DNA from: Psammoneis japonica
Taxonomy: Eukaryota
DNA: 64,000 nt
NCBI GenBank assembly: GCA_008632985.1
Contig: QPGO01000023.1
Coordinates: forward strand, 741,681-805,680
Direction of reading: 5' to 3'
In this document: positions 1 through 64,000 of the stretch, piece by piece
Position numbering within the stretch: position 1 is the first letter of the stretch
Layout of the letters: each line of letters starts with the position of its first letter
Notes under the pieces: model-generated
Database searches by the model: none
Told to the model about the DNA's origin: nothing
What the model saw: only the letters and a program-made list of their open reading frames with translations
Position numbers and translations under genes: made by a program

Positions 1-137
1 AGACGGAACGGCTTATTGATCCTGCCTGTCTGCCTGCCTCGCCTTGATCCTGCCTCGCCTCTGCCTTTTCCTTCGATTCCATTCAGTCACTGCCTCACAT
101 TTCTGGTCGTTATCTTCGTGATCGCACAAAGTTGTTA

Positions 138-1178
138 TCAGTCTGACTTCTTTCGCTTTGGAGAAAAGAAGTTCGTTATTGTGTTTTGAGGCTTCTTCGG
201 CGCGCATGGTATTGGTTCCTGCGCCAATGAATAGACTCGTTCCAACAGTTGATGAGCGTTCTTTGGCATGGCGGCCCAACCTTCACAAGTCGTGCCTAGT
301 TTCGCGATGGGCTCCAAGTCATTAAGCATAAAACAAAATACCGTCAATCCATCTTGTCGCCAGCTATGGATCTGAGTAGCTATGCGGTCAAGTTGCTCAG
401 GACTATAGTCGTAACGATGCTCGTCGTTCGAGCCGTGCAGTCTGATATACACAAAGTCAGCAGTGGATGGAGCCTCCTTTGCTATTGAAGCTAGGTCTTG
501 TAAGGAATACTGATCTCTGAACGAAGAGCCTAATGTGTTGTCGCCGCGGCCTGTGATGCTGGTGCCCTGTGTGTATCGCCCGACAGAGTTGGGATGATAG
601 ACCAAGGCCCAATTTTCTCGATGCAGCAAAGACCGTACTTCTTGATTGTTGTAGGTTGTAGCATTCCGAAACTCAAACGCTAAACGCCCCGTGTATTCAA
701 TTCTCTTGACCAGACTGGAAACGCTTTGCAGCTGCGATGTTGTCACGGCAAGGGATTGCGGACACTGAATCAAAACCACAACTTTCTCTGATAGCGTCTT
801 TGCACGTTGTAAGAAGATTTCCAATTCATCAATATTCAATTCCGTTTGATTTTCATGGGTTATTGTCTTTTTCGCCTTTAGAACAAATTGAAAGTTTGGT
901 GCAGCGTGACGCCTCCATTTTGCAATCGTTGCGTCAGTTGGAAGGCCATAAAACGTGCCGTTTATCTCGACGGAGTCAAAGTGCTGCTGATAGTAATTCA
1001 ATTGTCTTTCTGAATCATTACCGACCAATGTCTTGGGATAAAAGTTCCCTACCCAGTTAGAATTCGAAAAGCCGGCACAACCGCAGTGAAATCTACCCAA
1101 CGTAGCTGCCTCTGAACCTTTTGTTGTCGTTGATGGAGCTCTTGCTACGCCTTCAGGCTCAACTTCCTTACGTTTCAT
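138..1178 (-). CDS. DUF72 (YecE-like) domain protein
   Basis: 346-aa ORF with DUF72 motifs GCAGF..W.GNFYP, YYQQHFDSVEINGTFY, FVLKA..TITH, LIQCP, AFEFRN, YIRLHG. Confidence 0.9.
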   Translation of the reverse strand: MKRKEVEPEGVARAPSTTTKGSEAATLGRFHCGCAGFSNSNWVGNFYPKTLVGNDSERQLNYYQQHFDSVEINGTFYGLPTDATIAKWRRHAAPNFQFVLKAKKTITHENQTELNIDELEIFLQRAKTLSEKVVVLIQCPQSLAVTTSQLQSVSSLVKRIEYTGRLAFEFRNATTYNNQEVRSLLHRENWALVYHPNSVGRYTQGTSITGRGDNTLGSSFRDQYSLQDLASIAKEAPSTADFVYIRLHGSNDEHRYDYSPEQLDRIATQIHSWRQDGLTVFCFMLNDLEPIAKLGTTCEGWAAMPKNAHQLLERVYSLAQEPIPCAPKKPQNTITNFFSPKRKKSD

Positions 1179-2288
1179 GACGAATCACTCCAGTGAACGT
1201 TTTGTAAAGGTGTCCTTGAGATCAATGTTGGCATCCACAATCCACAACGTGAACTCGACCCAAGCTACAGTAAAGCCTTTATTTCTTTTATTTTTTTGAT
1301 GATGTGCACAGACTCGTTTCAGCGAGCATCCGACATCCGACAAAGATAAAGTGGCACGTTTCGCGCGTTTTGTGTCGCGCGCAATGTTTGGCAGTGCGTT
1401 ACGTTGTGGGGGACGTCTTCGGAAGTGAGACTGTCGAAGAAAGTTACGTAGAATTTGTACTAAAACAGTCTGTCAATCAGTGCGATTGGGTATTTGGGAC
1501 CTCTGGACAGATCCGACGTGTTTTCTTGTGCGTACAAATTGTACTGGAAAAAACCCCAAACGCACTGGCGATCAGACCGCCTTCGACGATCTCACTTCCA
1601 AAGACGCCCCCCAATTGTGAGTTGCGAGACAACGAACTGGAACCTGGAACAGCAAGAGCGTTATTATCGCTATCGTTATTCAGGTGTGTTGTGTTCCCCA
1701 TGGAACGGCATATCAGATGATTATGTGTTTCTATTTTCTAGTATATTGTTGTTGGAGCGTGAAATTTGGTTTTGGCATTGGTGTTGACAACGTCGCAATT
1801 CACGTAAAACGAACGCGCCGCACGGTACTTTTTGCAACTCGCTCGTCACCTCTTCATGTACTGTAGTTTTTTCGCATGTCGATTCCTTCTTTTTTGCGCT
1901 AACTATCTTGTTGCTTCTTTGCATAAAATCTTTGTTATCTCTTAAGCAGTCAAAGAATAAGGTCATAGCACAATATGGTATTTCAGGGACAAGACGCGTG
2001 GCGAAACCAATCCAAGTATTTGCACCTTTGGAAAGATCCTCTTCCTGGTTTTAGGCAGGCTGTGGTTGTCTATGGTATCTTTATGGGGTGTCAGTATGCA
2101 TACAAAGTGATGACCGCCCCACCCAAAATGAAATAGTCGTTTCAAGAAGGTCGTACACGGAGTTATTGATGGATTGGAAGTGAGCGCACCTGTTCACTTG
2201 TTCAAGCTGTTGCAGTAGCTAATCAGTCTGTTGCTACTTATTTATGGATACTTCGATAGCGCACTTTATCACGCAACATTAGCATTGC

Positions 2289-3769
2289 TTATTCGTCGTA
2301 ATCCTCGTCAGCTTCGCTAAATTCCCAAACTTGTTGCACCTGTCCATTCGCTGCGGCGCACGCAAGGGCTGATCCGACGCAACACGGATCCAAATAGAGC
2401 AGCGCAGGTTGACCCGCATTTGTCAATTCATTTACGCCAAAGCATGCCATCAAACCCACGGCATAGGCTGCTGTCCCTGCTGCAAAGTAGGAAATTGTTT
2501 TTGGCTGCAAGACTTGATCGAGCTTGTACATGAATCGAACAAATAGGCCGGGAACAACCACATCTCCAAGTCCCAGAACCGAGAATGGATAATTCCGCTC
2601 GGGTGATGGGGGTGCAGTGTATAGCTAAAAGGAGCAACAAACAACAGAGCTTCGTCAGTTTCAGTAATCCGGCAAAGGTAGCAAAGGTCAAGGAGCGTAC
2701 TTACAAATTTGATTGGAGCTTCAACCTTTGTTGCTACAGTCATCATGACGTCCGTTCCAAAGACCCAGAAGATGTCATAGAAGAAAAGCCCTCCCAAGAG
2801 GAGTGCGCCCGTTTGAAACGAACCGAGCGAAATGGACCCGAGCGATACCATGGCCAGAGCCCACGCAAGGACATTGGAGACAACGAATTTCTGTGCCATG
2901 GCAACCGGCGAGAGGTAAATGGCTGCAAACAACAAACCAATTGCCAAGGTTGACAGCCCATCAAGGGGTAGAGTAGGAGGGTCCAATTTGAGTGCCTTTG
3001 CAAGCTTGGGTGGAACTGTGACTTCAGCTTGGGCAAACGACTCTGGTAAAACGTTTCTTAGAATCGGCACGGCTGCGTCGGAAAGGGCCACTGCTCCAAA
3101 GAGCGTAGCTCCAATAGCATAGAGTCCAGTTGGATCAATACCCACCTTGAGCAGCAAATACAAGATACCAATCGCAAAGGACGCACCGAGGGGAGCATAC
3201 AATGCATTCTTTCTCGATACAATATCCGGATCATCCAAGGCAATTTGTCGTCCCCCGACATAGACTGTCGAAACAGCAATAAAGAAGAAATATATAATGG
3301 AAAAGATCCTGTCCGTTCCAAGAAGCGGAAGGAACTGTAGAGCAAGGAGAACTAGATACGGGAAGAAATCCTGGCGAACTTGTTTCTGGCGAAGAATCTC
3401 GCCTTGTGCGAGTAACTCTCGTCGTTCTATTTCAAGTTCACGATCGGTCCTTGTCTCCACTTTTTCTTGGTCCGAACCAAAGAGAGAAAACAAGGATTCA
3501 AACGGATTTTCGGGTTCATTCTCATTTCCTTGTGTTGAAGCTTGGAGCACTTTTTCTTGGGTGTTAGCGTCATTTCCCCACAAACAGAGCGCAGTATGCC
3601 GTTTCCCGGCGGATGATAATGTTCTTTGAAAATCATGGGATTTCGAAAAGTAATAATGAGGATGGAATTTTGGTTGCGGAGAAAAGGAGGCAACAAAGTA
3701 ATCCTCTCTCAAAAGAGCAGCCGCGGTGACCAGCGCAAACCCGACTGAGGATCTAGTGGTACATGTCAT
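2289..3769 (-). CDS. Signal peptide peptidase-like aspartic protease (A22B), 2 exons (intron 2704-2625), putative plastid presequence
   Basis: YDIFWVFGT, LGLGDVVVPG (restored by the GT-AG splice) and GQPALLYL motifs; multiple TM segments; N-terminal hydrophobic stretch followed by VASFSP. Confidence 0.88.
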
Positions 3770-5513
3770 TGTCGCACGACGAAGCGAGAAAAGGAAAAAT
3801 AAATGAGTGAGTGGTGCGAGTGACGCCGACTTGAACTTGAACCTTCGTCGATTCCACGCGTTTTCGCGCCAAATTGACATTCGATTACCTGGATTAACAC
3901 TTGAGAATGATGATGCTGGTGACCAAACCCGCCCAAAGAGCTATTGTTATTGTACAGTATATGTGTGTCCTCGATCGCCTCAAGCGTTTTGGGTTTGTTG
4001 TTTGTGCAAGATGATGTCCGTTTGTCTCTCTCGTCTCAACCCGAGCTCACCAGGATCGAACTGCACCATGGGAAGAAGCAGAGCCAGTTGGAAACAAGTT
4101 TCGCATTGCGCATTGCTCATGTCACTCGTTCGGGTGCGAGACCAACTTGCCGGTACTGAACGCATGCAATGTTCATCCACTGAAGCATTGAGCGAACCAC
4201 CCTGACTCCGATTCGTCGACGTTTGGGAGGAAAGTGTCGGTGGTCGGGAGTGACGATGTTTCGTCTTTTGTTCGGATGTTCATGCTGTGAGCGAAGCTTC
4301 CAGCTCAGGTTCAGATACAGACAGTCTCTCGACTACGGGCGACGATTTCAACTCCACGACGTGTGAGGTTGACAAGCACAGTGGTGTAGTAAGCCGCACT
4401 GAAACAATGGATGTGCACGTCCTTCGAACTCATGGGAAGCAAGTGCCGACGATTGAAGATGTGAGCGTTTCTACCAACGTGTCCTCTGGACGGATACTCC
4501 GCACTTTCAAGGACTGTCAGTTTTCGTATCAGTTTGTGAGTGAGATTGCAGCCACCGCAAGAAAGTTCAGGGACGCCGCAGCGCCGAGGTGTTGTGTCTC
4601 AAGAACCGATGCCTCAGGGCATTCCTTAAGGAGCAGGCCCAGTCTGCTCAGGGAAACCGCAAGCGTCGCGCCGAGGATCAATCTCCAGCTGAACGTCGAT
4701 CCAAGAATCTTCGTGAGAGCCCCACTCTGTGGAGGAAAGCTTGCCGCGAGGCGTCTACCTGCTTTGACGAGGGTCTACCCAGCCTGGAAGAGGCCGCGCA
4801 CCTATTTGGCTACCTCAAGTCGCGTAGCTAGCAGGCTTGTATGCTACCATGGCTAGTGAAGCTACTTGCGTGGCCTGGGGGGCTGCATCACGAGTTTTCG
4901 AGCGGTAAGGAAGTACCACAAGTTTTGGGAATCGGATGAGAGATGCGTCGGCAGAGGGGGGAAGGTCAATGCCCATCTTTTGGTTAACCTACATGAATGT
5001 ATCTGCTGCATGTCGTTGGCGAAGAAGCATCACGTCTTTACGGTTTCCTCCTTTTTTTTTGATCGCATGCATTACTACCCTCTCCAAGATGCGGCTCTTG
5101 CAATAGACAACATACACATCAACGAGTCAATTTCATCATGTTCACACATTATAGAATATTTGATCTCAATAGATACTAACTACAGCTAACATTATATTGC
5201 ATCAAACTAACAACGTTAATAGTTAATATGGGAAGCCCGTACCATGTCAAGCTGGGTCTATGCGAGTCGCACAACTTCTTCTACAGTACTCAAAAGACAA
5301 AGGTTTTCTTCACAAATAATTTGTATTATATGCAGTGAGAAGTCATCAATTCCAATTTCGTCCAACAGGCAAAACGCTTTCCGCAGCAGCTACACTAGTA
5401 GCTAGCACAGCTGCAACTACGTGAGATGCGCCTCTCGCAATATTGGCCGAGAGAAAGGATCAACCAATAATTTCCTCTCACTTATGACTGGGTTGAAATT
5501 CCCGGCGAGTTAT

Positions 5514-7641
5514 TCAATGAACTTGCCGCGATTTGGATCGCTTGCCTTTCTTTCCTCCCTTACCCCTGGCACTCCTGCAGACGGGGTTATTGCGGCCCTT
5601 TCTACCACCCTTTCCACCGCCGCTCCTTGTACTGCGTCTTTGTCTGACACTGCTCCTTCTGCGGCTGGTCTTTGCTCTACTGCTCCTTCCGGGGCTGCTC
5701 TTTTTCCCTTTTTTCTTGAGACAACCGGGCAACGTGAAGCTCCCAATACGGCTATTCCAAAATGGAAAGTCTTGATTTTCTTCATTTGTTTGCTCAAGCG
5801 GAATATAATTGTTAGTGTACCAAAAGGTACAGTCATCCACTGGGTCAATGTTGAGCGAGGAGTAGTCCCCCCAGCGAGGTAATTCTACTTGCGCAGCTAA
5901 TCCTGTGGCCAAAACGGCTTCGCCAAGACTCATCTTGTTTAAGGGGTCATCGAGAAGACGACCCGTGTACTGAATTCCTGGATATCCAGTTACTTCATCC
6001 TCCGGATCAGTGACACTGTACCCCATCGCAATGTTGCCAGCACCGTCTTGAGCCACACTGCCCATCCAACGATTCTTCCCATCATCCGGAGAAAAAGTGC
6101 TCTGCTGATGAATCGTGTACTCGCCATCAACCCTACGGATCTCATACCACCGCATACCAGCTTGAAGGTAACAAATAACAACATGTTAGACAACATGTTG
6201 ACAATCGAGAAGGCAGTGGAAATGACGAATCAGCTGTTACTCACCTTTGTTCTCCCTCGCCTTGACTGTCGAAGACACGACCATCGACTCAAGGCAGCCG
6301 AAGTTACGATACGCAAAGCGATACATCGTCAGAGTCGTAATTGCATCCAACTTTTGTCCCCCACCCGGCTGGTCGATGCATTCTCGAGTAAAAGTTGGGC
6401 ATAAATCAACAGCGAACGATGCAACCTCGAGGGATTCCTTCACGACTAACGTGGCATCACCAACATTGCTCCAATCCACCATTAATTCCCAGATATTCAG
6501 TCCATCAAAATCATTGTAAGAAAAAAGATCATCCTGCTCTGAGACAAGGGGTGCAGGTGTCCCTGGTGGTGGAAGGTTGTCGCCATCAATATCGGGAGGG
6601 AGAATGCTAAGTCCGTCGCCGATTTTAAACCCATCTGGTCCATCAAATTGTTCCTGAGAGAATCTCACTACACCGGGATTTTGATCTCCTGCCACCATTT
6701 TGCTTTTTTCCAAGGCATAAACACTGACACCAAAGTAGTCGCCAAGGCCAAAGTCTCGTGTAGTCAAAATGTACGAGTCTCTCCAAACACCATACTTTGG
6801 ATAGTCTGGAAAAATTCCAAATCCTTGAACGTCTGGATCGTCTTGCGATTGGAATGCATACAAGTTGTAGTCACCAAGAGGATCTCCAGTCCTGGATATT
6901 GCAAAACAGTTGTAATAGAATGGACCTGTTATTGTGAACTGAGTCAAGAGCCATCGATCTTCAAACTGGTCGTACAGAACAATCGGGTCGCCGTTGTTAC
7001 CGGCACAGTCCGGCACAGAAAACCCACGCCACAGATCACCAAGTGCGGTAGGCTGCTTCAGTATATTTCCTTTTTTGTCCCAGATAGCAAAGGCAACATT
7101 CATCATTTGAACATAGTGATTCGGACCAACGTCACCTACTGGATCAGCAGGAGTTGTTTCGATGCCCGCAACATTTCTGTTGTCGGTTTGGTTGAGGCCC
7201 TCAAAAGAAAGCAGTGGATCGCGGATACCAAATGCACCCTCTCCCAAGTCAATCGCGCCATCTTCGTCCATCTTGAAGTTATCAGCCTTGTCACCAGGAA
7301 CGAAGTCCCACAGGGGGTAGGGGCGATAGCCGAGAGATTCGGTGCTATCATCGGTGCCAACTTTAGAGAGGTCACGGTTGTGCTTGATGGGTGGAAGATC
7401 GCGAACTTGCTTTGAGACTCCGGAAGCAATGATTTCAACTTTTCTTCCCTTCAAAGCTCGACCTTTGGTGTTTCCTGCAGAAATCGGAGGCAAAGCGAGA
7501 TAAGATCACGTGAGCTGCGTTTTATTTCCAGGAACGAATGGTGGCGGATACCGTGTTTCAATACTCACCGCTTTCGCGCGAGAAGACAATAGCATCCTTG
7601 GAGAAGGATAAGAGAGTAAGGAGAAGTGGGGCAAACCTCAT
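5514..7641 (-). CDS. Secreted protein of an uncharacterised bacterial-type family, 3 exons (introns 7568-7475 and 6244-6161)
   Basis: Signal-like start MRFAPLLLTLLSFS; both GT-AG introns join the ORFs in frame; motifs PADPVGDVGPNHYVQM, GDPIVLYDQFEDRW, FPDYPKYGVW, RWGDYSSLNIDPVDDCTFWYT; basic C-terminal tail. Confidence 0.8.
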
Positions 7642-8022
7642 GTTAGGGGCGCTTTTATTTTTTCCCAAACGGCAAATTGTGAGCAAGCAGTGTGGGAGCC
7701 ATTTTCTCTTTACTGTAGGGGGCATGCCAAATGCATTTATCCAAAATTGTATATATTCATTGGACACATACGAGTTAGTGCTTTGGTACATCTTTTACAG
7801 AGAAACAATTTAGTATAGGATTTATTGAATTAAGAAATGTCAAGTATCGGTTTTTTGATATTTAACGTTATGTTATGTATATACAACATGAAGGTCGAAA
7901 TACAGTAAACAACCCAAACGAAGGAACACAAATATACATAAATATGCATATTGACATACCATAGCTTCGTGCCTCGACGATAACAACATGATGATAGCCC
8001 TACTGGTTTGCGGGGGTGCAAG

Positions 8023-9294
8023 ATGATCTCCAATCGTCTCCTCACGTCGAATGCTAGCAAAAGGGCATTCGAACACTTGGGAAGCACCAGGAATGCGGCG
8101 TACATCTCTGCCGTAGCGGAGGATCGAATTACAACAGAGATTGATTCGAGTGGCGTTGCTCATGTGAAGCTTTCGCGACCCAACAAACTGAACGCGTTAG
8201 ATTTATCCATGTTTGAAAGCATTGCGCAAACTGCGGCCTCTCTTCGAACTGACACTTCTTTAAGAGCGGTGATTCTAAGTGGAGAAGGAAAAGGTATGTT
8301 GTAGGAAGGGAGAAATTGACCCAAAAATTAGTGATTACTGCGTTGGATTCATTCTCACTGATGCTTTCACTTGCTCACAATTTCAACCCCATTTTCGAAA
8401 AAGCTTTCTGTACTGGGCTAGATGTGGTAAGACTGTATTTTCCGCCCTGAATTTTGAACTTGTGATGGTAGTCTCTTTTGCTCTTTCTCAATGTCACAAA
8501 CATGATTGTTCGTAGAAAACCATACTGAAAGACTCTCCAAAGAAAACTATGGAACGTTTGTTGGAACGACCGTCAGGATATGGAGAAAAAGGAAACTTGG
8601 CTCAAGACGTTGCGTACCTTTGGAGAGATCTTCCGGTGCCTGTAGTAGCAGTGTTGCACGGAATGTGTTTCGGAGGTGGTAAGTTTTCGTGTACCGCCGT
8701 TGGTCCCCCCGACGCAGGGAACGATGGCGAACTAACATTGCACACTGACCTTTACGAAAGGAATGCAAATCGCACTTGGGGCAGATTTTCGCTTTGCGAC
8801 ACCAGATTGTAAACTGTCGATAATGGAAGCGAAATGGGGATTGATACCTGACATGTCGATAAGTGTAACGTTGAGAGAGTTAGTTCCCATTGATGTTGCC
8901 AAGGAACTCACAATGACGGGAAGGATATTGGAGGCAACAGAGGCGGCTAAGCTTGGCTTAGTCACTCGAGTTGTAGAAGATCCCATGGATGAAGCTACGA
9001 AGCTAGTTAAGGACATCGTTGCCAGGTACGCCTCTAGTGTGTGCTTTGTTCGCTTCGTACTTGGTGTCAGAAACCGATGTCTGACTCTTCTTGTTGTGAA
9101 CATACTCCAGGTCTCCAGATTCAATTGCGTTGACAAAAGAATTGTATCAGAAGACATGGGTAGCTCCCGAGGAATACTGTTTAGAAGTAGAAACAGAATT
9201 ACAACGAAAGCTACTCGTCTCTTGGAATCAGATTGCTGCATCCGCGCGGAACTTTGGTGCCAACCTTCCATATTTTCGACGAAAAGACAGGTAG
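8023..9294 (+). CDS. Enoyl-CoA hydratase/isomerase (crotonase superfamily), multi-exon
   Basis: LSRPNKLNALD, VILSGEGK|AFCTGLD, GMCFGGG|MQIALGADFR, MEAKWGLIPD; exons separated by GT-AG introns; stop TAG at 9292-9294. Confidence 0.9.
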
Positions 9295-9655
9295 CAAAGA
9301 TTGTCACAACCATAGTAGAAGACAGAATACATTATCATCTAGAATACGAAAACGTATAATCGCATCAATCAGGTGATAATGTTAAAGCCTAAAACGTATA
9401 TTTTTATAGTTTCTTGTAGTTTAAAATTCAATTGTTTGAAAGAAAACAGTGCGATCTTCAACTTGAGATGTTCTTCGGGCGGTGGATCCTTGAATAGTAG
9501 GAATAGCTAACCAGAAGCCCAATGAACGAAGATCGATGCATGTAGGCGGACTTGATTTTTTTAGTTTTTGTTGAGCCCGATGATATTTTTTTGTAGTTTT
9601 CGATAGAAGGTTTGCACAGTCAGAATGAACGTGTAATGATGGTCGAAGGTGTCTA

Positions 9656-11194
9656 TCAGCCAACAGCACATCGCACGACACCTGGGTCGGCTTGGAGGAG
9701 TTCAAAGATTGTAGATACTTGCCTCGTAGCCGGACCAATCTCTGCAGACGGTGAATCCATTAATCGCGACGGCTTCGAGGAAAGAAGGCGGCTTCGCCAT
9801 TCGAGCGCTTTACCAGTAGTTGCTGGCTTGATTTCTGAAGTGGAGCGCTCAATCAAAGGGTTTTGATTCTCAGCAGCATCCAAATGGTTCTCAGCCGATG
9901 CTGCCAACAAGGCAGGATACAAGCCTGAAGAGTGGTCCCGGGAGTTTATGAGTCCGGGCGCAACGCGAAAGAGAAGCTCCACGCCTGATTCCCAACTCTT
10001 GCCAGTCGCAAGAGCAATCATAAGTGGAGATTGACCCTCCCGGTCAACAGCACTTGCTGCTTGTGGGTAGGCTTCAAGAAGAAGTTTAATGATCGTTTCA
10101 GAGCGCTCGGGGGTCACTTGTGTAAGCGATGCCGCAATTGCCAGTGGAAGACGGCCATCTTCATCGGTGTGTCTCACTTGCTCCGGGTATCTCTCCAGGA
10201 GAATTGGTAATAGCTTGTTGGGCAAGTAAGCATCCAATGTGACGGCGGCGTGGACTAGTCGAAAGGCCCGCTGCTCAGTGGGACCAGAGTCGGCTTGGAT
10301 AAGTCGAGACAGTAATGCATCGGTTCTTGAGGTACCAGTTCTGGTGTTCTGGGATACGTGCCATTGGAAGGCGGCTTCCAAGAGAAGAACCGCCTTTTCC
10401 CAGACACGACCTTGAGAATGTCGAGTCCTGAGTTGAGAGAGAGCAGCGGTCCAAATTGAATACAGAGGAGTACGATCCTGATAACGAGGTCGCTGTAGTC
10501 CTTGCGTTCTGGTGGCATCGTTGCCGATGTGGCTTGGAGGTACGCATGGGGTTAATGCCATGCCACGATCTGCTTGAACAAGAGTACGGAGCACTTCAAT
10601 TCCTGCATCTTTGGTTGCAGCGTGGTAGAGTGGAGTACGCCCATACTTATCTTGCATGCAAATAGCAGGTGGGTATGCCTCGAGAAGACTTGCTACCACC
10701 ATCGGTGAGGCCCCATAGTGAGCAGCAAAGTGAAGAGCAGTCGATCCCTCGCTGTCGACTCGACGAGCTGCCTTTGGGTAAGCTTCGAGCAGGGCTCTGA
10801 CCACAGAGGGCGGAGGACCTCCACTGCAAGCCCAGTGTAGCGGCATCAATCCGTCCGCGTCTCTTCCTTTTGCTTCCTTGGTAGTTAAGTGGAGGCGTTG
10901 TTCTATAAGACCCCAGCGTTGCATTCTTGCCATATCAATTAACGAGGGCTGAAGCATTCGTCGTGATGTCTTCCTTTTCTTCTTCTTTTGCTGGACCCCT
11001 TGATCATGAGTCAAAGGCTCAGTGTTTTGTGTCGAGGTGTCAGTCGTGGTCCCTACCATAACCTCATTCGTTTCAGTCGCGCACCCCCACGACTGCACCA
11101 GAGAGACGCTGCCCTCCGAGGAAGGTTCCTCCACAGTCTCTGAAACCGTTGCGGCTGGCCTTCGTCTTCGATAAAAGGGAAGTGGTGGTGGCAT
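9656..11194 (-). CDS. Ankyrin-repeat protein
   Basis: Repeats DGLMPLHWAC, EGSTALHFAA, YGRTPLYHAA, DGRLPLAIAA, EGQSPLMIAL, with LLEAYP.AA spacers; the ORF is open to 11587, so the start is uncertain. Confidence 0.85.
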   Translation of the reverse strand: MPPPLPFYRRRRPAATVSETVEEPSSEGSVSLVQSWGCATETNEVMVGTTTDTSTQNTEPLTHDQGVQQKKKKRKTSRRMLQPSLIDMARMQRWGLIEQRLHLTTKEAKGRDADGLMPLHWACSGGPPPSVVRALLEAYPKAARRVDSEGSTALHFAAHYGASPMVVASLLEAYPPAICMQDKYGRTPLYHAATKDAGIEVLRTLVQADRGMALTPCVPPSHIGNDATRTQGLQRPRYQDRTPLYSIWTAALSQLRTRHSQGRVWEKAVLLLEAAFQWHVSQNTRTGTSRTDALLSRLIQADSGPTEQRAFRLVHAAVTLDAYLPNKLLPILLERYPEQVRHTDEDGRLPLAIAASLTQVTPERSETIIKLLLEAYPQAASAVDREGQSPLMIALATGKSWESGVELLFRVAPGLINSRDHSSGLYPALLAASAENHLDAAENQNPLIERSTSEIKPATTGKALEWRSRLLSSKPSRLMDSPSAEIGPATRQVSTIFELLQADPGVVRCAVG

Positions 11195-12215
11195 GGAGCA
11201 AATGAGGCGAGAAATGGGGCACTGATCATTTTTGTTCTTCTTGTCGGCGGCAAGTTTCCGCCTGCGTTTCTGGCAGTGATAGAATCGAGCAAAGCGACAG
11301 TGCGAGTCACCCATCGTTTTGCAGTGCTTCTTCCAGCACCAGTTGCTCTGCCAGATACTATCATCACTATTCCTCGACATTAAGGACATGATAATGTGAT
11401 AGGCAGCAGTCATTGCGAACCAGAAGATCATGGCATTGCGGGCGTTGCCCTGGTCGATGCAATTCACGAATGGAAATTTGCATGCTTGCGAGCCATCATT
11501 TACCGCCATCACAGCGTTCACTATCATCTCACAAGAAGACAGCATGGTTTCATTATAAGTTTCGACGCGTTGTACAGTAGTCGTCAATGCGATGATGTAT
11601 GGATTCAGATCAATGAGTTGTCGCTCATCAAGATGTACGTTGGTTTGACATCAATCTTCGCCAACACCACGTGTCTTTTTGGTCTTTTGTCACAAGTCGT
11701 GTGCGCCTTGGAGCTCTGCCGCTTTCTTTCCTGTTCCTCCATCGGCACTTTTCAGAACTTGCCGCCGACAATTACGTACGTAGAGACCAGTATAAGACGT
11801 ATGCAGCATTTATGGTCTTTGAAAATAGGACCCGGAAAGAGTGCTTGGGCTGGTTTTGTTTTGGCGCGCCGCGGGGAACGGGGAACAGCATCGACTGGCG
11901 TCATTCGACGATTGGCCACGCAATGCAAGAAGCTCATAGTAGTCCCACAATTTTCCAATACGAGCTTCTATATCTTATCCAAAAAAAAGGCGCAGCTCCC
12001 TTTTGTTCTGTCTACCGTACGACTGAAGCAAACCATAACCATAAACATTAGTCCACAGAATATGATGTTTGCGGCTGATAACAGGATCAACTATCTTCGC
12101 GATTCTACCCAACCAATTGGGCTGATTTACTGAGTAACTCAGCAGGATAGGAAACTACTTCTTCTTTTCCTACGTAACCCATAGTCCTACTTGTACTTCT
12201 CATTACCCGCAATCT

Positions 12216-14310
12216 TTACATAATCCCAAACATAGGATCAACTTCTTCCCCTTCCGTTAACGCAGGATCCGGAAGTGGTCCGTCCTCCAGCTGATCCGTA
12301 GAAAACCCGCCATCTTCGTCGAAAATGGCACTCATTGCGTCATAATTAATTTTTCGAGAAATTTTGCGGGTCGACACGGCAGCCAACAGCGCCTCTTCCG
12401 TGGTTGTAGGTTCTTCTGGTGGAGGCTCTTCTCCCGTTTCACGTCGTCGCTTACGCCCTCGATAACGGGCGCGTCCCTCGGCTTGGGCGGCTTCATCCTT
12501 TTCCCGGTCTTTTGATGCTGCTTCGGCAGAAAGGCGTTCACTCTCCTTGCGCTGTTGCTGAGCCAAGTATTCCTTATTGAGGCTGTTAAAGATGGCCTCC
12601 TTCTGGGCTACTTCTTCCTCGTCCCGAAACAAGCTTTCAACGGTCTCATTAATGGACTCGGGCATGTTTTGTTTCCACTCGTCGAGATTAATCTTTGCTT
12701 CCGTCGGATGTGTCGACTCTGCCAACTCCTCTGCTGTGGCTTGATTGGGCAACACCAACGCCCTTCCATTATTTCCCAGGGGATACATGTGGGTGAGCGA
12801 ATCTGGCACCTTGGCGACTTGGTCTCTCGTGACAATTTGAAGACTGTTTGGGTCTTCTGGGGAGGATTCCGAATCTTGTGTGTCAGTCGCTTCTTTTAGA
12901 TCAGCCTCTAGTGATTCATACATGCTTTTGAATTTTTCTTTGGTCTGATTGAGTTTGCTAGGCTTCTCCCTCCATTTCTTTTTAGACTTCTCGCCTGCAT
13001 GAGGATCGTCCAAGGCTCCGCTAGTGAGCAGCTCGACATTATTTTCTTGAATCGCAACAGCTCGAGCCTGCAAATAATGGAGAAAGGATAAACGGCATGG
13101 GGTGAGGATCCACTGATGAAATCCAGGGCATTTGGTGAGAGGCCGCTACTAATCCGGAACTTACCTCTTGATTCGATTCTTGGTAAAGATCGGAGGATCT
13201 GCCTCACTGTCGAGTTCGACGGTATTGAACTGCTCAAGTGTAAGCAGTGCACTTGGGGTGTTCTCGAATTCCTTGACGCGATTCGTTACCGTCATTCCGC
13301 ATACCTGAAGCAAGGAAGAAGAGAAGAGACGATAAAACATATTGTAAGTACCTTATTCAGTTATTCGACTTCCTTTCCGATAAGACTTCACTTACTCGTA
13401 AGATCTTGGTGACATCCTGATGGTGTCTCGAGAAACCGTGAGCCCTTGCGGCAATCAACAGGGCGGCCGCACAAATTCCAGCAGGTCGCCGTCCCGCAAC
13501 AATCCAATCTCGCTTCATCCTTCCAACCAGTCTCAGGGCGGTGAGAGCAACCGCATTAGCCTTATCGTCTAGATCCAAATGTGCAGCAAAACGATACACG
13601 TAAAGTGCTGGGTCGATAATCTCCAGTTTGAGACCAAGCAACCGTCTGAACTTCAAAAAGCACGTTCCGAGCGTATACACGTTGACTTGTAACGCATCAG
13701 AGAAATCAATCAACATATGCTGACTTTTTTCTTGTCGGCAGGCAATATACAGACAGGCCGCCACCACGTGAGTAGTTCGACGACCCTGAACAAAGTTCTT
13801 CTCAACCGCAATTGTAAAGAGTCTGTGAGCAGCATCGACATAGTGAGATCCCAATCGAAGTCTACTAGCCACATCTTGAATTCGTCTACGACCATTTGCA
13901 AGCGTCGTTTCTCTCGAGTCCCGACTAAAGCCATATCGACCTCCCCGACCGCCGCTGCCTCCCGTGTATGCCTTTGAACTGGTAGCAGACACAAACTGCC
14001 CCACCATGCTAGAAGAACCTCCCGCACCCTCTACAAATTCCACTGACGAAACAATTGCGTTTTCCTCCACGACGACTCCACATCCCGTACAAATAGATGC
14101 TCCGGACGCATCGTGTTGTTCAATATCTTTCGAACCGCAATTGGGACAAATCAAGGTTGATGATGCCGACGGCGAGGCACGATTGTTAGGAGGGACTTCA
14201 CCACCGCCGCTATCCTGTCCTTCCGCTGTAGACACATATTCCTGACCTCCTCCTTCCTCATTATTTGTCCACTCTTCCGCAAAGCTTACTTCCCGAGTTG
14301 ACATGTTCAA
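12216..14310 (-). CDS. BRF1: TFIIIB subunit BRF1, 3 exons (introns 13395-13305 and 13164-13068)
   Basis: TFIIB zinc ribbon CPNC..CTGCG, cyclin folds (NFVQGRRT..V.AACLYIACRQE; MKRDWIVAGRRPAGICAAAL), C-terminal SRKINYD; exon 2 is 1 nt short of frame, probably a sequence error. Confidence 0.93.
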
Positions 14311-14572
14311 GATGCTGTAAGTTTAGCGTTCCAGCTGCACACGCCGCCATCGAGAGCAACAACTGGCAAACAGTGTGCGTTTGTTGCGTCTCTGTCTTCG
14401 CCGCCATCGCCTATTCTCGATCGAGCTCGCTTCTGAAAACGGACGCCGGCAAGGCGCATCTTCCACTCCTTGCGCACGCGCGGCGCGATTCCTCATGACT
14501 CCAATTTTTGTACATCGGTTGAAACTTGAAACACATAAATGGATGGACTTACTCCACCGTGAAGATGAAGTA

Positions 14573-15003
14573 GAGGCTCCTTGAGTGGGCAAGGCATCAA
14601 GCACAGACATTGATGGGCTGCAAATTTCCTCCTCAATGTGGCCCAAGACGTGCGCCTGCACCGGTTGTTGCTTGCTTGCTCTCTCATCTTTGTTTGCCGC
14701 TGTGGCCTTTTCTCCCTCAATTCTTTTTTCTTTCCTCTGTTTCTTGGATTTATTTATCATGCATTGATCAATCATTGGAGGCAGGGTCAGAGTTCATCAA
14801 TGTGGCAGTGGAGCAGTCTGCTTGGCAGGGCCTGCGTCCAGGCGTCTGTCAGCCAAGAGCAGGAACATCAAGAAAAAAAGAAGAAAAAGGAAGATCTAGA
14901 ATCTAGAGAGAATGAGCCAGACAACTTGTGGACAGGTCTCTCCTCCATGGGGTCAGAAGCACATGGTGGTCCCTTGATTCCAGCTCTCTCAACAGGCTGA
15001 AGC
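14573..15003. other. Small TpA-depleted island, possibly a short TE relic
   Basis: About 430 bp with only ~4 TA (two in CTAG), rich in TG/CA, between BRF1 and the first HSF gene. Confidence 0.45.
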
Positions 15004-16050
15004 TAATGCTTTGGGCCTCCCTTCTGAAATGAAAGAAAGGTCAAGACACACCAATGTCAAAGACAGACAAAGACGACAGATACAGCACGACTGACTCCTC
15101 ACGTTCTTGGACATACTGGTCGTCTGTGTACATGGGGGTGCATGTACAAGAATACGCAAGAAGTGTACTACTCTCATGACGTCGAAGTGTCAGATCTGTC
15201 ACGTGGATCTGTCATACGAAACTGCGTACCTGAATGAGTGGATCTGACTTCACCCGGACAAAAGTGGATCGATACCAACGAGCGAAGGTCAGAAATCACG
15301 ATAAAAAAGTCGTGTAAATGTCATAGCTTTGCGGCCGTTAAAAAATGTCGGCAGTATGATCAATTCGAAGAACAAATCTCACGGTCTCTCGTCAGGAAGT
15401 TCCTGGTTGTTCCTTGGGAGTGCTCCCGCTGGTGCATGGGTCATAAAAACCCATACAAATCAATGAATGTATTAGAACTTATTTGTGAATATCCAAGAAA
15501 TCGAAAAAAGGGGTCTTTTGTGTTAAATAAAGAAATTTCGAATTGATAAGACGGGTTATGTTTTCTTAACAAATCCAAAGATGTCGGCAAGATATAGCAA
15601 GACCCGAAGGGCAATTAGATTGTTAAATAAAACTAAAAATGATTTACGAGACATTCTGAAGATACAGCAAATCCTTTTTCGTACTTACAAGAATCGACGA
15701 TCGTTAAGTAAATAATTCGTGACTCGAATTAGGGTCTTGTCTATATCACGTGAACCAATACTGCAAAATGTCTGTTTTTTATTTAAGGCTATGCAATGTC
15801 CGGGATGTGGAGTCGCTCTTGGATGACCGGATTCCTGTCCACGCATGATCTTTACAATTCTACACATTTGTATATAATGAAAAAAGAAACGTCATCTAGA
15901 AAGTCGTTATGTGTTCGAATTCTACGTAAGATTTGTATGTGCTTCTACGGGTTGAATTCGCCGTTGAGGGCGAATCTCATTCAGAAAAATGTCACGCTTG
16001 CACACAACAAGACACAAAGCACAGAAAGGCTGAAATCGCTCAAGGGCAAC

Positions 16051-17299
16051 ATGAACATGTCGAACTCGTCACCGATCGACCAGGTACCCGAACGGGTCGA
16101 ACGATGTGAAGATGATCCAGCACGCACAGAAGAGATCCCTCGTGGACTGAAGGACCCCGTCAGTCCCAAGAAAGAAAAGGGAGCTGGCACCGAAATGGCC
16201 GCCGCTGACGCACTCACAAGCCTCGTTGACTCTCCCAAAAAAGACGATTCTGGATCAGGCGATGAGAAGCCTGCTCCAGAAGATACCTTTGTTCTGCCTG
16301 AGATCTACACAAGAAACGGTAGGAAGAAGGCAATTCCGTTCCCTCTCAAGGTAAGAGCATATACAGCCAGTCGTGTTGTTGCCGTATGATTGAGTTTGTG
16401 CGGTATGTTTGTCATAATTTTTGTCCCAGAGACAGTTTTTAAAGGCCTTGTTGAAACGATATTGCGTTGACTAATCACAATTGTCGCGTGTCTTTTGCAG
16501 CTCATGAGGGTTCTAGCTCCAAGGAATACACTGACGTGATCACGTGGCTCCCCGATGGCAAGTCCTTCACGATTATCAACCCGAAGGCCTTCACGAACGA
16601 AGTTCTCCCCGCGCACTTCAAGACGGCCAAGTACTCTAGCTTTACGCGCAAGCTCCACCGCTGGGGCTTTCAACGGCATTTGCGTGGTAGTTCTGCTGGA
16701 GCGTTCTTTCACAAGTACTTTATGCGGAACAGGGTCGATTTGGTGCGCAAAATGACGTGCCACAAGCCGAAGTCCTCTGCCGGAGGCGCCGGCCAGGCGT
16801 CGCCTGGAGCAGTCCCTCCATGGGAGCGGCAATGCCACAACCCTTGTCGTTATCTCAGCTAGCTCAACCTGAAGAACGCAGTCTATTCCAAGGAGGAGTC
16901 CCCCAAGGTAGTGCCGAGTTGAATGATGCTATTGAGCTTGAAGTCGCACGGCGATTGCGCGAGAGAATCGCCGCGGCGTCTCTCTCGAGGCAGGCCCTTG
17001 CTGCGTATCAGCAGCAGCCAATGATGGATCCTTTGGCAATGCAGTTGAATGCGGCCGCCTTTAACCAGAATCAGCTAGGAGGGATGAACCCCATGTTGGG
17101 TCAAGCGGCAGGAATGGGAGGTCTGAACTCGGGCTTTGGCGCCAATCCTGCTCGCTTTGGGGGAGGAGGCATGTCTGCTGTTGCGGCTATGAGAGAAGCA
17201 CAACAACAACAGGCTTTGTTGATGGGCTTATCGCCGCAGCAAGCGCAGGGTCTTGATTTGCTCAAAAACATGAATAACAACAACGACGGCAGTGCATGA
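16051..17299 (+). CDS. Heat-shock factor (HSF DNA-binding domain) gene 1; intron 16351-16500; two apparent 1-nt frameshifts
   Basis: PFPLK|LM..., ITWLPDGKSF, HFKTAKYSSFTRKLHRWGF, FFHKYFMR; Q/G/M-rich tail; frame breaks near 16514 and 16817. Confidence 0.85.
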
Positions 17300-17437
17300 T
17301 GGGGATTGTATTCGTCTTGGTGTTTCACGTCAAAGGATTGGATAGCTGAATGAGTTTACATATAGTTGTATGTTTGTACCGTGATTGGTGTTTCATAGTA
17401 AGCTAGTATGTTTGATACTTACGCGGTTGATATGAAC

Positions 17438-18090
17438 TTTAAAACTGAGTCTATGCAACAGAAGGCCCTAGAGAGTTGTTCAGTCATTCGCAAGCGACGC
17501 GGCGAAAGCTGGCTTCCTTTTGAATAGTGCAGCACCGTAGTATTTAGTAGGCGATCGTTAGACGATTCGCATCTTTAGACAATAGCTCCACAAACTGCAA
17601 GTTGAAAACACTAAGTACAAGAAGTATGTAGCCAACCGTTCACAAATTGTGATTCAAGTCTTGGACCACATTCTGGTCTCGAGAGGGAAGCTCGTAAACA
17701 GCATTCAACGCTTGGTTCTTCTACTTGGGACCTGAACTCTAAGGATACTTGGGACCTGAACTAACTCTACTAAGGAGAAGCTTGGAACATATTGTTTAGA
17801 AGAATTTTAAAACTGACTCTATGCAACAGAAGGCATGCGACGCGACGAAAGCTGGCTTCCTTTTGAATAGTGCAGCACGGTAGTATTCAGTAGGCGATCG
17901 TTAGACGATTCGCATCTCTAGACAATAACTCCTCTAACTTCATGTCGAAAACATCAACTGTGTAACCAACCGTTTGAAAATTGTGATTCAACTCTTGGGC
18001 CACTTTGAGCTTAGGATTCTAGAGTTCAAATCTTGGCTCTTCCACTTGGGACCTAGACTCTAGAGGGAGAAGCTTGGAACAACTTGTTTA
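17438..18090 (+). repeat. Diverged tandem duplication (copies start at ~17438 and ~17806) with internal sub-repeats
   Basis: tttaaaactga(g/c)tctatgcaacagaagg ... gaaagctggcttccttttgaatagtgcagcac ... ggagaagcttggaaca occurs twice; ttgggacct-type sub-repeats. Confidence 0.9.
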
Positions 18091-19334
18091 CAAAGCAAGC
18101 AACTTCTGTGCCCGCAAGTGAATTAGGTCTTGGCTCTCGGACCACGTTGAACTTGGGACTGTATGTACAGTAGTTAGTCTAAACTAGAGTCTCTAGTAGA
18201 AATGTCAGCGCTTGACATTATTCTGCCACTCTGATCCTTGGGGGGGGGGGGGGGGAGCTCGAAAAGGGCGCAGTAAAATTAGTTACTATCGTTGTCGTAC
18301 CTACAAACAACTAACAACTGATTTAGCTCTTGGCTCTAGGACTACTTTGAACTTGAGATCTGGAACAAGAGAAGAGAGAAGCTCGGAAAATGCTTTCATG
18401 TTTTGAAGCCACCTTCATTTCCTGGAGAGAAAAGCCAGGAAATGCAAACAAACGCAACAAACTCCCTGTTTTAGTCTACCTGTATTCATCATATTACCGT
18501 TTCTATCTTGATGAAGCTGGAGGTAGCCTAAAGCAGTACTAGCAGGTATTCATAGGGCCCTGCCGCTCTCTACTAGCTAGCTAGAGTAGAAGCTAGCTAG
18601 TAGCTACTACTCCGAGTAGTTAGCTAATAGAGAATAGAGAGTGATTATTAGACTAGTGGACGGAGACGACTCAGTCAAACGCGCAAGTGAATCGATTCAC
18701 TGCAAAAGTCACACAAGTAACGCGTGTCTTAATGACTTTTCAGTGGACATATCATCCTTCGCAAATCGTCTACTAAACTTTATGCCCGTACTATTTTTGT
18801 ACGAAGACAGTCATTACTTCTCGTAGCGAAGTGTATTGAATTTTGAATATTCGTGAACATATTTGATTAATTGATTTGCATGTCTACTCTATAAATATTT
18901 CGATATAAATGTTGAGAGAGGGGCATTGTCGTTTTCGCTTCCGTTAGACTTCTTGTCGGTCATGTGACTCCAGAATTTGTGAAAAGCCGCGTCTTCAATA
19001 TTTATCATAGTAAAATCGCTCAAAATTATTGTTGTGGATGACTTTTATCCGTTTCAATAAATATGCCTTTTGTCACTGGCATTGTCTGCATCTTTGAATT
19101 CCACCTCACTTTTGTGTACCAGGCGTACTCGTGAATTCGTCGTGGCACAGGCCCAACAAGAAACAACCAACGAACACAAACCGAAGTCAACACATCTCGA
19201 CCAAGACTGCACACACGGCTTTCACGTTGTTCTTACTCGTACTATCTCGAGAACCAAGTTAACATCCGTTGATGCAATCTCTCAGAACGGATTCCTCTTG
19301 TGGACTAGAAATGCCCAGACACTCCCTGCAAACA

Positions 19335-20807
19335 ATGGCTAATTCGAGTGCTACTTCTGGCGAATGCCATGGAGCCTGTGCAATGGCAAGTAGTAAGTCC
19401 AATGCGGGCAATACCAACGGTGTCAACTCTCTTGGTAAATTGGCAGACGAACTTGACGCCGCAGCGGCCCTTACCAGTCTCTTAGGCTCTTCACAGACCA
19501 CCTCCATTAAATCTAGTGAGGTCGTGGTTGAGCACAAGTCGCGTGAACCAGAGCAGGTAGCGAAAGAGCTTGTTGCTTGCCCACTAGAAGAGTTTAAAAA
19601 GGGTGGAAGGCGGAAAAATATGCCATTTCCATTTAAGGTGAGCAAGCAAGACCAAATTAGTGGCCTCAAATACTTCGCACGATGATAGTTCACGTGTTTT
19701 GCAGTCGAGTGCGTGAGTCATTGTAACTTGTAGCTAACACGACACACGTGCGACTCCTTTGTTTAACCGCAGTTAATGCAGCTTTTAGACTGCTCAGTGC
19801 ATTCTGACATCATTAGATGGTGCAAGGACGGAAAGTCATTTGAAGTGCTCCATCCAGCAAAATTCTCCAAGCGCGTGTTGCCATTGGTGTTCAAGGATGC
19901 CAAATTCTCCAGCTTCACCCGCAAGCTCTATCGTTGGGGTTTTACTCGGAGAGGCGAACATGAAGAAGACCGGGGCGCATTCTACCACAAAGACTTTGTT
20001 CGCGGAAGGATTGACTTGCTGCATACCATGAAGCCTCTTTATCAGCAGCAGTATCGCAAGGCAAAGGCCTCCGACGCAAATCAAACGAGGATGGCTGAAA
20101 TGACGGCCGATGCTGTTGCGACAAAGAAGGTAGCAAATACAGCCGTTCAGTCGTCAGTGGCGCCCAACAACCGCTCTGTAGCACAAGATTCTTCCTTACC
20201 GACCTCTCCGAAACAACGAGAACTCAAAACAGAAACCTGTGACCAGCAATTGGGCGATGTTGGTCAAGGCGCTTACTTTGGCCCATCCTTGGAGGTTGAG
20301 GTCACAAGACGCCTTCAAGAAAAAATGACCGCGGCTACTTTATCGAGACAAGCTTTGGCTGAAATAGAATCGCGGCATGTACAAGCGCTCATCTTGAAAG
20401 AGCAGCTGAAAAGGAATGAGCAGCTACGTCTCCAGGCTGAAATGGAGTCGCGCGATTTGGAAACCCAGGTTCTCCGAGAGCAGCTGCAGCTCCGAGCGGC
20501 TGCAATTGAAGACAGCAAAAGGCAGCTACGCCTCCAAGCTTCTTCTCTTCTAGCTGATCCGGTAGCATCGAATCACCTTGGTAGCTTGGGATACCAATCT
20601 GGTGACCTTGTGACAGATGCCCGGGTTGGTATCGGCGAGCAGTTCCACAGTGCAGGTTTAGGATTAGATCCCATGATATCAAGTGGCATTCATAGCGGTT
20701 ACGCCTCTACCCATTCAAGGTCTATGGATAGTCTTCAAGAAAAGATTGTTCTTCAAAAGGCTGTTGAGGCTCTTGGGCCTCCGAAGGTTAATAGTCTCTT
20801 CAGGTAA
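19335..20807 (+). CDS. Heat-shock factor gene 2; intron 19638-19772
   Basis: PFPFK|LMQLL, IIRWCKDGKSF, FKDAKFSSFTRKLYRWGF, FYHKDFVRG; same intron position as HSF gene 1; start codon uncertain. Confidence 0.9.
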
Positions 20808-21338
20808 AACGCAATTTTGCTGCGTGGACACGTGTGTCAGTTGATCGAAGATTAAGATGGTGATTCATTTATTTGTGCATACTGTAAATGACTAAGTCTA
20901 CTTTAGCTTTATGGTGAAGTACTTACTCTAGCTTGCCAATTCCAAGAAGCTCGCACTATTGCGAGTTGGCTCAAGCCCGGGCCAGCCGAGTGCGCAAGAC
21001 TACGGTAGTTTTGATGGAGCGGTAGAAAATAGATCTAGAGTATGAATATTACCAAAATACGAGTGCAATGGAAATCCCTGCGACGACTTTTTCTTGGAAC
21101 GGAAACGTTGGAAAATAAACATGCATCGTGAAAAAGAATGCGTACGATACGGCCTCAGTTTGCAAACGTTTGGTTTTTGGTGACAAGGGAATGTAGAAAA
21201 AATGCAGGACGGCTGCACCGTGTGCCGTCCACAAAAGTCACACAGACACAGACTTCTTGACAATGTGTGTGCGGAAGACTGCGATGAAGAAACATGAGAG
21301 AGAAAGTCTGTCGCAAAAAGGTGATGCATGACTCTCAT

Positions 21339-22229
21339 TCAAGAGCACCAGAGGATGGCATCATTAAGAATTTGATCCTTTTCACGTTCCCCTCCTACAA
21401 TCTTCTCATTAAGCGCATGGCTTGGAGTCCCATTGGTTCCTCCAGGCTTGTAGATGGCATCACATGAGGCAAGCATGATTTCGTTTTCCAATGCTTGTTT
21501 AGCATCCTCAAGACAATCGGCAAAACTTACAGGATCTGCCGGCATGACCGATGACGACGTGGCATTTAAGCTTGAAAACCAATCTTGAAGCATGTCATTG
21601 ACAGTCTCATTCGAGGCAAACAACTTGAGCTCGAATTGGTTGTCAAAGAGCTTCAAGGCCATGTCCCAATGCAAGCCTTGGTGACCAGCACAACGCGTGG
21701 CTACAGCGGCTTGGCAGGACACATGGTCAAGCACTTTGGCTGCCGCATCTCTCAAGGCAAAGGAGACGCAGCCTTGTTCCACATGGCCTTTGTCAATCAA
21801 GTTCTCTTGAAAGCATTCACATGCCCATTTGCTGCATGGGCATAAAAAATCATTGTACATGACGAGCGCCATGGGGGCATCTGGGCTGCCCAAGGAAGCA
21901 GCATTGAAGCTCGAAAATGAGGATGATGACATCATGTTGCTGCTGTTGTCTTGGGAAAGAACTACGAGCAACAATTTAGCCAGTGCCAGCAGCAGCAACA
22001 AGCTTGCGCAAAAAGCAGGAAGCATCATGCAGCCGCTCCAGCGGCTGCGTGGTTTGCCGAGACTCTTCTCGCAGTTGCCATTGGCTTCATGATCCATCAT
22101 GACGATCGTGTCATTCTCTTGCAGTGGGGCATCATCCTCCATCGCTGTGACACCCTTGTTCAACCTGACAAGCTCAGTTTCCACATCCATCTTGAGGCGT
22201 TGATGCTTTGGAACACACTCTGGCACCAC
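21339..22229 (-). pseudogene. DsbA-like thioredoxin-fold protein with N-terminal TM anchor, partly TpA-mutated (probable pseudogene)
   Basis: LGSPDAP..LVMYNDFLCPCS, AA.ATRCAGHQGLHW, FADCLED, GTNGTPS motifs; Cys/His at positions usually Tyr (CPC for CPY, GLHW for G.YW). Confidence 0.7.
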
Positions 22230-22234
22230 GGCAG

Positions 22235-22286
22235 ACTCTCTCTACTCTCTCTCTAGAGAGTGGATGGCAGCCACTGCAGATGGCAG

Positions 22287-22315
<29 letters not shown>
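22235..22315. repeat. (CT)n and (GA)n microsatellites
   Basis: ctctctctactctctctct at ~22235-22254 and about 14 GA units at ~22288-22315. Confidence 0.9.
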
Positions 22316-22317
<2 letters not shown>

Positions 22318-22329
22318 TCCAAAATCGAT

Positions 22330-25300
22330 CCGCGTTTCACTGGGTCCCGCGGGTCACATCTGCGTTTTGCTGGGGCCCGGGCAATGGTGCCTTCAAGGAG
22401 CAGGGATCATCTTGAACGCAATGAGTGAACGAAGTTTCGTGTGCCGCGCGAGGCTGACCCACAGCACGTGGGAAGATGTGGTTGGACGGTGTGATGTGTG
22501 CAGTCGGATTGCAACCTGCCATTGATGAGCCACGTGTTGACTCCAGTGACTGCAGAAAATGAATGACAGAAATGTCCAGCTCTTTGCTGGTGTGATCAGA
22601 GGGCAAGTTGTTGTGGACATGTTTTTGGACATTCAGGGGCAAAGTTTGGCAACGAACAACTTTGAAAAACACCTGCCACATCATTTTGCATTGGTGCTGG
22701 ATTGGGAAAAGACAGGTTGTGAGCAGGAGTCATTCACAACTGCACTGTCATTTGCATCTTCACCTGTGGTGGTGGCACCGCCACGAGAGAAGAGTGAGCG
22801 GGTCCGGCAAACACGGGCTGCGAAGATGACAAGAAGCCGGCACACATGGTTGTTGGCACAGCCATGTTGAGCCTTCCTTTTGGAGTGCAGTGTCAGGGAT
22901 GACCGCTCTTCCCATGTGCCATGCATCCTTTTCCCTGCAGCAAATGTTGCTGCCTCTCCACACAACATGGGGCCGGCGGGTTTCTGTCCTGCACGTTGCA
23001 ACTTCAAACACTGCTCAATTTGTTGGTGGTGGATTTGCCCACATTGTTGCCAACAAAGATGTTGCACCCCCCAAACAGCAGCTGTTGCCATGCCAGGTTG
23101 TGCACTTGCATGTGCTCCAACAGATGGACATTTCTGCTCAAACATTGAAAATTCAAGCCACAATTTAAAAACAGCAAAAAGAGCTGCAAAAATGCAAAGC
23201 CATCTTGAAGGAGAGCAGGAAGCAGGCCAGACCACAGAAACTGAAGTCAGATCATCCACCAGAGTTGGGCTGTGACGGTCATGTGAAGCATTGGTCAAGC
23301 TCAACAAGGACAACATGTGGTGTGTTTTGTGTGACTCAGGAAGGAGGGCCGCCAAAAAAGCTTCAAGCTGCACATCACAAAATGGAGCAGTGCCAGATGA
23401 GGAAGAAAGATCAGCACTTGTTTTGTTTGGGTGTAAAAAAAGAAGAAAGGATGCAGAAAAGGGCGTGGGTGACCCTGATTGTGTGGGTTCCGACAGAAGA
23501 TTTGTTGTCATTGTGGCGGGAATGCGTGTGAGTCTTGTGACAAAATGAGCATGTTCAAGAAAAAAGCAAGCTTGTTGAAGATGCATCTGATGGCAATGGG
23601 GAGAAAGAAGAAGAGTCAGAATCTGATGAAGGCAGAGGCGGTTCTTCAGAAGAGGTGAAGTGAGTGCATTCACAAGCTGCAGGGCCTGGATCAGGAACCA
23701 GTGACATTGGAGCAGCACTTGCAGTGGGCGTTGCAGGCAGTGGTGCCAAAGGACTTTTCAAAATTTGCTGAGTCCTGCAAAAACAACTTGGATTTTGTCA
23801 ATGACAAGTCTGTGGAAGAGCTGGTCAGCAAGAACATGCGTGAGATTGCAAGGTGCATTGCAGCACTCAATCTTTCCACTTGATCAACCATGTGCCATGT
23901 GATTCAGAGTGTGACAAGAAGTGACACCCAGCTGTTTTGATGGAGAGCAAGGCAGTTGACAAGTTTCAGTTGAGAACCTTGTGGGAAGATTTTTCACTTG
24001 TTCAAAGTGACCTGTGTTTTGAGTTTCATCAAAGAGCAGCCCTTGTCAACTCTCAACACAGGTCACATGCCAGCTCAGAATGAACAATGCTGTGATGCCA
24101 AGCTTGAGATGAAACTGCCAGGTGTTGTTGCAGCACACAAAAAAATGTCAGTGAAACTGTGAGAAGTGATGGGGAAGTTGGCTGTTTTGCTGTTGCAGCT
24201 GTTTTTGAGCAAGAGTGGAGTTCCAAGAAATTGGTGCTGCCAGGAATGTGCAATGCGGCAAGCAGCAATGGATGACAAATTTGCTGAAGCTGTGTCCATC
24301 AAGCCAGAGAGATGGGGATTTTTTGCTTTTGAAGAGATTGCATTGACCCTGTGTGACAAAACTCAGGATCATTTTGATGGCATGAACAACTTTGGGTTTT
24401 TTTGTGACTGGGTTGCTGTTGGTTCTGCAGTGCTGAATTGCTCACATTGCCTGAACAACATGAGACAGGTGCTGAAGGACAAAGGCTTCAATGTGGAAGT
24501 GACACTGGTTGTGATGACATTGCACACTCAAGGCATTGTTGGGACATTTCAAAAAACCACATTGGCCAGCCATGGGCCACAATGATGAAGAAGAGAGCAC
24601 CCCCAAGATCTTGCATGCTTTCACTGAGATTGCATGAAAGATGCACCAAAAGCCATCACTCTGCTTGGGAAGGATGACAAGAGAGGAGGCGTCATCCACC
24701 AATTTTGGCGTGATGCTGCACCACTCAATTTCAGGAAGTTGAGTGACATTTTGGTCACTTGGAGATTGGAGGGGAGTTTCAAGCTTTTTGATGATGGTGT
24801 TTGTGTGGACATGGCATGGCAATTGGCTGCTTTTGTCAATGCAGCTTTGTTGACAGATGAGGTGCAGGTGAAATTTGTAAAGCAGATGCGGGCATTTCAT
24901 GTGTGGGAAACAACTGGTCCATGCAATTCGGTGGTGTTGGTGGAGCCATTTCTTCAAAATTGCTTTTGCAGTGAGGAGGGCACATTTTTGGGGAGTTTGT
25001 GCACATTGGCAATTCATTCAAAATGATGTCAGTGGAAGCACACAGTTTTGTGGTGTGAGGAAGAAAGATGGCATCACAGTTGACAAGTCATGGTGGCCAA
25101 GTTGCCAAGATTCTTGTTGCACTGTGCCTGATGGGGCTTTCTTGTGGTGCAGGGCTGGTGAGTTTTTTGAGCACTTTGGCATGGTGGAGGACAACATGTT
25201 GGCTTGTTGTGATCCAAAGAAACAAGAAGTGTTGAAAGAAGACATGTTCGATCATGTGTGCTCCAACATGTTGCCAGCAAAACAAAGTGTGATGAAAATG

Positions 25301-27333
25301 AGAATGATGCAGATCATGGCAAAAATGGGAAAGGAAAAAAAGAAAATTGTGAAGTCTGCTGCTGAGTGGATGTCAGCTCCCAAAAAGCAATGTTGGAAGA
25401 TTTTATGAATGTGTGCTTCATTTGAAGATTGTTGGCTGCAGCATTCACAGATGTTCTTGCATGTGTCAACAAGAGCAGAAACTTTGGCTCCAGCAAATTT
25501 TTTGATGACTTCTGTGGTGGTGGTGCTGTCAGCAAGAGTGGAAAGGTTGAGAGCATCAAACCCCATCTCCAAAGGGTTGCAAAGTTGCTGGGTTCTGTGA
25601 TGAAGCAAGTTGCACCCGCTGGAGTCTTTGGTTGAAAATTGTTGTTGTCTTGAAGATCATGAGAAAAATGTGCATGACTGCATTGTGCTCCATCATGGAT
25701 GGATGCAGACGATGTGTCAGGTGTTGTTGAACAGGCCACCCAAGTTCAACAAGTGTGTGTGGCACCAGACACATGCAAGTGGAGACTGGCACAATTTGAA
25801 AGACTTGGTTGTGACTCTGCTTTGTGAAGAGAAGGCCAGCAATGCTCCGGCAAACTTTTGGTGGTGGAATGAGAAGGGGCAAAGGATTCATCATGGGTGA
25901 GAACATTGAATCCATTCAAAGTTGGCCGCTTGGTGCAGAAAGTCATGAAGGCTGGACATTGACTTTTTGTGCAGCTGCAACCACATGCATTGGTTGGGTG
26001 CACATGGCAAATTTCCTTTGTGGTGACACTTTGGAAGTGTCTGCCACTGGCAGCACACCCATTGTGGTTTTTGGGCACAACAATCTTTGGAACGGGCACC
26101 CCAGAGGGGGGACCCCCTGCCACTCCAAAGCCCACTTGGAGTTCAGCATCTGTGGCACACATCTTAGCACAGCCTGCAACACAGCCAGTTTGTGATGACA
26201 ACAACAACAGCTGCACACCAAATTTGCATGAATTGCAGTGCAAGGCATGGCTGGACTTCTGACTTCTTTGTGGCAAAGGGGGGTGACTTCTCAGTGCTGG
26301 AATCAAGGTTGATTGTTTCTGGAGCACAGCCTCTTGCAACTTTGGGGTGTGGTGTTTCAAAGAAATGATTGGCCACCTTGAGGTCTTCTTTGGCCTGCTT
26401 TGGACCTGCGCTTGTGCAACTTTTTTGAATGATTTGAGCCAACAGAGATGGCATGATGGAATCACCAATCGACCTCAACTTGCAAGAGTCACCAGCTTGA
26501 AGTCAACCTGCGTGGCATGCAGTGTTTTCTTGCTCTTGTTTTTGTCATGGATTTCTCTTGCTTTCAAACCCATTGGAGGTGCTGTTCATTGAGAACATTT
26601 GCAATTGTTGAGCACATGGCTTTCCTCATTTGAGAACCAGTGTGGTCAACCCAATGCAGCGTGAGTTGTTTGGGCATCAATTTTCCTTGTTTGTTTGGCT
26701 TGTTTTTGGGGACAGGTTTGTTGTTGAAATCCTTGTAGAAGCAGTTGTGACAAATCCCATTTTGTGACAAACCTTCCTTTTCTGCTGACAACCATTGCTT
26801 CGAATGGCTCAGTGCAACAATCAGCTCCGCTGGATGTTTCCATGAAGCATGCCTTGACACCTGGAAAGAAGCACAGCAGGAGGATCAAAAGGGGGCCACC
26901 TCAGAAAACACTCTATTTGGAAGGTGCCAACGGCAAGTTGGCAGCAATTGTCGTGAGTTGTCCTTTTGGCCCTGTTGGCTTTGTTGGGTGGGTGCTTGGC
27001 GGGTGGTGGCTCTGCAGTGGGTGCATGTTTGCATTGTGTGGTTTCATCCCATTTGGCATTGACTTTGGAAAAATGGGACCAGCAGATCAACCATTTGGCT
27101 CAGAGAATCAACCATCATCCAATTTTTTGCACTCAAATGGTTTCTTGTTGCAGCTGCACAAAAATGATTTCTCTTGCTGCATCTCCATGAAGAGGGTGAT
27201 GGAAAAAATTGGCTCTGTGAATTTAAACAGGTGCATTGCTGGGGTGAACCAAGGGCATTTCTTTGCACATTTGAACATGGGCTTGCATGTTGGAGACCGG
27301 CAAAGAGGTGATTTCTGATGTGTTGTGTTCTCN

Positions 27334-27390
<57 letters not shown>

Positions 27391-29320
27391 NGCATTGCTG
27401 GGGCAAGCCAAGGGTGTCTCACACATGATGTGGGTTTGCATGTTGGAGGCTGGCAAAGGTGAGTTTTGATGCATTCTGTGTGTGCCCCCATGTGCTCTGT
27501 TGCAGCCAAGGAAATGCTCTGTTTAAAAGCACACTTGCATTTGTTGTTCAAAGTGAGCAACTCCACAGTCAAAAAATCCAATCTTCTGGTGTGCACAGTG
27601 AATCCACTGAGCCTGAGCTTCCTTGACTTTGCCATGTTCTGTTTCATTGTCCACACCACAAGCTTCTTTTCTTTTCTCAAATTGCAGTTGTTTCAGCAAC
27701 TAAATTGTGAGAACACTGATCACACCATTTTTGGATGACATGGTTTGTTGCAGGAGAGTGACAAAGTTTTCTTCTTTGTCTTTTGGTTTGGCGCAAATGT
27801 CTCTTTTTCTCATTGAGAAGTGACAAGGATGAAAACATTCCATGCTTTCATTGGCTGACATTTTGAACCTTCAAGCGACACATCCAATGAGCACATTGAT
27901 GGACCACATGTGGTTTCACCCATGTCATTCTGCTGAAGTGACCAGTTTTTAGATTTTGTCAGGCTTGTCATGACAAAGTGGCATGGAGCCAAACTTCTCT
28001 TTTCATGTGCAAGTTGTTCGCGGCATTGGAGATTTGTGTGCACCACACCTGTTGCACTGCTTTTTGTTGATCCAGTGATTCAACAACATTGTTGCAAGTT
28101 TTGTTGTGTTTGCAGGAACAGTGGTTGAGTTGTTTTCTCACAACTTGTTGTTGCCATGGATCCATGGCTTGACACTGGTGTTGGAGAAGCAGCTGACACC
28201 AACACCAACATGTGCGCTGGCACAATGCCGACACCAGAGTTGTTGAAGTGACAGACTGCACATGGAGCCTTTGCAAAGAGAGCTGGAGCTCAAAAGTGTG
28301 GTTGCTGTGGCTCTGGTGCTCAACATCAAACATCCCATGGAAAGAAAGCAGCAGGAACAGCACTCCAAAATGGGGGCAACTTTGTTCAGCCAGAGATGTT
28401 GACAAATGCAAAGCATCAGAAGTTGGCTTTGGCTGCTCCTTCTGCTGCAACCACACTCTCCTTTTTGCAGATTTGGCAAATCCAGGATTTGCTTTCAGCA
28501 TGGCCATGCAAACCCAAACAGAAAGCTGCCAATTTGTGTCATTGATGCACCAGAGTTGGGTTGATGTTTTTAATCCCCAAGCCGCTGAAAGCAGAGTTCC
28601 GACCAACCCAAAGATGGGGCACAGTCAACGTTGAAGCTGACCACAAGTTGATGCCAGCAAAGAATTGGAGCTTGCAGTGCAAGACATTGAGTCTTGCTTC
28701 CTTTCTCACACAACTGTGTGAGGACTTCTTTGACGAAGTTGTTTTGCACACATGGCAAAACCATCAACACAACACAGGCAAGTTTGAGATTGACATTGAA
28801 AGGGTTTGTTGCACTGGTTTGTTCTGCAACAGGTCCAAAATTGGAAGCAAGGCTGCAAGCTGCCTGAGTGAACACAAGATGAAGGCATCTGCTTGTGCTC
28901 CAATTTTTTTGCCATGGAGCCAGATGACGTTCCCAAACATCTTTGCAAAGAAGGCTTTGCTGGCATGGAAACATGATTGTTTTTTGCACTGCCAATCACT
29001 TGTTCAGCAGCTTGTTGCTGCACTGTGATTTCTCCTGTTCTGACATGATGCAAATCATCATTTGGACAACACAATTTTCTGGAGTCTGCAACTTTCGATG
29101 CAAGCTGAGCAGCTTCAAACGACGGCAATTTTCTTCTTTCCTGTCTTTTTTGGTCTTTTTGCACAATTTCTTTTGTTGCTTTCCACTGACTCTCAAAGTC
29201 AAACAATTTGTTTTGGTTGCCACCAAGCAGGCTCCATGAAACTTGAGCATGTCCATGTGGCAGCTGACATTGTCATTTGCAAGAGACATGTTGACAATCA
29301 AATCAAACTTGTTTACAGCA
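22330..29320. mobile_element. TpA- and CpG-depleted block A: decayed repeat/TE-derived DNA of unassigned family
   Basis: TA nearly absent over 7 kb, CG rare, TG/CA in excess; fragmented protein-like frames on + (~22900-26590) and - (~27400-29300); ORFs nearly Tyr-free. Confidence 0.6.
27334..27390. repeat. (TG)n microsatellite flanked by single Ns
   Basis: 57 bp of perfect TG; N at 27333 and 27391. Confidence 0.95.
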
Positions 29321-29612
29321 CAAGCTCCCATTTCATTTCCACGTTGTCCTCAAGAAAGACATCATGCTAAAAATGTGTGGGATTGTCCCACCCGGGCAAA
29401 TTAGTTCCCCTTTTCTTTTATTAATTAAAGAAAATGACCAGTCATTTGTCTCAATAATTGTTATTTTGTCGTAACTGTCTCAACGGATGTGACTCAACCC
29501 AAGCAAGGATGGCACACCCTCGAACTCTCACCAAACGTGAGCAAGTGTGGGTTCGCGGCTGAACGCACACTGCGAATACAGCGTACAATAAAAAAGCAAA
29601 AACACAAAAAAC

Positions 29613-32351
29613 ATGATGAACAGGGACTCTGACGACGGAAAGGATATTGGTGGCAGCCGTGACAGCACTGAAAGAGCTCTTAATAAATCAATTGCAACCG
29701 CAAGCGACATCAAGGCGGAAAAGAGAAAGAATCGTCGTGCTCGTCGCCAAGACGGGCAACATGACGTGACGGGAAAGACGGGAGCGAATGACGAGCACGC
29801 CTCAAACAACGAGTGCACTGCCACGATGAAGGAGAAGACGATGAAGAAGAAACTCCGAGTGAAACAAGGAAATCAAAATCCTGAAAATCAACGCGTCGAT
29901 CCGAGATTTGTCACCAATCGCAGCCATGTGCCAGACACGGAGGAAGCACTAGTGCCACCCACAAAGGCTCGTCCAGTCAGCCGACGCCAAGTACAGTCTA
30001 CTGACAATGCAATCATTTTGAACAGTCACAATGGTCATCAGACTGACAAATTCGTGAGATTTGGAAGACACGATCAAACGTTGAACGAACCAGAACCAGA
30101 GGCGAAAGAGCAAGAAGGGGGGCGAAGCATCGTGCCGAGTAATGAACATCATATCTCGGATGAGCGAAGCAATCTGAATGACAAGAAGAAGAAGAGAAAG
30201 AAGAAAAGCCGCCCCGAAAAGGAGCAAACAGACGAAAGCGACATCATGGAGCACTTCGATCAGGTCGCTGTTACTTCCAATCCAAACCATCATGTGCAAA
30301 GCATGAAGGAGCAACGAGCAAACGACATTCCAAATAAGAAAGACTCGATCGAAGATTACACCCTCAAGAAACGTGAAGCAATAATACAATCAAAAATACA
30401 GCAAGCTATCGACCAACACATCATTTTATTAGTCGAACAGCAAGAAGTGGGTTCCCATGAGAAGGAAGAGATGCCGAGCGTCAGGAATGCAGCAGTGGAA
30501 CCGAAGGGAAAGAAAGGCCGTGTTTTGACAGAGAAGAACAAGAGAAGGAAGCGTCGTTCTTTAATAGAGCGGCGAAGAGAGGAGGTGAATACCGAAGGAC
30601 AAGCTGACCCATTTGAAGTTGTTGTCAGCGACTCAAGAGTCGAACCAGCAAACGTAGACACACCACCACTAGCACCAACCGTTGGGGCCTTTGCGGTTTG
30701 CCAAGGCCAAGCAATAAGACGCACCAATGTGCTTTCCGGAGACACCGAGACTCAATTTTCAGACTTGGGAACCGTCCATTCCAATTTATCACTAATGCAG
30801 CCTGCTTCCCCGCCTCATGACGATGGCACACCAGTGTTGGAGGCGCACCTCGCACAACCGAACGAAGATTTCGAAGCCGAATTGGCTCGTCGACAAGCCG
30901 CACACGGAGAAGAAGTGCATCGGCTTCAGGCAGAGATGCGGAATCTTCGCCAAACCCAGCCGACGGAACTACCGCTCGCACATGCAGAAGTGGCGCAAGG
31001 AATCTACAACAGGAAACGGTTGGTGATTTCTTCTGCAGTATTTTTGTTAGTTGTTGCCGGCGTTGTCGCCACAGCAATAGTTTTAACCCAGCGACCTTCA
31101 GACTCGCCAACTATGGCTCCAACTATGGCTCCAACTATCCGGACACCTTTCATCTTGAATGCGACATGGACGCAGGTTGGGCAGATTATGTCTTCTGAAG
31201 CTACTGATGATTACTTTGGTTTTGCTGTCTCGTTGTCGGGTGATGCAAAAAACATGGCCGTCGGAGCAACTCAAAAAAATGCCGCTGGTGACGGTCGTGG
31301 ATACGTGTTTGTATTTCAATTGGAAGAATCAACTCAATCTTGGACTCGCATGGGACAGGTTTTGGTGGGAGAAGCAAGTTTAGATGTTTTTGGCAGATCT
31401 GTTTGTTTGAATAGTGACGGCACCGTTTTAGCGGTTGGAGCGCTACAGAATTACGATGGCGCATCAAACGCTGGTTATGTTGGAGTCTATGAATACAACT
31501 TAATAGCGGACAGGTGGCTAAAGCTAGGGAGGAACATTAAGGGGGACACAGTTGGCGATGAATTTGGTAATGCTGTTTCATTGTCCGATGCAGGAGACAC
31601 TCTTGCGATAGGATCACGAAGAGGAGACAATATTCACGGGGTCAACTCTGGGTATGTTCGAGTCTTTCGTTACAATCGCAGCAACTCGTCCTGGGCACAA
31701 CTGGGACAGACATTGCAGGGTCAAGGCGCATATGATCTGTACGGCGATTCCGTATCCTTGAGTAGTTCCGGCGAAATTCTTGCCGTTGGTTCACGTTCAA
31801 GTGATATAGGTGGGAAAAATGCTGGCCAAGTCTTTATGTACCAATACAGTTCAACATCTGCATCGTGGACTCAAATGGGGCTACCGATAAATGGGCAAAC
31901 TGGAGGCTTACTTGGAAGTTCTGTTTCTCTTAGCAGCAATGGTTTAGTTGTTGCCACGGGTGCGCCTGGGGTGAATGAAGAGAAGGTTTTAGTCCATGCC
32001 TACGATAGCGAAATGTCAGAATGGGTACAACGTGGTCAAACCTTAGGGACTCAACAGCCAGGCGACGGATTTGGACATTCTGTGTCGTTGAACAAAAAAG
32101 GAGATATGTTGGCTGCAGGAAGTCGTTTTTACACCGTCAATGGATTCGAGAATGCCGGTCGAGTTGTCATGATGAGATATAATACAAGTACACAGGAATG
32201 GGATCAGGTGGGCGAAGGTATGAATGGCGCTGCCGCAGAAGATCGCTTTGGAAAGTCGGTTTCAATTTCTGGAAATGGAACCGTAGCAATTGGTGCATCG
32301 GGGGGTGCTGTCAAAATGGGAACAGCATCTGTTCACAAAATCGAATGGTAG
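29613..32351 (+). CDS. Single-pass membrane protein with C-terminal FG-GAP/integrin-alpha-like beta-propeller
   Basis: 912 aa; charged low-complexity N-terminus with VGAFAV, TM LVISSAVFLLVVAGVVATAIVL, PTMAPT linker, about seven repeats of W.Q.GQ.L.G....D.FG.SVSL....LAVGA. Confidence 0.85.
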   Translation: MMNRDSDDGKDIGGSRDSTERALNKSIATASDIKAEKRKNRRARRQDGQHDVTGKTGANDEHASNNECTATMKEKTMKKKLRVKQGNQNPENQRVDPRFVTNRSHVPDTEEALVPPTKARPVSRRQVQSTDNAIILNSHNGHQTDKFVRFGRHDQTLNEPEPEAKEQEGGRSIVPSNEHHISDERSNLNDKKKKRKKKSRPEKEQTDESDIMEHFDQVAVTSNPNHHVQSMKEQRANDIPNKKDSIEDYTLKKREAIIQSKIQQAIDQHIILLVEQQEVGSHEKEEMPSVRNAAVEPKGKKGRVLTEKNKRRKRRSLIERRREEVNTEGQADPFEVVVSDSRVEPANVDTPPLAPTVGAFAVCQGQAIRRTNVLSGDTETQFSDLGTVHSNLSLMQPASPPHDDGTPVLEAHLAQPNEDFEAELARRQAAHGEEVHRLQAEMRNLRQTQPTELPLAHAEVAQGIYNRKRLVISSAVFLLVVAGVVATAIVLTQRPSDSPTMAPTMAPTIRTPFILNATWTQVGQIMSSEATDDYFGFAVSLSGDAKNMAVGATQKNAAGDGRGYVFVFQLEESTQSWTRMGQVLVGEASLDVFGRSVCLNSDGTVLAVGALQNYDGASNAGYVGVYEYNLIADRWLKLGRNIKGDTVGDEFGNAVSLSDAGDTLAIGSRRGDNIHGVNSGYVRVFRYNRSNSSWAQLGQTLQGQGAYDLYGDSVSLSSSGEILAVGSRSSDIGGKNAGQVFMYQYSSTSASWTQMGLPINGQTGGLLGSSVSLSSNGLVVATGAPGVNEEKVLVHAYDSEMSEWVQRGQTLGTQQPGDGFGHSVSLNKKGDMLAAGSRFYTVNGFENAGRVVMMRYNTSTQEWDQVGEGMNGAAAEDRFGKSVSISGNGTVAIGASGGAVKMGTASVHKIEW

Positions 32352-32709
32352 TTCTCCTTCTAGCTAGCGTGGCAGTCGCTAGAAGAACGCTCTTGTGTCT
32401 CAGATACCCACAGCCTGGACCTTTATCACCATGAATGAGCTGTTATAATTTTGACAATCTTGTTGTGCGCATATTATCGGCAAGAAAAAGCCCACGACTA
32501 GTGCAAGTCACGTTTTCGCTCCACTTCCAGCACCACTGATACGACCGTCCTACCAAACATAATATATGGTACCACGATAATTGTTGGTGAGATGCCCAGG
32601 TCGCTCGATGTGTTGTGGATAGGATATCACAGCAATTCCTTTTTTGTGCGATAAGTCCATTTTAGCTTTATGGTGAAGTACTTGCTGTAGCTTGCCAACT
32701 CCTTTAGCT

Positions 32710-33405
32710 TTATTGTTGAAGAAGTTTGTCCAGCTCGCCACTTTCTGCGAGTGGAATGAGACCAGGTCCGTCATTACAGCCTCCAATGTACCGACCTTTG
32801 ATGAAAATGGAGGGAACAGAGGTTCTTTTGGTACGAGTTCCCAGAACCGCTCGAATTTCGTTGCCCTTGTTTCCTTCAAGCTCATCAAGTTCCATGGATG
32901 TATATGTGATTCCTCGTTCGTTCAGAACATCCTTGGCTCTTCTGCAGAATGGACAGGTTGTAAAGGAAAACATGGCCACTTCATTATCCCCAACAAACGC
33001 TTCAACTTCGGAATTGATTGCTTCTTTGTCATACTCTCCGGCAATCAGGTCGGCAACAAACTGTTTAAACTGATAGCCCAACGTATTGCCAGCAACAATT
33101 TCGGAGAATTTGTTTGCAAAGGAAGATCCTTCACTCCATTCCATTGGTTCACCGACCCTACCCTTTTCGTCCGTAACTGAACTAGCTTCAACACGAGATG
33201 TTTCCAACTTGAACAGCGTTGATGCAATCTGATCCAAAATGGGTCGTTTCATGCCTTCCAGTTGAGTTGTCGTCGTCGTCGTCGTCCTTTGACATGGCGC
33301 ATGACGAAATGTCGTCGCGCTTGCCACGGGAGAAAAAGCCTGGGCAGCGGATAGGAGCATCAGAAGGCAAAGTCCCTCGAAACAGAGACAGTGTAGCACA
33401 CTCAT
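32710..33405 (-). CDS. Glutaredoxin (CPFC), predicted plastid-targeted
   Basis: FSFTTCPFCRRAK, RTSVPSIFI.G.YIGGCND; signal peptide followed by AQAFSP. Confidence 0.92.
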   Translation of the reverse strand: MSVLHCLCFEGLCLLMLLSAAQAFSPVASATTFRHAPCQRTTTTTTTQLEGMKRPILDQIASTLFKLETSRVEASSVTDEKGRVGEPMEWSEGSSFANKFSEIVAGNTLGYQFKQFVADLIAGEYDKEAINSEVEAFVGDNEVAMFSFTTCPFCRRAKDVLNERGITYTSMELDELEGNKGNEIRAVLGTRTKRTSVPSIFIKGRYIGGCNDGPGLIPLAESGELDKLLQQ

Positions 33406-33825
33406 TGAAACAGTCTTTTCAGGTCCAAAATTGTGAAAGCGGTGCAGATAGCGACAGCGTCAACTAACAGTACAGTACCTCGCTCCGGATCATCATCGTG
33501 AGATTTGGGGATCGGAGCATGAGCAAGCAATCTATCCGCCATCAACGTAAAATCCTACGTGTCTGTACTAGTGACGTGTTTTCTTCAACACGACTTACTA
33601 AGACTCCCTCCAACGTCTGTCCTCCTTTACATTTCGCGGGCTTTTTTTTTTTGTGTTTGATTGCGTCTTGCTTCCGACACCGCAAAAGCAACATGACACC
33701 TTCAACCTGCTGGCTGTCCAGCACTTAGCTTTACCTTTCGAACTTCTTTTTTGCCAAACACGCCTTCTTGAACTAATCTGGTGCTGCAGTCATCGTCCAT
33801 CTCTTGTCTTTAAGTCAACCCGATC

Positions 33826-34773
33826 ATGACTTCTAGAACGTTGAACAACGAAGCTCCTGCGGAGGCGAGCAAGCCAACGACAAATGATGGGCAAGAAGAC
33901 GATGATAACGAGACGACCGACACCATTTCAATCACAACCAACGATAACGCAGTTAAGAAGAGTCATCACAATCGAGTACTTGTTATTGGGAGTACCGGAG
34001 CTGGCAAGAGCACATTGATTAACGCCTTGGTGGGCTATGACGCCATGAGTACGAGTTCTGACGCAGCCGGTTGTACCGGTTCGTATGCAACCGTCACGGT
34101 CAATCGCCACGATGTGGAATACGAGTTTATTGATACGGTTGGCGTCAATGAACCCGAAGAGGGGACCGTAAGTCGATCGCAAGCCCTCAAGATGTTTTTT
34201 AAATTCCTCAAGGACAACAAGGAGGGCTTCAATTTAATTATCTTTTGTACCCGGGAAGGACGCATGACTGAAGAAGCCAAGGGCACGTATGAAATTATGG
34301 TTAAGAAATTATACAGTAGCAGCAAAGATGGCAAGGCTCCACCCGTACTCATTTTTGTGGGTGGCATGTTTTTGGATTACGATGAACCCCAGGCGTGGTG
34401 TGAGGCCAATCGATCCACCTTTGTCAAACAGGGATATGTGGAAGCACAGGAAGAACTTGATGCCTTCCATGCCATTTCCTTGCCCAAATCAAAAAACAAA
34501 ACCCTTGAAGCTGTCTTTTGTCAAACACGAGCCGCCAGTACCGAACGAGCCTGGGAAATTATTGAACGCACCATGGCCCCGGCACCCATTGAATTGTACA
34601 AGCACATGAAGGGACTCTTTGCTTTGGTGCACAATTTATGGAATCAAATTGCTAGAAACTTTGGTTGGCCCCTCATGTTGCCCGAGGCCCTGCTCGAAAT
34701 TGCCAAGGCGTGTGGATTCACGTCTAAGGATATTTCCGAATTGACCAATGACGAATCCATGGTGTTCCTGTAA
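33826..34773 (+). CDS. P-loop GTPase (AIG1/MMR_HSR1-like), intronless
   Basis: G1 VLVIGSTGAGKSTLIN, G2 GCT, G3 FIDTVG; no canonical G4. Confidence 0.8.
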   Translation: MTSRTLNNEAPAEASKPTTNDGQEDDDNETTDTISITTNDNAVKKSHHNRVLVIGSTGAGKSTLINALVGYDAMSTSSDAAGCTGSYATVTVNRHDVEYEFIDTVGVNEPEEGTVSRSQALKMFFKFLKDNKEGFNLIIFCTREGRMTEEAKGTYEIMVKKLYSSSKDGKAPPVLIFVGGMFLDYDEPQAWCEANRSTFVKQGYVEAQEELDAFHAISLPKSKNKTLEAVFCQTRAASTERAWEIIERTMAPAPIELYKHMKGLFALVHNLWNQIARNFGWPLMLPEALLEIAKACGFTSKDISELTNDESMVFL

Positions 34774-34899
34774 AAATCTTGTTGTCGATTGGAAGCAGAA
34801 GATCGGTTGCGATGATTGCCGGGGCTTGTCACGAGGGTTTTCTTTTATCAGACTTTGGCAAACAACAGCGATTGTTGTCCTGTTGCAGCTCCGATACTC

Positions 34900-35600
34900 T
34901 ACCGCAGGGGTGCTCTGGTAGTAGGGTTAATACAAATATCATAAAGAGGAAAAGGTCTTATATTATGTCTGTCCCCACGGACCCTATACCGTATGTGGAA
35001 TACCTGATGGATGGAGTGCGAGCTGCTTGAGGGAGGAGAGGACCAATGACGAGTCGACATCGAAGATGTAGGTAGAAAATCCTTGAAAACCAAGCAGTAA
35101 TCCGTGATCGGCAGATCGCCTTGCTTCGGGTAGCTGTCGACCAATCCCGCAGCTTAGTCATGGAAAGCTGGGTGGTTTTCACATAGAATTTGTTTCAATG
35201 CCCTGGGTGGTTTTCACATAGAATTTGTTTCAATGCCTTGTAGCCATTGCTGCAGCATGATGAAACAATGCGACGACACTTGTTGTTCTTAGGGAACATG
35301 TCAAATCGAGACAAAATCTTGTGGATCTCATTGTGGGCTTCCTTGCAATGGACATGTGCATCAGTTGGGGGGGGGGGGGGGGTCCACATTGTTGCCAACT
35401 GAAAATCCCCAATCACTGCCAGGTTTGGGACAAAATGCTGCAACAGATGAACATGGAAACCAGCATCAGAAGCATGGCACAAAAGAAGATTTTGCTTCAC
35501 ACATGGATTCCAGCAGCCAGGGGAGTTGTCATGACAGATGTTTGGTTTCCCAAAAGAGCTTCTTGTGATCCAGCATCAAACTCATGATGAAATGTGTGTC
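34900..35600 (-). mobile_element. Probable copia gag-like relic straddling the edge of the TpA-depleted zone
   Basis: Fragments DMFPKNNK..GYKALKQIL.ENHP and SYPKQGD...DY..VFKDFL resemble recalled diatom retroelement gag-like proteins; broken by stops and a 35-bp duplication. Confidence 0.4.
35168..35237 (+). repeat. Perfect 35-bp tandem duplication
   Basis: ctgggtggttttcacatagaatttgtttcaatgcc x2 (35168-35202 and 35203-35237). Confidence 0.95.
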
Positions 35601-37299
35601 ATTGACAAGAATGAGGTGTGACCAGCACAATTGACATGATGGCACAAGTGACTGCTGTCAAAGGAAGTGAACAAACTTGGAAGGTTCACCTCACAGGAGT
35701 TTACAATCTCACATCATTCGCAGACATCATCACAAAATGTGTCCAAATAAAACAGGTGCTTGGAAACAACAAGAGCAGCAACATTTCCACAATGCCCACT
35801 GGTGGGCACAGCAGGCAGTGTAGCACTTTTCACATGAAGTCGTTCAGTGCTGTGATGAGATTGTCCATGCCAGCCAATGAGCGATTTGCAGTTGTTGACA
35901 ACAGAAGAGGTGTCACACAGGCCTTGTTTGGTTGCATGCAGCACAAGAGAAAACTTGGCTTTCAAAGCACACATGAGTGGCATTGGGCACAATGACCTCT
36001 TTGATGCAGCCAGCTTTGGAGATTTTGTCAACTGCAGTTTGAGGACTCTTGTTGGTCATGCTCACATGAGTCTTGCTGGTGGGGGTCTGCTGGCATTGCC
36101 ACCTTTGGAGCAGCTGGTTTGACAATTGATTCAACCACTTGCTGGGCATCAGAGAAGTTGTCAGCAAAATGTGCAATGCCTTGTTGAACAATGCAATCTT
36201 GGAAAACCTGAGCAAATGATTTCTTGGGCTTGGTGTGACAGCTTTTTGTGCCATCAAAAATTCAGCAAGATCAAAGTTTGAACCCATCCAAACCACACTG
36301 GCTCTTGAAAAACAAAATGCATCTCAGCAAGAGCAGCTGTGGGGCCATTTTCAGGGCTCTTCAGTGCCACAGCATTGCTGTTAAAAAAAGAGTTGGCCAC
36401 ACAAATGCATGCCCTGCGTGCACTGCTCATCAAGAAGAGATTCAGTGTGTGAAGGAGAAAAGAGGTCAAGGGTGCTGGGCTTGATTCCAAAAACTGCAAG
36501 ATCATCTGGCACTTTTCCAGCACAGCTCATGACTCAACCACAGCCAACTGTCATGCACTGGGCTTCTCATTGACAAGCAACTTGACATGCTGACATTTTG
36601 GTTGGTGCTGTTCAACCACAGTGGGAGATTTGCTGTTTGCATCTCATGTGCATTGTTGCACCCACATTTCTCTGATTGTTTTTCCAATTGTGCTGCAACC
36701 ATGGACACACTTGCCCATGCTTGCATTCCACCCAAACATCCATGCACCATGCAGAAAGACTGCTGCAATCTGGGCAATGTGGAGCCACACCAAAGCAGCA
36801 CAATCATCACTCTTTTTACAAACACAGAGGTCTGCATCTCTCTTGAACCTGTGTTGCATGAGTGTTCAAAACAAACAAGCATTCTTCTTGTCCTGTCTGC
36901 TTTGAGCTTCCAGAGTTGTCCAAGACAGCTGGCATTGAATCACAAGTCTGTTTGAACAACAATGGCAAATCAGACATCGGCCACACAACAGTTGGTGGAG
37001 ACACTCCAGAAAACTGGGCATTGATCTGGCATTTTTGCATCAGACCATTGGGGAAAGCAAACCAGTGATGAGGAAGCTCCAGTGTGACATCCAGACATGG
37101 CATCCAATGGCTCTTTTCATGTTGAGGAGTTGACTCAGTTAAAAAGAAAAAAAAGATGGTGTGAGAGAATCTTGACCATCCTTGGGGCAAAATGTCGGGA
37201 GGCAGAATGCCAAAAATCTTGACAATTTTTAACAGGAGATTGCCTCAGACTCTAAAAGACACCAAATGTTGCTTGACAGCATGTTGAGCAAGTGGAGCA

Positions 37300-39090
37300 G
37301 GAGTGGTCCTTTCCACATCCAATTAAAAAGGAAGACACTGGGCCATGCTGTGCACAAGACTGTGCGAAGCAAAGCACTTTTGTGAGCAGATGCTCAAAAA
37401 GATGAGGTGAAGCACTCATGCAAGATTGGTGCATTGAACAGGGCAGACTGCTTGAAATGGGCAGCACTGTCACTTGCCATTCCAAAAACAGAACAAACAA
37501 CAGTGCAACTTGTCAGTGATTTTTGTGAGCTGAACAAGAGAACAAAGTGGGTGCCTCGCCATGCCCCACACACTCAGGACATGCTCTTAAAACTCAAGGG
37601 TTTCAGTGGACAAGCATTGCTTGATCTGAACATGAGCTGCCACTGCCACATGAAGCTTGGTGATGCAGCATTGCAGAAGCAAGCTTTGGACTTTAATTTT
37701 TCTGTGCAGAAAATGTGAGATGCAATGCCTGCCAATGGGCCCATGCATGCTCAAGTGGCAAGAAGACACTGGAGCCAAGGTCAATGCCTCAAAGTTGTTG
37801 TTCTGTCAAGCTCACTTGGAGCATCTCAGATGCAAGGTTGCCAGCAATGGCGTTCAACCCTTGAGGAAAAAGGTCAAGGCTGTGCAGTGCATTGCCAACC
37901 CAAAGACCAAGAAAGAACTTTGGCCACCATTTGTTGGCATGGTGAGCTGCTGCAAAGATGCACCACAGCACAGATTGAATGCCTTGGCACCCCTTGCAAG
38001 ACTTGCAAGCAAGACCTCTAAATGGGAATGGACTTCTGTCAAGGAGAGTGAAACACTCCAAAATGCCAAGCAAGCAGCATCAAAACAAGGTGCACTCCTT
38101 GCACATCCAGGCTGCAATGTGAGACATTTGAAGTTCACATCGACACATCCAAGTGTCAACTCAGAGCAGTGACATCTTAAGATGACAAACCTGGCCACCA
38201 CACTTTGCAAAAGAAAGCTCAATGGTGCTCAACCAAATTGTGCAACAATGGAACAAGAGCTGCTTGCAACCATCAAGACTTTGAAAGAACTCAGGTCTGC
38301 TCTCCTTGGTCATTGCACCTTTGTGTGCACTGATCATAAAAAATCTCATGCAAAGAATGTTGCCTTGAATCAAGATGTGGTGTCAAAGGTCATCAAAGTT
38401 TGGTTGTAGACTGTCTCAGTGGTCTCAACTTTGAGCCATTTTTGGACTCCAAGTGCAACCCAACAGTTGTAAAAGCCATTGAAGTGCATCCTCTGCATGT
38501 GAGGCCTTCATGAACAAAGTGAAGAAAATTGTGATGATTCCTGTTGGTTTCAAAAAAATTCTTTAACACAAACAGCAAATTGATCAGCACCTGTTGTTCA
38601 GCACTCATGCTTCATGCAATTCATGCTTCATGCAGTTTGCTCCACCGGGTCATTCCATTGAGGAGAAATGTCCAACAAACAGCTGACTTGTGGTCAGGAC
38701 AAAATTTGTGTCCCAAAGTCATTGTAGAAGCAGCTGACTGAGTGGTGCCAGCATGTGCAGTTGGTTGCATCATCCAGGAGAAACATGCACAGAAATCACT
38801 GATTTGCCCAGCATTTCTGCTTGCATGGCAGGAGAGTTGTGGTGTGCTTCATGTGCTCCAAATGGGGCTCATGTCAGAGGATGAAAAGGTGCAATCTCAA
38901 ATGCAGAAAGCTCCCAGAAAAAGTGGCAGAAATTGTCCCTTGGGAGACCCTTTGCATGGATGTGATCAGAGAACATGTGATCAAGTGCAAGAGTGAAACA
39001 CTGTTGCACTTGTGCAGTGACCATGATTGATCCAACAACCAGAAGGCTCAAAATTGTCCAAGCACTAACTGCCAAACATGTTGACATCAC
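37300..39090 (+). mobile_element. Degenerate Ty3/Gypsy pol relic (RT-RNase H-integrase order)
   Basis: WAA...IPK, VSDFCELNKR, QDMLLKLKGF, LDLNM, CLPMG, KVNASK, PKTKKEL..FVGMVSCC, RKLNGAQ.NCAT.EQELLA, VCTDHK, PWETLC.DVI, TMIDP; many stops, frameshifts and Y->C/H changes. Confidence 0.85.
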
Positions 39091-41199
39091 AGCAAATAAG
39101 AAAGTGCCTGCTGGCAACCACCAGCGCACCACAGGGCTGCTGCACAGGCCCTGTCAGAGTCATGCAAGTCAATGACAATGGCACACTTTGTGCACAAGAT
39201 GGTGCATTGATGGACATGCACAATCCAAGGCAGATTGCACCCTGTCATCAGTGGTCCATGCTGGTGCTTTGTGCTGACATTTGTCAAGGGGGAGCATGCA
39301 GCACACAACACTGGCTGGCTGCTGACAGATGTCAGCCATGTCCCATGATGATGTTGAACTTCCAGAGGCAAAGTCAGAGCCCCAGAAGTGCATGCTGCAA
39401 ATGCCCAAGTGAGCTTGCACTCATTTCAGTGAGCGGAAGCATTGGCACAATTGATGGCATCAGTTGTGAGTGATCCATGCACAGAGGTTGTGCAGTGACT
39501 GGCCATGAACATTGTGCCTTGGATGCATGAAAACTGTGTGCAAGGCATGCACTGGCTGTGCAGCACTCAAGTCATAAGCTGAACTTGGAGTGATGCATTT
39601 CATTTGTGGATGAACACACTCACAAAGCTGTGTGAAGTGAGCACAACTTTTGTGCAACCAAACATTTCTTGGCCAAATGAGCTGACTCAGAAATGTTCTC
39701 CCCCAACTGCAGCAGACTGCAATCTGTTGATCTGCCCAAACTCAAACACCAACTTGGTGCACAAGGCAATCTGGCATTTTCTCATGGCAGGATTTCTTGC
39801 CCTGGGAGAAAAAATGTCCTTTTTCTGACATGCAACATTTCCTGCCAGCACTCCAATTGAACAACATCTGCAAGTCAGCACGGTGCTCTCCTGCTCCTTG
39901 TTGTTGGATTGGAGCACTGGCCAGCAGCAACCATGAGCTTTTTGATTTGTGCCCCATTCTGTGGATGAGAAAATAAACTCAGATGTGTTCAAGTTCTAAG
40001 AAACAACTCTGCTCAGGCAAGTCACTTCATTTGTTGCAAATTGGCTCCACAAGTGCATTTTTGTTTGAGCATCTTTCACCACATGTTCAAAAGCCATCTG
40101 TCCACACAGCTGAGTGTGTTGTCAAGAGCATTTGAGTTGCACAAAAGAAGCAGTTGTCTGAGTCACTTTTTGCCAGTTTGATTCAAGTGGTTGCCTGTGC
40201 AACCCATTGTTTGATCTCTTTCTGTTTCTGAGATTTTTCTCTGGTGAGCTGTCGGCATTTTCTTTCTCTTGCTCAATGTCATCTCCCTTCTCATCTTTGC
40301 TGTTTTTTTGTCATCACTGACACCACCACTCTCCAAGGACTCTTCTTGCATCTTGTCTGTGTGCCCCTTGTCAGCGGCATCATCATTGTTGCTGTCGCCA
40401 TCACTGTCTTCTGCTGATGAGGTCATTCTCTGGTGACTTCCAACCTTCCATCAGGTTTTTTGCTGCCCTCTGCTCATTTTGACCCTTTGCTCCAACCTCA
40501 TCAGCCTTCTTGTCTTGCAGGCATTTGTCAGCAACTCACCACCCTTGCTGCTTTCCTCTTGCTTGAGCAAGAGGACTGTGGTGCCACATGAGTGCTCACT
40601 TTTCATTTGGAAAACAGCACAACAATGACAAGGCACTCATGCCAGCATTGGGTTTTTGGCTCGCCCAACTCACCTGATGACAAAGCTGTGGAAGATGAGA
40701 ATGACATCTTGCCAGTTGATGCTTGTCATTCTTGCACCATGTTTCAGTTTTTTGTGCTGGTGGCAGCCGCGGTGCACTGGTTGCTCTAAACTTGACTCAT
40801 CCAACTGTTTTGGCCAACCATGCTAACCCAACATCCAAGTCAATGAGTTCCAACATTTGCAATTTTTTGTGAAGCTTTCCCCCCATTTTGAATCTGAACA
40901 AATGTCCTGAGCTGCTTGACCTTTTCAAACATTGCTGTCAAGCAAAGCTGAGCATGTTGAATTTCACCAAATGTGCTCATTTTTTAACATTTCATTGAAC
41001 AAAGCATTGTGAGAGAACACCATCCAATTCAGCCCCAAAAGAAGCTCAAAGCTTTGTCACCCATTAAAGACTGGGCATCTGTCATGTGTGGCATTCTTGC
41101 TCAGGACTCCACCATGCAACAACTCACCAATCCTTGCTCATGATGTCCCTTGCTTGCACAATTTGTCAATCTTTGCTTGGGGCATGCCAGATGCAGAGC

Positions 41200-42210
41200 T
41201 GTTGCATTTCCCAAAATGGCACGTGGCACCAAGAAGGTTGGCAGGGTTGATCTCTTGTCATGCTGCCACTTTTCACCTCCATGGTGTCTGGGGGAGGAGA
41301 CTTGAAATTTGATGCTGGCTGTGGTGCTGGAGGTCCAAATGGGGTGCACCAGCCAAACATGAGCTGCAGACCAAAGGCTTTGAGGGTGTTTGGTGGGTGC
41401 CAGGCATCATTTTAAAACCATGGCAGACAGTCACAGGGTCAGTCTCTTGCCCATGCAGCCCATTCTCACCTGCACGTCTGGGGTGCAAGACTTGAAACTT
41501 GATGTTGGCTCTGGCACTGGAGGTTGGGGCAGGGTCGTGCATCAGCCAAACAAGTGCAGGCTGAAGGGTCCAAGGGTCTTTGGTGGGTGCCAGGCATCAT
41601 TTTGACAACCATGATGGGACAGCCAAAGGGCGAATCTTTTGTGCCCATGCAGCCACATGCCACCTGCATGTCTTTGGGAGGAGACTTGAAATTTCAAATG
41701 GCTGGGGTGCTGGAGGTCAAAATGGGGCATGCCAGCCAAACAGAAGCTGCAGGCCAAAGGGTCCAAGGGTGTTTGATGGATGCCAGCATGCATCCCTTTA
41801 AGAACCATGTTGGACAGTCACAGGGTCAATCTCTTGCCCATGCAGAGCCACTTCTTGTTGCCTGCAGACATGTTTGGCAAAGGATGCTTGAAGTGTTTGA
41901 TGCTGCCAGTGGTGCTGGAGGCCAAAATGGGTTGCACCAGCCAGACTGCAGGTGAAAGGCTCCAAGGGGGAACCACAACAGACAGTTGCATGGCAAATCT
42001 CTTGTCCATCACACACACAGCCCATTCTCACCTGCCTGGGTGGGAAGGAGACTTAAAATTCAGTGCTGGTGGAGCTGTTGGAGGTCAAAAGGAGGAACAT
42101 GACCTGCCAGCCAAACAACTGCAGGTCAAAGGCTCTGATGGTCTTTGAAAGGTGCCAGGCATCTTTGAAAACTGCCATGGGCTGTTGCAGGGTCAATCTC
42201 TTGCCCATGA
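41200..42210 (+). repeat. Degenerate tandem array, about 5 units of ~165-200 bp
   Basis: Recurring gacttgaaa..tgatg(c/t)tgg, ccagccaaaca, ggtgccaggcatc and cagggtcaatctcttgcccatg; anchors at ~41299, 41489, 41683, 41885, 42050. Confidence 0.8.
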
Positions 42211-42304
42211 GCTGGCTGGGAATCTGGCACATTGGCCTGGGCAGTTGCACCACACTTGCCCATGAGCTGGCTGGGAATCTGGCTCATTGGCCTGGGCAGT
42301 TGCA
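42200..42304 (+). repeat. 55-bp tandem duplication
   Basis: cttgcccatgagctggctgggaatctggc(a/t)cattggcctgggcagttgca at 42200 and 42255. Confidence 0.9.
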
Positions 42305-43111
42305 TCAGCACCAACATGAAAAGAGCTGTCATCTGGAGAACCCAACTCAGCCACTTCATCAGGAACAGCAACACCTTGACCAGAAAGACCAGGAGCTGCA
42401 TGACCAGATCAAATCAGTTGTTTGTTGTGGTGCATGGCCTGGGAAGAGGTGTGTTGGAGGATCCATCAAAGCCTCCTCTCCAAGAACATCTTTTCTCCAT
42501 CATTGGGGAACAAGTGTGGGTTGACAAACAATGGGAGCTCAAACCCACAACTGATGACACAACACCAGTGATGAGCTGCAAACCAAAGCATGAAATCTGT
42601 GCTTCAAGTGCTGCTGCACTTCCCGCAACTCCAGCAACAAGCTGGATGCTGCGCCAAAGCAACCAGCAGCAGCGCTGCTTGTGCCTCCCCAGCAGCAAAG
42701 TGTTGAGCCTTTGGCATGCTTGACTTGAACACAGGCTTTGCCATGGCCAGAGCAAGGTGCTCACAACCAAATTCAGCAAATGTGCCTTGTTCTTCAGCAA
42801 GCAATCATCAACTCTCAAGTGGATCACACCTTCTCCTTGGCTTCCATGCTGCAGTGCTGCACCATGTTCCCAGTTTCTGAGTCATGACCATGAATGTTGT
42901 TGTCATGCAAGCCCAACAGATCTCGCCACTGAGGCCAAAAACAAAAGTGCCAGCCACAGCAGCTGCCCAGCCCAAATGCCATTTCTCAAGTTCTGGCTCT
43001 GGGAAGACACAACCCTCTCAATGATGTCACTGTCCAATGCTGTCCCAGGAGACTGCAAATGCTTGCACACTGCAGCACACCTCATGAGGATGTCTGGATG
43101 TTGATGCAAGT

Positions 43112-43387
43112 TGACAGGATTTGAACAGGATTTAGGTGCGCGCGAAGTATCGCGCGCTGTTTAGTTTACCGTGCACAGTTTTGTGTGCTTTAGTTCCGCG
43201 CGTTCACGCGCGATGTAGTTTGCTTTCGAGCCACAAGGCTCACAAGAATAATAACAGTAGCCCGATTATACCGACTTACACGTCTTTCGGCTCCTGTAAC
43301 GGTCTCTGAGCGGAGACTCATCTGCTATTTAGACAGCAGTAAGGAGTTATTGTTTGAATTCTTGCCATTTGCCTTTATTTTCTGTCA
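43112..43387 (+). repeat. 5' LTR
   Basis: TGACAG...CTGTCA inverted termini; aligns without gaps to 49968-50243; 18 TA dinucleotides. Confidence 0.97.
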
Positions 43388-43402
43388 GATTAACAGTCTT
43401 GC
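43388..43402 (+). promoter_or_regulatory. Putative primer-binding site complementary to the anticodon arm of tRNA-Asn(GUU)
   Basis: GATTAACAGTCTTGC directly after the LTR; its reverse complement GCAAGA-CTGTTAA-TC has an Asn anticodon loop with paired GA/TC stem bases. Confidence 0.65.
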
Positions 43403-44350
43403 TCATTGTCAACCCATTGAGCAACCGCCATCGTCGTCGTTGATTTACCAACGACGCTATTTCAATTCTACGTGGACCCCGTATATATCCTACATACATC
43501 GGCAAGTCTACGCGCATTCAATACCAGGGCATCGGCAGGAAGTTAACGTCACCGTCAAGTCTCCTTACCGCTGGATATCTGGATTGATTATACTACCTTT
43601 GATCGCTGAAGACATACATTCAACGGTCATATCCAAGTCTATCCTTGATCCTCATCCCTTGATATACCTATTCATCGGTTAACGGTCAAGAACCCTACAT
43701 ATTCAAGGATCTTCGTCGCTGAAGACATATATATATATACATATCTTCACGGCCAAGAACCTGTACCCACTCTTCGGACTGCGGTTTTGCTGCCACTCTA
43801 CAAGCACACCGAGTCCATTGCACCTGATCTACCCCGGACTGCTGGTGCTCTACAGTTCTACTAGGTCCACGAGGACGACTGTGAGAGCAAGCAGCCATGA
43901 TTGCAGCCTGCGTTGGGGCGAGGGTGCTTTCCCGCGTTTGTTCGTTCGTCCACAGCGCCCAACGCCTGCGTCAACTGGCCAGCCTGATCGGGAAATCCAA
44001 CCGACATAAAATAAGAACGGTTCGGGGGTCTTGTCCACCTCTGGTCAGCTTACCTGCAGGGGTTTACAACCCGCTGCTCCGCTCGCAAGCAACCCAAAGC
44101 GCCACCAGCTGCGGGTTCGGACGTGCCGGCACAACTCTGCGGACCGGACAGGAAGTTTAGCACTTGACAACGAACGGGATGACAAAGCCCGGCGACTTCT
44201 GATTTTAAGACAGTTCAAGATTTCAAGTCAAGTCCATTTCAAGTCAAGTCTGTTCTCACCCAAGTTTCGAGTCCACCTTCTCACCCAAGTTTCGAGCCCA
44301 CCTTTTCTTCCCAACCAGAATTGATTGTCCTGACACCACTTTTGTCTACC

Positions 44351-47300
44351 ATGGTTCTCACTCGTCAGCAACAAACCGATGGTTTCGAGCACGTGGTTGG
44401 AACCGTGCTTGCCCAAGGTGCTGGGAGTCCTCTCCGTTTGGCTTTGGCCCAAGACGGCACGGACTCGCATCAGGAACTGTTCACGTTCATGCCGTCCCAA
44501 ATCGACTCGCTTGAGTGCGACAACGGCACTAATGTAATCCCTTTGCCCCGTGGTTATAAGAACATGTTAGCAGCACCAGTCAGTCTGTACATTGTCAAAG
44601 CACACAAAGGTCTTGATGTTGCCAACGACTCCTCTTTGTTCACGCATGACGAGTTCCTCGCCTGCCGCCTCAGCCCCGACTGCATGTCTTCTGTGTCCAT
44701 CGGCAGCTCACCCCTTGCACCTCCACATGTCACCAACCCGACCAAGGCACGCGACCCGGTGCAGGACTTCAAGCGAGGCATCAAGCGTGATCCCACCGCT
44801 TTCACGGCCCTCAAATCCGACAAGCAGTGGCACACTTGGCACACCTCACTTGTGGCACAAGCCCGTGCCCAAGACGTCGAGTGCATTCTAGACTCGTCGT
44901 ACAAACCGACCAGCCCCGAAGACAAACTGCTCTTTGCTGAACAGCAAAAGCACATGTTCGCCGTCTTCGAACGCATCCTTCTCACCGACAAGGGCAAGGC
45001 TCTCATTCGCGAAAATGTGGGGTCTTCTGACGCACAGACCGTCTGCCGCTCCTTGTCTGAGTGCGCGCTTGCCTCCACCCGCGCATCTGTCGAGTCCTCC
45101 ACCCTGCTCACGCACCTCACCACCGCGCGTCTCGGTGATGGCACTTGGAAAGGTCCGACCCACGGGTTCATCCTTCATTGGCAAGATCAGTTGCGCAAGT
45201 GCGAGGCACTCATCCCGGCCAGTGACCACTTCTCTGAAGGACAGAAGCGCGTCATGCTCGAGAATGCCGTGCACCCTGTCGAGGAACTCCGTGCTGTCAA
45301 GAACCAAGCTGATCAGCATCGTACGCAGAGTGGCAAGAGCCTCACATGCGATCAATGCTGTGGCTTGCTCCTCTCCGCGGCAGCTCAGTACGACAGCACG
45401 TTTCAACCCAAGACGACACCTCGAGCTCCCCGACGTGCCATGTGCGCACACGACGTCTACTCCGAGGAACCGTCCGACGATGTGTTCTACGACATTGACA
45501 GCGACGTTGACGTCCTCCAAGCCAATGCTGCCTGCACCCGCAGTCCCAGCCTCACCGGTGTCCAATGGAGACGTCTCCCTCCCGACCACCAACGGCTCTG
45601 GGATTCGTTGCCCGATTCCTCCAAGGCGATCATCCTTGAGCATTCTCGTCCACCTCCCCGCAACCCGCGAGCCAGCAACTGCCATGAGTCTGTTACGGCC
45701 AACCTTCACGACCAACGCCTTGGGAGTGACGGTGATGTCAACTTGTCCAACACGACTCCTGCTGACTCTGGTGACTCCGCTCCACATGTGGACGCCACTT
45801 CGGATGATCCCATCCTGGCGCACCTCACCAAGCGCAAGCCACTGCCACCCGGTGATCTGCAACGTCTGTTGTCTCCTAACCAAGCCCCCAATGCCAGTCG
45901 ACCGGGGCCATCCGCCGCTTCCTCTACCCCGCCAGCTTCTGCAGATGACATGGAACTTAACGGCCGCACTTGCCGCCGCGTCAACAACCACAATGTCATT
46001 TGCTCTGCCTCTGCTCATCGCTCCACACGCACTGGCGCTCTAGTCGATCGTGGGGCCAACGGCGGCATTGCTGGCGACGACGTTCGCGTCATTGCACGCA
46101 CCTCTCGCCAAGTCGACGTTCAGGGCATTGACGATCATCAATTGGTGGACATCCCCATTGTCACCGCTGGTGCCGTTGTTGAGACCCAGCGTGGTCCCGT
46201 CATCGCCATCCTCCATCAGTGCGCACACACGGGCAAGGGCAAGACCATCCATTCCTGCGGCCAGCTCGAATGGTACAACCAAGATGTCAACGATCGCTCT
46301 GTCAAGGTGCCCAACGGCTTGCAACGTATTGCCACTCCTGATGGCTGTGTCATCCCCATTGACATCAAGGCTGGCCTGCCTTGTGTTGCCATGCGACCTT
46401 ACAATGACGCCGAATGGGACACCCTGCCCCATGTCATCCTCACCGGTGATGACACATGGGACCCTTCCGTCCTCGATCACTCTGTCACTGACGACGACCA
46501 GTGGTACGACGCGATCTCTGACCCACAGGACGATCCCACTGCCAACCCATTTGACGAATGCGGCAACTACCGTCATCGTGTCGTTGTCAACGAGACCATC
46601 ATGTCCGCTTCCTTGTCTGCCGATCACGCGTCCGCCCTCGATGATCACCTCATTCCGAACGACGACGTGTTCTACGAGTGTCATCTGCATGCGATTGGCC
46701 CCCAGGGCGATGACGTTCCACCTCCGGAGCGCACTGTACAGCCCAAGGACCCCCCCTTCGAGTCCCTCCGGCCTTGCTTTGGCTTCCTACCCACCGATGC
46801 GGTCCGTCGTACTTTTGACTGCACCACGCAGTGCGCCCGCATGCCCGCCGGTACACACCTTCGCAAGGCCTGCAAATCACCCAACCCCGCCCTTAATGTG
46901 CACCGCCGCAACGAGCCCATCGCCACTGACACCGTTTATGCCGACACCCCGGCCGTCGACTCTGGTTGCACCAGCGCCCAACTGTTTGTTGGCACCGAGT
47001 CTACCGTCACTGACGTCTACGGCACTGAGACGGACAAAGAGTTTGTCAACACACTCGAGGATCAGATCCGTGAACGTGGTGCCCCATCCAAACTCATTAG
47101 CGACCGTGCTCAAGTTGAGATCAGCAACAAAGTGCTCGGGATCCTGCGCGCTCTCTTCATCTCTAGCTGGCAAAGTGAGCCTCACCAGCAACACCAAAAC
47201 TTTGCCGAACGTCGACACCCGACTGTGAAGCGCATGGCGAACACTGTCATGGATCGTTTTGGTTCGCCCGCCCACACATGGCTGCTGGCGCTCATGTACG

Positions 47301-50020
47301 TGTGCTTCACACTCAACCATGCAGCGTCCCCACGTCTCCACTGGCGCACGCCCCTCGAGACTCTCACTGGCTCCACCCCGGACATCAGCCCATTGCTTCG
47401 CTTTCACTGGTGGGAACCCGTGTGCTTCCACCTCGATGACTCCGATTGGCCGTCCGAATCCCGTGAGTTGCGTGGACGCTTCGTTGGCATTGCTGAGCAC
47501 GTCGGCCACCAGATGACCTTCAAGATTCTATCTGACGAGACTCAGAAGATCCTCTACCGGTCCAACGTCCGCTCCGCTGCCCCCGATCCTGCCGTTCGAA
47601 ACCTGCGTCTTGATCCTCCTGATGGGGAGCCACCTGAACCCATCATCAAATCTCGCCATGACGACAACCCCGTCGACTCTCCTGATGGGGAGATCAGGAC
47701 ACCCAAGATGCCAGTTTTCGATCCGCAAGACATCATTGGACGTACCTTCCTCATGCAGCCACAAGAGGACGGACAACGCCACAGAGCTCGCATCGTCAAG
47801 GCCGTCGAAGACCACGAATGGAAAGTGAACGGCAATCCCGAGCTCACTAAGTTCGTCTGCTCTGTCAACAATGACGAATACGAGGAAGTCCTTGCCTGCA
47901 ATGACATCATGAATCACATTGAGCAAGAAGACGAAGACACCACTGTTTGGAAATTTCGACGCATCGTGTCGCACGAAGGACCTCTGAAGCCTCACGACCC
48001 AACCTGGAAAGGCTCCAGCTACAACATCATGCTTGAATGGGAAAGTGGGGAGATCACGTCCGAGCCTCTTGCCATCATCGCCAAGGACGACCCCGTCACC
48101 TGTGCCATCTATGCACGAGAGAACGGACTCCTCGACACGGATGGCTGGAAGCGGTTCCGCACCATCGCGAGGCGCCAAAAGAAGCTATTTTGCATGGCCA
48201 ACCAAGCCAAGCTTCGCTCCTTCCGCACTGCACCTCGCTACAAGCATGGATGCGAAGTTCCCCGGAACTACAAACACGCCATGTCACTAGACGAACGCAA
48301 CGGCAACCGCAAGTGGGGAGACGCAACTAATCTCGAGATGGACCAACTCGACGAATACGAAGTCTTCCATGACTGCGGGCCCTTCAAGTCTTCCACTCCT
48401 CCTGCGGGACACAAGAAGATCCGAGTGCACCTAGTGTACGACGTGAAACACGACGGTCGCCACAAGGCACGACTCGTAGCCGACGGGCACCTCACAGACG
48501 TACCTGTCGACAGTGTCTACTCCGGAGCAGTCTCCCTCCGTGGCCTTCGGCTGATGATTTTCCTGGCCGAACTCAACGAGTTGGAGACATGGGCCACCGA
48601 CATTGGCAATGCCTGCCTTGAAGCCACCACCAAGGAGAAGCTTTACATTGTAGCTGGACCCGAGTTCGGCAAACTCGAAGGGCACATCCTTGTCATCCAC
48701 AAGGCACTGCATGGACTGCGCAGCTCCGGTCTCCGCTGGCACGAGCGCTTCGCCGACTGCCTGCGAGCTGAAGGCTTCTTCCCCTGCCGCGCCGAACCCG
48801 ACATTTGGATGCGCAGGAACGGCGACCACTGTGAATGCATTGCCGTTTATGTGGATGACCTCGCCATTGCCATGAAGGACCCTCAATCTTTCGTCGACAC
48901 TCTCACGGAAAAGCACAAGTTCAAGCTCAAGGGCACGGGACCCATTGAATTCCATCTGGGTTGCGACTTTTCCCGGGAACCCGACGGAACCTTGTGCCTG
49001 TCTCCGCGCAAGTACATCGAGCGCATGGTCGACAGCTGTGCCCGACTGTTTGGGGAGAAACCCACCACCAACGCCCTGTCACCTCTAGAGAAGGGTGACC
49101 ACCCCGAACTGGACACTTCTGAACTGCTGGGACCCGATGGCATTCACAAGTTCCAGTCTCTTGTTGGTTCACTCCAATGGGCAGTGTCCCTTGGTCGAAT
49201 TGACATTGCCACGGCCGTCATGTCACTCTCTAGCTTCCGAGCTGCGCCCCGTCAAGGCCACTTGGATCGTGCCAAACGCGTCTGTGGGTGCCTCTCCAAG
49301 ATGCGACACGGTGCTCTCCGCGTTCGCACGGAAGAGCCCGACTGTTCGGATCTCCCTGCTCTGGCCTATGAATGGATGCATTCCGTGTATGGTGAAGCAG
49401 AAGAGATGATCCCGAAGGACGCTCCACCGCCCCTTGGCAAGTTCGTCACTGCCACCCACTACGTCGATGCAAACTTGCACCATTGCATGCTCACCGGACG
49501 CTCTGTCATGGGAATGCTCCACTTCCTCAACAAATTCCCGGCTGATTGGTTCTCTAAGAAACAAGCCACCGTGGAGACTGCGACCTGCGGGTCTGAATTT
49601 GTTGCCGCAAGGACTTGTGTTGAGCAGATTATCGACCTGCGCATCACCCTGCGCCACCTTGGCGTCCCGATCCGTAACGTTAGTTACATGTTCGGTGACA
49701 ACAAGTCGGTTGTAGACAGTGCCACCATCCCGCACTCCAAGTTACACAAGCGACACACCGCACTGTCGTTCCACCGTGTGCGTGAGGCAATTGCCTCTGG
49801 TTGCCTTGAGCTCCACTTCATCGAAGGCTCCCGCAACCCTGCTGACATTCTCAGCCAGCATTGGGGTCACTCCCAAATCTGGGACCTTCTCCGCCCCCTC
49901 ATGTTCTGGAACTTCATTCCATCCGAAGTCGAATCTGTTTCTGTGGCTCCTCAAGCAAACTGGGGAGTGACAGGATTTGAACAGGATTTAGGTGCGCGCC
50001 AAGCATCGCGCGCTGTTTAG
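44351..50020 (+). CDS. Copia Gag-Pol polyprotein; ORF intact but many conserved Tyr changed to Cys/His
   Basis: Protease LVDRGAN; integrase D(ATD)..D(ISD)..E(FAE); RT YDVKHDGRHKARLVADGH and YVDD; RNase H YVDA, GSEF, FGDNKS, NPADI. Confidence 0.93.
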   Translation: MVLTRQQQTDGFEHVVGTVLAQGAGSPLRLALAQDGTDSHQELFTFMPSQIDSLECDNGTNVIPLPRGYKNMLAAPVSLYIVKAHKGLDVANDSSLFTHDEFLACRLSPDCMSSVSIGSSPLAPPHVTNPTKARDPVQDFKRGIKRDPTAFTALKSDKQWHTWHTSLVAQARAQDVECILDSSYKPTSPEDKLLFAEQQKHMFAVFERILLTDKGKALIRENVGSSDAQTVCRSLSECALASTRASVESSTLLTHLTTARLGDGTWKGPTHGFILHWQDQLRKCEALIPASDHFSEGQKRVMLENAVHPVEELRAVKNQADQHRTQSGKSLTCDQCCGLLLSAAAQYDSTFQPKTTPRAPRRAMCAHDVYSEEPSDDVFYDIDSDVDVLQANAACTRSPSLTGVQWRRLPPDHQRLWDSLPDSSKAIILEHSRPPPRNPRASNCHESVTANLHDQRLGSDGDVNLSNTTPADSGDSAPHVDATSDDPILAHLTKRKPLPPGDLQRLLSPNQAPNASRPGPSAASSTPPASADDMELNGRTCRRVNNHNVICSASAHRSTRTGALVDRGANGGIAGDDVRVIARTSRQVDVQGIDDHQLVDIPIVTAGAVVETQRGPVIAILHQCAHTGKGKTIHSCGQLEWYNQDVNDRSVKVPNGLQRIATPDGCVIPIDIKAGLPCVAMRPYNDAEWDTLPHVILTGDDTWDPSVLDHSVTDDDQWYDAISDPQDDPTANPFDECGNYRHRVVVNETIMSASLSADHASALDDHLIPNDDVFYECHLHAIGPQGDDVPPPERTVQPKDPPFESLRPCFGFLPTDAVRRTFDCTTQCARMPAGTHLRKACKSPNPALNVHRRNEPIATDTVYADTPAVDSGCTSAQLFVGTESTVTDVYGTETDKEFVNTLEDQIRERGAPSKLISDRAQVEISNKVLGILRALFISSWQSEPHQQHQNFAERRHPTVKRMANTVMDRFGSPAHTWLLALMYVCFTLNHAASPRLHWRTPLETLTGSTPDISPLLRFHWWEPVCFHLDDSDWPSESRELRGRFVGIAEHVGHQMTFKILSDETQKILYRSNVRSAAPDPAVRNLRLDPPDGEPPEPIIKSRHDDNPVDSPDGEIRTPKMPVFDPQDIIGRTFLMQPQEDGQRHRARIVKAVEDHEWKVNGNPELTKFVCSVNNDEYEEVLACNDIMNHIEQEDEDTTVWKFRRIVSHEGPLKPHDPTWKGSSYNIMLEWESGEITSEPLAIIAKDDPVTCAIYARENGLLDTDGWKRFRTIARRQKKLFCMANQAKLRSFRTAPRYKHGCEVPRNYKHAMSLDERNGNRKWGDATNLEMDQLDEYEVFHDCGPFKSSTPPAGHKKIRVHLVYDVKHDGRHKARLVADGHLTDVPVDSVYSGAVSLRGLRLMIFLAELNELETWATDIGNACLEATTKEKLYIVAGPEFGKLEGHILVIHKALHGLRSSGLRWHERFADCLRAEGFFPCRAEPDIWMRRNGDHCECIAVYVDDLAIAMKDPQSFVDTLTEKHKFKLKGTGPIEFHLGCDFSREPDGTLCLSPRKYIERMVDSCARLFGEKPTTNALSPLEKGDHPELDTSELLGPDGIHKFQSLVGSLQWAVSLGRIDIATAVMSLSSFRAAPRQGHLDRAKRVCGCLSKMRHGALRVRTEEPDCSDLPALAYEWMHSVYGEAEEMIPKDAPPPLGKFVTATHYVDANLHHCMLTGRSVMGMLHFLNKFPADWFSKKQATVETATCGSEFVAARTCVEQIIDLRITLRHLGVPIRNVSYMFGDNKSVVDSATIPHSKLHKRHTALSFHRVREAIASGCLELHFIEGSRNPADILSQHWGHSQIWDLLRPLMFWNFIPSEVESVSVAPQANWGVTGFEQDLGARQASRAV
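49962..49967 (+). promoter_or_regulatory. Short polypurine tract
   Basis: GGGGAG immediately 5' of the 3' LTR. Confidence 0.7.
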
Positions 50021-50243
50021 TTTACCGTGCACAGTTTTGTGTGCTTTAGTTCCGCGCGTTCACGCGCGATGTAGTTTGCTTTCGAGCCACAAGGCTCACA
50101 AGAATAATGACAGTAGCCCGACCACACCGACTCACACGTCTTTCGGCTCCTGTGACGGTCTCTGAGCGGAGACTCATCTGCTGTTTAGACAGCAGTGAGG
50201 AGTCATTGTTTGAATTCTTGCCATTTGCCTTTGTTTTCTGTCA
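49968..50243 (+). repeat. 3' LTR
   Basis: 276 bp; 12 substitutions relative to the 5' LTR; only 8 TA remain. Confidence 0.97.
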
Positions 50244-52320
50244 CAAGTGGTGCTGCACACCAGTCACCGCAGATGATCGGGCAGAGATTTGCTGCCAAAA
50301 GACAAGCAAAGCCCAGCTGATGGGCAAGTTTTTCAACAGTTGTTGGCTCAGCAGAGGATCATTGGGTGGAGTGTTGGTTGCAACCAGCAAAAGAGAAAAG
50401 CCCAACTGATGGGTGAGCCAATCTGGGATTGTGCAGTTGGCCAAGATTGCACTGGTGCTGGCCCCAGGGTGGCATGCATGGCAAGACAAATTGAGCAACA
50501 TTTCAAACAAATGTCTCACATGGCTTCTTGAATGGACAACAGTTGGACAAGTTCATCCTGCAATGCACTTGTGCTGCTGTCAGACTTGTCATCTTTTTCC
50601 AGCACTGGTGACTCATTCCTTTCATCATGGCCACTGGACTTGTTCCTGCCATTGTGACCACTGGGCCACCCATTCCTTCAATCACGGCCATTTGTGAGCA
50701 ACAAACATTGAGTCAGCACCAGTCATGAACAATGCCACAAGGACAAAAATTGTGCAAATTGCTCACCTCACCATTGCTCTGCTGCTGGACAACAAAAACA
50801 AAAAAGAAGCATTGTTGTGTTCAACATGCTGTCAAGCTCCACTTTTTGCATGTTTGCTGCCTCCATTTCAAGCCACAAGAATTTGCTGACCATGCCTGGG
50901 ATTTTTTCAGACTTGCTTTCAGGTTTGCCACAGAGGAGCTGTTTTTGCCCCCATCCCTGATGTGCAACATGGAGGTGGCTGCATCCAGGCTGTGTTGAGC
51001 AGTGCCAGGATTGGACATGTTGACACCTGAGCTGGCTGGAACAAGGCAAGCAAACTCATGGGGAGAGTGAAAGAGTTGCCGTGGCAGCCAACTGCTGCCT
51101 TTCACCTGCAGAGGATGGCTTTGCCCAGAAAGTCAGCAAGGTCAAGAAGGGCTGCTCAAAACCTTCTGGGTCTGCACCACTTTTCATGCCAGCAGCATTG
51201 TGCGCCACGCCGTCAGCTTGTTGCAAAGCTCCTGCTTGACCCTCTGAGCCTTGCAACATCTGGTGCATGGGAAGCAATGGCTCTGTCATTGAGGTGAAAG
51301 ACCTTGAGAATTGGGACATTTTGGAAATGATTGGTCAGACTGCACTTGCCAAAGTCATTGTGCAGAAGTGCGCAGTCATTGGGGTGCCTGGGTTGCTTTC
51401 TTTGTCAAGTGCAACATGCGAAGCTTTTTGGCGAAGGTGCTGGGAGGCTCTCTGGAACAGAGGGTTGCTGAGAATCTTGATGATTTGAGAATCTTTTGCT
51501 GGCCTCCAGTTCTCAGAAGTGCTGAAGGAGGGCTTGTTAACGCGCGCACTTTGTCCTTCCAGAAAACTGGTGCCACATTTTTCTTGCAAAATTGCCCTCA
51601 CTTCCCGGGTTTCCCTCACAAGGTTGAGGTGACCCCCCTTGCCCTGGCCATTTTGTGGGATCCCCAAATGAGCAAAACCAAACTGTGTTGTTGTTGTGAA
51701 GAAGCTGCTTGCAATTGCAGCAAAGATCTCTGAAGCCAAGTGCTTTTGTGGGCACAATGCTCCCATCCACAAGCATCTTCTCTTCTGCTGTTGGCAGCCC
51801 TTCAACATCACAACCATGGGCAGCCAAGAAAAGCTTTTGACTGAAGAAATGAGGGGTTGGCGCAAGCCCCCCACTTCCTTGTCATGTGGTGTGCCATCAA
51901 AACACAGCGAAGCGACAAAGAACATTGCCAACAATGACACAAAATGAAAAACAGAAACCTGCAAAAACTGACAAACAGCAGTGGCAGCTCACCAACAAGA
52001 TGACTCAACAACAAGAAAAGAGCAACAACAACACAGCCTGTCAACAGCAATTGCAAAACGAAAACAAGACACAAGCAAACACGGAAAAGAGAAGCATCAT
52101 CATCAACAACAAAGCAATGGCAAAGACAGTGCAAATGTGCATGCAAAAAAGATGAAGCATTGCAAACGCTCCGCAATGTCAACAACCACGACACACAGGA
52201 AGAATCAACAGCCTGATGGCCTTGCAATGGCTTAAGGTCCTTCTTTCCATTGAAAAGCCATCTGATCAAAGGCAGGCATTGTTCTTTCCCATGTGAAGTG
52301 ACATGCCTTTGATCAGACAG
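50244..52320. other. TpA- and CpG-depleted block C (continuation of the DNA interrupted by the copia)
   Basis: TA nearly absent; Tyr-free spurious ORFs; joined to 43111 through the TSD. Confidence 0.75.
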
Positions 52321-52622
52321 CATTTAAGAGGAAAGACCAAGGGGTCATACATTGCAGTTGTTAGTTGTTGTTATGCTGCACCTCACACAGCAGCAGTTTT
52401 GTGTTGGCAGAGGCTATTTAATCCGGATGTCGCTGGCTTGTCATCTAATCTGGATGCGGCTCTAGCTAGCAGTTGGTCCTCGGTGACGAGCGAGGGAGAT
52501 GGGGCAATGCCCCATCACAACACAAAACAATGCGCATTATGGACCGTACGGTTGGTTGTTCTCCAACGCCGTTGCCCTGCACCGCCCTGTCTCCTCATCC
52601 GAGCCATTCTCCCCCCCCCCCC

Positions 52623-54074
52623 CTAGTTCGACTCTTTGTGTAATGCAAACAACTCTGCGAGTCTTTTGTTGCGGAAACGACCGGTCGGGTCGTACTTGAT
52701 ACACAAGCTTCGAAATCTCGCGTAGTCCTTGTCGCCGTATATCTTCTTCACGTCGGAGGGGCCAAAGCCAAAGTCGGAATTCTTGTTTATGGCGGGAATG
52801 CCACCAAGGCTGCGGGCCACTCGCCCCCATTCCTCCTCCAATTCGACTTGCTTGGCATCTTCGGGAAAATATGAGACCATGTCGATTGCATATTTGGCTT
52901 CTCTTTTGGTAGTATATCCGGCACCGGTGTCGTTCTTTGGGATATAATAGACCGAAATGAAAGACGCCGTTACGCCGCGTTCCTTTTTCGAACGTTCGCA
53001 AACATCGATTACCGTCTTTATGGCTCTGGGAAAGTCGCCCGGGGAGAAATGCCAGTCGCATAAAGCAATGCGTCGCTCGGGTGAAGCGAGCACGCCTCGA
53101 TCGAAGGGGGATAGTTCCAGATCGCCAAACCAATTTGTAAGGCGCACGTATAGTTGCTGCAGACCGAGCTGAAATCTTGGAACCACCACATTGGGAACGA
53201 GATAGTAGCAAAGCTTGTCCCAAAACAGGTAAAACGTCTGGTACAACTTCATGGGCAATCCACTCCTACTACTAGAACCCCTTCCGCCGCGATGCTCATC
53301 TTCTACCTTGGCGCTCGTCGACTCATCTTCTTTCCATCCCGTGCGCGAATGCTGTTCCTTGCAGAATTGGCCGCATCCGGGGTAGATGTACAGGTATTCG
53401 TGCGCCCTCTTGTTCCCTTCGGAAGAGCAGTCGATCGTCGAATAGAGATCCTCCAGCGAAGAAATATTCTCCGAAACGAATCGTACCCGGTGCAACCTTT
53501 CGGGATACACTCGCAACGTCACCTGGTAGACGATGCCCAACATTCCCTGATGCGTGCGGAGAAAGTAGGTCAGATCGTCTTCGTCTTTCGAAACCGTCTT
53601 GAGAGACCCGTCCGCCAGGACGAGGCGGTATTCCACCGCATCGGCGGAAAATTTGGCGTGCCGACCCCCGGTGGCGACGGAAAGGTCGTACATGGGCGTG
53701 GAGGAAATGGCCCCGATGGAAAAGTTGCCAAACAAGGGCACGACGCCGGGCTGAAAGCCCGTTCCCCTCAGGCCGTCCAGCAGCTGTCGCATCGTCGCAC
53801 CGGCCTCGACCGTCACCAGACCGTTTTCGTCGGGCGTTCCGACGCGGTTCATGTCCGAAAGGTCGAGGACGAGGTCGTTGTTTTCGGAACCGGACGAGGC
53901 ACCGTCGGGGAGGGTGAGGGATCCCACCGAGTACCGACCGCCGAGGACCTTGACCCTCCCGTCGGTTCCTCGGACCAGCTCTTGGATCTCCCGCACGTCC
54001 CTGGGCTTTCTCACCACGACGCTACCACCGAGGTCGGAGCGGTATCGACGGTTGACGCTGAAAAGGGTGGTCAT
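52623..54074 (-). CDS. FAD-linked oxidase (VAO/PCMH family, L-gulonolactone-oxidase-like)
   Basis: VKVLGGRYS, LDLSDMNRV, VTVEAGATM, SIGAIS, YRLVLADGS, GMLGIVYQVTL, KYDPTGRFRN; first ATG at 54074, 5' end uncertain. Confidence 0.82.
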   Translation of the reverse strand: MTTLFSVNRRYRSDLGGSVVVRKPRDVREIQELVRGTDGRVKVLGGRYSVGSLTLPDGASSGSENNDLVLDLSDMNRVGTPDENGLVTVEAGATMRQLLDGLRGTGFQPGVVPLFGNFSIGAISSTPMYDLSVATGGRHAKFSADAVEYRLVLADGSLKTVSKDEDDLTYFLRTHQGMLGIVYQVTLRVYPERLHRVRFVSENISSLEDLYSTIDCSSEGNKRAHEYLYIYPGCGQFCKEQHSRTGWKEDESTSAKVEDEHRGGRGSSSRSGLPMKLYQTFYLFWDKLCYYLVPNVVVPRFQLGLQQLYVRLTNWFGDLELSPFDRGVLASPERRIALCDWHFSPGDFPRAIKTVIDVCERSKKERGVTASFISVYYIPKNDTGAGYTTKREAKYAIDMVSYFPEDAKQVELEEEWGRVARSLGGIPAINKNSDFGFGPSDVKKIYGDKDYARFRSLCIKYDPTGRFRNKRLAELFALHKESN

Positions 54075-54493
54075 CTTTCTTCCTTCGATCCGATCTCTGT
54101 GGCCATGGCTCTTCGGCGCTGTAATGGACGACGACACCACGCCCAAAAAGATCGGGGAAAAGATCAACAAGATCAGAAGATAACCTTACTTTTTCTTCGC
54201 CCTTAGGTGCTCTTCAGGTCTAGCTTCAATACTTACCCCATCAACTGAAAACTTGGGAGCCAAGAGCATCCTCGACCGCATCCGCCGACATGGAGCATAG
54301 AGCATGATGGAGCTGGGAGCACTGATGTGGTGGGGCAGGATCACCCTGCGCCAAAAAAGTGAAGTTATCGTAGGATTTTACGCAACGAGTACTATGACGT
54401 GTCATCTTGAACAAAAAATTCGCAAAAATATAACGGTCACCAAGAGGACGACGCAGGAACACAAAAAATGGCAAAACAAAACAACGCCGTGCC

Positions 54494-55905
54494 ATGGAGA
54501 GCGGATCCGAGTCAGATGATACACACGAGAGGAGGCCGCGGCGCGTAATACGGGCGACCCATTTCCACTGCTATCTCCTCCGATCGCTGGATCCAAAGCA
54601 CCCACATAAAACGTACATTGGCTTTACGACGAATCCTCACAGACGACTTCGGGAACACAATGGTGATTTAAAGAACGGTGGTGCTCGCAGGACCCGTCGT
54701 TCAGGAAGACCGTGGCAGTTTGTTTTGGTGGTTCACGGATTTCCAGATCAAACGACAGCGCTGCAATTCGAATGGGCGTGGCAACATCCCAAAAAATCTC
54801 GGCACATTCGAAACGCAATTGGCGATGACCAAGCCGTTGCCTTGTCTCGAAAACGGGGCATCCGAGCTCAATTGCTGGTGCTAAAGACACTACTCACCGA
54901 ATGCGAGTCATTTTCGCAGTATTCCTTGGATGTGCACTTTTTGCAGAAACAGCATATGGATGAATTCTCTCGGGCGGCGGACGATCTTGCGTTGCCTGGA
55001 CACATGACACAAGCCGTGATTGCCGTCGAGGACATGCCCTTTTGGGAGGACTGTGAAACGAAAAAGACGAGAAAGAAGATTCCTGGCCGGCCTTCAAAAG
55101 CGAAATTGACGACAAAGTGCAAGCTGTATTGCTTCTTGTGCGGGTCGTCGGTGATGGACAAGGAAGTCCCTTTCACGTGTGTCGAGTGCGTTACGGTGTT
55201 CCACGAATGCTGCTTGGAATATCATCTCGAGGACGAAGGGATTGACTCATCATGTCGTGATGTAAACTGGTAAGATATTGAGTCCCGGTACTTGTTTATT
55301 CGACGAATCTACTTTGTTATTTCTTGGAACGCACTCCTAAACTTATTATTTCTCTGATAATTATCAGCCCTTCTTGCAAAAGTAGCTTGGATTGGTGCCC
55401 CGATGAGAGCTTTTATGCTGAAAACGAAAAGAGGGTTTGCCAGGATATTGGTAATTTGGACATTTCTGACTCGTCCGAGGAGAATTTCGATGGTTTGGCT
55501 TCTGACGATGACGCTTCATTTACGAATGCTCGAGGTAGTAAAGTGGACAGCATGGAACAATCTCGCGGTCGTAAAGTTGTGTCCAGTAGCGACGATGAAG
55601 ATGATTCGCACAACTCCATCATGGGCATTGAAAGCACCTTGCATGACTATGAAGAAAGTTTTGAAAGCAGCGACGACGAGAGGCTTGACTATCGTGGCGG
55701 ACGTGTGCCTAGCTTTGACGACCATGAATATGCATCTTCTCCTGATTCAACGAGACTCACGAATACGTCCCAACAGTTGTCGAAAACTCCTGTAGTGCTT
55801 GATCTGACGTCTCCTGAGCCCTTTGCTTCGGATGAAAGAAACGAGTTCCACACCAATAATTATACCCGTGCGGATCACGTCACCGTGATTGATCTTTGTG
55901 ACTAA
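54494..55905 (+). CDS. SLX1: Structure-specific endonuclease SLX1 (GIY-YIG plus Zn finger); intron 55270-55367
   Basis: [29 protein letters not shown]...[14 protein letters not shown]; the splice completes C..C/C..C/H..C/CPSC; acidic tail. Confidence 0.9.
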
Positions 55906-56229
55906 CAATTGAAGCTTAAAGTAAACAGCGCATTGTCCGACTCCGATAAGAAGTTGCACCGAATCTTTCATCTAGCTGCTTCTAGCGTGTTGTTCCGATG
56001 TACTTTTGTCAATAATGAAGTTTTCCCCCATATATTCTGAATTCGGTCGAAGTAGAAGAGAAGTACTAATTTAGTTTACAATGTACAGTGAATGTTCAAT
56101 GTAGCGAGCTACGCGGAGTAGGTGATACTGGTAGCTACATAACTTGAGCCCAATGACACACAAGAGGGCAAATTCAAATAGAAAGGTGAAACGACCCGTG
56201 CAAATAAAGCATGATCCCCCACACTTGCT

Positions 56230-56646
56230 CTAAATAACTTCCGCGTCGTCTGGCGTAGCGGATGGCATCTCGGCTACTACTTCCGCCGAAACGTTCTGTG
56301 ACGCAGACTTTGCTCTTTTGAAGTACTGGTATCCTAAAAACAGCCACAAACAGCCGACCAAGAGAACAATGGTTGGATACAGCCAGCTTTGATAGTAGCT
56401 TCCACATGAGCATCCGCTCGGGCATTTTGGATTTACCGGACCAAAGAGGAGGATGGCAAGGAGTATCTTGACGAAGGCCATGAAGAAGAGCCCTTTGTAA
56501 GAGGCATCAAGGTGCTGATCCATCCAGCTTCGGCCCACTCGTCGACACAGAACACAGAAGACGGTCAAGCACAACGAAAAGATCGAAACCGCACGAAAGC
56601 GGTCGACTTCGTTATCCCATTTTTCTTGGCAAGTACTCATGGTCAA
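56230..56646 (-). CDS. Hypothetical small membrane protein (about 3 TM segments)
   Basis: 138-aa ORF with three hydrophobic segments and a Cys-rich loop; may have an upstream exon. Confidence 0.55.
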   Translation of the reverse strand: MTMSTCQEKWDNEVDRFRAVSIFSLCLTVFCVLCRRVGRSWMDQHLDASYKGLFFMAFVKILLAILLFGPVNPKCPSGCSCGSYYQSWLYPTIVLLVGCLWLFLGYQYFKRAKSASQNVSAEVVAEMPSATPDDAEVI

Positions 56647-57208
56647 AAGTAACCACGTAGCGTGCTTTGTTCAGACAAAAAACAGTGGAGCTGTTTTGGT
56701 TTGCAACCTCTATTACGGAGACAGCGACAACGCGTGGAATTGAGAACGGTGCGAGTGTTGTTGAGCTGACGCATGGTTCGCACGTTACGTCTTGATCCGC
56801 GGCTTCTGGGTCGTGGTTTGGCGGCGCGTTTGACACCTCTGACACATTGATAACCAGGAAACATAAAGTCAACTGGTCCTCTTCCATCCATCCCGCTACT
56901 AGCTACTAGCGTATCTACAATGGCTTCCTCCAACTTTGTCAGGGATTGTTAGTCCATATGATGCTAACACCATCTTCAATCTTGCTTCGAGAAGCTCATT
57001 GATGGCTATCATTCGTTCCATTCTCAATCGCCTTTTCATAAATCCGTTGAATGGAAAATCCGCGAGTATCAGGACTAAAAGATGCTTCCATTTCCCGTTT
57101 AGTGTCAGTCCCTTTTTGTTGCTCACTTGTAGCAAGCTAAACCAGAAGAAAACGCGCTGCTTCTTATATCTCGCATTCGTGACTTCATTTCTGATTCAGA
57201 GTTCGACT

Positions 57209-59193
57209 TCATTTCTTTCTCCCCTTGTTCTTTTTGATTGCTCGTTTCTTGTCTTTCTTCTTAATTTTCGTAAGACGTTTCTCACTTTTCGCTTCCTTCA
57301 CGGCTTTCTTGTTGGCCTTCCTCGCCGCCCGCTGAGCTTGCTTGGCGGCTTCAACCTCTTCTGGTGTCTTTGGTGGAATTTTCTCGTATCGCTCTGGGGT
57401 AAGGTCATCGTCGTCCGGATCGTCTTGGCTTTGGTCTTCATCTGAGAACTCGCTGTCTCCATCAATATCGCTGTTTTCGTTGGCGAGCGGATCACTGTCA
57501 TCACCACGGAAACGCGAAACTGGCACATCACCAGATTGAGTGGTGGCAGACGACAGAATGGATTGAACCGACTTTGTCATGACATCGTCCCGACCTGTTT
57601 TTCGAGCCACTGCTTCCACCACATTCTTGTTGCCTGTCAATGCCGCTACGGCATGTGCATAGGTTTCTTCTACCTCGCCGTCTTGCAATTTCTGAATCTC
57701 GTGATCTGCAACTTGATTCAAACTTCTGGGCAAGAACTGACTCATAAAGACTGCCTCGTCAACGGCTTCCCGCTGCGTTTCTTCTCTTCGTGTTTGATCC
57801 GATTCTTGGTTCAAACGTTTCGACACCTCGTTGACATGCTCCATTATGGAGTCCAAACACGCCGATTCCGTCTCTACTGTGCCATCTTCGAGAGGCGCGG
57901 TAACGAATTCAAACAGCTGTCGCGTTGACATGACATTGAGTCCTCCCGTCTTTCGGAAAAAGTCATTCACGTTGGATGCATCTTTTCGGAGAAAGTCCAA
58001 CGCCGAGGGATGGTCAGATTCAACGCTTTGACTGACATCAATAACATAAACTTCATTGTTGTGCCAGAGCAAGTTATATTCGCTCAAGTCGCCGTGTACC
58101 AGTTTGCACCTCTGATACATTCGTCTCATAATCACAACGGTTTGAACATAGGCTTCCCTCATGCGTCGTTCACTCAATGACGCGTCCTTGAGACGTGGGG
58201 ACGGCCATCCTCCTTCTCCCAAGAATTCCATCACCAAGACATGGGACTTTAGTAGAACGGGAGTGGGACAGGGAATGGACGCAGCGTGTAGCCTCCTGTA
58301 GTTGCGCATCTCTTTCTCAGCCCAAACCTTGACCATCTTGCGTGGATTGGATTTGCCTGAAAAGTAGTTGAGCAGATGAGCAGGTGAGACGTGTGTATGG
58401 CGAAGATGTCAGAGTAACCAGCCACTTATAGAGACTGCTCCAGGAGCAACTTACAATAACCTTTTCTCCACCGATGCTCTCCCGCAACATACTTGTCGCG
58501 ATCTTTGAAAACAAGAATGCTCGTCTTGTATATTTTAATAGCATATTCTGTCACATGAGCAGCTTCTGGAGGAAGAGCTGGTCCCTTGTGTTGTTGCTGA
58601 GTCACCACCTTTGAATTTATCTCAGAGGTTCCCTCCTGAGTACTTTTCTTCTTCCTCCCGGCCTTGGCATAGTAAACGTTTGCTTCCTTCCCAGTACTCA
58701 AGCAGCCATCAATAAGCTCCAAGAAGCCACTACTTAATAACCTAAACAACAAAAGCCGAGTTCGTGGATCAAGACACTGTTCGCTGGTAGCACGGTCGTC
58801 ACGACCAGTGTGCGTTGCTTTCTTGGTTGTTTCCATGTGTTGCATTCTCGTTACGGAGTTCGACACGGTATGAGAAAAGTTCATAGTCTTGGAGGGGAGA
58901 GTGTTACTACCCGACGACAAAGACCCGTTAGAAAAAGAAAAAGACGCCTGACCCATGATATCGTCAAACTCATCATCGATATCTTCGTCTTCGTAATCCT
59001 CCTCGTCCTCGTCGAAATCCTCTTCCATGCGTTCTTCAAGATGTTCTTTCTCGGTGCGACTCATGGGTGAAGTCTCTTCCATACTGATCTTCTCTCGTAT
59101 CATCTCTACAAACAGATTCTCATCTTCTTCAGCATCTTCAAACTGACCATCCGTCGTTGACCTGGACAGCGCTTCAGTCGCTAACGCCGCCAT
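57209..59193 (-). CDS. RIO1: RIO1 atypical protein kinase; intron 58454-58357
   Basis: DRATSEQCLDPRTR, STGKEANVY, AIKIYKTSILVFKDRDKY, VWAEKEMRN, LVHGDLSEYN, IDVSQSVE, Lys-rich C-terminus. Confidence 0.95.
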
Positions 59194-59894
59194 GGTTGTC
59201 CCTTTTGTGTTTGTGGTCAGTCGTCGGTCGTCGCTCGGTGGCAGGTTGCTCCAATACGCGCACTTTGCGCGTGCATGCAATGGCTGGTAGGTGGCGGGCT
59301 AATGTGTGTCTGTCGTTCGTCAGGTTCGCAAGCAAAACTGCTGTTGTTACGTACGCATTGGTACAACTTCTACGTTTTGCCTTTTGTACCAGATGTCCAC
59401 GTTAATTGTACGATTATATTCGCTAGACAATCTGTATACTTAAAAATAGATCCGTTGGTTTTTGTTACCTTCATGTATTTGAATCTGAAGATTGCAATCA
59501 TTCAAACCGTCACAAATTCACGCTTCGAGTGCACAAAGAGGGCGACACGTGAGACACAACATCGTTGGTTGAAGCCATTGACGTTGTTGCGATAGGACGG
59601 AACCAAGACTGTTCATTTGATACATACCAGGACCTACTCTCTTGTTGACTAGTAACATATTTGCTTTGCCGCAGAGTCGACGTGTTTGTCAAGAATAGCA
59701 ATCGCTCGAGCGCTCTGTCGGACTCCAGACTTCTTTTGAAATTTGGAGCATTTCTTTCAAAGATGGTGAGTCGCTGTTCAGAAAACAAAGAAGACTTTAT
59801 TTATTGCAGTGATGACTCACATTGTAAGCTGTATTACCCTCCCTATTGTGACTCACAGAGCGAAGCACCACCGGCACCGTTTTCGGTCGGGAAG

Positions 59895-62021
59895 ATGAAG
59901 AGAAGTCGTTTGGTATTTGGTGATCTCGTGATGATTGAGGACGCAAAAGCGAACCAGAGTGCCAACAGCCTCGCGTATTCTCCATCGACTGTTCCAAGTT
60001 CCGATGAGAAATCGTCACGCTGGGCTACCCAATCACCGTTTGCCCCGAGCTTTCTTGACGACAGCAAGGCGTCAATCTCTACCATCGACGCGGTCGACCA
60101 AGAGGAAGTTGCCAAGGAAAACCTTCCTCAGAAAGGAAATACTCATAGCATCAAAGAAAACCTTAGCTCCACGTTCAATGAATCAAAGGCGAAGGAGCGA
60201 TCTGAATTGCGTCGCATTCTTGGCGCAAAGACTCAGGCTGCCATCAATAACGCTACGGAGAGCGTCAACAGACCTTGAATGCATCCAGAGTGTCAAAGAA
60301 GAACTCCCGGCAACAGAGAGCAGCAAAGAGTGCCGAAGTCCACAGCAAGTGGAAAGACGAAAACGAGGATGCGAAAGCGTTCAACGCCGAAGCGGAGAAA
60401 AGTCGGCGCCAGCTCTTGCATATCCAACGCCAGTTCTCCTCCCGCGTGTACCAGGCGAAAGCGAAGCATCACCTTGACGAGAAGCAGGCTCGACTGAATG
60501 AAATTGAAAACGAGTCACAGTTCAAGTCCCAAGTACATCGTGAGCACCAACGAAGTCTAAAGGAAGAGGAGGAGAGACGACGTAGAGCATCCATCGATGC
60601 AAGAGCTCAACTTCGTAAGAACCATCGCGCCGGAGAAGAAAAGATGAGGCTGCAAGCTGTTGATGAGCATATGGCTCTAATGGAAGAGCGTCACGAGAGC
60701 AGCATAGCATGGAGGGAGTCCAAGAAAAATCTGGCTGCAGAACGGCGAAAGAGTTTTGCTTTCCGTAATGGCGATGCGCGTCGAATTCGCGAGCTTCACA
60801 AGGAAATGGAGAATCAACGTCAGAAGGAAGAGTCAGAGAGCTATCAATTGAAGTGGGATGGCGAGGAGGACGCCAAGGCTTACCAAAGGCAACTTCAAAA
60901 AGAAAAGAGGGATAGTCTTGCCTTTCGGAACAAAGAAGGGCGTAGGCAGCGGCACGAAGACAAGAATCGCGCGATTGCAGAATCGATAGAGAGCACGAAA
61001 GCTACGAATTGAAGTGGCAGGGCGAGCGAGATGCACAAAACTATCAGAAGCAGCTTGCCGATGAGCGGAGAGATAGCTTTGCTTTCCGAAATCAAGAGGG
61101 AAGGAGGCAGCGGAACGAGGAAGCCGACCGTCTGGTTGAGGAGCAGGATCTTCAGCATGCCAGCTATGAGCTCAAGTGGATGGGGGAGAGAGATGCTGAA
61201 GCCTACAAAAGGCAGATGGAAAAGGAGAGACGAGAGAGCCTGGCCTTTCGAAACAAGCAAAGAGCGCAACATCAAAACATAATGCAGGAACTACAGCAAC
61301 TCTCACGCGAGCAAGAGACGGAATCGTATGTGTTGAAATGGGCTGGCGAAGACGACGCGAAAGCCTATTTGGCAAAGCTCGAGGAAGAACGCCGTCAATC
61401 GCTCAACTTTCGTAATAAAGAAGGAGCCCGACACCGTGCATTGGAAGCAGAAGAACACGAAAAAGCGGTAGAGGCAGCTCACGAAGAGGAAGAGTTGCAG
61501 GCTGGTTGTAAGTATCTTGGCGAAAGACTATCCATTTCCCTCTTCCGTCAACCAAACTGACCACTGTGTTTCTTATTTGCAGGTCGAAAAGATGTTGAGC
61601 AGTACAAGAGAGACTGCGCAGCTAGAGATCGAGCCTCGCTTTGTTTCAGAGGGAAGGAGAAGCAGTTGCAGCGTGCAGAAGCAGCGAAAGCTAAATACGA
61701 GCAGAGTCTGGTTGATGAAAGAACCTGGCGTTGGAGGATGCCGCTAGAACAGACGTGAAAGCCTACATCGACGACTGTAAGAGGCGCCGCAGAATGTCAC
61801 TAGCTCTCCGAGCCAAAGAGAAGAGGGAGCACGCCAGGTGGGAAAGGCGCCAGAAGGAGAAGAAAATAGCAGCGAAACATCGTGACACCCGCGATCAAGC
61901 TATGGACCAACGATACGTCGAACTAGCGCGGCAACAAGAAAGAGCACGCATTGCAATGGATGCAATCCGTCACACTGGCCGGAATTTCGCCGTCAATCCT
62001 TTCGGCTCGATTCTTGAGTAG
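59895..62021 (+). CDS. Charged coiled-coil protein with ~45-aa repeats; intron 61508-61582; three apparent 1-nt frameshifts
   Basis: Repeats ESY.LKW.GE.DA.AY...L..ERR.SLAFRN.E continue across frame breaks near 60275, 60990 and 61720. Confidence 0.75.
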
Positions 62022-62214
62022 AAATGCTTCTCCCCGGGGTTTTCCATTAGATGAACTGAACGATTGTGTTGTACTTTGAATGAGACGGGGACTCGGGCTG
62101 TATCCGCTATCTGGTAACAACAATGTTTGCATAAGACACCCTATACGTAGTTAGAAACAAACTGCTTATCATGATATTTGAAAACGAATTCATAACAGTC
62201 ACCCGGCAACCCCC

Positions 62215-64000
62215 TCAGTCACTGTTGCTGTCGCTAGACAATTCACTCGAACGGCGTTTCCTCCGTTGCTTCACCGTGGCAGCGCCCATCTCATCCTCAC
62301 TACTCCCCGAATGATAGCTAGAAGAGTTTGCAGCCCTCATCAACCGCCGGAACTCTGCATACTGGCGGATGCACTCGTCAGGGTTTATTTTCGTTGCGCA
62401 ACCCGACGATCTGCCGACGCCGGTATCAAACATTGGCATCTTCTCCGGCAGAGAAATCCCTTTGTTAACGAGCCGCTCCTTTGCATCAGGCACGTACTCA
62501 AGGCATCGAGTTTCGCTTAGGCTGTACACCTTCCGAAGGAAATTCTTTAGTTTCAAAAGGAGCACAATTCCATACCCTTCCGCACACATATCCGCAAATC
62601 GAGGCAAATCGAAACTCGAGTCCTTCAAGGGAGCAGCTTCTTTAGTCCTTGATGGATTCTTGGATTCCGCAGCACGCTCCAGAGCATCTTCTGACGCGTT
62701 GTTCTCGTCGTGCTCATCGCTACTTGCGAGACCGTGAGGGCGCAAAAAGGCGGCGAACCTGTCAACTAGTTGATCACCATGCAAAGCGTCTGAACACGAA
62801 ATGTTATAGATGATGAACAGAGGATCGTTTGCCCTATTGTACGGCAAGTGAGCGAGCACCTGGGCGGCGAAGGAGAGAAGGTGTAACTTCTTCGTGTGGG
62901 GATAAAGACTTTTCTGCTTCTGCTTGGTGTCGGTCAATCTCTCCCCTGCTTCAAAAAGACCCAGCAAGCTTCTGTAGAGACCCTCGCGCTGCTTCCTACT
63001 GCTTCGGATACATTCTTTGAAGACGTCTGCAAAGATGCTCTCAACATGTAGCACGCTCCCGTGCTTCCGCGTCACCACAGCACACGCGTTCTCTGATTCC
63101 CCGTATACAACGCGCTGAAACTTGTAGGCCTGTTTCACTCCCGCACTGGCACGCTGGCGTAGCATATCAGGTCTCTTTTCACCCTCTCGAATCAAGAGCC
63201 CAAGGGACAAGGAACGTACTTCCGGGGCTTTGATGTCTCCTTGGAGAGCAAATAGGTAAGGAACCGTTTCCATGGGATTGATGAGCCCCTGGCGAAGGAG
63301 ATCTCCGAGAAGCTCAACCGAAGCGAGTCGAATCTTTTCATTTTTGCACGAAGTCATCTGGAAGAGCCTAGTTGAATGCTCGGCCAGTACCCCGCCAACA
63401 AGAGTTGCATCTCCGTCTTGATCACCTGAGATCCTCTTGGATACAGTGACCTTTCCCTTTGAATCCATTTTCGCCTTGGCTTCCCCCGTTTCAACCCGTG
63501 CTTCTTCGGTCTACATCATTGCGGAAGGTAGACGAAACGCATAGAAGGAAAATGTGAGCGACGGGCAAAAACAGAACCGCAAAGTCGAAAGCTACCGGAC
63601 ACTCACAACAAGAATATCTCGCCAGCACCGCAGGGCTTCCAATTGAAGGTCCGGGTGGGCGTCTTCGCTCATGACCTGCTCAATGACTCCAGCCTGTTCC
63701 ACTGCCAGCATTATCCGCGGACGGGAAGCAAAGATCCCCCCTAAAGCTCGAAGAGCAGCACATTTCGTCTCGACATCGCTTTTCTCAAGATACTTGGTAA
63801 AGAGAGTGTAGCACGCTTCGGCCATATTTGTCGAAGACAGCTCGGACGGATCAACGCTCTCAAAATTGTCCATGTCTTCATCATCACTGTCTCTGTCGTT
63901 GCTGCCGTCATCCATGTTACGACAGAGAGATCCAAGCACGCTCAAGGCTCTGTGCACATTGTTCCGCAGTTTCGTCTGGGAAAAGGGAGGGAGACAAAAT
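62215..64000 (-). CDS. NIPBL: Cohesin loader NIPBL/Scc2, C-terminal part (intron 63606-63511), truncated by the window edge
   Basis: HEAT-like segments, RALSVLGSLCR, LLRQGLINPMETVPYLFALQGD, LAHLPY....DPLFIIY, LLLKLKNFLRKVYSL. Confidence 0.85.

Follow-up and report, generated by a model that had tools for sequence, protein, structure and literature searches.

TpA-free, CpG-poor blocks in a diatom genome suggest targeted TpA hypermutation of old mobile DNA

Three blocks without TpA between ordinary genes

The window analyzed here, a 64,000-nucleotide stretch of Psammoneis japonica contig QPGO01000023.1 (assembly GCA_008632985.1, positions 741,681 to 805,680), alternates between genes and intergenic domains of unusual composition. 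Among the 120 best matches of its RIO1 protein, all those named to an organism are diatom (59–71% identity). An unconverted gene island (29399..35289) carries FG-GAP repeat, glutaredoxin and GTPase open reading frames (ORFs) recognized by Pfam, and its depth of 62–105 in run X1 is that of single-copy DNA. The island separates Block A (22254..29398), which is unique within the window, from Block B (35290..43106), and a nested copia element separates Block B from Block C (50249..52233). When copia is removed, Blocks B and C become continuous, so they are the left and right parts of a single converted relic that copia split. To the left of Block A lies a partly converted margin (21240..22253, minus strand; observed/expected (o/e) ratios of ~0.1–0.3 for TA and ~0.35–0.7 for CG in a 200-bp profile), which holds a DsbA/thioredoxin-like ORF (21339–22241, minus strand; Pfam Thioredoxin_4, E = 1.3e-8; PDB DsbA, E = 2.5e-5) with a CPxC motif short by one residue and a composition of 0.7% Tyr and 4.7% Cys.

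The initial annotation had described these blocks as almost devoid of TA and poor in CG, with TG and CA in excess, and the counts agree: o/e is 0.01–0.06 for TA, 0.07–0.20 for CG and up to ~1.7–2.0 for TG and CA. By block, TA, CG, CA and TG stand at 0.02, 0.20, 1.99 and 1.73 in Block A (22300–29300), at 0.06, 0.07, 1.88 and 1.89 in Block B (35500–43000) and at 0.01, 0.15, 1.72 and 1.83 in Block C (50300–52000). The island and the genes after 52.3 kb had been called normal, and they are, with TA at 0.53 and CG at 0.95 in the island (29400–35200) and 0.53 and 1.08 at 52500–64000; the left part of the window (1–21000) gives 0.62 and 0.93. In raw numbers, Block A has 13 TA and 74 CG per 7050 dinucleotides, Block B 30 and 28 per 7711, and Block C 1 and 22 per 1956, whereas the background o/e predicts 297, 313 and 75.5 TA, respectively (Poisson log10 P of −107, −93 and −31). 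The low-TA total of 16.7 kb, with TA o/e of 0.01–0.06 versus 0.53–0.62 outside and a minimum of 0.32 over 1-kb background windows, is a real and extreme depletion. G+C in the blocks (0.44–0.53) is similar to the background, and low-complexity content is absent from them except for a (TG)n tract at 27334–27390.

The missing steps were converted rather than deleted, because the summed frequency of TA, CG, TG and CA is constant across blocks and genes alike (background 0.234, island 0.239, Block A 0.242, Block B 0.243 and Block C 0.237). TG and CA are nearly equal in number in Block B (879 and 937) and in Block C (211 and 230), and the ratio of TG plus CA to TA, from the raw counts, is 60–450 in the blocks.

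All block edges, which we placed from 200-bp windows and by direct reading of the letters, are sharp, at 100 bp or less. On the left, depletion begins at ~21240, only partially, and is full from 22254; Block A ends at ~29398, Block B starts at ~35290 and stops exactly at the copia insertion (43111/43112), and Block C starts at 50244, including the target-site duplication, and ends at ~52233–52330. The low-TA domains occupy whole intergenic stretches between genes.

This last observation would fit passive damage to TpA everywhere, such as spontaneous adenine deamination or a UV TpA photoproduct, with repair shut out of compact chromatin so that TA loss is limited to such domains. The CpG decay that accompanies it there is also compatible with an effect of chromatin state. 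We nevertheless consider passive damage unlikely. Unconverted non-coding DNA adjoins the blocks (TA o/e of 0.91–1.14 at 43200–43799 and of 1.06 at 34800–34999), and the ratio of TG plus CA to TA, read as an equilibrium, implies TpA conversion at 60- to 450-fold the ordinary transition rate. In the chlorarachniophyte Bigelowiella natans, where a TpA-directed process is described in the main text of a preprint, rates are >1,000-fold higher and switch on or off between lines (bioRxiv 10.64898/2026.01.13.699255). Finally, contrasts of this kind at 100-bp edges would rarely arise from differences in repair.

A sequencing or assembly artefact can also be envisioned, for instance if base modifications in heavily modified chromatin led to false G or T calls; systematic errors of that kind at modified A and C would produce a similar pattern. 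The X1 contigs (up to 315 kb, even word depth of ~64) match the blocks with 0–2 differences per piece, which indicates accurate reads, and they reproduce Block B in pieces of 0.8–3.6 kb with the same 0–2 differences at single-copy depth. Because X1 may be the window's source sample, this agreement is not independent evidence, and the only reads found, three runs of one sample, may be the assembly's own. The two copia LTRs, however, belong to the same sequence family and read differently, and Illumina data underlie the signature in B. natans according to the preprint's main text (bioRxiv 10.64898/2026.01.13.699255), so we hold an artefact to be extremely improbable.

A nested copia element with unequal LTRs

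The nested element is of the Ty1/copia type, with 276-bp direct LTRs that start with TG and end with CA, a 5-bp target-site duplication and an RVT_2 domain. Self-BLAST, alignment and counts define an unconverted 5' LTR (43112..43387, plus strand; 18 TA and 20 CG) and a 3' LTR (49968..50243, plus strand; 8 TA and 19 CG), and alignment of their flanks gives the duplication CAAGT (43107..43111 and 50244..50248, plus strand). The copia open frame (44183..50020, plus strand; 1945 codons stop to stop) matches RVT_2 (E = 3.6e-26) at residues 1406–1618, downstream of an integrase-like region in which a D, D, E stretch can be seen by eye at approximately residues 930–1040; Pfam rve has no match in the frame at E ≤ 0.01, and the YVDD motif of the reverse transcriptase is intact. 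The frame holds 1.5% Tyr, 4.4% His and 70 TA in 1928 codons. With a depth of 70,000–130,000 in run X1, roughly a thousandfold above that of the blocks, copia is the least converted of these elements.

Because the CAAGT duplication is identical on both sides, the two LTRs were identical at insertion, and they now differ at 12 of 276 positions through changes made on DNA after integration. TpA accounts for ten of these, and the other two are a T>C adjoining a TpA change and a G/C transversion; no CpG transition is among the 12, and the LTRs remain 99.6% identical in purine/pyrimidine code. The concentration of differences at TpA versus other positions has p = 2e-8, and TpA conversion comes to roughly 100-fold that at other sites, an estimate based on 2 substitutions. 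All 10 TpA differences carry TA in the 5' LTR (p = 0.002), such that 10 of its 18 TpA read TG (five) or CA (five) in the 3' LTR, compared with 0 of its 20 CpG (Fisher p = 9e-5); a TATA-like ATTATAC in the 5' LTR is ACCACAC in the 3' LTR. The TpA process was therefore active after copia inserted, and both strands were hit equally, as the five TG and five CA and the similar TG and CA counts of Blocks B and C attest. The direction is probably A:T>G:C at TpA, by parsimony within the LTR pair; the reverse would require 10 C>T changes at CpA/TpG yet none at 20 CpG.

Together with the constant four-step sum (0.234–0.243), the contrast between 10/18 TpA and 0/20 CpG bears out the earlier proposal of two processes that both end in TG/CA. 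A single deaminase could instead act on A in TpA and on C in CpG, writing TG/CA from both; TA and CG are indeed lost together in every block with the same end product, and the preprint's main text cites ADAT2-type enzymes as editing both A and C in DNA (bioRxiv 10.64898/2026.01.13.699255). We judge this quite unlikely, given that the LTR pair has 10 TpA conversions and zero CpG transitions. In addition, a sub-block of Block A (22254..23166, from the list of TA-free gaps) has zero TA yet keeps approximately half of its CpG (32 per kb; CG o/e 0.27–0.76 in 200-bp windows) and is an intermediate state of conversion. The contexts also mismatch, the target base being 3' in T[A] but 5' in [C]G, and of the 231 mutations that two integrated viral regions gained in B. 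natans mutation-accumulation lines, 230 were A>G or T>C, as the main text reports (bioRxiv 10.64898/2026.01.13.699255).

Conversion was also patchy. In LTRs of the same age, 0/18 TpA were converted at the 5' end and 10/18 at the 3' end (p = 3e-4), and the 5' LTR and leader are untouched though 1 bp from a TA-free block, a pattern that simple domain-wide spreading does not account for. The suggestion that TA and CG ratios form a two-hand clock for repeat age is unsupported because of this patchiness, and where TA reaches zero it is saturated and therefore ceases to record time. In B. natans, just 11 of 15 lines had the process switched on according to the preprint's main text (bioRxiv 10.64898/2026.01.13.699255).

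The description of copia as TA-poor but CpG-rich fits its ORF region (TA o/e mostly 0.2–0.35; CG ~1) and fails for its 5' LTR and leader, where TA stands at 0.91–1.14 (43200–43799). Among the 40 of 487 variable places listed, this copy departs from most family contigs at 36; 0 of the 36 pair a lone TG/CA in this copy with TA in the family, 5 are CpG losses private to it, and at 6 it has TA where the family reads TG/CA. On this count of 0/36, the low TA of the interior is probably for the most part a family trait that predates the insertion, and CpG decay shows there at least as clearly as TpA loss. Among metagenome contigs, the copia reverse-transcriptase region found one distant locus of ordinary composition (36% identity) and no further family copies.

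Mobile-DNA relics and states of conversion

Block B contains a frame-broken Ty3/gypsy-type reverse-transcriptase RNase H remnant (38173..38406, plus strand; Pfam RT_RNaseH, E = 8.9e-8, with a score of 32.7 bits where the cut-off is 24.8), which found no match among longer proteins and at which the X1 depth climbs to 176–246. Across Block B the depth is 63–246, which indicates single to few copies. The Pfam input comprised stop-free ORF pieces (147 of at least 70 aa, 65 of 30–69 aa from the plus strand of Block B and 119 of 38–69 aa from Blocks A and C and the minus strand of Block B), and just two scored below E = 0.001, the DsbA-like ORF and the RNase H fragment. A tblastn search of the window with the copia protein found no older copia remnants in the blocks. 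Purine/pyrimidine recoding for LTRs or repeats hidden by transitions recovered only the copia LTRs and known tandem arrays, its short matches being purine runs with E-values uncalibrated for two letters.

One of these arrays, of ~190-bp units (41241..42225; TRF period 190), records conversion inside Block B. Its units are 74–81% identical in four letters versus 85–88% in purine/pyrimidine code, and where one unit has TG another has CA at the matching step, with 30 such double flips versus 6.8 expected over 6 pairs (p ≤ 0.025 for each of the 6). The units thus point to conversion in situ.

In animals, ADAR and APOBEC act on RNA or on pre-integration cDNA and mark one strand, with ADAR preferring a 5' U, and ADAR-like A-to-I editing of retroelement RNA could have been copied into new insertions here. 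The deaminase-type clustered transitions in retroelements are alike, Block B is retroelement-derived, and the UA>UG preference fits, as the preprint's main text indicates (bioRxiv 10.64898/2026.01.13.699255). However, the LTRs of one insertion with an intact target duplication differ at 10 TpA, which places the changes after integration, and the matching duplication also disfavors recombination between copies as their source. Nor is the one-strand expectation borne out, both strands being equal in the LTR pair and in Blocks B and C alike. The tandem units diverged in place within one block, and the blocks are single-copy. We regard RNA editing as highly improbable.

A mobile-DNA origin is shown for Blocks B and C only; Block A is without a recognizable mobile or viral domain. 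None of its ORF pieces (68 of at least 70 aa and 56 of 38–69 aa) matches Pfam at E ≤ 0.001, and it has no similarity to Blocks B and C, even in purine/pyrimidine code. Its 7 kb contain nine ORFs of at least 150 aa, among which a 358-aa ORF has no relative among 1.84 billion representatives and a top Atlas score of 0.81, within the range reached by shuffled proteins. This lack of a homologue or mobile-element domain leaves some room for intrinsic composition, in which selection in a former host or vector would have kept foreign or viral DNA short of TA and CG before its arrival. We think this very unlikely: conversion is visible in the LTR pair and the tandem units, the four-dinucleotide sum equals the host background, and Block B holds a retroelement remnant. 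We know of no case in which selection drove TA o/e to 0.01–0.06 over kilobases of non-coding DNA.

Across the window, DNA is found with TA and CG both normal, with TA partly lost and CG near normal (the 3' LTR and the DsbA-like margin), with TA gone and CG halved (22254–23166) and with TA gone and CG at most 0.2. Within this window, then, the initial annotation's order of TpA loss before CpG loss stands, with no CpG-depleted stretch of normal TA. Mapping TA and CG o/e jointly could pick out such domains by sequence alone, as a qualitative map of states rather than a clock.

A proposed explanation and its relation to known systems

We favor, at a probability of approximately 0.72, an explanation in which old mobile-DNA relics underwent locally targeted TpA>TpG/CpA hypermutation at the DNA level together with a slower decay of methylated CpG. 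As part of this explanation, the saturated blocks would be old mobile-DNA remnants, now single-copy, an origin that is putative for Block A. Hypermutation would turn essentially every TpA in the blocks into TpG or CpA by an A:T to G:C transition on either strand of the TpA step, and it would have acted since the nested copia inserted. The slower process would be the ordinary decay of methylated CpG, taking most CpG to TpG or CpA. Damage would come through recoding (Tyr becoming Cys or His, for instance) and through erasure of TA-containing signals such as TATA, whereas TA>TG/CA changes can never make stop codons and leave long false open frames. We infer adenine deamination as the chemistry and chromatin or RNA guidance as the targeting. 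5mC would be the probable cause of CpG loss, and the article PMC2806351 reports CpG methylation for LTR retrotransposons of the diatom P. tricornutum.

The closest parallel is the process described in B. natans by Mettrop et al. All of the A>G/T>C mutations mentioned above were on TpA, at a rate of ~6e-7 per site per generation, and the genome has 124 TpA-depleted, CpA+TpG-enriched clusters; an ADAT2-like enzyme is proposed as candidate in the main text (bioRxiv 10.64898/2026.01.13.699255). Both cases share the TpA>TpG/CpA change (exclusive there; 10/12 LTR differences here), a restriction to mobile or foreign sequence (here, Blocks B and C and the copia LTR) and a huge contrast with neighboring genes. 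According to the preprint's main text, transposable-element-type domains are enriched among TpA-poor genes, and activity is patchy, on or off, as it is here. Unlike B. natans, the host here is a diatom, a stramenopile, and not a rhizarian, the targets are retrotransposon relics and an LTR rather than giant-virus or virophage inserts, and depletion is saturated (TA o/e 0.01–0.06, compared with 0.45 given there for an NCLDV region). CpG loss is coupled to TpA loss here and is absent from the preprint's main text, although its supplementary tables may bear on CpG. In B. natans, de novo mutation was measured, whereas here the process is read from the state of the sequence.

Fungal RIP is likewise transition-only and dinucleotide-specific, disables mobile DNA in sharp domains and can leak into neighbors. 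It is, however, a C:G>T:A process, mostly CpA>TpA, that raises TpA, whereas here TpA is lost without a fall in G+C. RIP also needs duplicated DNA, whereas the saturated blocks have a depth of 63–246 and copia, at 70,000–130,000, is barely converted; the blocks may have been duplicated in the distant past. Methylated-CpG decay, as in plants, vertebrates and the diatom LTR elements treated in PMC2806351, resembles the CpG side of the pattern (CG o/e 0.07–0.20, TG/CA gain, normal genes), but it accounts for only the lesser part of the TG/CA gain and has no means of removing TpA.

In our literature search, the B. natans preprint was the sole source to describe a TpA process, and no report from a diatom emerged. 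In two papers on diatom transposable elements (PMC2806351 and 10.1101/2025.10.24.684338), the words hypermutat-, dinucleotide and RIP are absent, and TpA is absent from the latter. A mutation-accumulation study of P. tricornutum names CG, CC and TG contexts as mutagenic, with TpA absent from its main text (PMC6604790), and this result counts against the TpA explanation.

Converted relics stop matching their families, with the consequence that repeat annotation overlooks them and ages estimated from divergence come out too high. Because TA-free DNA has neither TAA nor TAG and TA>TG/CA changes make no stops, long false ORFs arise that may inflate orphan-gene counts; that such an element has an intact ORF does not prove it young or active. 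To our knowledge, no natural double-stranded-DNA adenine deaminase has been described, and, if the process is that of B. natans, a natural TpA-specific A:T>G:C DNA editor would be worth seeking.

Tentatively, diatoms and chlorarachniophytes might share an ancient, domain-aimed defense in which TpA-specific adenine deamination of double-stranded DNA works beside CpG methylation, with TpA and CpG, the self-complementary pyrimidine–purine steps, both driven to TG/CA in invading DNA. A bolder form, in which TpA would bear a heritable symmetric mark such as N6-methyladenine whose deamination causes the loss, in parallel to 5mC, is a long shot. If the process is the same as that of B. natans, it would extend to a second algal lineage, one both distant and ecologically dominant, and, if true, would point to a widespread and perhaps ancient defense that mutates DNA instead of silencing it.

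Composition and content of the depleted blocks

In sliding 1-kb windows, the observed/expected ratio (o/e) of TA drops from 0.5–0.9 to 0.00–0.10 and that of CG from ~1 to 0.03–0.3, and TG/CA o/e climbs to 1.7–2.07, over ~22.3–29.3, 35.3–43.0 and 50.3–52.0 kb. These domains, which we call blocks A (~22.25–29.40 kb), B (~35.29–43.11 kb) and C (~50.24–52.23 kb), have TA o/e of 0.02, 0.06 and 0.01 and CG o/e of 0.20, 0.07 and 0.15, respectively, compared with 0.53 and 0.95 in the gene island, the unconverted stretch between blocks A and B (29399–35289), and with 0.62 and 0.53 (TA) and 0.93 and 1.08 (CG) in the two outer flanks of the window. Only 13, 30 and 1 TA steps are present in blocks A, B and C, versus 297, 313 and 75.5 expected at background o/e (Poisson log10 P of the deficit, −107, −93 and −31), and the lowest TA o/e among background 1-kb windows is 0.32. 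The o/e profiles, raw counts and Poisson tests thus confirm the TA- and CG-depleted blocks with TG/CA excess proposed in the initial annotation, and the gene island and outer flanks keep normal TA and CG (o/e 0.53–0.62 and 0.93–1.08), as it had also stated for the island and the genes after 52.3 kb. Because the summed frequency of TA, CG, TG and CA hardly varies (0.234 in background, 0.239 in the island, 0.242 in A, 0.243 in B and 0.237 in C), the missing TA and CG are now present as TG and CA; all changes in the blocks are transitions.

Block edges are sharp (~29398, ~35290 and ~52233–52330) and exact at 43111/43112 and 50243/50244; the left side of block A is graded, with depletion partial over 21240–22253 and total from 22254. 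A 35-bp perfect tandem duplication (35168–35237) closely precedes the start of block B on its left side, and a G16 run (35367–35382) lies ~80 bp inside it. The blocks are complex sequence rather than simple repeat, with the sole exception of a (TG)n tract at 27334–27390. This tract has ~28 units, is bounded by two N and sits between two copies of a ~90-bp segment (27233–27475) that are ~90% identical in purine/pyrimidine code.

Blocks A, B and C bear no mutual resemblance, even after purine/pyrimidine recoding, which hides transitions. Word depth in the contigs of a sequencing run compared with the window (X1, which may be the assembly's own source sample) is 62–115 over the gene island and block B and up to 176–246 across 38.0–39.3 kb in block B, from which we conclude that the copy number of the blocks is one or close to it. 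A Ty3/gypsy-type RNase H remnant lies in block B (38173–38406; Pfam, E = 8.9e-8). Pieces of block A open reading frames (ORFs; 68 + 56 scanned) gave no Pfam match at E ≤ 0.001, and no relative was found for its 358-aa ORF. Block A also has a strand asymmetry sustained over 23300–27800 (TG > CA, G > C and T > A), with 900 TG versus 716 CA in the block (p = 5e-6); blocks B and C have no TG/CA imbalance.

The 44 TA steps surviving in the blocks (22300–29350, 35400–43111 and 50244–52200) lie mostly in T-rich/A-rich contexts, and in 32 the next base is A, for example TTTAAA, CTTAAA and TCTAAA (hexamers counted by hand), a hint that the process acts poorly on TAA/TTAA or that the surviving TA has arisen anew. 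At position 35821, the assembly has TA and the X1 contig has CA (share 1.00), one of only four differences between the two over the 7.8 kb of block B, and TA occupies <1% of sites there; an allelic difference or a recent conversion could account for the mismatch.

Probable TpA conversion in a nested retrotransposon and TG/CA flips in tandem units

Between blocks B and C lies a Ty1/copia LTR retrotransposon (43112–50243, + strand) with an RVT_2 domain (Pfam) and an intact YVDD motif. It is flanked on both sides by the identical 5 bp CAAGT and is therefore one clean insertion, with blocks B and C the halves of one older relic. By the way such elements replicate, the two LTRs of one element are identical at insertion. 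The two 276-bp LTRs here (43112–43387 and 49968–50243) differ at 12 of 276 positions, ten of which are TA in the 5′ LTR and TG (5) or CA (5) in the 3′ LTR; the remaining two are a T>C adjoining a TA site and a G/C transversion, and none of the 12 is a CpG transition. The differences are concentrated at TpA relative to all other positions (p = 2e-8) and relative to CpG (10/18 TpA versus 0/20 CpG; p = 9e-5), all ten run in one direction (p = 0.002), and they fall in the 3′ LTR (10/18 versus 0/18 in the 5′ LTR; p = 3e-4). This pair shows a TpA-specific process that acted on DNA after integration, on both strands equally and, in the 3′ LTR, much faster than CpG decay.

As to direction, comparison of the two LTRs with each other favours TA to TG/CA. 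The blocks neighbouring the element have essentially no TA; the 5′ LTR has a TA o/e of ~0.9 (computed from counts), as in ordinary non-coding DNA (0.78–0.94 at 17.5–19.5 kb); and a TATA-like ATTATAC exists only in the TA state. The reverse would require ten C>T changes at CpA/TpG, yet none at 20 CpG. De novo mutations reported for B. natans also run from TA to TG/CA (10.64898/2026.01.13.699255).

The element's interior is TA-poor (70 TA in 1928 codons versus 0.065–0.12 per codon in host genes) and rich in His and Cys, and its low TA looks inherited rather than acquired after insertion. Its family accounts for 14,452 contig pieces in X1, with a summed word depth of 70,000–130,000 versus ~64 for single-copy DNA, and 377 of its 487 variable places are transitions. 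Among the 40 of these places displayed, a sample chosen by the tool, this copy differs from most family contigs at 36: it has TA against TG/CA at six, TG/CA against CG at eight (five of them private, share 0.99 or more) and CG against TG/CA at three, with four adjacent CA/TG pairs, five other transitions and six transversions; at none of the 36 does it have a lone TG/CA against TA. Conversion after insertion seems confined to the 3′ end, beside block C. The 5′ LTR is untouched though 1 bp from block B, so either the process is patchy or something at the 5′ LTR excludes it.

Tandem units of ~190 bp within block B (41.24–42.2 kb) are 74–81% identical in the four-letter code and 85–88% in purine/pyrimidine code, and carry double-transition flips at matching steps, TG in one copy and CA in another (30 versus 6.8 expected over six pairs; each p ≤ 0.025, the pairs not being independent). 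Such flips are expected if a self-complementary ancestral step was resolved in place and independently in each copy, TA and CG being ancestors that this test cannot separate.

Probable order of the two proposed processes, and neighbouring genes

Sequence in the window falls into four states: TA and CG normal (genes, and the copia 5′ LTR and leader, TA o/e 0.91–1.14); TA partly lost and CG close to normal (the 3′ LTR, which retains 8/18 TA, and the left margin of block A); TA gone and CG about half (22254–23166, with 32 CpG per kb versus ~57 in background); and TA gone with CG no higher than 0.2. The window has no CpG-poor stretch with normal TA. Together, the four states and the LTR pair support, within the window, the earlier proposal of two processes, TpA loss running ahead of CpG loss and both ending in TG/CA. 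The (TG+CA)/TA ratio is 60 in B, 127 in A and ~450 in C, and (TG+CA)/CG is 20–65 (computed from counts); if the blocks are near equilibrium, these values suggest that TpA conversion exceeds ordinary transitions by roughly two orders of magnitude and that CpG decay proceeds at a rate typical of methylated CpG. The proposed use of both ratios as a two-hand clock of repeat age is not supported, because conversion is patchy even within one element, episodic in B. natans, the one organism measured, and saturates at zero.

Genes lie densely across the window, and ORFs in it are long and unbroken. A DsbA/thioredoxin-like ORF (21339–22241, − strand) lies in the partly converted margin of block A; it has a C-P-C active-site motif versus C-P-F-C in aligned DsbA, with 0.7% Tyr and 4.7% Cys. 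The ORF may belong to the relic, or it may be a host gene that has suffered spill-over damage. For the RIO1 kinase ORF, organism-labelled matches among the 120 best relatives are all diatom (59–71% identity), and the best matches lacking an organism label reach 70–71%; the host is therefore either a diatom or very closely related to one, and not B. natans. This gene is apparently split into adjacent ORFs (58426–59298 and 57209–58408, − strand), probably because it contains a short intron or changes frame; introns are otherwise scarce in this region.

Known systems, mechanism and consequences

Fungal RIP changes CpA to TpA and requires duplicated DNA. It is a functional analogue with the opposite direction, and when its direction and its need for duplicated DNA were tested in the window, neither was found. 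The LTR asymmetry contradicts RNA editing fixed by retrotransposition, as does the finding that the two strands are hit equally. The B. natans preprint of Mettrop et al. (2026; 10.64898/2026.01.13.699255) comes closest. It reports that two integrated viral regions received 231 of 302 nuclear mutations and that 230 of these, every one at TpA, changed A to G or T to C, at ~6e-7 per site per generation and in only 11 of 15 lines. Its main text does not mention CpG, diatoms or stramenopiles; the window differs in its host and in presenting a saturated form coupled with CpG decay. A full-text literature search returned no description of a TpA process in diatoms, and word searches of three diatom papers (PMC6604790, PMC2806351 and 10.1101/2025.10.24.684338) found none of the terms sought that would name one.

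The window demonstrates TpA specificity, action on integrated DNA, use of both strands, sharp limits and independence from CpG transitions. By analogy with the preprint's proposal, adenine in TpA would be deaminated to hypoxanthine and read as G; an ADAT2-like candidate deaminase is named there for B. natans (10.64898/2026.01.13.699255). Chromatin state or small RNA might guide the targeting, and 5mC could be the route of CpG loss, as LTR elements are CpG-methylated in P. tricornutum (PMC2806351).

By codon enumeration, no stop can arise from a sense codon through TA>TG/CA, and CGA is the one codon where CG>TG/CA produces a stop. Since it creates no stop, the TpA process eliminates TAA and TAG, so that long frames stay open; nine ORFs of 150 aa or more occur within the 7 kb of block A. 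The 1945-codon frame of the copia element accordingly carries little information on age or activity. TpA loss of this kind, described only in the 2026 preprint, is found here in a new and important lineage.

Follow-up and report, generated by a model that had tools for sequence, protein, structure and literature searches.

The window analysed here, a 64-kb stretch of the Psammoneis japonica genome to which all coordinates refer, belongs to a diatom; the named best matches of its RIO1 ORF were all diatom proteins, with 57-71% identity. An LTR retrotransposon was identified in the window (Table 1), with the characteristics of the Ty1/copia group: LTRs with TG..CA ends, a 5-bp target duplication and the RVT_2 domain in a single gag-pol frame. 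A repeat search found the LTRs as the sole 276-nt direct repeat pair, with 96% identity, and the CAAGT duplication on either side together with the TG..CA ends implies that both LTRs originate from one insertion. The encoded gag-pol protein, P0001, comprises 1945 amino acids and is open from stop to stop from position 44183. Its Met57 (base 44351) coincides with the start of the alignment in 60 of 99 relatives. In a Pfam search with P0001 at E <= 0.001, RVT_2 was the only match, and the integrase model was without match. Among 7478 candidates, 1368 relatives were obtained at E <= 0.001, and those listed are about 1,100-2,100 amino acids long. A purine-rich tract similar to the one identified here precedes the LTR start in a contig of another copy, taken from sequencing run X1; the four runs used all derive from one sample, possibly the source of the assembly itself.

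Table 1. Features of the copia element and of the TpA-poor blocks around it (o/e, observed/expected)
Feature	Positions	Strand	Basis or remarks
Putatively old block B1	22000..29300		TpA o/e 0.01-0.05, CA/TG o/e 1.66-2.01
Putatively old block B2	35200..43106		TpA o/e 0.02-0.18, CpG o/e 0.04-0.30, CA/TG o/e 1.78-2.08
Left target-site duplication CAAGT	43107..43111		same 5 bases abut both LTRs
5' LTR, 276 bp, TG..CA ends	43112..43387	+	direct-repeat search and base comparison
Leader (5' UTR)	43388..44350	+	TpA profile, contigs of other copies
gag-pol frame	44351..50020	+	ORF, Tyr comparison, composition
Copia-type reverse transcriptase RVT_2, residues 1406-1618	48398..49036	+	Pfam PF07727, E = 3.6e-26
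Purine-rich tract, candidate polypurine tract	49957..49967	+	abuts 3' LTR; sequence inspection
3' LTR	49968..50243	+	direct-repeat search and base comparison
Right target-site duplication CAAGT	50244..50248		matches left duplication
Putatively old block B3, continuation of B2 beyond the insertion	50249..52300		1 TA and 22 CG in 1.96 kb

Base-by-base comparison of the two LTRs gave 12 substitutions and no indels, the same count as in the original prediction. Its description of ten TpA lost, all in the 3' LTR, was also reproduced: TA in the 5' LTR is replaced by TG in the 3' LTR at LTR positions 142, 187, 216, 230 and 266, and by CA at positions 37, 156, 158, 166 and 237. The two remaining differences are, as stated there, a G/C transversion (position 33) and a T>C change (position 155) which adjoins the mutated site 156. 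Between the 5' and the 3' LTR, TA falls from 18 to 8 and CG from 20 to 19, while TG rises from 18 to 23 and CA from 16 to 22. TpA covers only 36 of the 276 LTR positions (13%), yet holds 10 of the 12 differences (binomial P = 7.3e-8), and for all ten the TA state is found in the 5' LTR (two-sided P = 0.002). Thus none of 18 TpA was lost from the 5' LTR versus 10 of 18 from the 3' LTR (Fisher P = 3.4e-4). Eleven of the 12 differences are transitions, with A/T in the 5' LTR versus G/C in the 3' LTR, and the balance of five TG and five CA products shows that both strands were affected. These numbers come from one LTR pair, read from the assembly letters. Within it, TpA in the context TAG was spared (0 of 6 lost versus 10 of 12 for the remaining TpA, P = 0.0015), a sparing which did not recur in the copia interior (P = 0.09) or in the blocks.

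Several known processes resemble this pattern in part. Deamination of 5-methylcytosine also leaves an excess of TpG and CpA in silenced DNA, but it cannot remove TpA. No transition was found at any of the 20 LTR CpGs, in agreement with the original prediction; the lone CpG loss is the G/C transversion, the contrast to the TpA losses is significant (10/18 versus 0/20, Fisher P = 9e-5), and CpG o/e in the copia interior is 0.80-1.03. As the cause of TpA loss, this process was ruled out. Editing by APOBEC or ADAR enzymes likewise produces deaminase-type clusters of one transition in retroelements. However, it acts on RNA or single-stranded cDNA and on one strand, and from the course of reverse transcription its edits would be copied into both LTRs. 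Since both strands are affected and the LTRs differ at ten TpA sites, editing at retrotransposition was rejected. Error-prone repair synthesis was also considered, with a Pol-eta-like polymerase acting at silenced chromatin, a candidate already named in the original prediction. Pol eta favours A>G at WA motifs, but its errors also include A>T and A>C and show a strand bias. Here no signal at ApA was detected, 11 of the 12 LTR changes are of a single transition kind, and the two products occur 5:5 in the LTR and 15:6 in the ORF described below, with no consistent bias in TG and CA counts, so that this explanation is highly improbable.

The LTR pair by itself cannot be polarised. In principle, a process like fungal repeat-induced point mutation (RIP) could have generated TpA in the 5' LTR and leader by C>T changes at CpA/TpG, TG and CA being ancestral. 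This would agree with the TpA o/e of about 1 in the 5' 0.8 kb, compared to about 0.6 in the host, and with TG or CA being the within-genome majority at some sites. The family consensus, named in the original prediction as a refuting test, is, however, unsafe for polarity, since the prevailing state within this genome is already a mutated one: the codons of Tyr403 and Tyr796 of P0001, for example, are TGC in 93% and in 90% of the depth of other copies. An outgroup from other organisms was therefore needed, and was applied to the ORF. In an alignment with 48 relatives of 60-72% identity, all obtained from other sources, 36 Tyr columns were conserved in at least 80% of the relatives. At these columns, P0001 carries 15 Cys (codons TGY) and 6 His (codons CAY), which accounts for 21 of its 23 changes at conserved Tyr, while each of the 24 control relatives in the table carries 0-2 Cys or His there. 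A second alignment of 100 sequences gave the same picture, with 19 of 36 Tyr replaced by Cys or His in P0001 and at most three in 98 of the 99 others. The remaining 46-47 changes of P0001 at conserved columns fall inside the range of the controls. Its Tyr content is accordingly 1.54%, compared to 3.85 +/- 0.33 in 120 relatives. The excess of Cys over His in the ORF is not significant (binomial P = 0.08). A similar pattern was identified in P0114, a protein from an environmental assembly with 62% identity, in which 11 of 35 conserved Tyr are replaced by Cys (7) or His (4).

Since Cys and His occur where the outgroup relatives keep Tyr, TA was lost, not gained, in the element. For the ORF, the opposite direction is contradicted by the 48-99 relatives from other organisms. 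The double differences between copies described below, with CA in one and TG in another, require a TA ancestor; the surrounding blocks are depleted of TpA rather than enriched; RIP would make stop codons, yet the frame of 1945 amino acids is open; and two opposed processes would be needed simultaneously in one element. The opposite polarity is thus hardly credible. Fungal RIP, known from Neurospora and other fungi, does share with the pattern found here the action on DNA, the dinucleotide specificity and the two-strand transitions; it too wrecks repeats and mobile DNA blockwise, with possible leakage into neighbours. But RIP changes C to T at CpA, producing TpA and stop codons and lowering the GC content, whereas here TpA is destroyed, GC is raised and no stops arise. 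It was ruled out by the reverse polarity and the stop-free frame. The claim of the original prediction that A:T is changed to G:C at TpA on both strands, by neither RIP nor 5mC deamination, therefore holds on the outgroup Tyr test, the double differences, the TpA-free blocks and the absence of CpG transitions.

The family is highly repeated, with 14,677 contigs of run X1 aligning to the element. Compared to this copy, the other copies showed 110 A>G, 114 T>C, 76 C>T and 61 G>A differences and 46 transversions in total. Among the 40 places listed of 413 variable ones, ten are adjacent CA-versus-TG double differences, and at six this copy has TA while other copies have TG or CA; none of these 40 lies within an LTR. 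At several sites, one derived TG or CA state is common to 90-97% of the depth of other copies. Such widely common derived states imply that mutated lineages went on multiplying, and the interior signal may be partly inherited. The multiplication of mutated lineages fits poorly with a defence that inactivates its targets completely.

Along this copy, the loss of TpA is uneven. The 5' LTR has a TpA o/e of about 0.7-1.0, with all 18 TpA kept, and the leader is rich in TpA to about 43,870 (4-9 TA per 100 bp) and poor beyond. The first demonstrably mutated site is 43960-43961, with CA here and TG in 61% of the depth of other copies. The drop within the leader may be partly native composition, as GC rises from 0.45 to 0.60. 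In the copia interior, TpA o/e is 0.20-0.35. That the 5' LTR, with some 0.75 kb of leader, stayed intact between a saturated block and a mutated interior is not predicted by a simple editing of whole silenced domains.

For the LTRs, two routes can be compared. The 3' LTR may have been mutated in place after insertion, which is the reading preferred here. Alternatively, the TpA process is real in this genome, but the LTR difference itself could stem from ectopic gene conversion, by which a copy with few mutations refreshed the 5' 0.8 kb or a more heavily mutated one overwrote the 3' LTR. The family is very abundant: the word depth summed in the LTR bins reaches about 210,000-270,000 versus about 64 in the single-copy flank contig, although depth does not equal copy number. 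The unmutated tract also is a compact end piece of 0.8 kb, and two non-TpA differences part the LTRs as well. On the other hand, the intact target-site duplication rules out an unequal crossover, and with ten of ten TpA differences in one direction and only two others in 240 non-TpA positions, a donor near-identical save for its TpA would be required. No such donor copy was seen. Gene conversion is thus a possible explanation, distinctly less probable than mutation in place. It is uncertain that the 'caught in the act' of the original prediction applies to this copy; with a highly repeated family and derived states common across copies, the interior changes may be partly inherited.

The copia element is inserted into block B2. 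When the window was divided into 64 segments of 1 kb, 17 of them, forming runs of 7, 8 and 2, had a TpA o/e of 0.01-0.18 and a CA/TG o/e of 1.66-2.08, compared to a TpA o/e of 0.33-0.94 in host segments. B2 retains 30 TA and 28 CG in 7.5 kb. In B1, depletion of CpG begins only at about 23,000, and the segment from 22.0 to 23.0 kb contains 2 TA and 40 CG. This extension of TpA loss past CpG loss, together with the CpG-normal copia interior, implies that TpA is depleted before CpG. In the blocks, CpG was very likely lost by 5mC deamination, as a second, slower layer. No recognisable TE or viral domain was found in the three blocks; B2 matched no Pfam family and resembled neither the copia family nor the other blocks, and the largest ORF of B1 (358 amino acids) had no relatives among 1.84 billion representatives. 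The three blocks are putatively old mobile DNA. That the signature marks mobile or silenced DNA, as proposed originally, is supported by the hypermutated copia and the TpA-free blocks around it. A thioredoxin-like ORF at 21339-22241 possibly reflects leakage of the process into a neighbour.

The original prediction knew of no described pathway with this signature. This part did not stand, since exactly such a spectrum was measured in the chlorarachniophyte Bigelowiella natans, where NCLDV and virophage DNA integrated in the genome was reported to undergo TpA hypermutation (Mettrop et al., bioRxiv 10.64898/2026.01.13.699255). In mutation-accumulation lines, two viral inserts received 231 of 302 new mutations; with one exception these were A>G or T>C, and the GC-biased ones were all at TpA (bioRxiv 10.64898/2026.01.13.699255). 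The de novo rate was about 1000-fold over background. In addition, 124 TpA-poor and CpA+TpG-rich clusters were described, TpA-poor coding sequences were enriched in reverse-transcriptase and DDE domains, and the authors proposed a function in defence (bioRxiv 10.64898/2026.01.13.699255). The two systems agree in the nearly exclusive A>G/T>C changes, the restriction to TpA, the strand-dependent yield of either TpG or CpA, and the regional action on non-host DNA, seen as clusters of TpA-poor, CpA+TpG-rich 1-kb windows. The target is integrated or mobile in the copia, which has RVT_2, LTRs and a target duplication, while the three blocks are without recognisable origin.

They differ in host, a stramenopile here versus a rhizarian, and in target, a high-copy LTR retrotransposon and unrecognisable, presumably old blocks versus the single-copy viral inserts described for B. 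natans. Depletion is far deeper here, with a TpA o/e of 0.01-0.09 over most of 7-8 kb versus a Rho of 0.45 for the NCLDV region of B. natans, by a window measure (observed/expected, mean of CA and TG values) from which the formula of the preprint may differ. In the putatively old blocks, CpG is depleted as well, whereas the text of the preprint does not mention CpG. The footprint in the diatom is historical and read from sequence, while the rate in B. natans was measured in lineages. A literature search covering the main text of the preprint returned no report of TpA hypermutation in diatoms or in LTR pairs; the supplementary tables of the preprint may list LTR elements and contain data on flanking context. 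As far as the literature covered goes, this preprint of 2026, which concerns an unrelated alga, is so far the only report of a genome defence of the DNA-editing type at TpA.

The pattern in the diatom would be misleading if modified TpA, and 5mC at CpG, in silenced DNA had been miscalled as TG or CA during basecalling or polishing of long reads. The runs carry no record of their platform, all are from one sample, the best of them accounts for no more than 0.69 of the words sampled from the stretch, and miscalls too would convert Tyr codons to Cys and His codons. However, a 3470-nt contig of run X1 with a word depth of 64 matches the TpA-free flank at 42900-43140 with 0 differences, and X1 contigs of up to 315 kb suggest accurate reads. 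At the same site, different copies were found to carry TA, TG or CA in distinct contigs, and P0114 from an independent environmental assembly repeats the Tyr to Cys/His pattern. A near-total erasure of TpA and CpG on both strands, extending over 7-8 kb, is not expected from miscalls of modified bases. For B. natans, Illumina mutation-accumulation data proved such changes to be real (bioRxiv 10.64898/2026.01.13.699255). An artefact is therefore very improbable.

It is considered likely that this Ty1/copia element of a diatom was struck by a DNA-level process converting TpA to TpG or CpA, of the same kind as in B. natans. A:T is changed to G:C specifically at the palindromic TpA, on either strand, in sharp-edged blocks and with the adjacent genes largely spared; mobile or silenced DNA would be the target. 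Conversion of TpA would proceed much quicker than the decay of CpG, up to a saturation which leaves kilobases nearly without TpA, and CpG would be lost from the same blocks afterwards, probably by ordinary 5mC deamination. The process may serve in genome defence. As the process makes no stop codon and erases TAA and TAG, ruined elements stay open over long frames.

With respect to the chemistry, a modification of thymine might be involved, in which a TET/JBP-type oxygenase generates 5-hydroxymethyluracil (5hmU) or a derivative of it at TpA in silenced DNA; the modified base would mispair with G and lead to T>C. By sequence, T>C on one strand is indistinguishable from A>G on the other. In the dinoflagellate C. 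cohnii, 5hmU is reported to replace T preferentially in TA and TC, and to take part in the silencing of dinoflagellate transposons (PMC11572971). However, no excess of T>C at TpC was found here, only 1 of the 12 LTR changes being T>C outside TpA, and both the presence of 5hmU in diatoms and its mutagenicity at such a rate have to be assumed, which makes this route unlikely, though not negligible. The favoured candidate is the conversion of adenine to inosine by an ADAT/TadA-like enzyme. A34, the natural tRNA target of ADAT/TadA, is always preceded by U33, a TpA-like context. The preference of ADAR and ADAT for U before the edited A is also noted in the Discussion of the B. natans preprint (bioRxiv 10.64898/2026.01.13.699255). 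While its abstract shows no link to transposons, work on the amphioxus adenine deaminase BjADAT2 reported an action of this enzyme on A in DNA (PMC10354150).

The element is a single insertion of a Ty1/copia-type LTR retrotransposon. Both LTRs start with TG and end with CA, and CAAGT is present on the outer side of each. In the gag-pol frame product P0001, copia-type reverse transcriptase (RVT_2, E = 3.6e-26) was the sole Pfam family identified at E <= 0.001. Among 7478 candidates, 1368 relatives were found at E <= 0.001; in the 120 listed, identity is 60-72%. For 60 of 99 aligned relatives the alignment starts at Met57 (base 44351), so that positions 43388-44350 form a long leader. No further LTR or copia match was identified elsewhere in the 64-kb window, and P0001 gave no match against viral contigs.

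Coordinates of the element and of features in its surroundings
Feature	Coordinates	Strand	Description
Ty1/copia-type element	43112-50243		single insertion
LTR pair	43112-43387 and 49968-50243		276-nt direct repeat, 96% identity
gag-pol frame (P0001)	44183-50020		1945 aa, open stop-to-stop, single frame between the LTRs
TATA-like ATTATA, 5' LTR	43264-43271		
ACCACA, 3' LTR	50120-50127		
TpA-free or TpA-poor blocks	22000-29300; 35200-43106; 50249-52300		
Tandem array	41285-41845		190-bp unit, 2.9 units, 72% matches; inside TpA-free block
Thioredoxin-like ORF	21339-22241	-	Thioredoxin_4, E = 1.3e-8; left edge of first TpA-free block
Host repeat pair	17490 and 17833		121 nt, ordinary host DNA

The host is a diatom. 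The flanking genes with long exons code for DUF72, signal peptide peptidase, BRF1/TFIIB, HSF, RIO1, Nipped-B and other proteins, and for the RIO1 ORF the named best matches were all from diatoms, with 57-71% identity. A dinoflagellate host was rejected: the spliced-leader motif gave one match with two mismatches, which was equalled in 26 of 100 shuffles.

Base-by-base comparison of the two LTRs revealed 12 differing positions and no indels. At ten of these, TA in the 5' LTR is replaced by TG (five) or CA (five) in the 3' LTR; the other two are a T>C change adjoining a converted TpA and a G/C transversion. The 5' LTR contains 18 TA versus 8 in the 3' LTR, and 20 versus 19 CG, the one loss being the transversion. 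Of the LTR positions, 13% lie in a TpA, yet these carry 10 of the 12 differences (P = 7.3e-8), with the TA state on the same side, in the 5' LTR, in all ten cases (P = 0.002). TpA was lost at 10 of 18 sites versus no transition at 20 CpG sites (P = 9e-5), and the loss in the 5' LTR relative to the 3' LTR is 0 of 18 versus 10 of 18 in the 3' LTR (P = 3.4e-4). The overall divergence is 4.3%, and outside TpA 2 of 240 positions (0.8%) differ. For contrast, the repeat pair in ordinary host DNA has 11 differences of mixed type, including six transversions and one TA>CA change. The original prediction, made from the sequence alone, had listed the same 12 sites, with ten at TpA and no transition at about 20 CpGs, and this description was accurate.

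Within the LTR, all six TpA in TAG context (positions 22, 51, 80, 105, 147 and 219) are kept in the 3' LTR, versus a loss of 10 of 12 outside this context (Fisher P = 0.0015); the base after the edited A is A in six cases, T in three, C in one and G in none. The sparing of TAG was not reproduced in the element interior (P = 0.09) or in the blocks, and could represent a flanking-base preference or chance. At the site of the TATA-like ATTATA, present as ACCACA in the 3' LTR, a stretch of 4 nt contains three T>C changes, of which one is not at a TpA. If ATTATA were the TATA element of the LTR promoter, the TA state would be the functional and older one.

The LTR pair cannot by itself tell which state is older, and the coding part was polarised with outgroup proteins. 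P0001 was aligned with 48 relatives, namely those of the first 60 in the list that exceed 1700 aa. At 706 columns, 80% or more of these relatives agree, and P0001 deviates at 69 of these columns. At the 36 columns with conserved Tyr, 15 changes to Cys, six to His and two to Phe were identified; in 24 relatives scored alike as controls, Tyr was changed to Cys or His 0-2 times, with other changes similar in number. The Cys and His codons at these columns are TGY and CAY, each a single transition from TAY, at T or A. In a second alignment, made of the 100 sequences with a length of 1500 aa or more, 19 of 36 conserved Tyr in P0001 are replaced by Cys or His; such a change is absent in 71 of the other 99 sequences, occurs once in 22, twice in three and three times in two. 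The Tyr content of P0001 is 1.54% versus 3.85 +/- 0.33% in the 120 listed relatives, and the Cys plus His content is 6.89% versus 4.47 +/- 0.43%. Since Cys and His stand at columns where the outgroup conserves Tyr, TpA was destroyed in the lineage of this element. For the ORF, the same replacements exclude that TpA was gained in a RIP-like manner; for the LTR such a gain is unparsimonious, because two opposite processes would be needed in one element. A search for an LTR outgroup in metagenomes, with a 22-nt TpA-free LTR piece as query, gave four loci, dismissed as chance matches because just 22-23 nt matched in GC-rich contigs (63-69% GC).

In the second alignment, 98 of the 99 other sequences have at most three Tyr changes to Cys or His, versus 11 of 35 conserved Tyr (seven to Cys, four to His) in P0114, a relative from an environmental assembly. 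With only 62% identity to P0001, P0114 belongs to a different family and probably to a different host, and its signature hints at a process that may extend beyond one species.

The window stretch was found in four coded sequencing runs, all of one sample, which may be the assembly's own source. In one of these runs, X1, 14,677 contigs align on the element at 80% likeness or more, and the family is therefore highly repeated. The summed word depth in X1, which is not a copy number, was about 55,000-140,000 in the interior; in the LTR bins it reached about 210,000-270,000, and a single-copy flank contig had a depth of 64. No difference was seen between a 3470-nt X1 contig and positions 42900-43140, a span that comprises flank and 29 nt of the LTR. 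The variable places relative to this copy comprise A>G 110, T>C 114, C>T 76, G>A 61 and 46 transversions of all kinds. States of the other copies were listed for 40 of the 413 variable places, none of them in the LTRs, where the 12 differing bases are those of the assembly. Six of the 40 places have TA in this copy and TG or CA elsewhere, and several are CpG/CpA or CpG/TpG differences. Ten adjacent double differences are also among them, five with CA here and TG elsewhere and five the reverse; these would be explained by one step each from TA.

At several sites, one derived TG or CA state is common to 90-97% of the other-copy depth, and for this reason already mutated lineages seem to have multiplied further. 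The interior mutation load of this copy may thus be partly inherited. For example, the codons of the conserved Tyr403 and Tyr796 are TAC in this copy, whereas 93% and 90% of the other-copy depth, respectively, reads TGC. Since the majority within the genome is itself mutated, a within-genome consensus polarises changes wrongly, and the refutation by family consensus that the original prediction had proposed is unsafe without an outgroup.

The element was inserted inside one of the depleted blocks, with its target duplication intact. In host 1-kb windows, the observed/expected ratio is 0.33-0.94 for TpA and about 0.7-1.2 for CpG. The 17 of 64 windows identified as depleted (22001-28001, 35001-42001 and 50001-51001) have ratios of 0.01-0.18 for TpA, 1.66-2.08 for CA/TG and mostly 0.04-0.34 for CpG. 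Left of the element, 30 TA and 28 CG remain in 7.5 kb, and right of it a single TA remains in 1.96 kb. The case for a real process rests most strongly on these depleted surroundings, and it is probable that mutation of TpA to TpG/CpA in DNA was responsible.

The blocks consist of complex, non-repetitive sequence, except for one tandem array, the units of which show 3-6 TG/CA double differences per pair. No similarity of the blocks to each other was identified, and tblastn with six family proteins found nothing outside the element in the window. Because TAA and TAG have been wiped out, TGA is the one stop codon left, and the blocks consequently contain many ORFs. Those reaching 110 aa number 48, range from 110 to 358 aa, and occupy both strands and overlapping frames. 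A Pfam scan of 45 of these gave no family at E <= 0.001 (best 0.0032), the three left out being one within the thioredoxin-like ORF and two spanning N bases. For the 358-aa ORF, no relatives were found among 1.84 billion representatives. Such ORFs are a likely source of spurious gene models. Single N bases are present at 27333 and 27391, within the first TpA-free block.

The loss of TpA is the faster and wider process, and the loss of CpG forms a second, slower layer. This is seen in the copia interior, which is intermediate in TpA (0.20-0.35) with normal CpG (0.80-1.03), and at the left margin of the first block, where TpA is gone from about 22.0 kb and CpG is normal up to 23.0 kb. Most simply, the CpG loss in the blocks would represent 5mC deamination of methylated transposon DNA.

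About 0.75-0.8 kb at the 5' end of the element is spared, though it adjoins a saturated block. As far as about 43,870, each 100 bp of the leader has 4-9 TA, and this copy's own CA/TG states begin at 43960. At 43852 and 43862, TA is present in this copy and TG or CA in 44-49% of the other depth. The TA drop at 43.9 kb may be partly native, because GC rises there. The sparing would be explained either by targeting that stops inside the element or by gene conversion, with replacement of the 5' end, or of the 3' LTR, from another of the many copies. For the LTR difference, conversion is regarded as the less likely source, but its origin in place is held with less assurance than the mutation process itself. 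Editing of RNA or cDNA at transposition was rejected, as by the scheme of reverse transcription it cannot make the LTRs differ on both strands.

The changes are transitions at A:T pairs, limited to TpA, present on both strands and arranged in blocks, and the TG and CA counts give no consistent strand bias. We infer an enzyme that works on double-stranded DNA or attacks one strand after the other. The first choice would be an ADAT/TadA-like enzyme deaminating adenine to inosine. In the tRNA target of ADAT/TadA enzymes, A34 is, as far as known, always preceded by U33. Amphioxus ADAT2 has been reported to deaminate A in DNA (PMC10354150). Thymine oxidation to 5hmU is a rival chemistry, since 5hmU in a dinoflagellate was described to prefer TA and TC and was tied to transposon silencing (PMC11572971), but the lack of TpC changes here speaks against it. 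A Pol-eta-like polymerase fits poorly, as an ApA signal, transversions and a strand bias are all absent.

A comparable process was described in a preprint for the chlorarachniophyte Bigelowiella natans (bioRxiv 10.64898/2026.01.13.699255). In mutation-accumulation lines, two integrated viral regions received 231 of 302 new single-nucleotide mutations. With one exception these were A>G or T>C, and the GC-biased changes all turned TpA into TpG or CpA. Mutation occurred at about 6e-7 per site per generation and affected a subset of the lines. The genome was reported to contain 124 clusters of TpA-poor, CpA- and TpG-rich windows, with reverse-transcriptase and DDE domains enriched in TpA-poor coding sequences, and the enzyme suggested was an ADAT2-like adenine deaminase. 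The terms CpG, diatom, LTR and retrotransposon are absent from the main text of this preprint (bioRxiv 10.64898/2026.01.13.699255). While integrated viral inserts are hit in B. natans, here it is an LTR retrotransposon in a diatom. The original prediction was right about the direction and kind of the process, but its claim that no described pathway has this signature fails, since the signature had already been described in this preprint of 2026. A full-text literature search found no report of the TpA signature in diatoms. The diatom host, the LTR-pair evidence and the high-copy retrotransposon target appear to be new, as do the depth of depletion and the order of TpA first and CpG second.

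If real, the process extends a mutation-based defence known from one chlorarachniophyte preprint to diatoms, widens its targets from viral inserts to LTR retrotransposons, and makes the enzyme approachable via gene content, by comparing lineages with and without the footprint. Diatoms are a major and partly tractable phytoplankton group. A broader reading is put forward tentatively, at less than even confidence: TpA-directed editing of double-stranded DNA might be a conserved genome immunity of SAR, at least of rhizarians and stramenopiles, in which a dedicated enzyme reads the palindromic TpA. It would act as a fast first layer of transposon inactivation before CpG methylation decay, with partly edited elements still multiplying, and would leave "ghost" open frames, because TpA editing never makes stop codons. 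If true, SAR-wide TpA editing would distort transposon annotation and LTR dating across diatom genomes.

For the element itself, a divergence of 4.3% overall versus 0.8% outside TpA means that LTR dating would overestimate its age about five-fold. The process removes TAA and TAG and creates no stops, and ruined elements therefore keep long frames; by its open frame the element looks intact, yet it is ruined: 21 of its 36 conserved Tyr are gone. The thioredoxin-like ORF has 0.7% Tyr, 7.0% Cys plus His and 13 TA/kb, with normal CpG; eight host ORFs used for comparison have 1.8-4.8% Tyr, 2.8-5.3% Cys plus His and 22-42 TA/kb. No homologues of this ORF were found at E <= 1e-5, and it may represent leakage of the TpA process into a neighbour gene, or a part of the block.

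Follow-up and report, generated by a model that had tools for sequence, protein, structure and literature searches.

RIP in ascomycete fungi changes C:G to T:A, mostly CpA to TpA, which raises TA, lowers GC and creates stop codons. APOBEC3 deaminates cytosine on minus-strand cDNA and leaves strand-specific G>A changes before integration; both systems act through cytosine. ADAR edits A to I in double-stranded RNA, favours sites with a 5' U and is restricted to RNA. A preprint of 2026 was, to our knowledge, the first report of a eukaryote in which invading DNA is hypermutated through A:T>G:C changes at TpA.

That preprint (Mettrop et al., bioRxiv 10.64898/2026.01.13.699255) describes how DNA of giant viruses and virophages, once integrated in Bigelowiella natans, is hypermutated at TpA. 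In mutation-accumulation lines, 230 of the 231 mutations in two integrated viral regions were A>G or T>C, all at TpA; the ongoing rate in the living lines was ~1000 times background, and TpA-poor genes were enriched in reverse-transcriptase and DDE domains (bioRxiv 10.64898/2026.01.13.699255). ADAR is also cited in its Discussion. A search of full-text literature, with subscription journals thinly covered, returned TpA>TpG/CpA hypermutation only in this preprint and none in diatoms.

Here we analysed a 64-kb stretch of DNA from a diatom-like genome (the window). We propose that a TpA-specific process turned most TA of a young copia-type element to TG or CA, probably by host-directed editing of the kind described in B. 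natans. The window carries the same signature and extends it to another group, the distantly related and ecologically dominant diatoms.

A structurally complete copia-type element

The open reading frame (ORF) under study belongs to a structurally complete Ty1/copia-type LTR retrotransposon (43112-50243; Table 1). Its direct LTRs (TGACAGG...TCTGTCA, 276 nt each) are 95.7% identical and abut a 5-bp CAAGT on both sides. This duplication is intact, so both LTRs derive from one insertion, and the element is young, since the 276-nt LTRs differ at only 2 positions outside TpA. The product (P0001) matched the copia-type reverse transcriptase (PF07727, E = 3.6e-26, 92.7 bits against a cut-off of 31.6). 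Positions 922-1022 of the family profile matched retroviral integrase cores weakly (E ~1e-3), with RVT_2 at ~1340-1560, and the Pfam rve domain was detected neither in P0001 nor in an unmutated relative, P0003. No further copies were found within the window by tblastn with five relatives or by blastn of the element.

The first-pass annotation had reported ~1890 codons with no stop or frameshift, and the frame indeed runs over 1889 codons to a single, terminal stop, colinear with full-length relatives. The ORF tail enters the LTR; loss of a stop codon there was considered and rejected, because several relatives share this arrangement.

Table 1. Features of the element and its surroundings, in window coordinates
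Feature	Position	Strand	Remarks
Second, unrelated TA/CG-free block, 7 kb	22301..29300		12 TA, 73 CG, 709 CA, 898 TG
Left flank block	35801..43111		TA 3.8/kb, CG 3.7/kb; CA+TG = 97% of pyrimidine-purine steps
Gypsy-type RNase H remnant (RT_RNaseH)	38173-38406	+	Pfam match inside left flank block
Target-site duplication CAAGT, left copy	43107..43111		identical 5 bases abut both LTRs
5' LTR, 276 nt, TG...CA	43112..43387	+	18 TA, TA o/e 0.93, unhit
Leader, spared part	43388..43862	+	TA o/e ~1.0 (1.05 over 43388-43830)
Leader, hit part	43863..44350	+	TA o/e down to 0.37, CG o/e still 0.84
Gag-Pol ORF P0001, 1889 codons	44351..50020	+	TA o/e 0.27, CG o/e 0.95, GC 0.574
Reverse transcriptase domain, Pfam RVT_2	48398..49036	+	P0001 residues 1350-1562 (stop-to-stop frame 1406-1618)
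3' LTR	49968..50243	+	8 TA; 10/18 TA of 5' LTR gone
Target-site duplication CAAGT, right copy	50244..50248		5 bases same as left copy
Right flank block, continuing left block; element inserted into it	50244..52300		TA/CG-free

Conserved tyrosines of Pol read cysteine or histidine

Six Pol motifs had been noted in which a conserved Tyr reads Cys or His. All six (IGNACLEA, KALHGL, DHCECIAVYVDD, ETATCGSEF, LRHLGVP and GHKKIRVH) are present in the translation, and the codons lie where they had been placed (TGC at 48614, CAT at 48710, TGC at 49586 and CAC at 49655). An alignment of 80 sequences, comprising the window copy and 79 full-length relatives that are 50-60% identical overall, gave the majority consensus IGNAYLEA, KALYGL, YEYIAVYVDD, ETATYGSEF, LRYLGVP and GYKKIRVH at these motifs. 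Tyrosine codons are TAY, so conversion at TpA yields TGY or CAY, hence Cys or His.

At the 29 columns with Tyr in at least 90% of the other 79 sequences, the window copy has Cys at 13, His at 4, Phe at 1 and Tyr at 11, so that conserved Tyr has become Cys or His at 17 of 29, compared with changes at 27 of 551 other conserved columns (Fisher p = 5e-15). When the relatives were tested one by one in this way, Y>C/H columns averaged 0.13 over the 79 and never exceeded 2. With the threshold lowered to 60% (53 columns), the window copy retained Tyr at 20 and carried Cys at 18, His at 9, Phe at 5 and Trp at 1; the 18:9 ratio of Tyr>Cys to Tyr>His was not significant. Its Tyr content (1.59%) is the lowest among 121 tabulated proteins, the next being 3.13%, and the 79 aligned relatives have a mean of 3.80% and a minimum of 3.13. 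Cys rises to 2.59% (relatives, mean 0.90%, maximum 1.23) and His to 4.45% (mean 3.53%, maximum 4.26). P0002 and P0004, top-scoring hits that lie on Mb-size contigs, turned out to be unremarkable elements from a different organism, and their Tyr is normal.

The element had been described as disabled by missense rather than by nonsense. Invariant tyrosines are indeed lost and stops are impossible, but the open frame itself is nothing special: A>G and T>C cannot turn a sense codon into a stop, so it stays open automatically, and the copy is also young. Disablement is what we infer from the loss of the invariant tyrosines, which would have crippled the protein.

Changes are one-way transitions at TpA on both strands

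We examined the mutation spectrum at 741 columns conserved in at least 80% of the sequences. The window copy has 82 changes there, among them 17 TA>TG, 7 TA>CA and 1 ambiguous; outside TpA there were 2 A>G and 2 T>C, and CpG-type changes numbered 5. The other 48 of the 82, made up of 27 transversions and 21 multi-step changes, reflect the normal divergence of the family. A>G or T>C made up 28-29 of the 34 single-step transitions at these columns. The overall interpretation in the first-pass annotation is thus supported: the 79 relatives do not carry Cys or His at the Tyr columns, and replacements outside TpA are not equally frequent (4 other A>G/T>C against 24-25 at TpA).

The LTR pair gave the same result. 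There are 12 differences between the LTRs, 10 of which are TA in the 5' LTR and either CA (5) or TG (5) in the 3' LTR; no reverse case was found among them (10:0, binomial p = 0.002). Eleven of the 12 are A:T>G:C, and 10 of those 11 lie at TpA. This one-way loss makes TA the ancestral state and places the process at least partly on integrated DNA, in the 3' LTR, and on both strands. The order of hits was examined by hand count. In the LTR, 10 hits formed 6 same-strand runs (6 expected), and at the Tyr columns 27 hits formed 14 runs (13 expected). The hits are therefore not clustered by strand, and there is no sign of processive one-strand editing.

TA depletion extends beyond the Tyr codons. 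In the three codon phases the ORF has 15.9, 9.0 and 11.6 TA per 1000 codons, below the minimum of 25 full-length relatives in every phase (30.8, 16.9 and 36.0; means 37.4, 42.8 and 73.3), and its TA o/e of 0.27 compares with a mean of 0.74 for 79 metagenome loci of relatives. TA is depleted by 79-84% in the silent phases and by 57% in the Tyr phase, a further indication that a share of the depletion is inherited or native. The high GC is partly native as well, a relative (L001) having a similar C-rich third position at TA o/e 0.84.

Other copies carry different outcomes at the same TA

The element belongs to a highly repeated family. Four runs from one sample, which may be the source of the window itself, gave 14,732 matching contigs and a summed contig depth of ~1e5 on the element versus 65-120 on its flanks; among RNA runs, none was listed as containing the element. 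Differences between the window copy and other copies of the sample were almost all transitions (X1: A>G 111, T>C 119, C>T 77 and G>A 64, with 52 transversions in all). Among the 40 listed of 429 difference sites, all within 43852-47220, 20 sites formed 10 adjacent pairs with CA in the window copy and TG in others, or vice versa. Because each state is one step from TA, such pairs require a TA ancestor. The claim that TA was ancestral therefore stands on two independent grounds, these pairs and the one-way LTR differences. Contigs with the other outcome account for 97% of the summed depth at the pairs 46177/8 and 46792/3, so the window copy did not acquire all of its TA loss after insertion but inherited some of it with its lineage.

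The polarity might instead be the reverse, with TA added to the 5' LTR and leader through RIP-like C>T at CpA/TpG and the low TA of the ORF reflecting native codon usage. This view could draw on the TA-richness of these two regions (o/e 0.93-1.05) and on the fact that fungal RIP makes TA from CA and TG. It is hardly credible, however, given the ancestor that the CA/TG pairs require, the Cys and His at codons that encode Tyr in 79 relatives, and an ORF with less TA than the lowest of 25 relatives in each phase.

The exact assembled copy is spanned by no contig of the runs, which, together with the very high depth, would fit an assembly or polishing artefact, either because many copies were merged into one mosaic consensus or because reads were systematically wrong at TA. 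Several observations make this very improbable. Short contigs of the runs reproduce the mutated states of the window copy, and a mosaic would not yield a 10:0 asymmetry between LTRs. The effect is confined to mobile-element DNA and has sharp edges, and the host genes of the window are normal. The same signature is also borne by an independent metagenome contig, L079, with Cys or His at 7 of 20 conserved Tyr and TA o/e 0.33. Its hits differ from those of the window copy in site or outcome, which identifies it as an independent hypermutated copy, the one such case among the 79 metagenome relatives.

The 5' end is spared and TA context affects loss

TA loss spares the 5' LTR entirely, together with the first 475 nt of the leader, and begins at a sharp edge ~750 nt into the element. 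The spared 751 nt hold 58 TA, including a (TA)6 run at 43728-43743. Three short contigs from other copies have 0 to ~3 differences in the LTR and leader, versus 3-5 per 160 nt just downstream. A process that merely recognised the element or its repeats would not spare this region.

The position of the spared region bears on editing during retrotransposition, in which an ADAR- or ADAT-like deaminase would act on genomic RNA (A>G on the sense strand) and single-stranded minus-strand cDNA (T>C on the sense strand), much as APOBEC3 acts on retroviruses, so that insertions would be born mutated. The LTR and leader are single-stranded most briefly during reverse transcription, on the retroviral model, and they are the spared parts of the 5' half. 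The differing outcomes at the same TA in many copies, and the outcomes common to 97% of summed depth, which suggest inheritance through replication, would fit as well. We nonetheless consider this route unlikely, because, of the 10 TA that distinguish the two LTRs of this single insertion, 5 show sense A>G in the 3' LTR only; edits in the U3 of the RNA would enter both LTRs. Tyr loss also shows no 5'>3' gradient (9/12, 5/15 and 13/26 by ORF thirds), the saturated flanks do not belong to the element, and the same signature in B. natans arises in integrated single-copy DNA (bioRxiv 10.64898/2026.01.13.699255).

Survival of TA depended on the flanking bases. TA flanked by A/T was lost most (survival 0.00 in ATAT) and TA next to G:C was lost least (0.51 in GTAC). 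In the LTR, sites preceded by C or followed by G were hit in 1 of 7 cases and other sites in 9 of 11 (p = 0.013), which marks CTA/TAG as resistant. The greater loss at A/T-flanked TA would fit local opening of the DNA, as might be expected if thymine in TpA were modified (e.g., to 5-hydroxymethyluracil by a JBP/TET-like enzyme) and then mispaired with G, or if an enzyme-free repair or replication bias acted on flexible TA in silent chromatin. TpA is self-complementary, and T>C on one strand is A>G on the other, so all counts fit either chemistry. The sequence holds nothing against these alternatives, but we regard them as distinctly unlikely. The sole published proposal is a candidate ADAT2-like adenine deaminase.

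Comparison with known hypermutation systems

The window process and that of B. natans, as described in the preprint, share several features: nearly only A>G and T>C changes, at TpA, to TpG and CpA on either strand; restriction to foreign or mobile DNA with regional boundaries, integrated DNA being hit; and long-term TA depletion with a gain of CA and TG. By analogy we infer that host-directed editing of integrated mobile DNA probably operates here as well. The differences are also clear. The host is diatom-like (a stramenopile) rather than a chlorarachniophyte (a rhizarian), and the process hits a family of LTR retrotransposons present in very many copies, whereas the targets reported for B. 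natans are single-copy viral inserts. The window element has an internal spared zone and a flanking-base preference, its old neighbouring blocks combine near-zero TA with CpG loss, and the process is known here from sequence. The words CpG, LTR, copia, retrotransposon and tyrosine do not occur in the main text of the preprint.

RIP resembles the window process in that genome-level transitions riddle transposons in one dinucleotide context, can saturate and may leak into genes. The direction of change, however, is opposite to the C:G>T:A transitions of RIP, by which TpA increases and stop codons arise. The window element has lost TA and gained GC, and its changes cannot produce stops, so the contrast drawn earlier with RIP, as a maker of stops, is borne out. 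RIP also hits both duplicates, whereas the two LTRs, once identical, fared 10 versus 0. APOBEC3 likewise leaves dead, transition-riddled retroelement copies in the genome through deaminase-type hypermutation; the window changes, in contrast, affect adenine or thymine on either strand, and at least some of them arose after integration. ADAR shares A>G and the preference for a preceding U/T, but its edits would be A>G confined to the transcribed strand and would leave the LTRs identical, whereas T>C is equally common in the window LTR (5-6 versus 5) and half as common as A>G at the Tyr codons (9 versus 18).

The changes at TpA are A:T>G:C transitions on either strand, giving TG or CA, and host-directed editing probably accounts for them. 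In the simplest chemistry, the adenine in 5'-TA-3' would be deaminated and read as G at the next replication, and editing would repeat across generations until TA was exhausted. Copies would be crippled by missense while their frames stayed open, stop creation being impossible.

The signature offers a simple protein-level detector for genomes and metagenomes, namely conserved Tyr changed to Cys or His in still-open frames. It also calls for caution in annotation, because in such regions a long open frame follows from the loss of stop codons and does not indicate function. The very many copies of the family amount to thousands of natural replicates for the targeting rule, the sequence preference and the speed relative to CpG decay.

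TA/CG-free blocks flank the element

The gene regions of the window mostly have a TA o/e of 0.5-0.7; the value drops to 0.27 in the copia ORF and to 0.01-0.09 in the blocks. Pyrimidine-purine steps number 235-243 per kb in the blocks versus 235 in the ordinary DNA of the window, while the share of TA and CG among them falls from 41% to 3-5%; a constant number of such steps with a drop in TA and CG is what transitions alone would give. A Pfam scan of 144 ORFs of at least 70 aa in the blocks returned one credible match (RT_RNaseH), the 4 others being far under the cut-offs. The three TA-free blocks share no similarity apart from internal repeats of ~190 nt. The blocks flanking the element are probably fossils of the end state, with TA exhausted and a slower CpG decay also complete.

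A broader proposal is that a targeted defence by TpA editing exists in diatoms, or in this one at the least, and is the same process as in the chlorarachniophyte. It would be old and spread across SAR, spare the promoter LTR and leader up to a sharp edge ~750 nt into the element, leave CTA/TAG refractory, make TA/CG-free blocks together with CpG decay and be able to spill over into neighbouring genes; we judge the chances of this proposal to be even. If true, it would describe an old genome-defence system of the SAR supergroup and not the curiosity of one alga. The neighbouring genes in the window fit the diatom host that had been suggested, and a possible spill-over of ~1 kb was seen in neighbouring ORFs.

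Structure of the copia element

The window contains a complete LTR retrotransposon whose single frame, the Gag-Pol ORF P0001, encodes a copia-type reverse transcriptase; upstream of the transcriptase, a profile built from the element's family gave weak matches to retroviral integrase cores (E about 1e-3). A database search gave 1571 relatives at E <= 0.001, the best of which were 65-75% identical over the Pol part and came mostly from metagenome contigs of about 7 kb. Mapping of contigs from four runs of one sample to the element at 80% likeness showed a hugely repeated family, with a summed contig depth of about 1e5 on the element versus 65-120 on the flanks. Neighboring genes with long exons encode DUF72, signal peptide peptidase, BRF1/TFIIB, an HSF-type factor, glutaredoxin, RIO1 kinase and Nipped-B; all named best matches of the RIO1 frame were diatoms (58-71% identity). 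On this basis the host is most likely a diatom, one lacking close sequenced relatives in the database searched.

Features of the retrotransposon and of the TA/CG-free blocks and their neighbors
Feature	Position	Strand	Details
Complete LTR retrotransposon	43112-50243		LTR pair and 5-base duplication
LTR pair			276 nt each, TG...CA ends, 95.7% identity between them
Target duplication			CAAGT, at both ends of element
Leader			963 nt, 5' of single frame
P0001 frame	44351-50020		1889 codons
Copia-type reverse transcriptase	within P0001		Pfam RVT_2, E = 3.6e-26
Block around element	35801-43111 + 50244-52300		TA and CG both nearly absent
Gypsy-type RNase H remnant	38173-38406	+	PF17917, E = 8.9e-8, inside block
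Second block, unrelated, 7 kb	22301-29300		12 TA and 73 CG vs 709 CA and 898 TG
DsbA/Thioredoxin_4-like ORF	21342-22241	-	edge of 7-kb block; TA-poor, normal CpG
FG-GAP repeat ORF	29592-32348	+	first 1.4 kb (29600-31000) adjoins 7-kb block

Conserved tyrosines are replaced by cysteine or histidine

The first-pass annotation quoted six motifs in which conserved Tyr reads as Cys or His. All six were found in P0001 at the correct coordinates, and an alignment with 79 full-length relatives confirmed the observation and supported its interpretation as directional mutation at TpA. At the 29 columns with at least 90% Tyr in the relatives, the element contained Cys (13), His (4), Phe (1) or Tyr (11), versus 27 altered positions among 551 conserved non-Tyr columns (Fisher p = 5e-15). 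Lowering the threshold to 60% Tyr gave Cys at 18 and His at 9 columns (27/53). Cys or His at these columns is not a family trait: when each of the 79 relatives was tested, the mean was 0.13 Tyr>Cys/His changes and the maximum was 2. The Tyr content of P0001 (1.59%) was the lowest among 121 tabulated proteins, the next lowest being 3.13%, and its Cys content was 2.59%, whereas none of the 79 aligned relatives exceeded 1.23%. Tyr was lost even at columns invariant in the 79 relatives (e.g., P0001 336, 551, 1183, 1422, 1454, 1496 and 1746), suggesting that the proteins of this copy are likely dead.

The unbroken frame of 1889 codons, which the first-pass annotation read as a sign of disabling by missense rather than nonsense, is real but is expected from A>G and T>C changes; a codon check showed that such changes yield no stop from any sense codon and can only remove stops. 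Stops were scarce in all six frames of the element region. The copy is also young: between its 276-nt LTRs, two differences are not of the TpA type. Because TpA changes make no stops and the copy is young, the open frame is uninformative on function.

One independent copia relative, the metagenome contig L079 (2561 nt), had a TA observed/expected ratio (o/e) of 0.33 and Cys or His at 7 of 20 conserved Tyr. Its changes lay at other sites or had other outcomes than those in the window copy, with the opposite outcome (His versus Cys) at 4 columns. The TpA signature was absent from the other 78 metagenome loci of relatives. Seven loci (L004, L005, L007, L021, L022, L039 and L067) showed strong CpG depletion (o/e 0.16-0.25), a pattern of ordinary decay by methylation that lacks the TpA signature; L007, checked for Tyr in the listed rows, was ordinary.

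Mutation spectrum and TA depletion

We examined 741 columns conserved at >=80%, at which the window copy had 82 deviations. TpA-type changes comprised 17 TA>TG, 7 TA>CA and 1 ambiguous case. Non-TpA replacements were not equally frequent: outside TpA, A>G and T>C occurred twice each, CpG-type changes numbered 5, and the other 48 (27 transversions and 21 multi-step changes) represent ordinary distance to relatives. The loss of Tyr is thus a mutation signature and not a peculiarity of the protein. TA occurred 15.9, 9.0 and 11.6 times per 1000 codons in the three phases, below the minimum of 25 full-length relatives in each phase (means 37.4, 42.8 and 73.3). In P0001, TA o/e was 0.27 and CpG o/e was 0.95; over 79 loci of relatives, the mean TA o/e was 0.74.

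Direction and timing of the process

Three independent lines of evidence, namely the conserved Tyr, the LTR pair and the differences between copies, upheld the claim that TA was the ancestral state. The two LTRs of a retrotransposon are identical at the moment of integration. Those of the window element now differ at 12 sites, 10 of which have TA in the 5' LTR and CA (5) or TG (5) in the 3' LTR; the reverse was found at no site (10:0, p = 0.002), and the other two differences were one T>C outside TpA and one transversion. Between copies, differences among contigs of one sample were transitions nearly throughout. Among the 40 listed difference rows, 20 formed 10 adjacent pairs in which the window copy had CA and the others TG or the reverse, and since a single step separates TA from either state, these pairs point to a TA ancestor.

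The LTR differences place at least part of the process after integration and on both strands: RNA editing would be copied into both LTRs, and editing of minus-strand cDNA could give only sense-strand T>C. Some of the mutation load was probably inherited, as the other outcome was carried by 97% of the summed depth at 46177/8 and 46792/3. TA depletion was 79-84% in the silent phases and 57% in the Tyr phase, the latter agreeing with the 56% TA loss in the 3' LTR.

A spared zone and an effect of flanking bases

The 5' LTR and 475 nt of leader (43112-43862) retained 58 TA (o/e about 1), including a (TA)6 microsatellite at 43728-43743, and from 43863 onward o/e was 0.27-0.37. Exchange between elements is excluded as the source of this sharp edge by the intact target duplication. 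Candidate explanations are that the promoter and leader are protected, that gene conversion took place, or that selection favored the cis-acting parts of copies mobilized in trans.

Flanking bases affected TpA loss. ATAT was absent from the depleted zone, versus about 27 expected from its density in relatives; TA survival relative to the relatives was 0.00 in ATAT, 0.08 in ATAC/GTAT and 0.47-0.51 in CTAA, CTAG and GTAC. In the LTR pair, a comparison free of ancestry assumptions, TA with a 5' C or a 3' G had changed at 1 of 7 sites and the others at 9 of 11 (p = 0.013).

Surrounding TA/CG-free blocks

Pyrimidine-purine steps numbered 235-243 per kb in the blocks and 235 in ordinary window DNA, and the share of TA plus CG among them fell from 41% to 3-5%. 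Equal step density with a fallen share is the result expected from transitions alone. Among 144 ORFs scanned in the blocks, the RNase H remnant was the sole credible domain. The 7-kb block matched no Pfam family, resembled none of the other blocks and showed strong strand asymmetry (TG > CA; G 0.266 versus C 0.199; GC skew up to +0.25). Positions 27333 and 27391 in this block are N. Within the block around the element, immediately left of the copia insertion, degenerate repeats in direct orientation (about 190 nt, 64-88% alike) occupy 41300-42310. The blocks are probably old mobile DNA where TpA mutation and a slower CpG decay have both gone to completion; the young copia element would have had time for the TpA process only.

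The ORFs beside the 7-kb block (21200-22300 and 29600-31000) were low in TA with normal CpG. The DsbA/Thioredoxin_4-like ORF encodes 300 aa, of which 13 are Cys and 2 are Tyr. His replaces a Tyr that 179 of the 247 aligned domains from relatives share, and the CPxC motif is broken (CP-C); the ORF may reflect spill-over of the TpA process or be a degraded gene. The FG-GAP repeat ORF had 1-6 TA per 200 nt in its first 1.4 kb, which codes for a low-complexity charged stretch and has normal CpG, and 5-13 per 200 nt later. Spill-over into either gene is possible, on numbers too small for any conclusion.

Comparison with known systems

A full-text literature search on TpA hypermutation found one direct precedent. 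For Bigelowiella natans, mutation-accumulation lines showed a mutation rate about 1000 times higher in two integrated viral regions than elsewhere, and 230 of 231 mutations were A>G or T>C, each of these at TpA; a putative ADAT2-like adenine deaminase is the agent proposed by the authors (bioRxiv 10.64898/2026.01.13.699255). In every sequence-level feature, the window case agrees with that process. It differs in its diatom-like host, its multicopy LTR retrotransposon target, and the near-zero TA together with CpG loss; the sharp edge, flanking-base effect, inherited share and possible spill-over are details of the window. The terms CpG, LTR, copia, retrotransposon and tyrosine do not occur in the text of that preprint. 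TpA is palindromic, and sequence alone therefore does not distinguish adenine deamination from thymine modification. Other systems fit less well: RIP acts in the opposite direction and creates stops, APOBEC3 targets cytosine on one strand before integration, and ADAR targets RNA.
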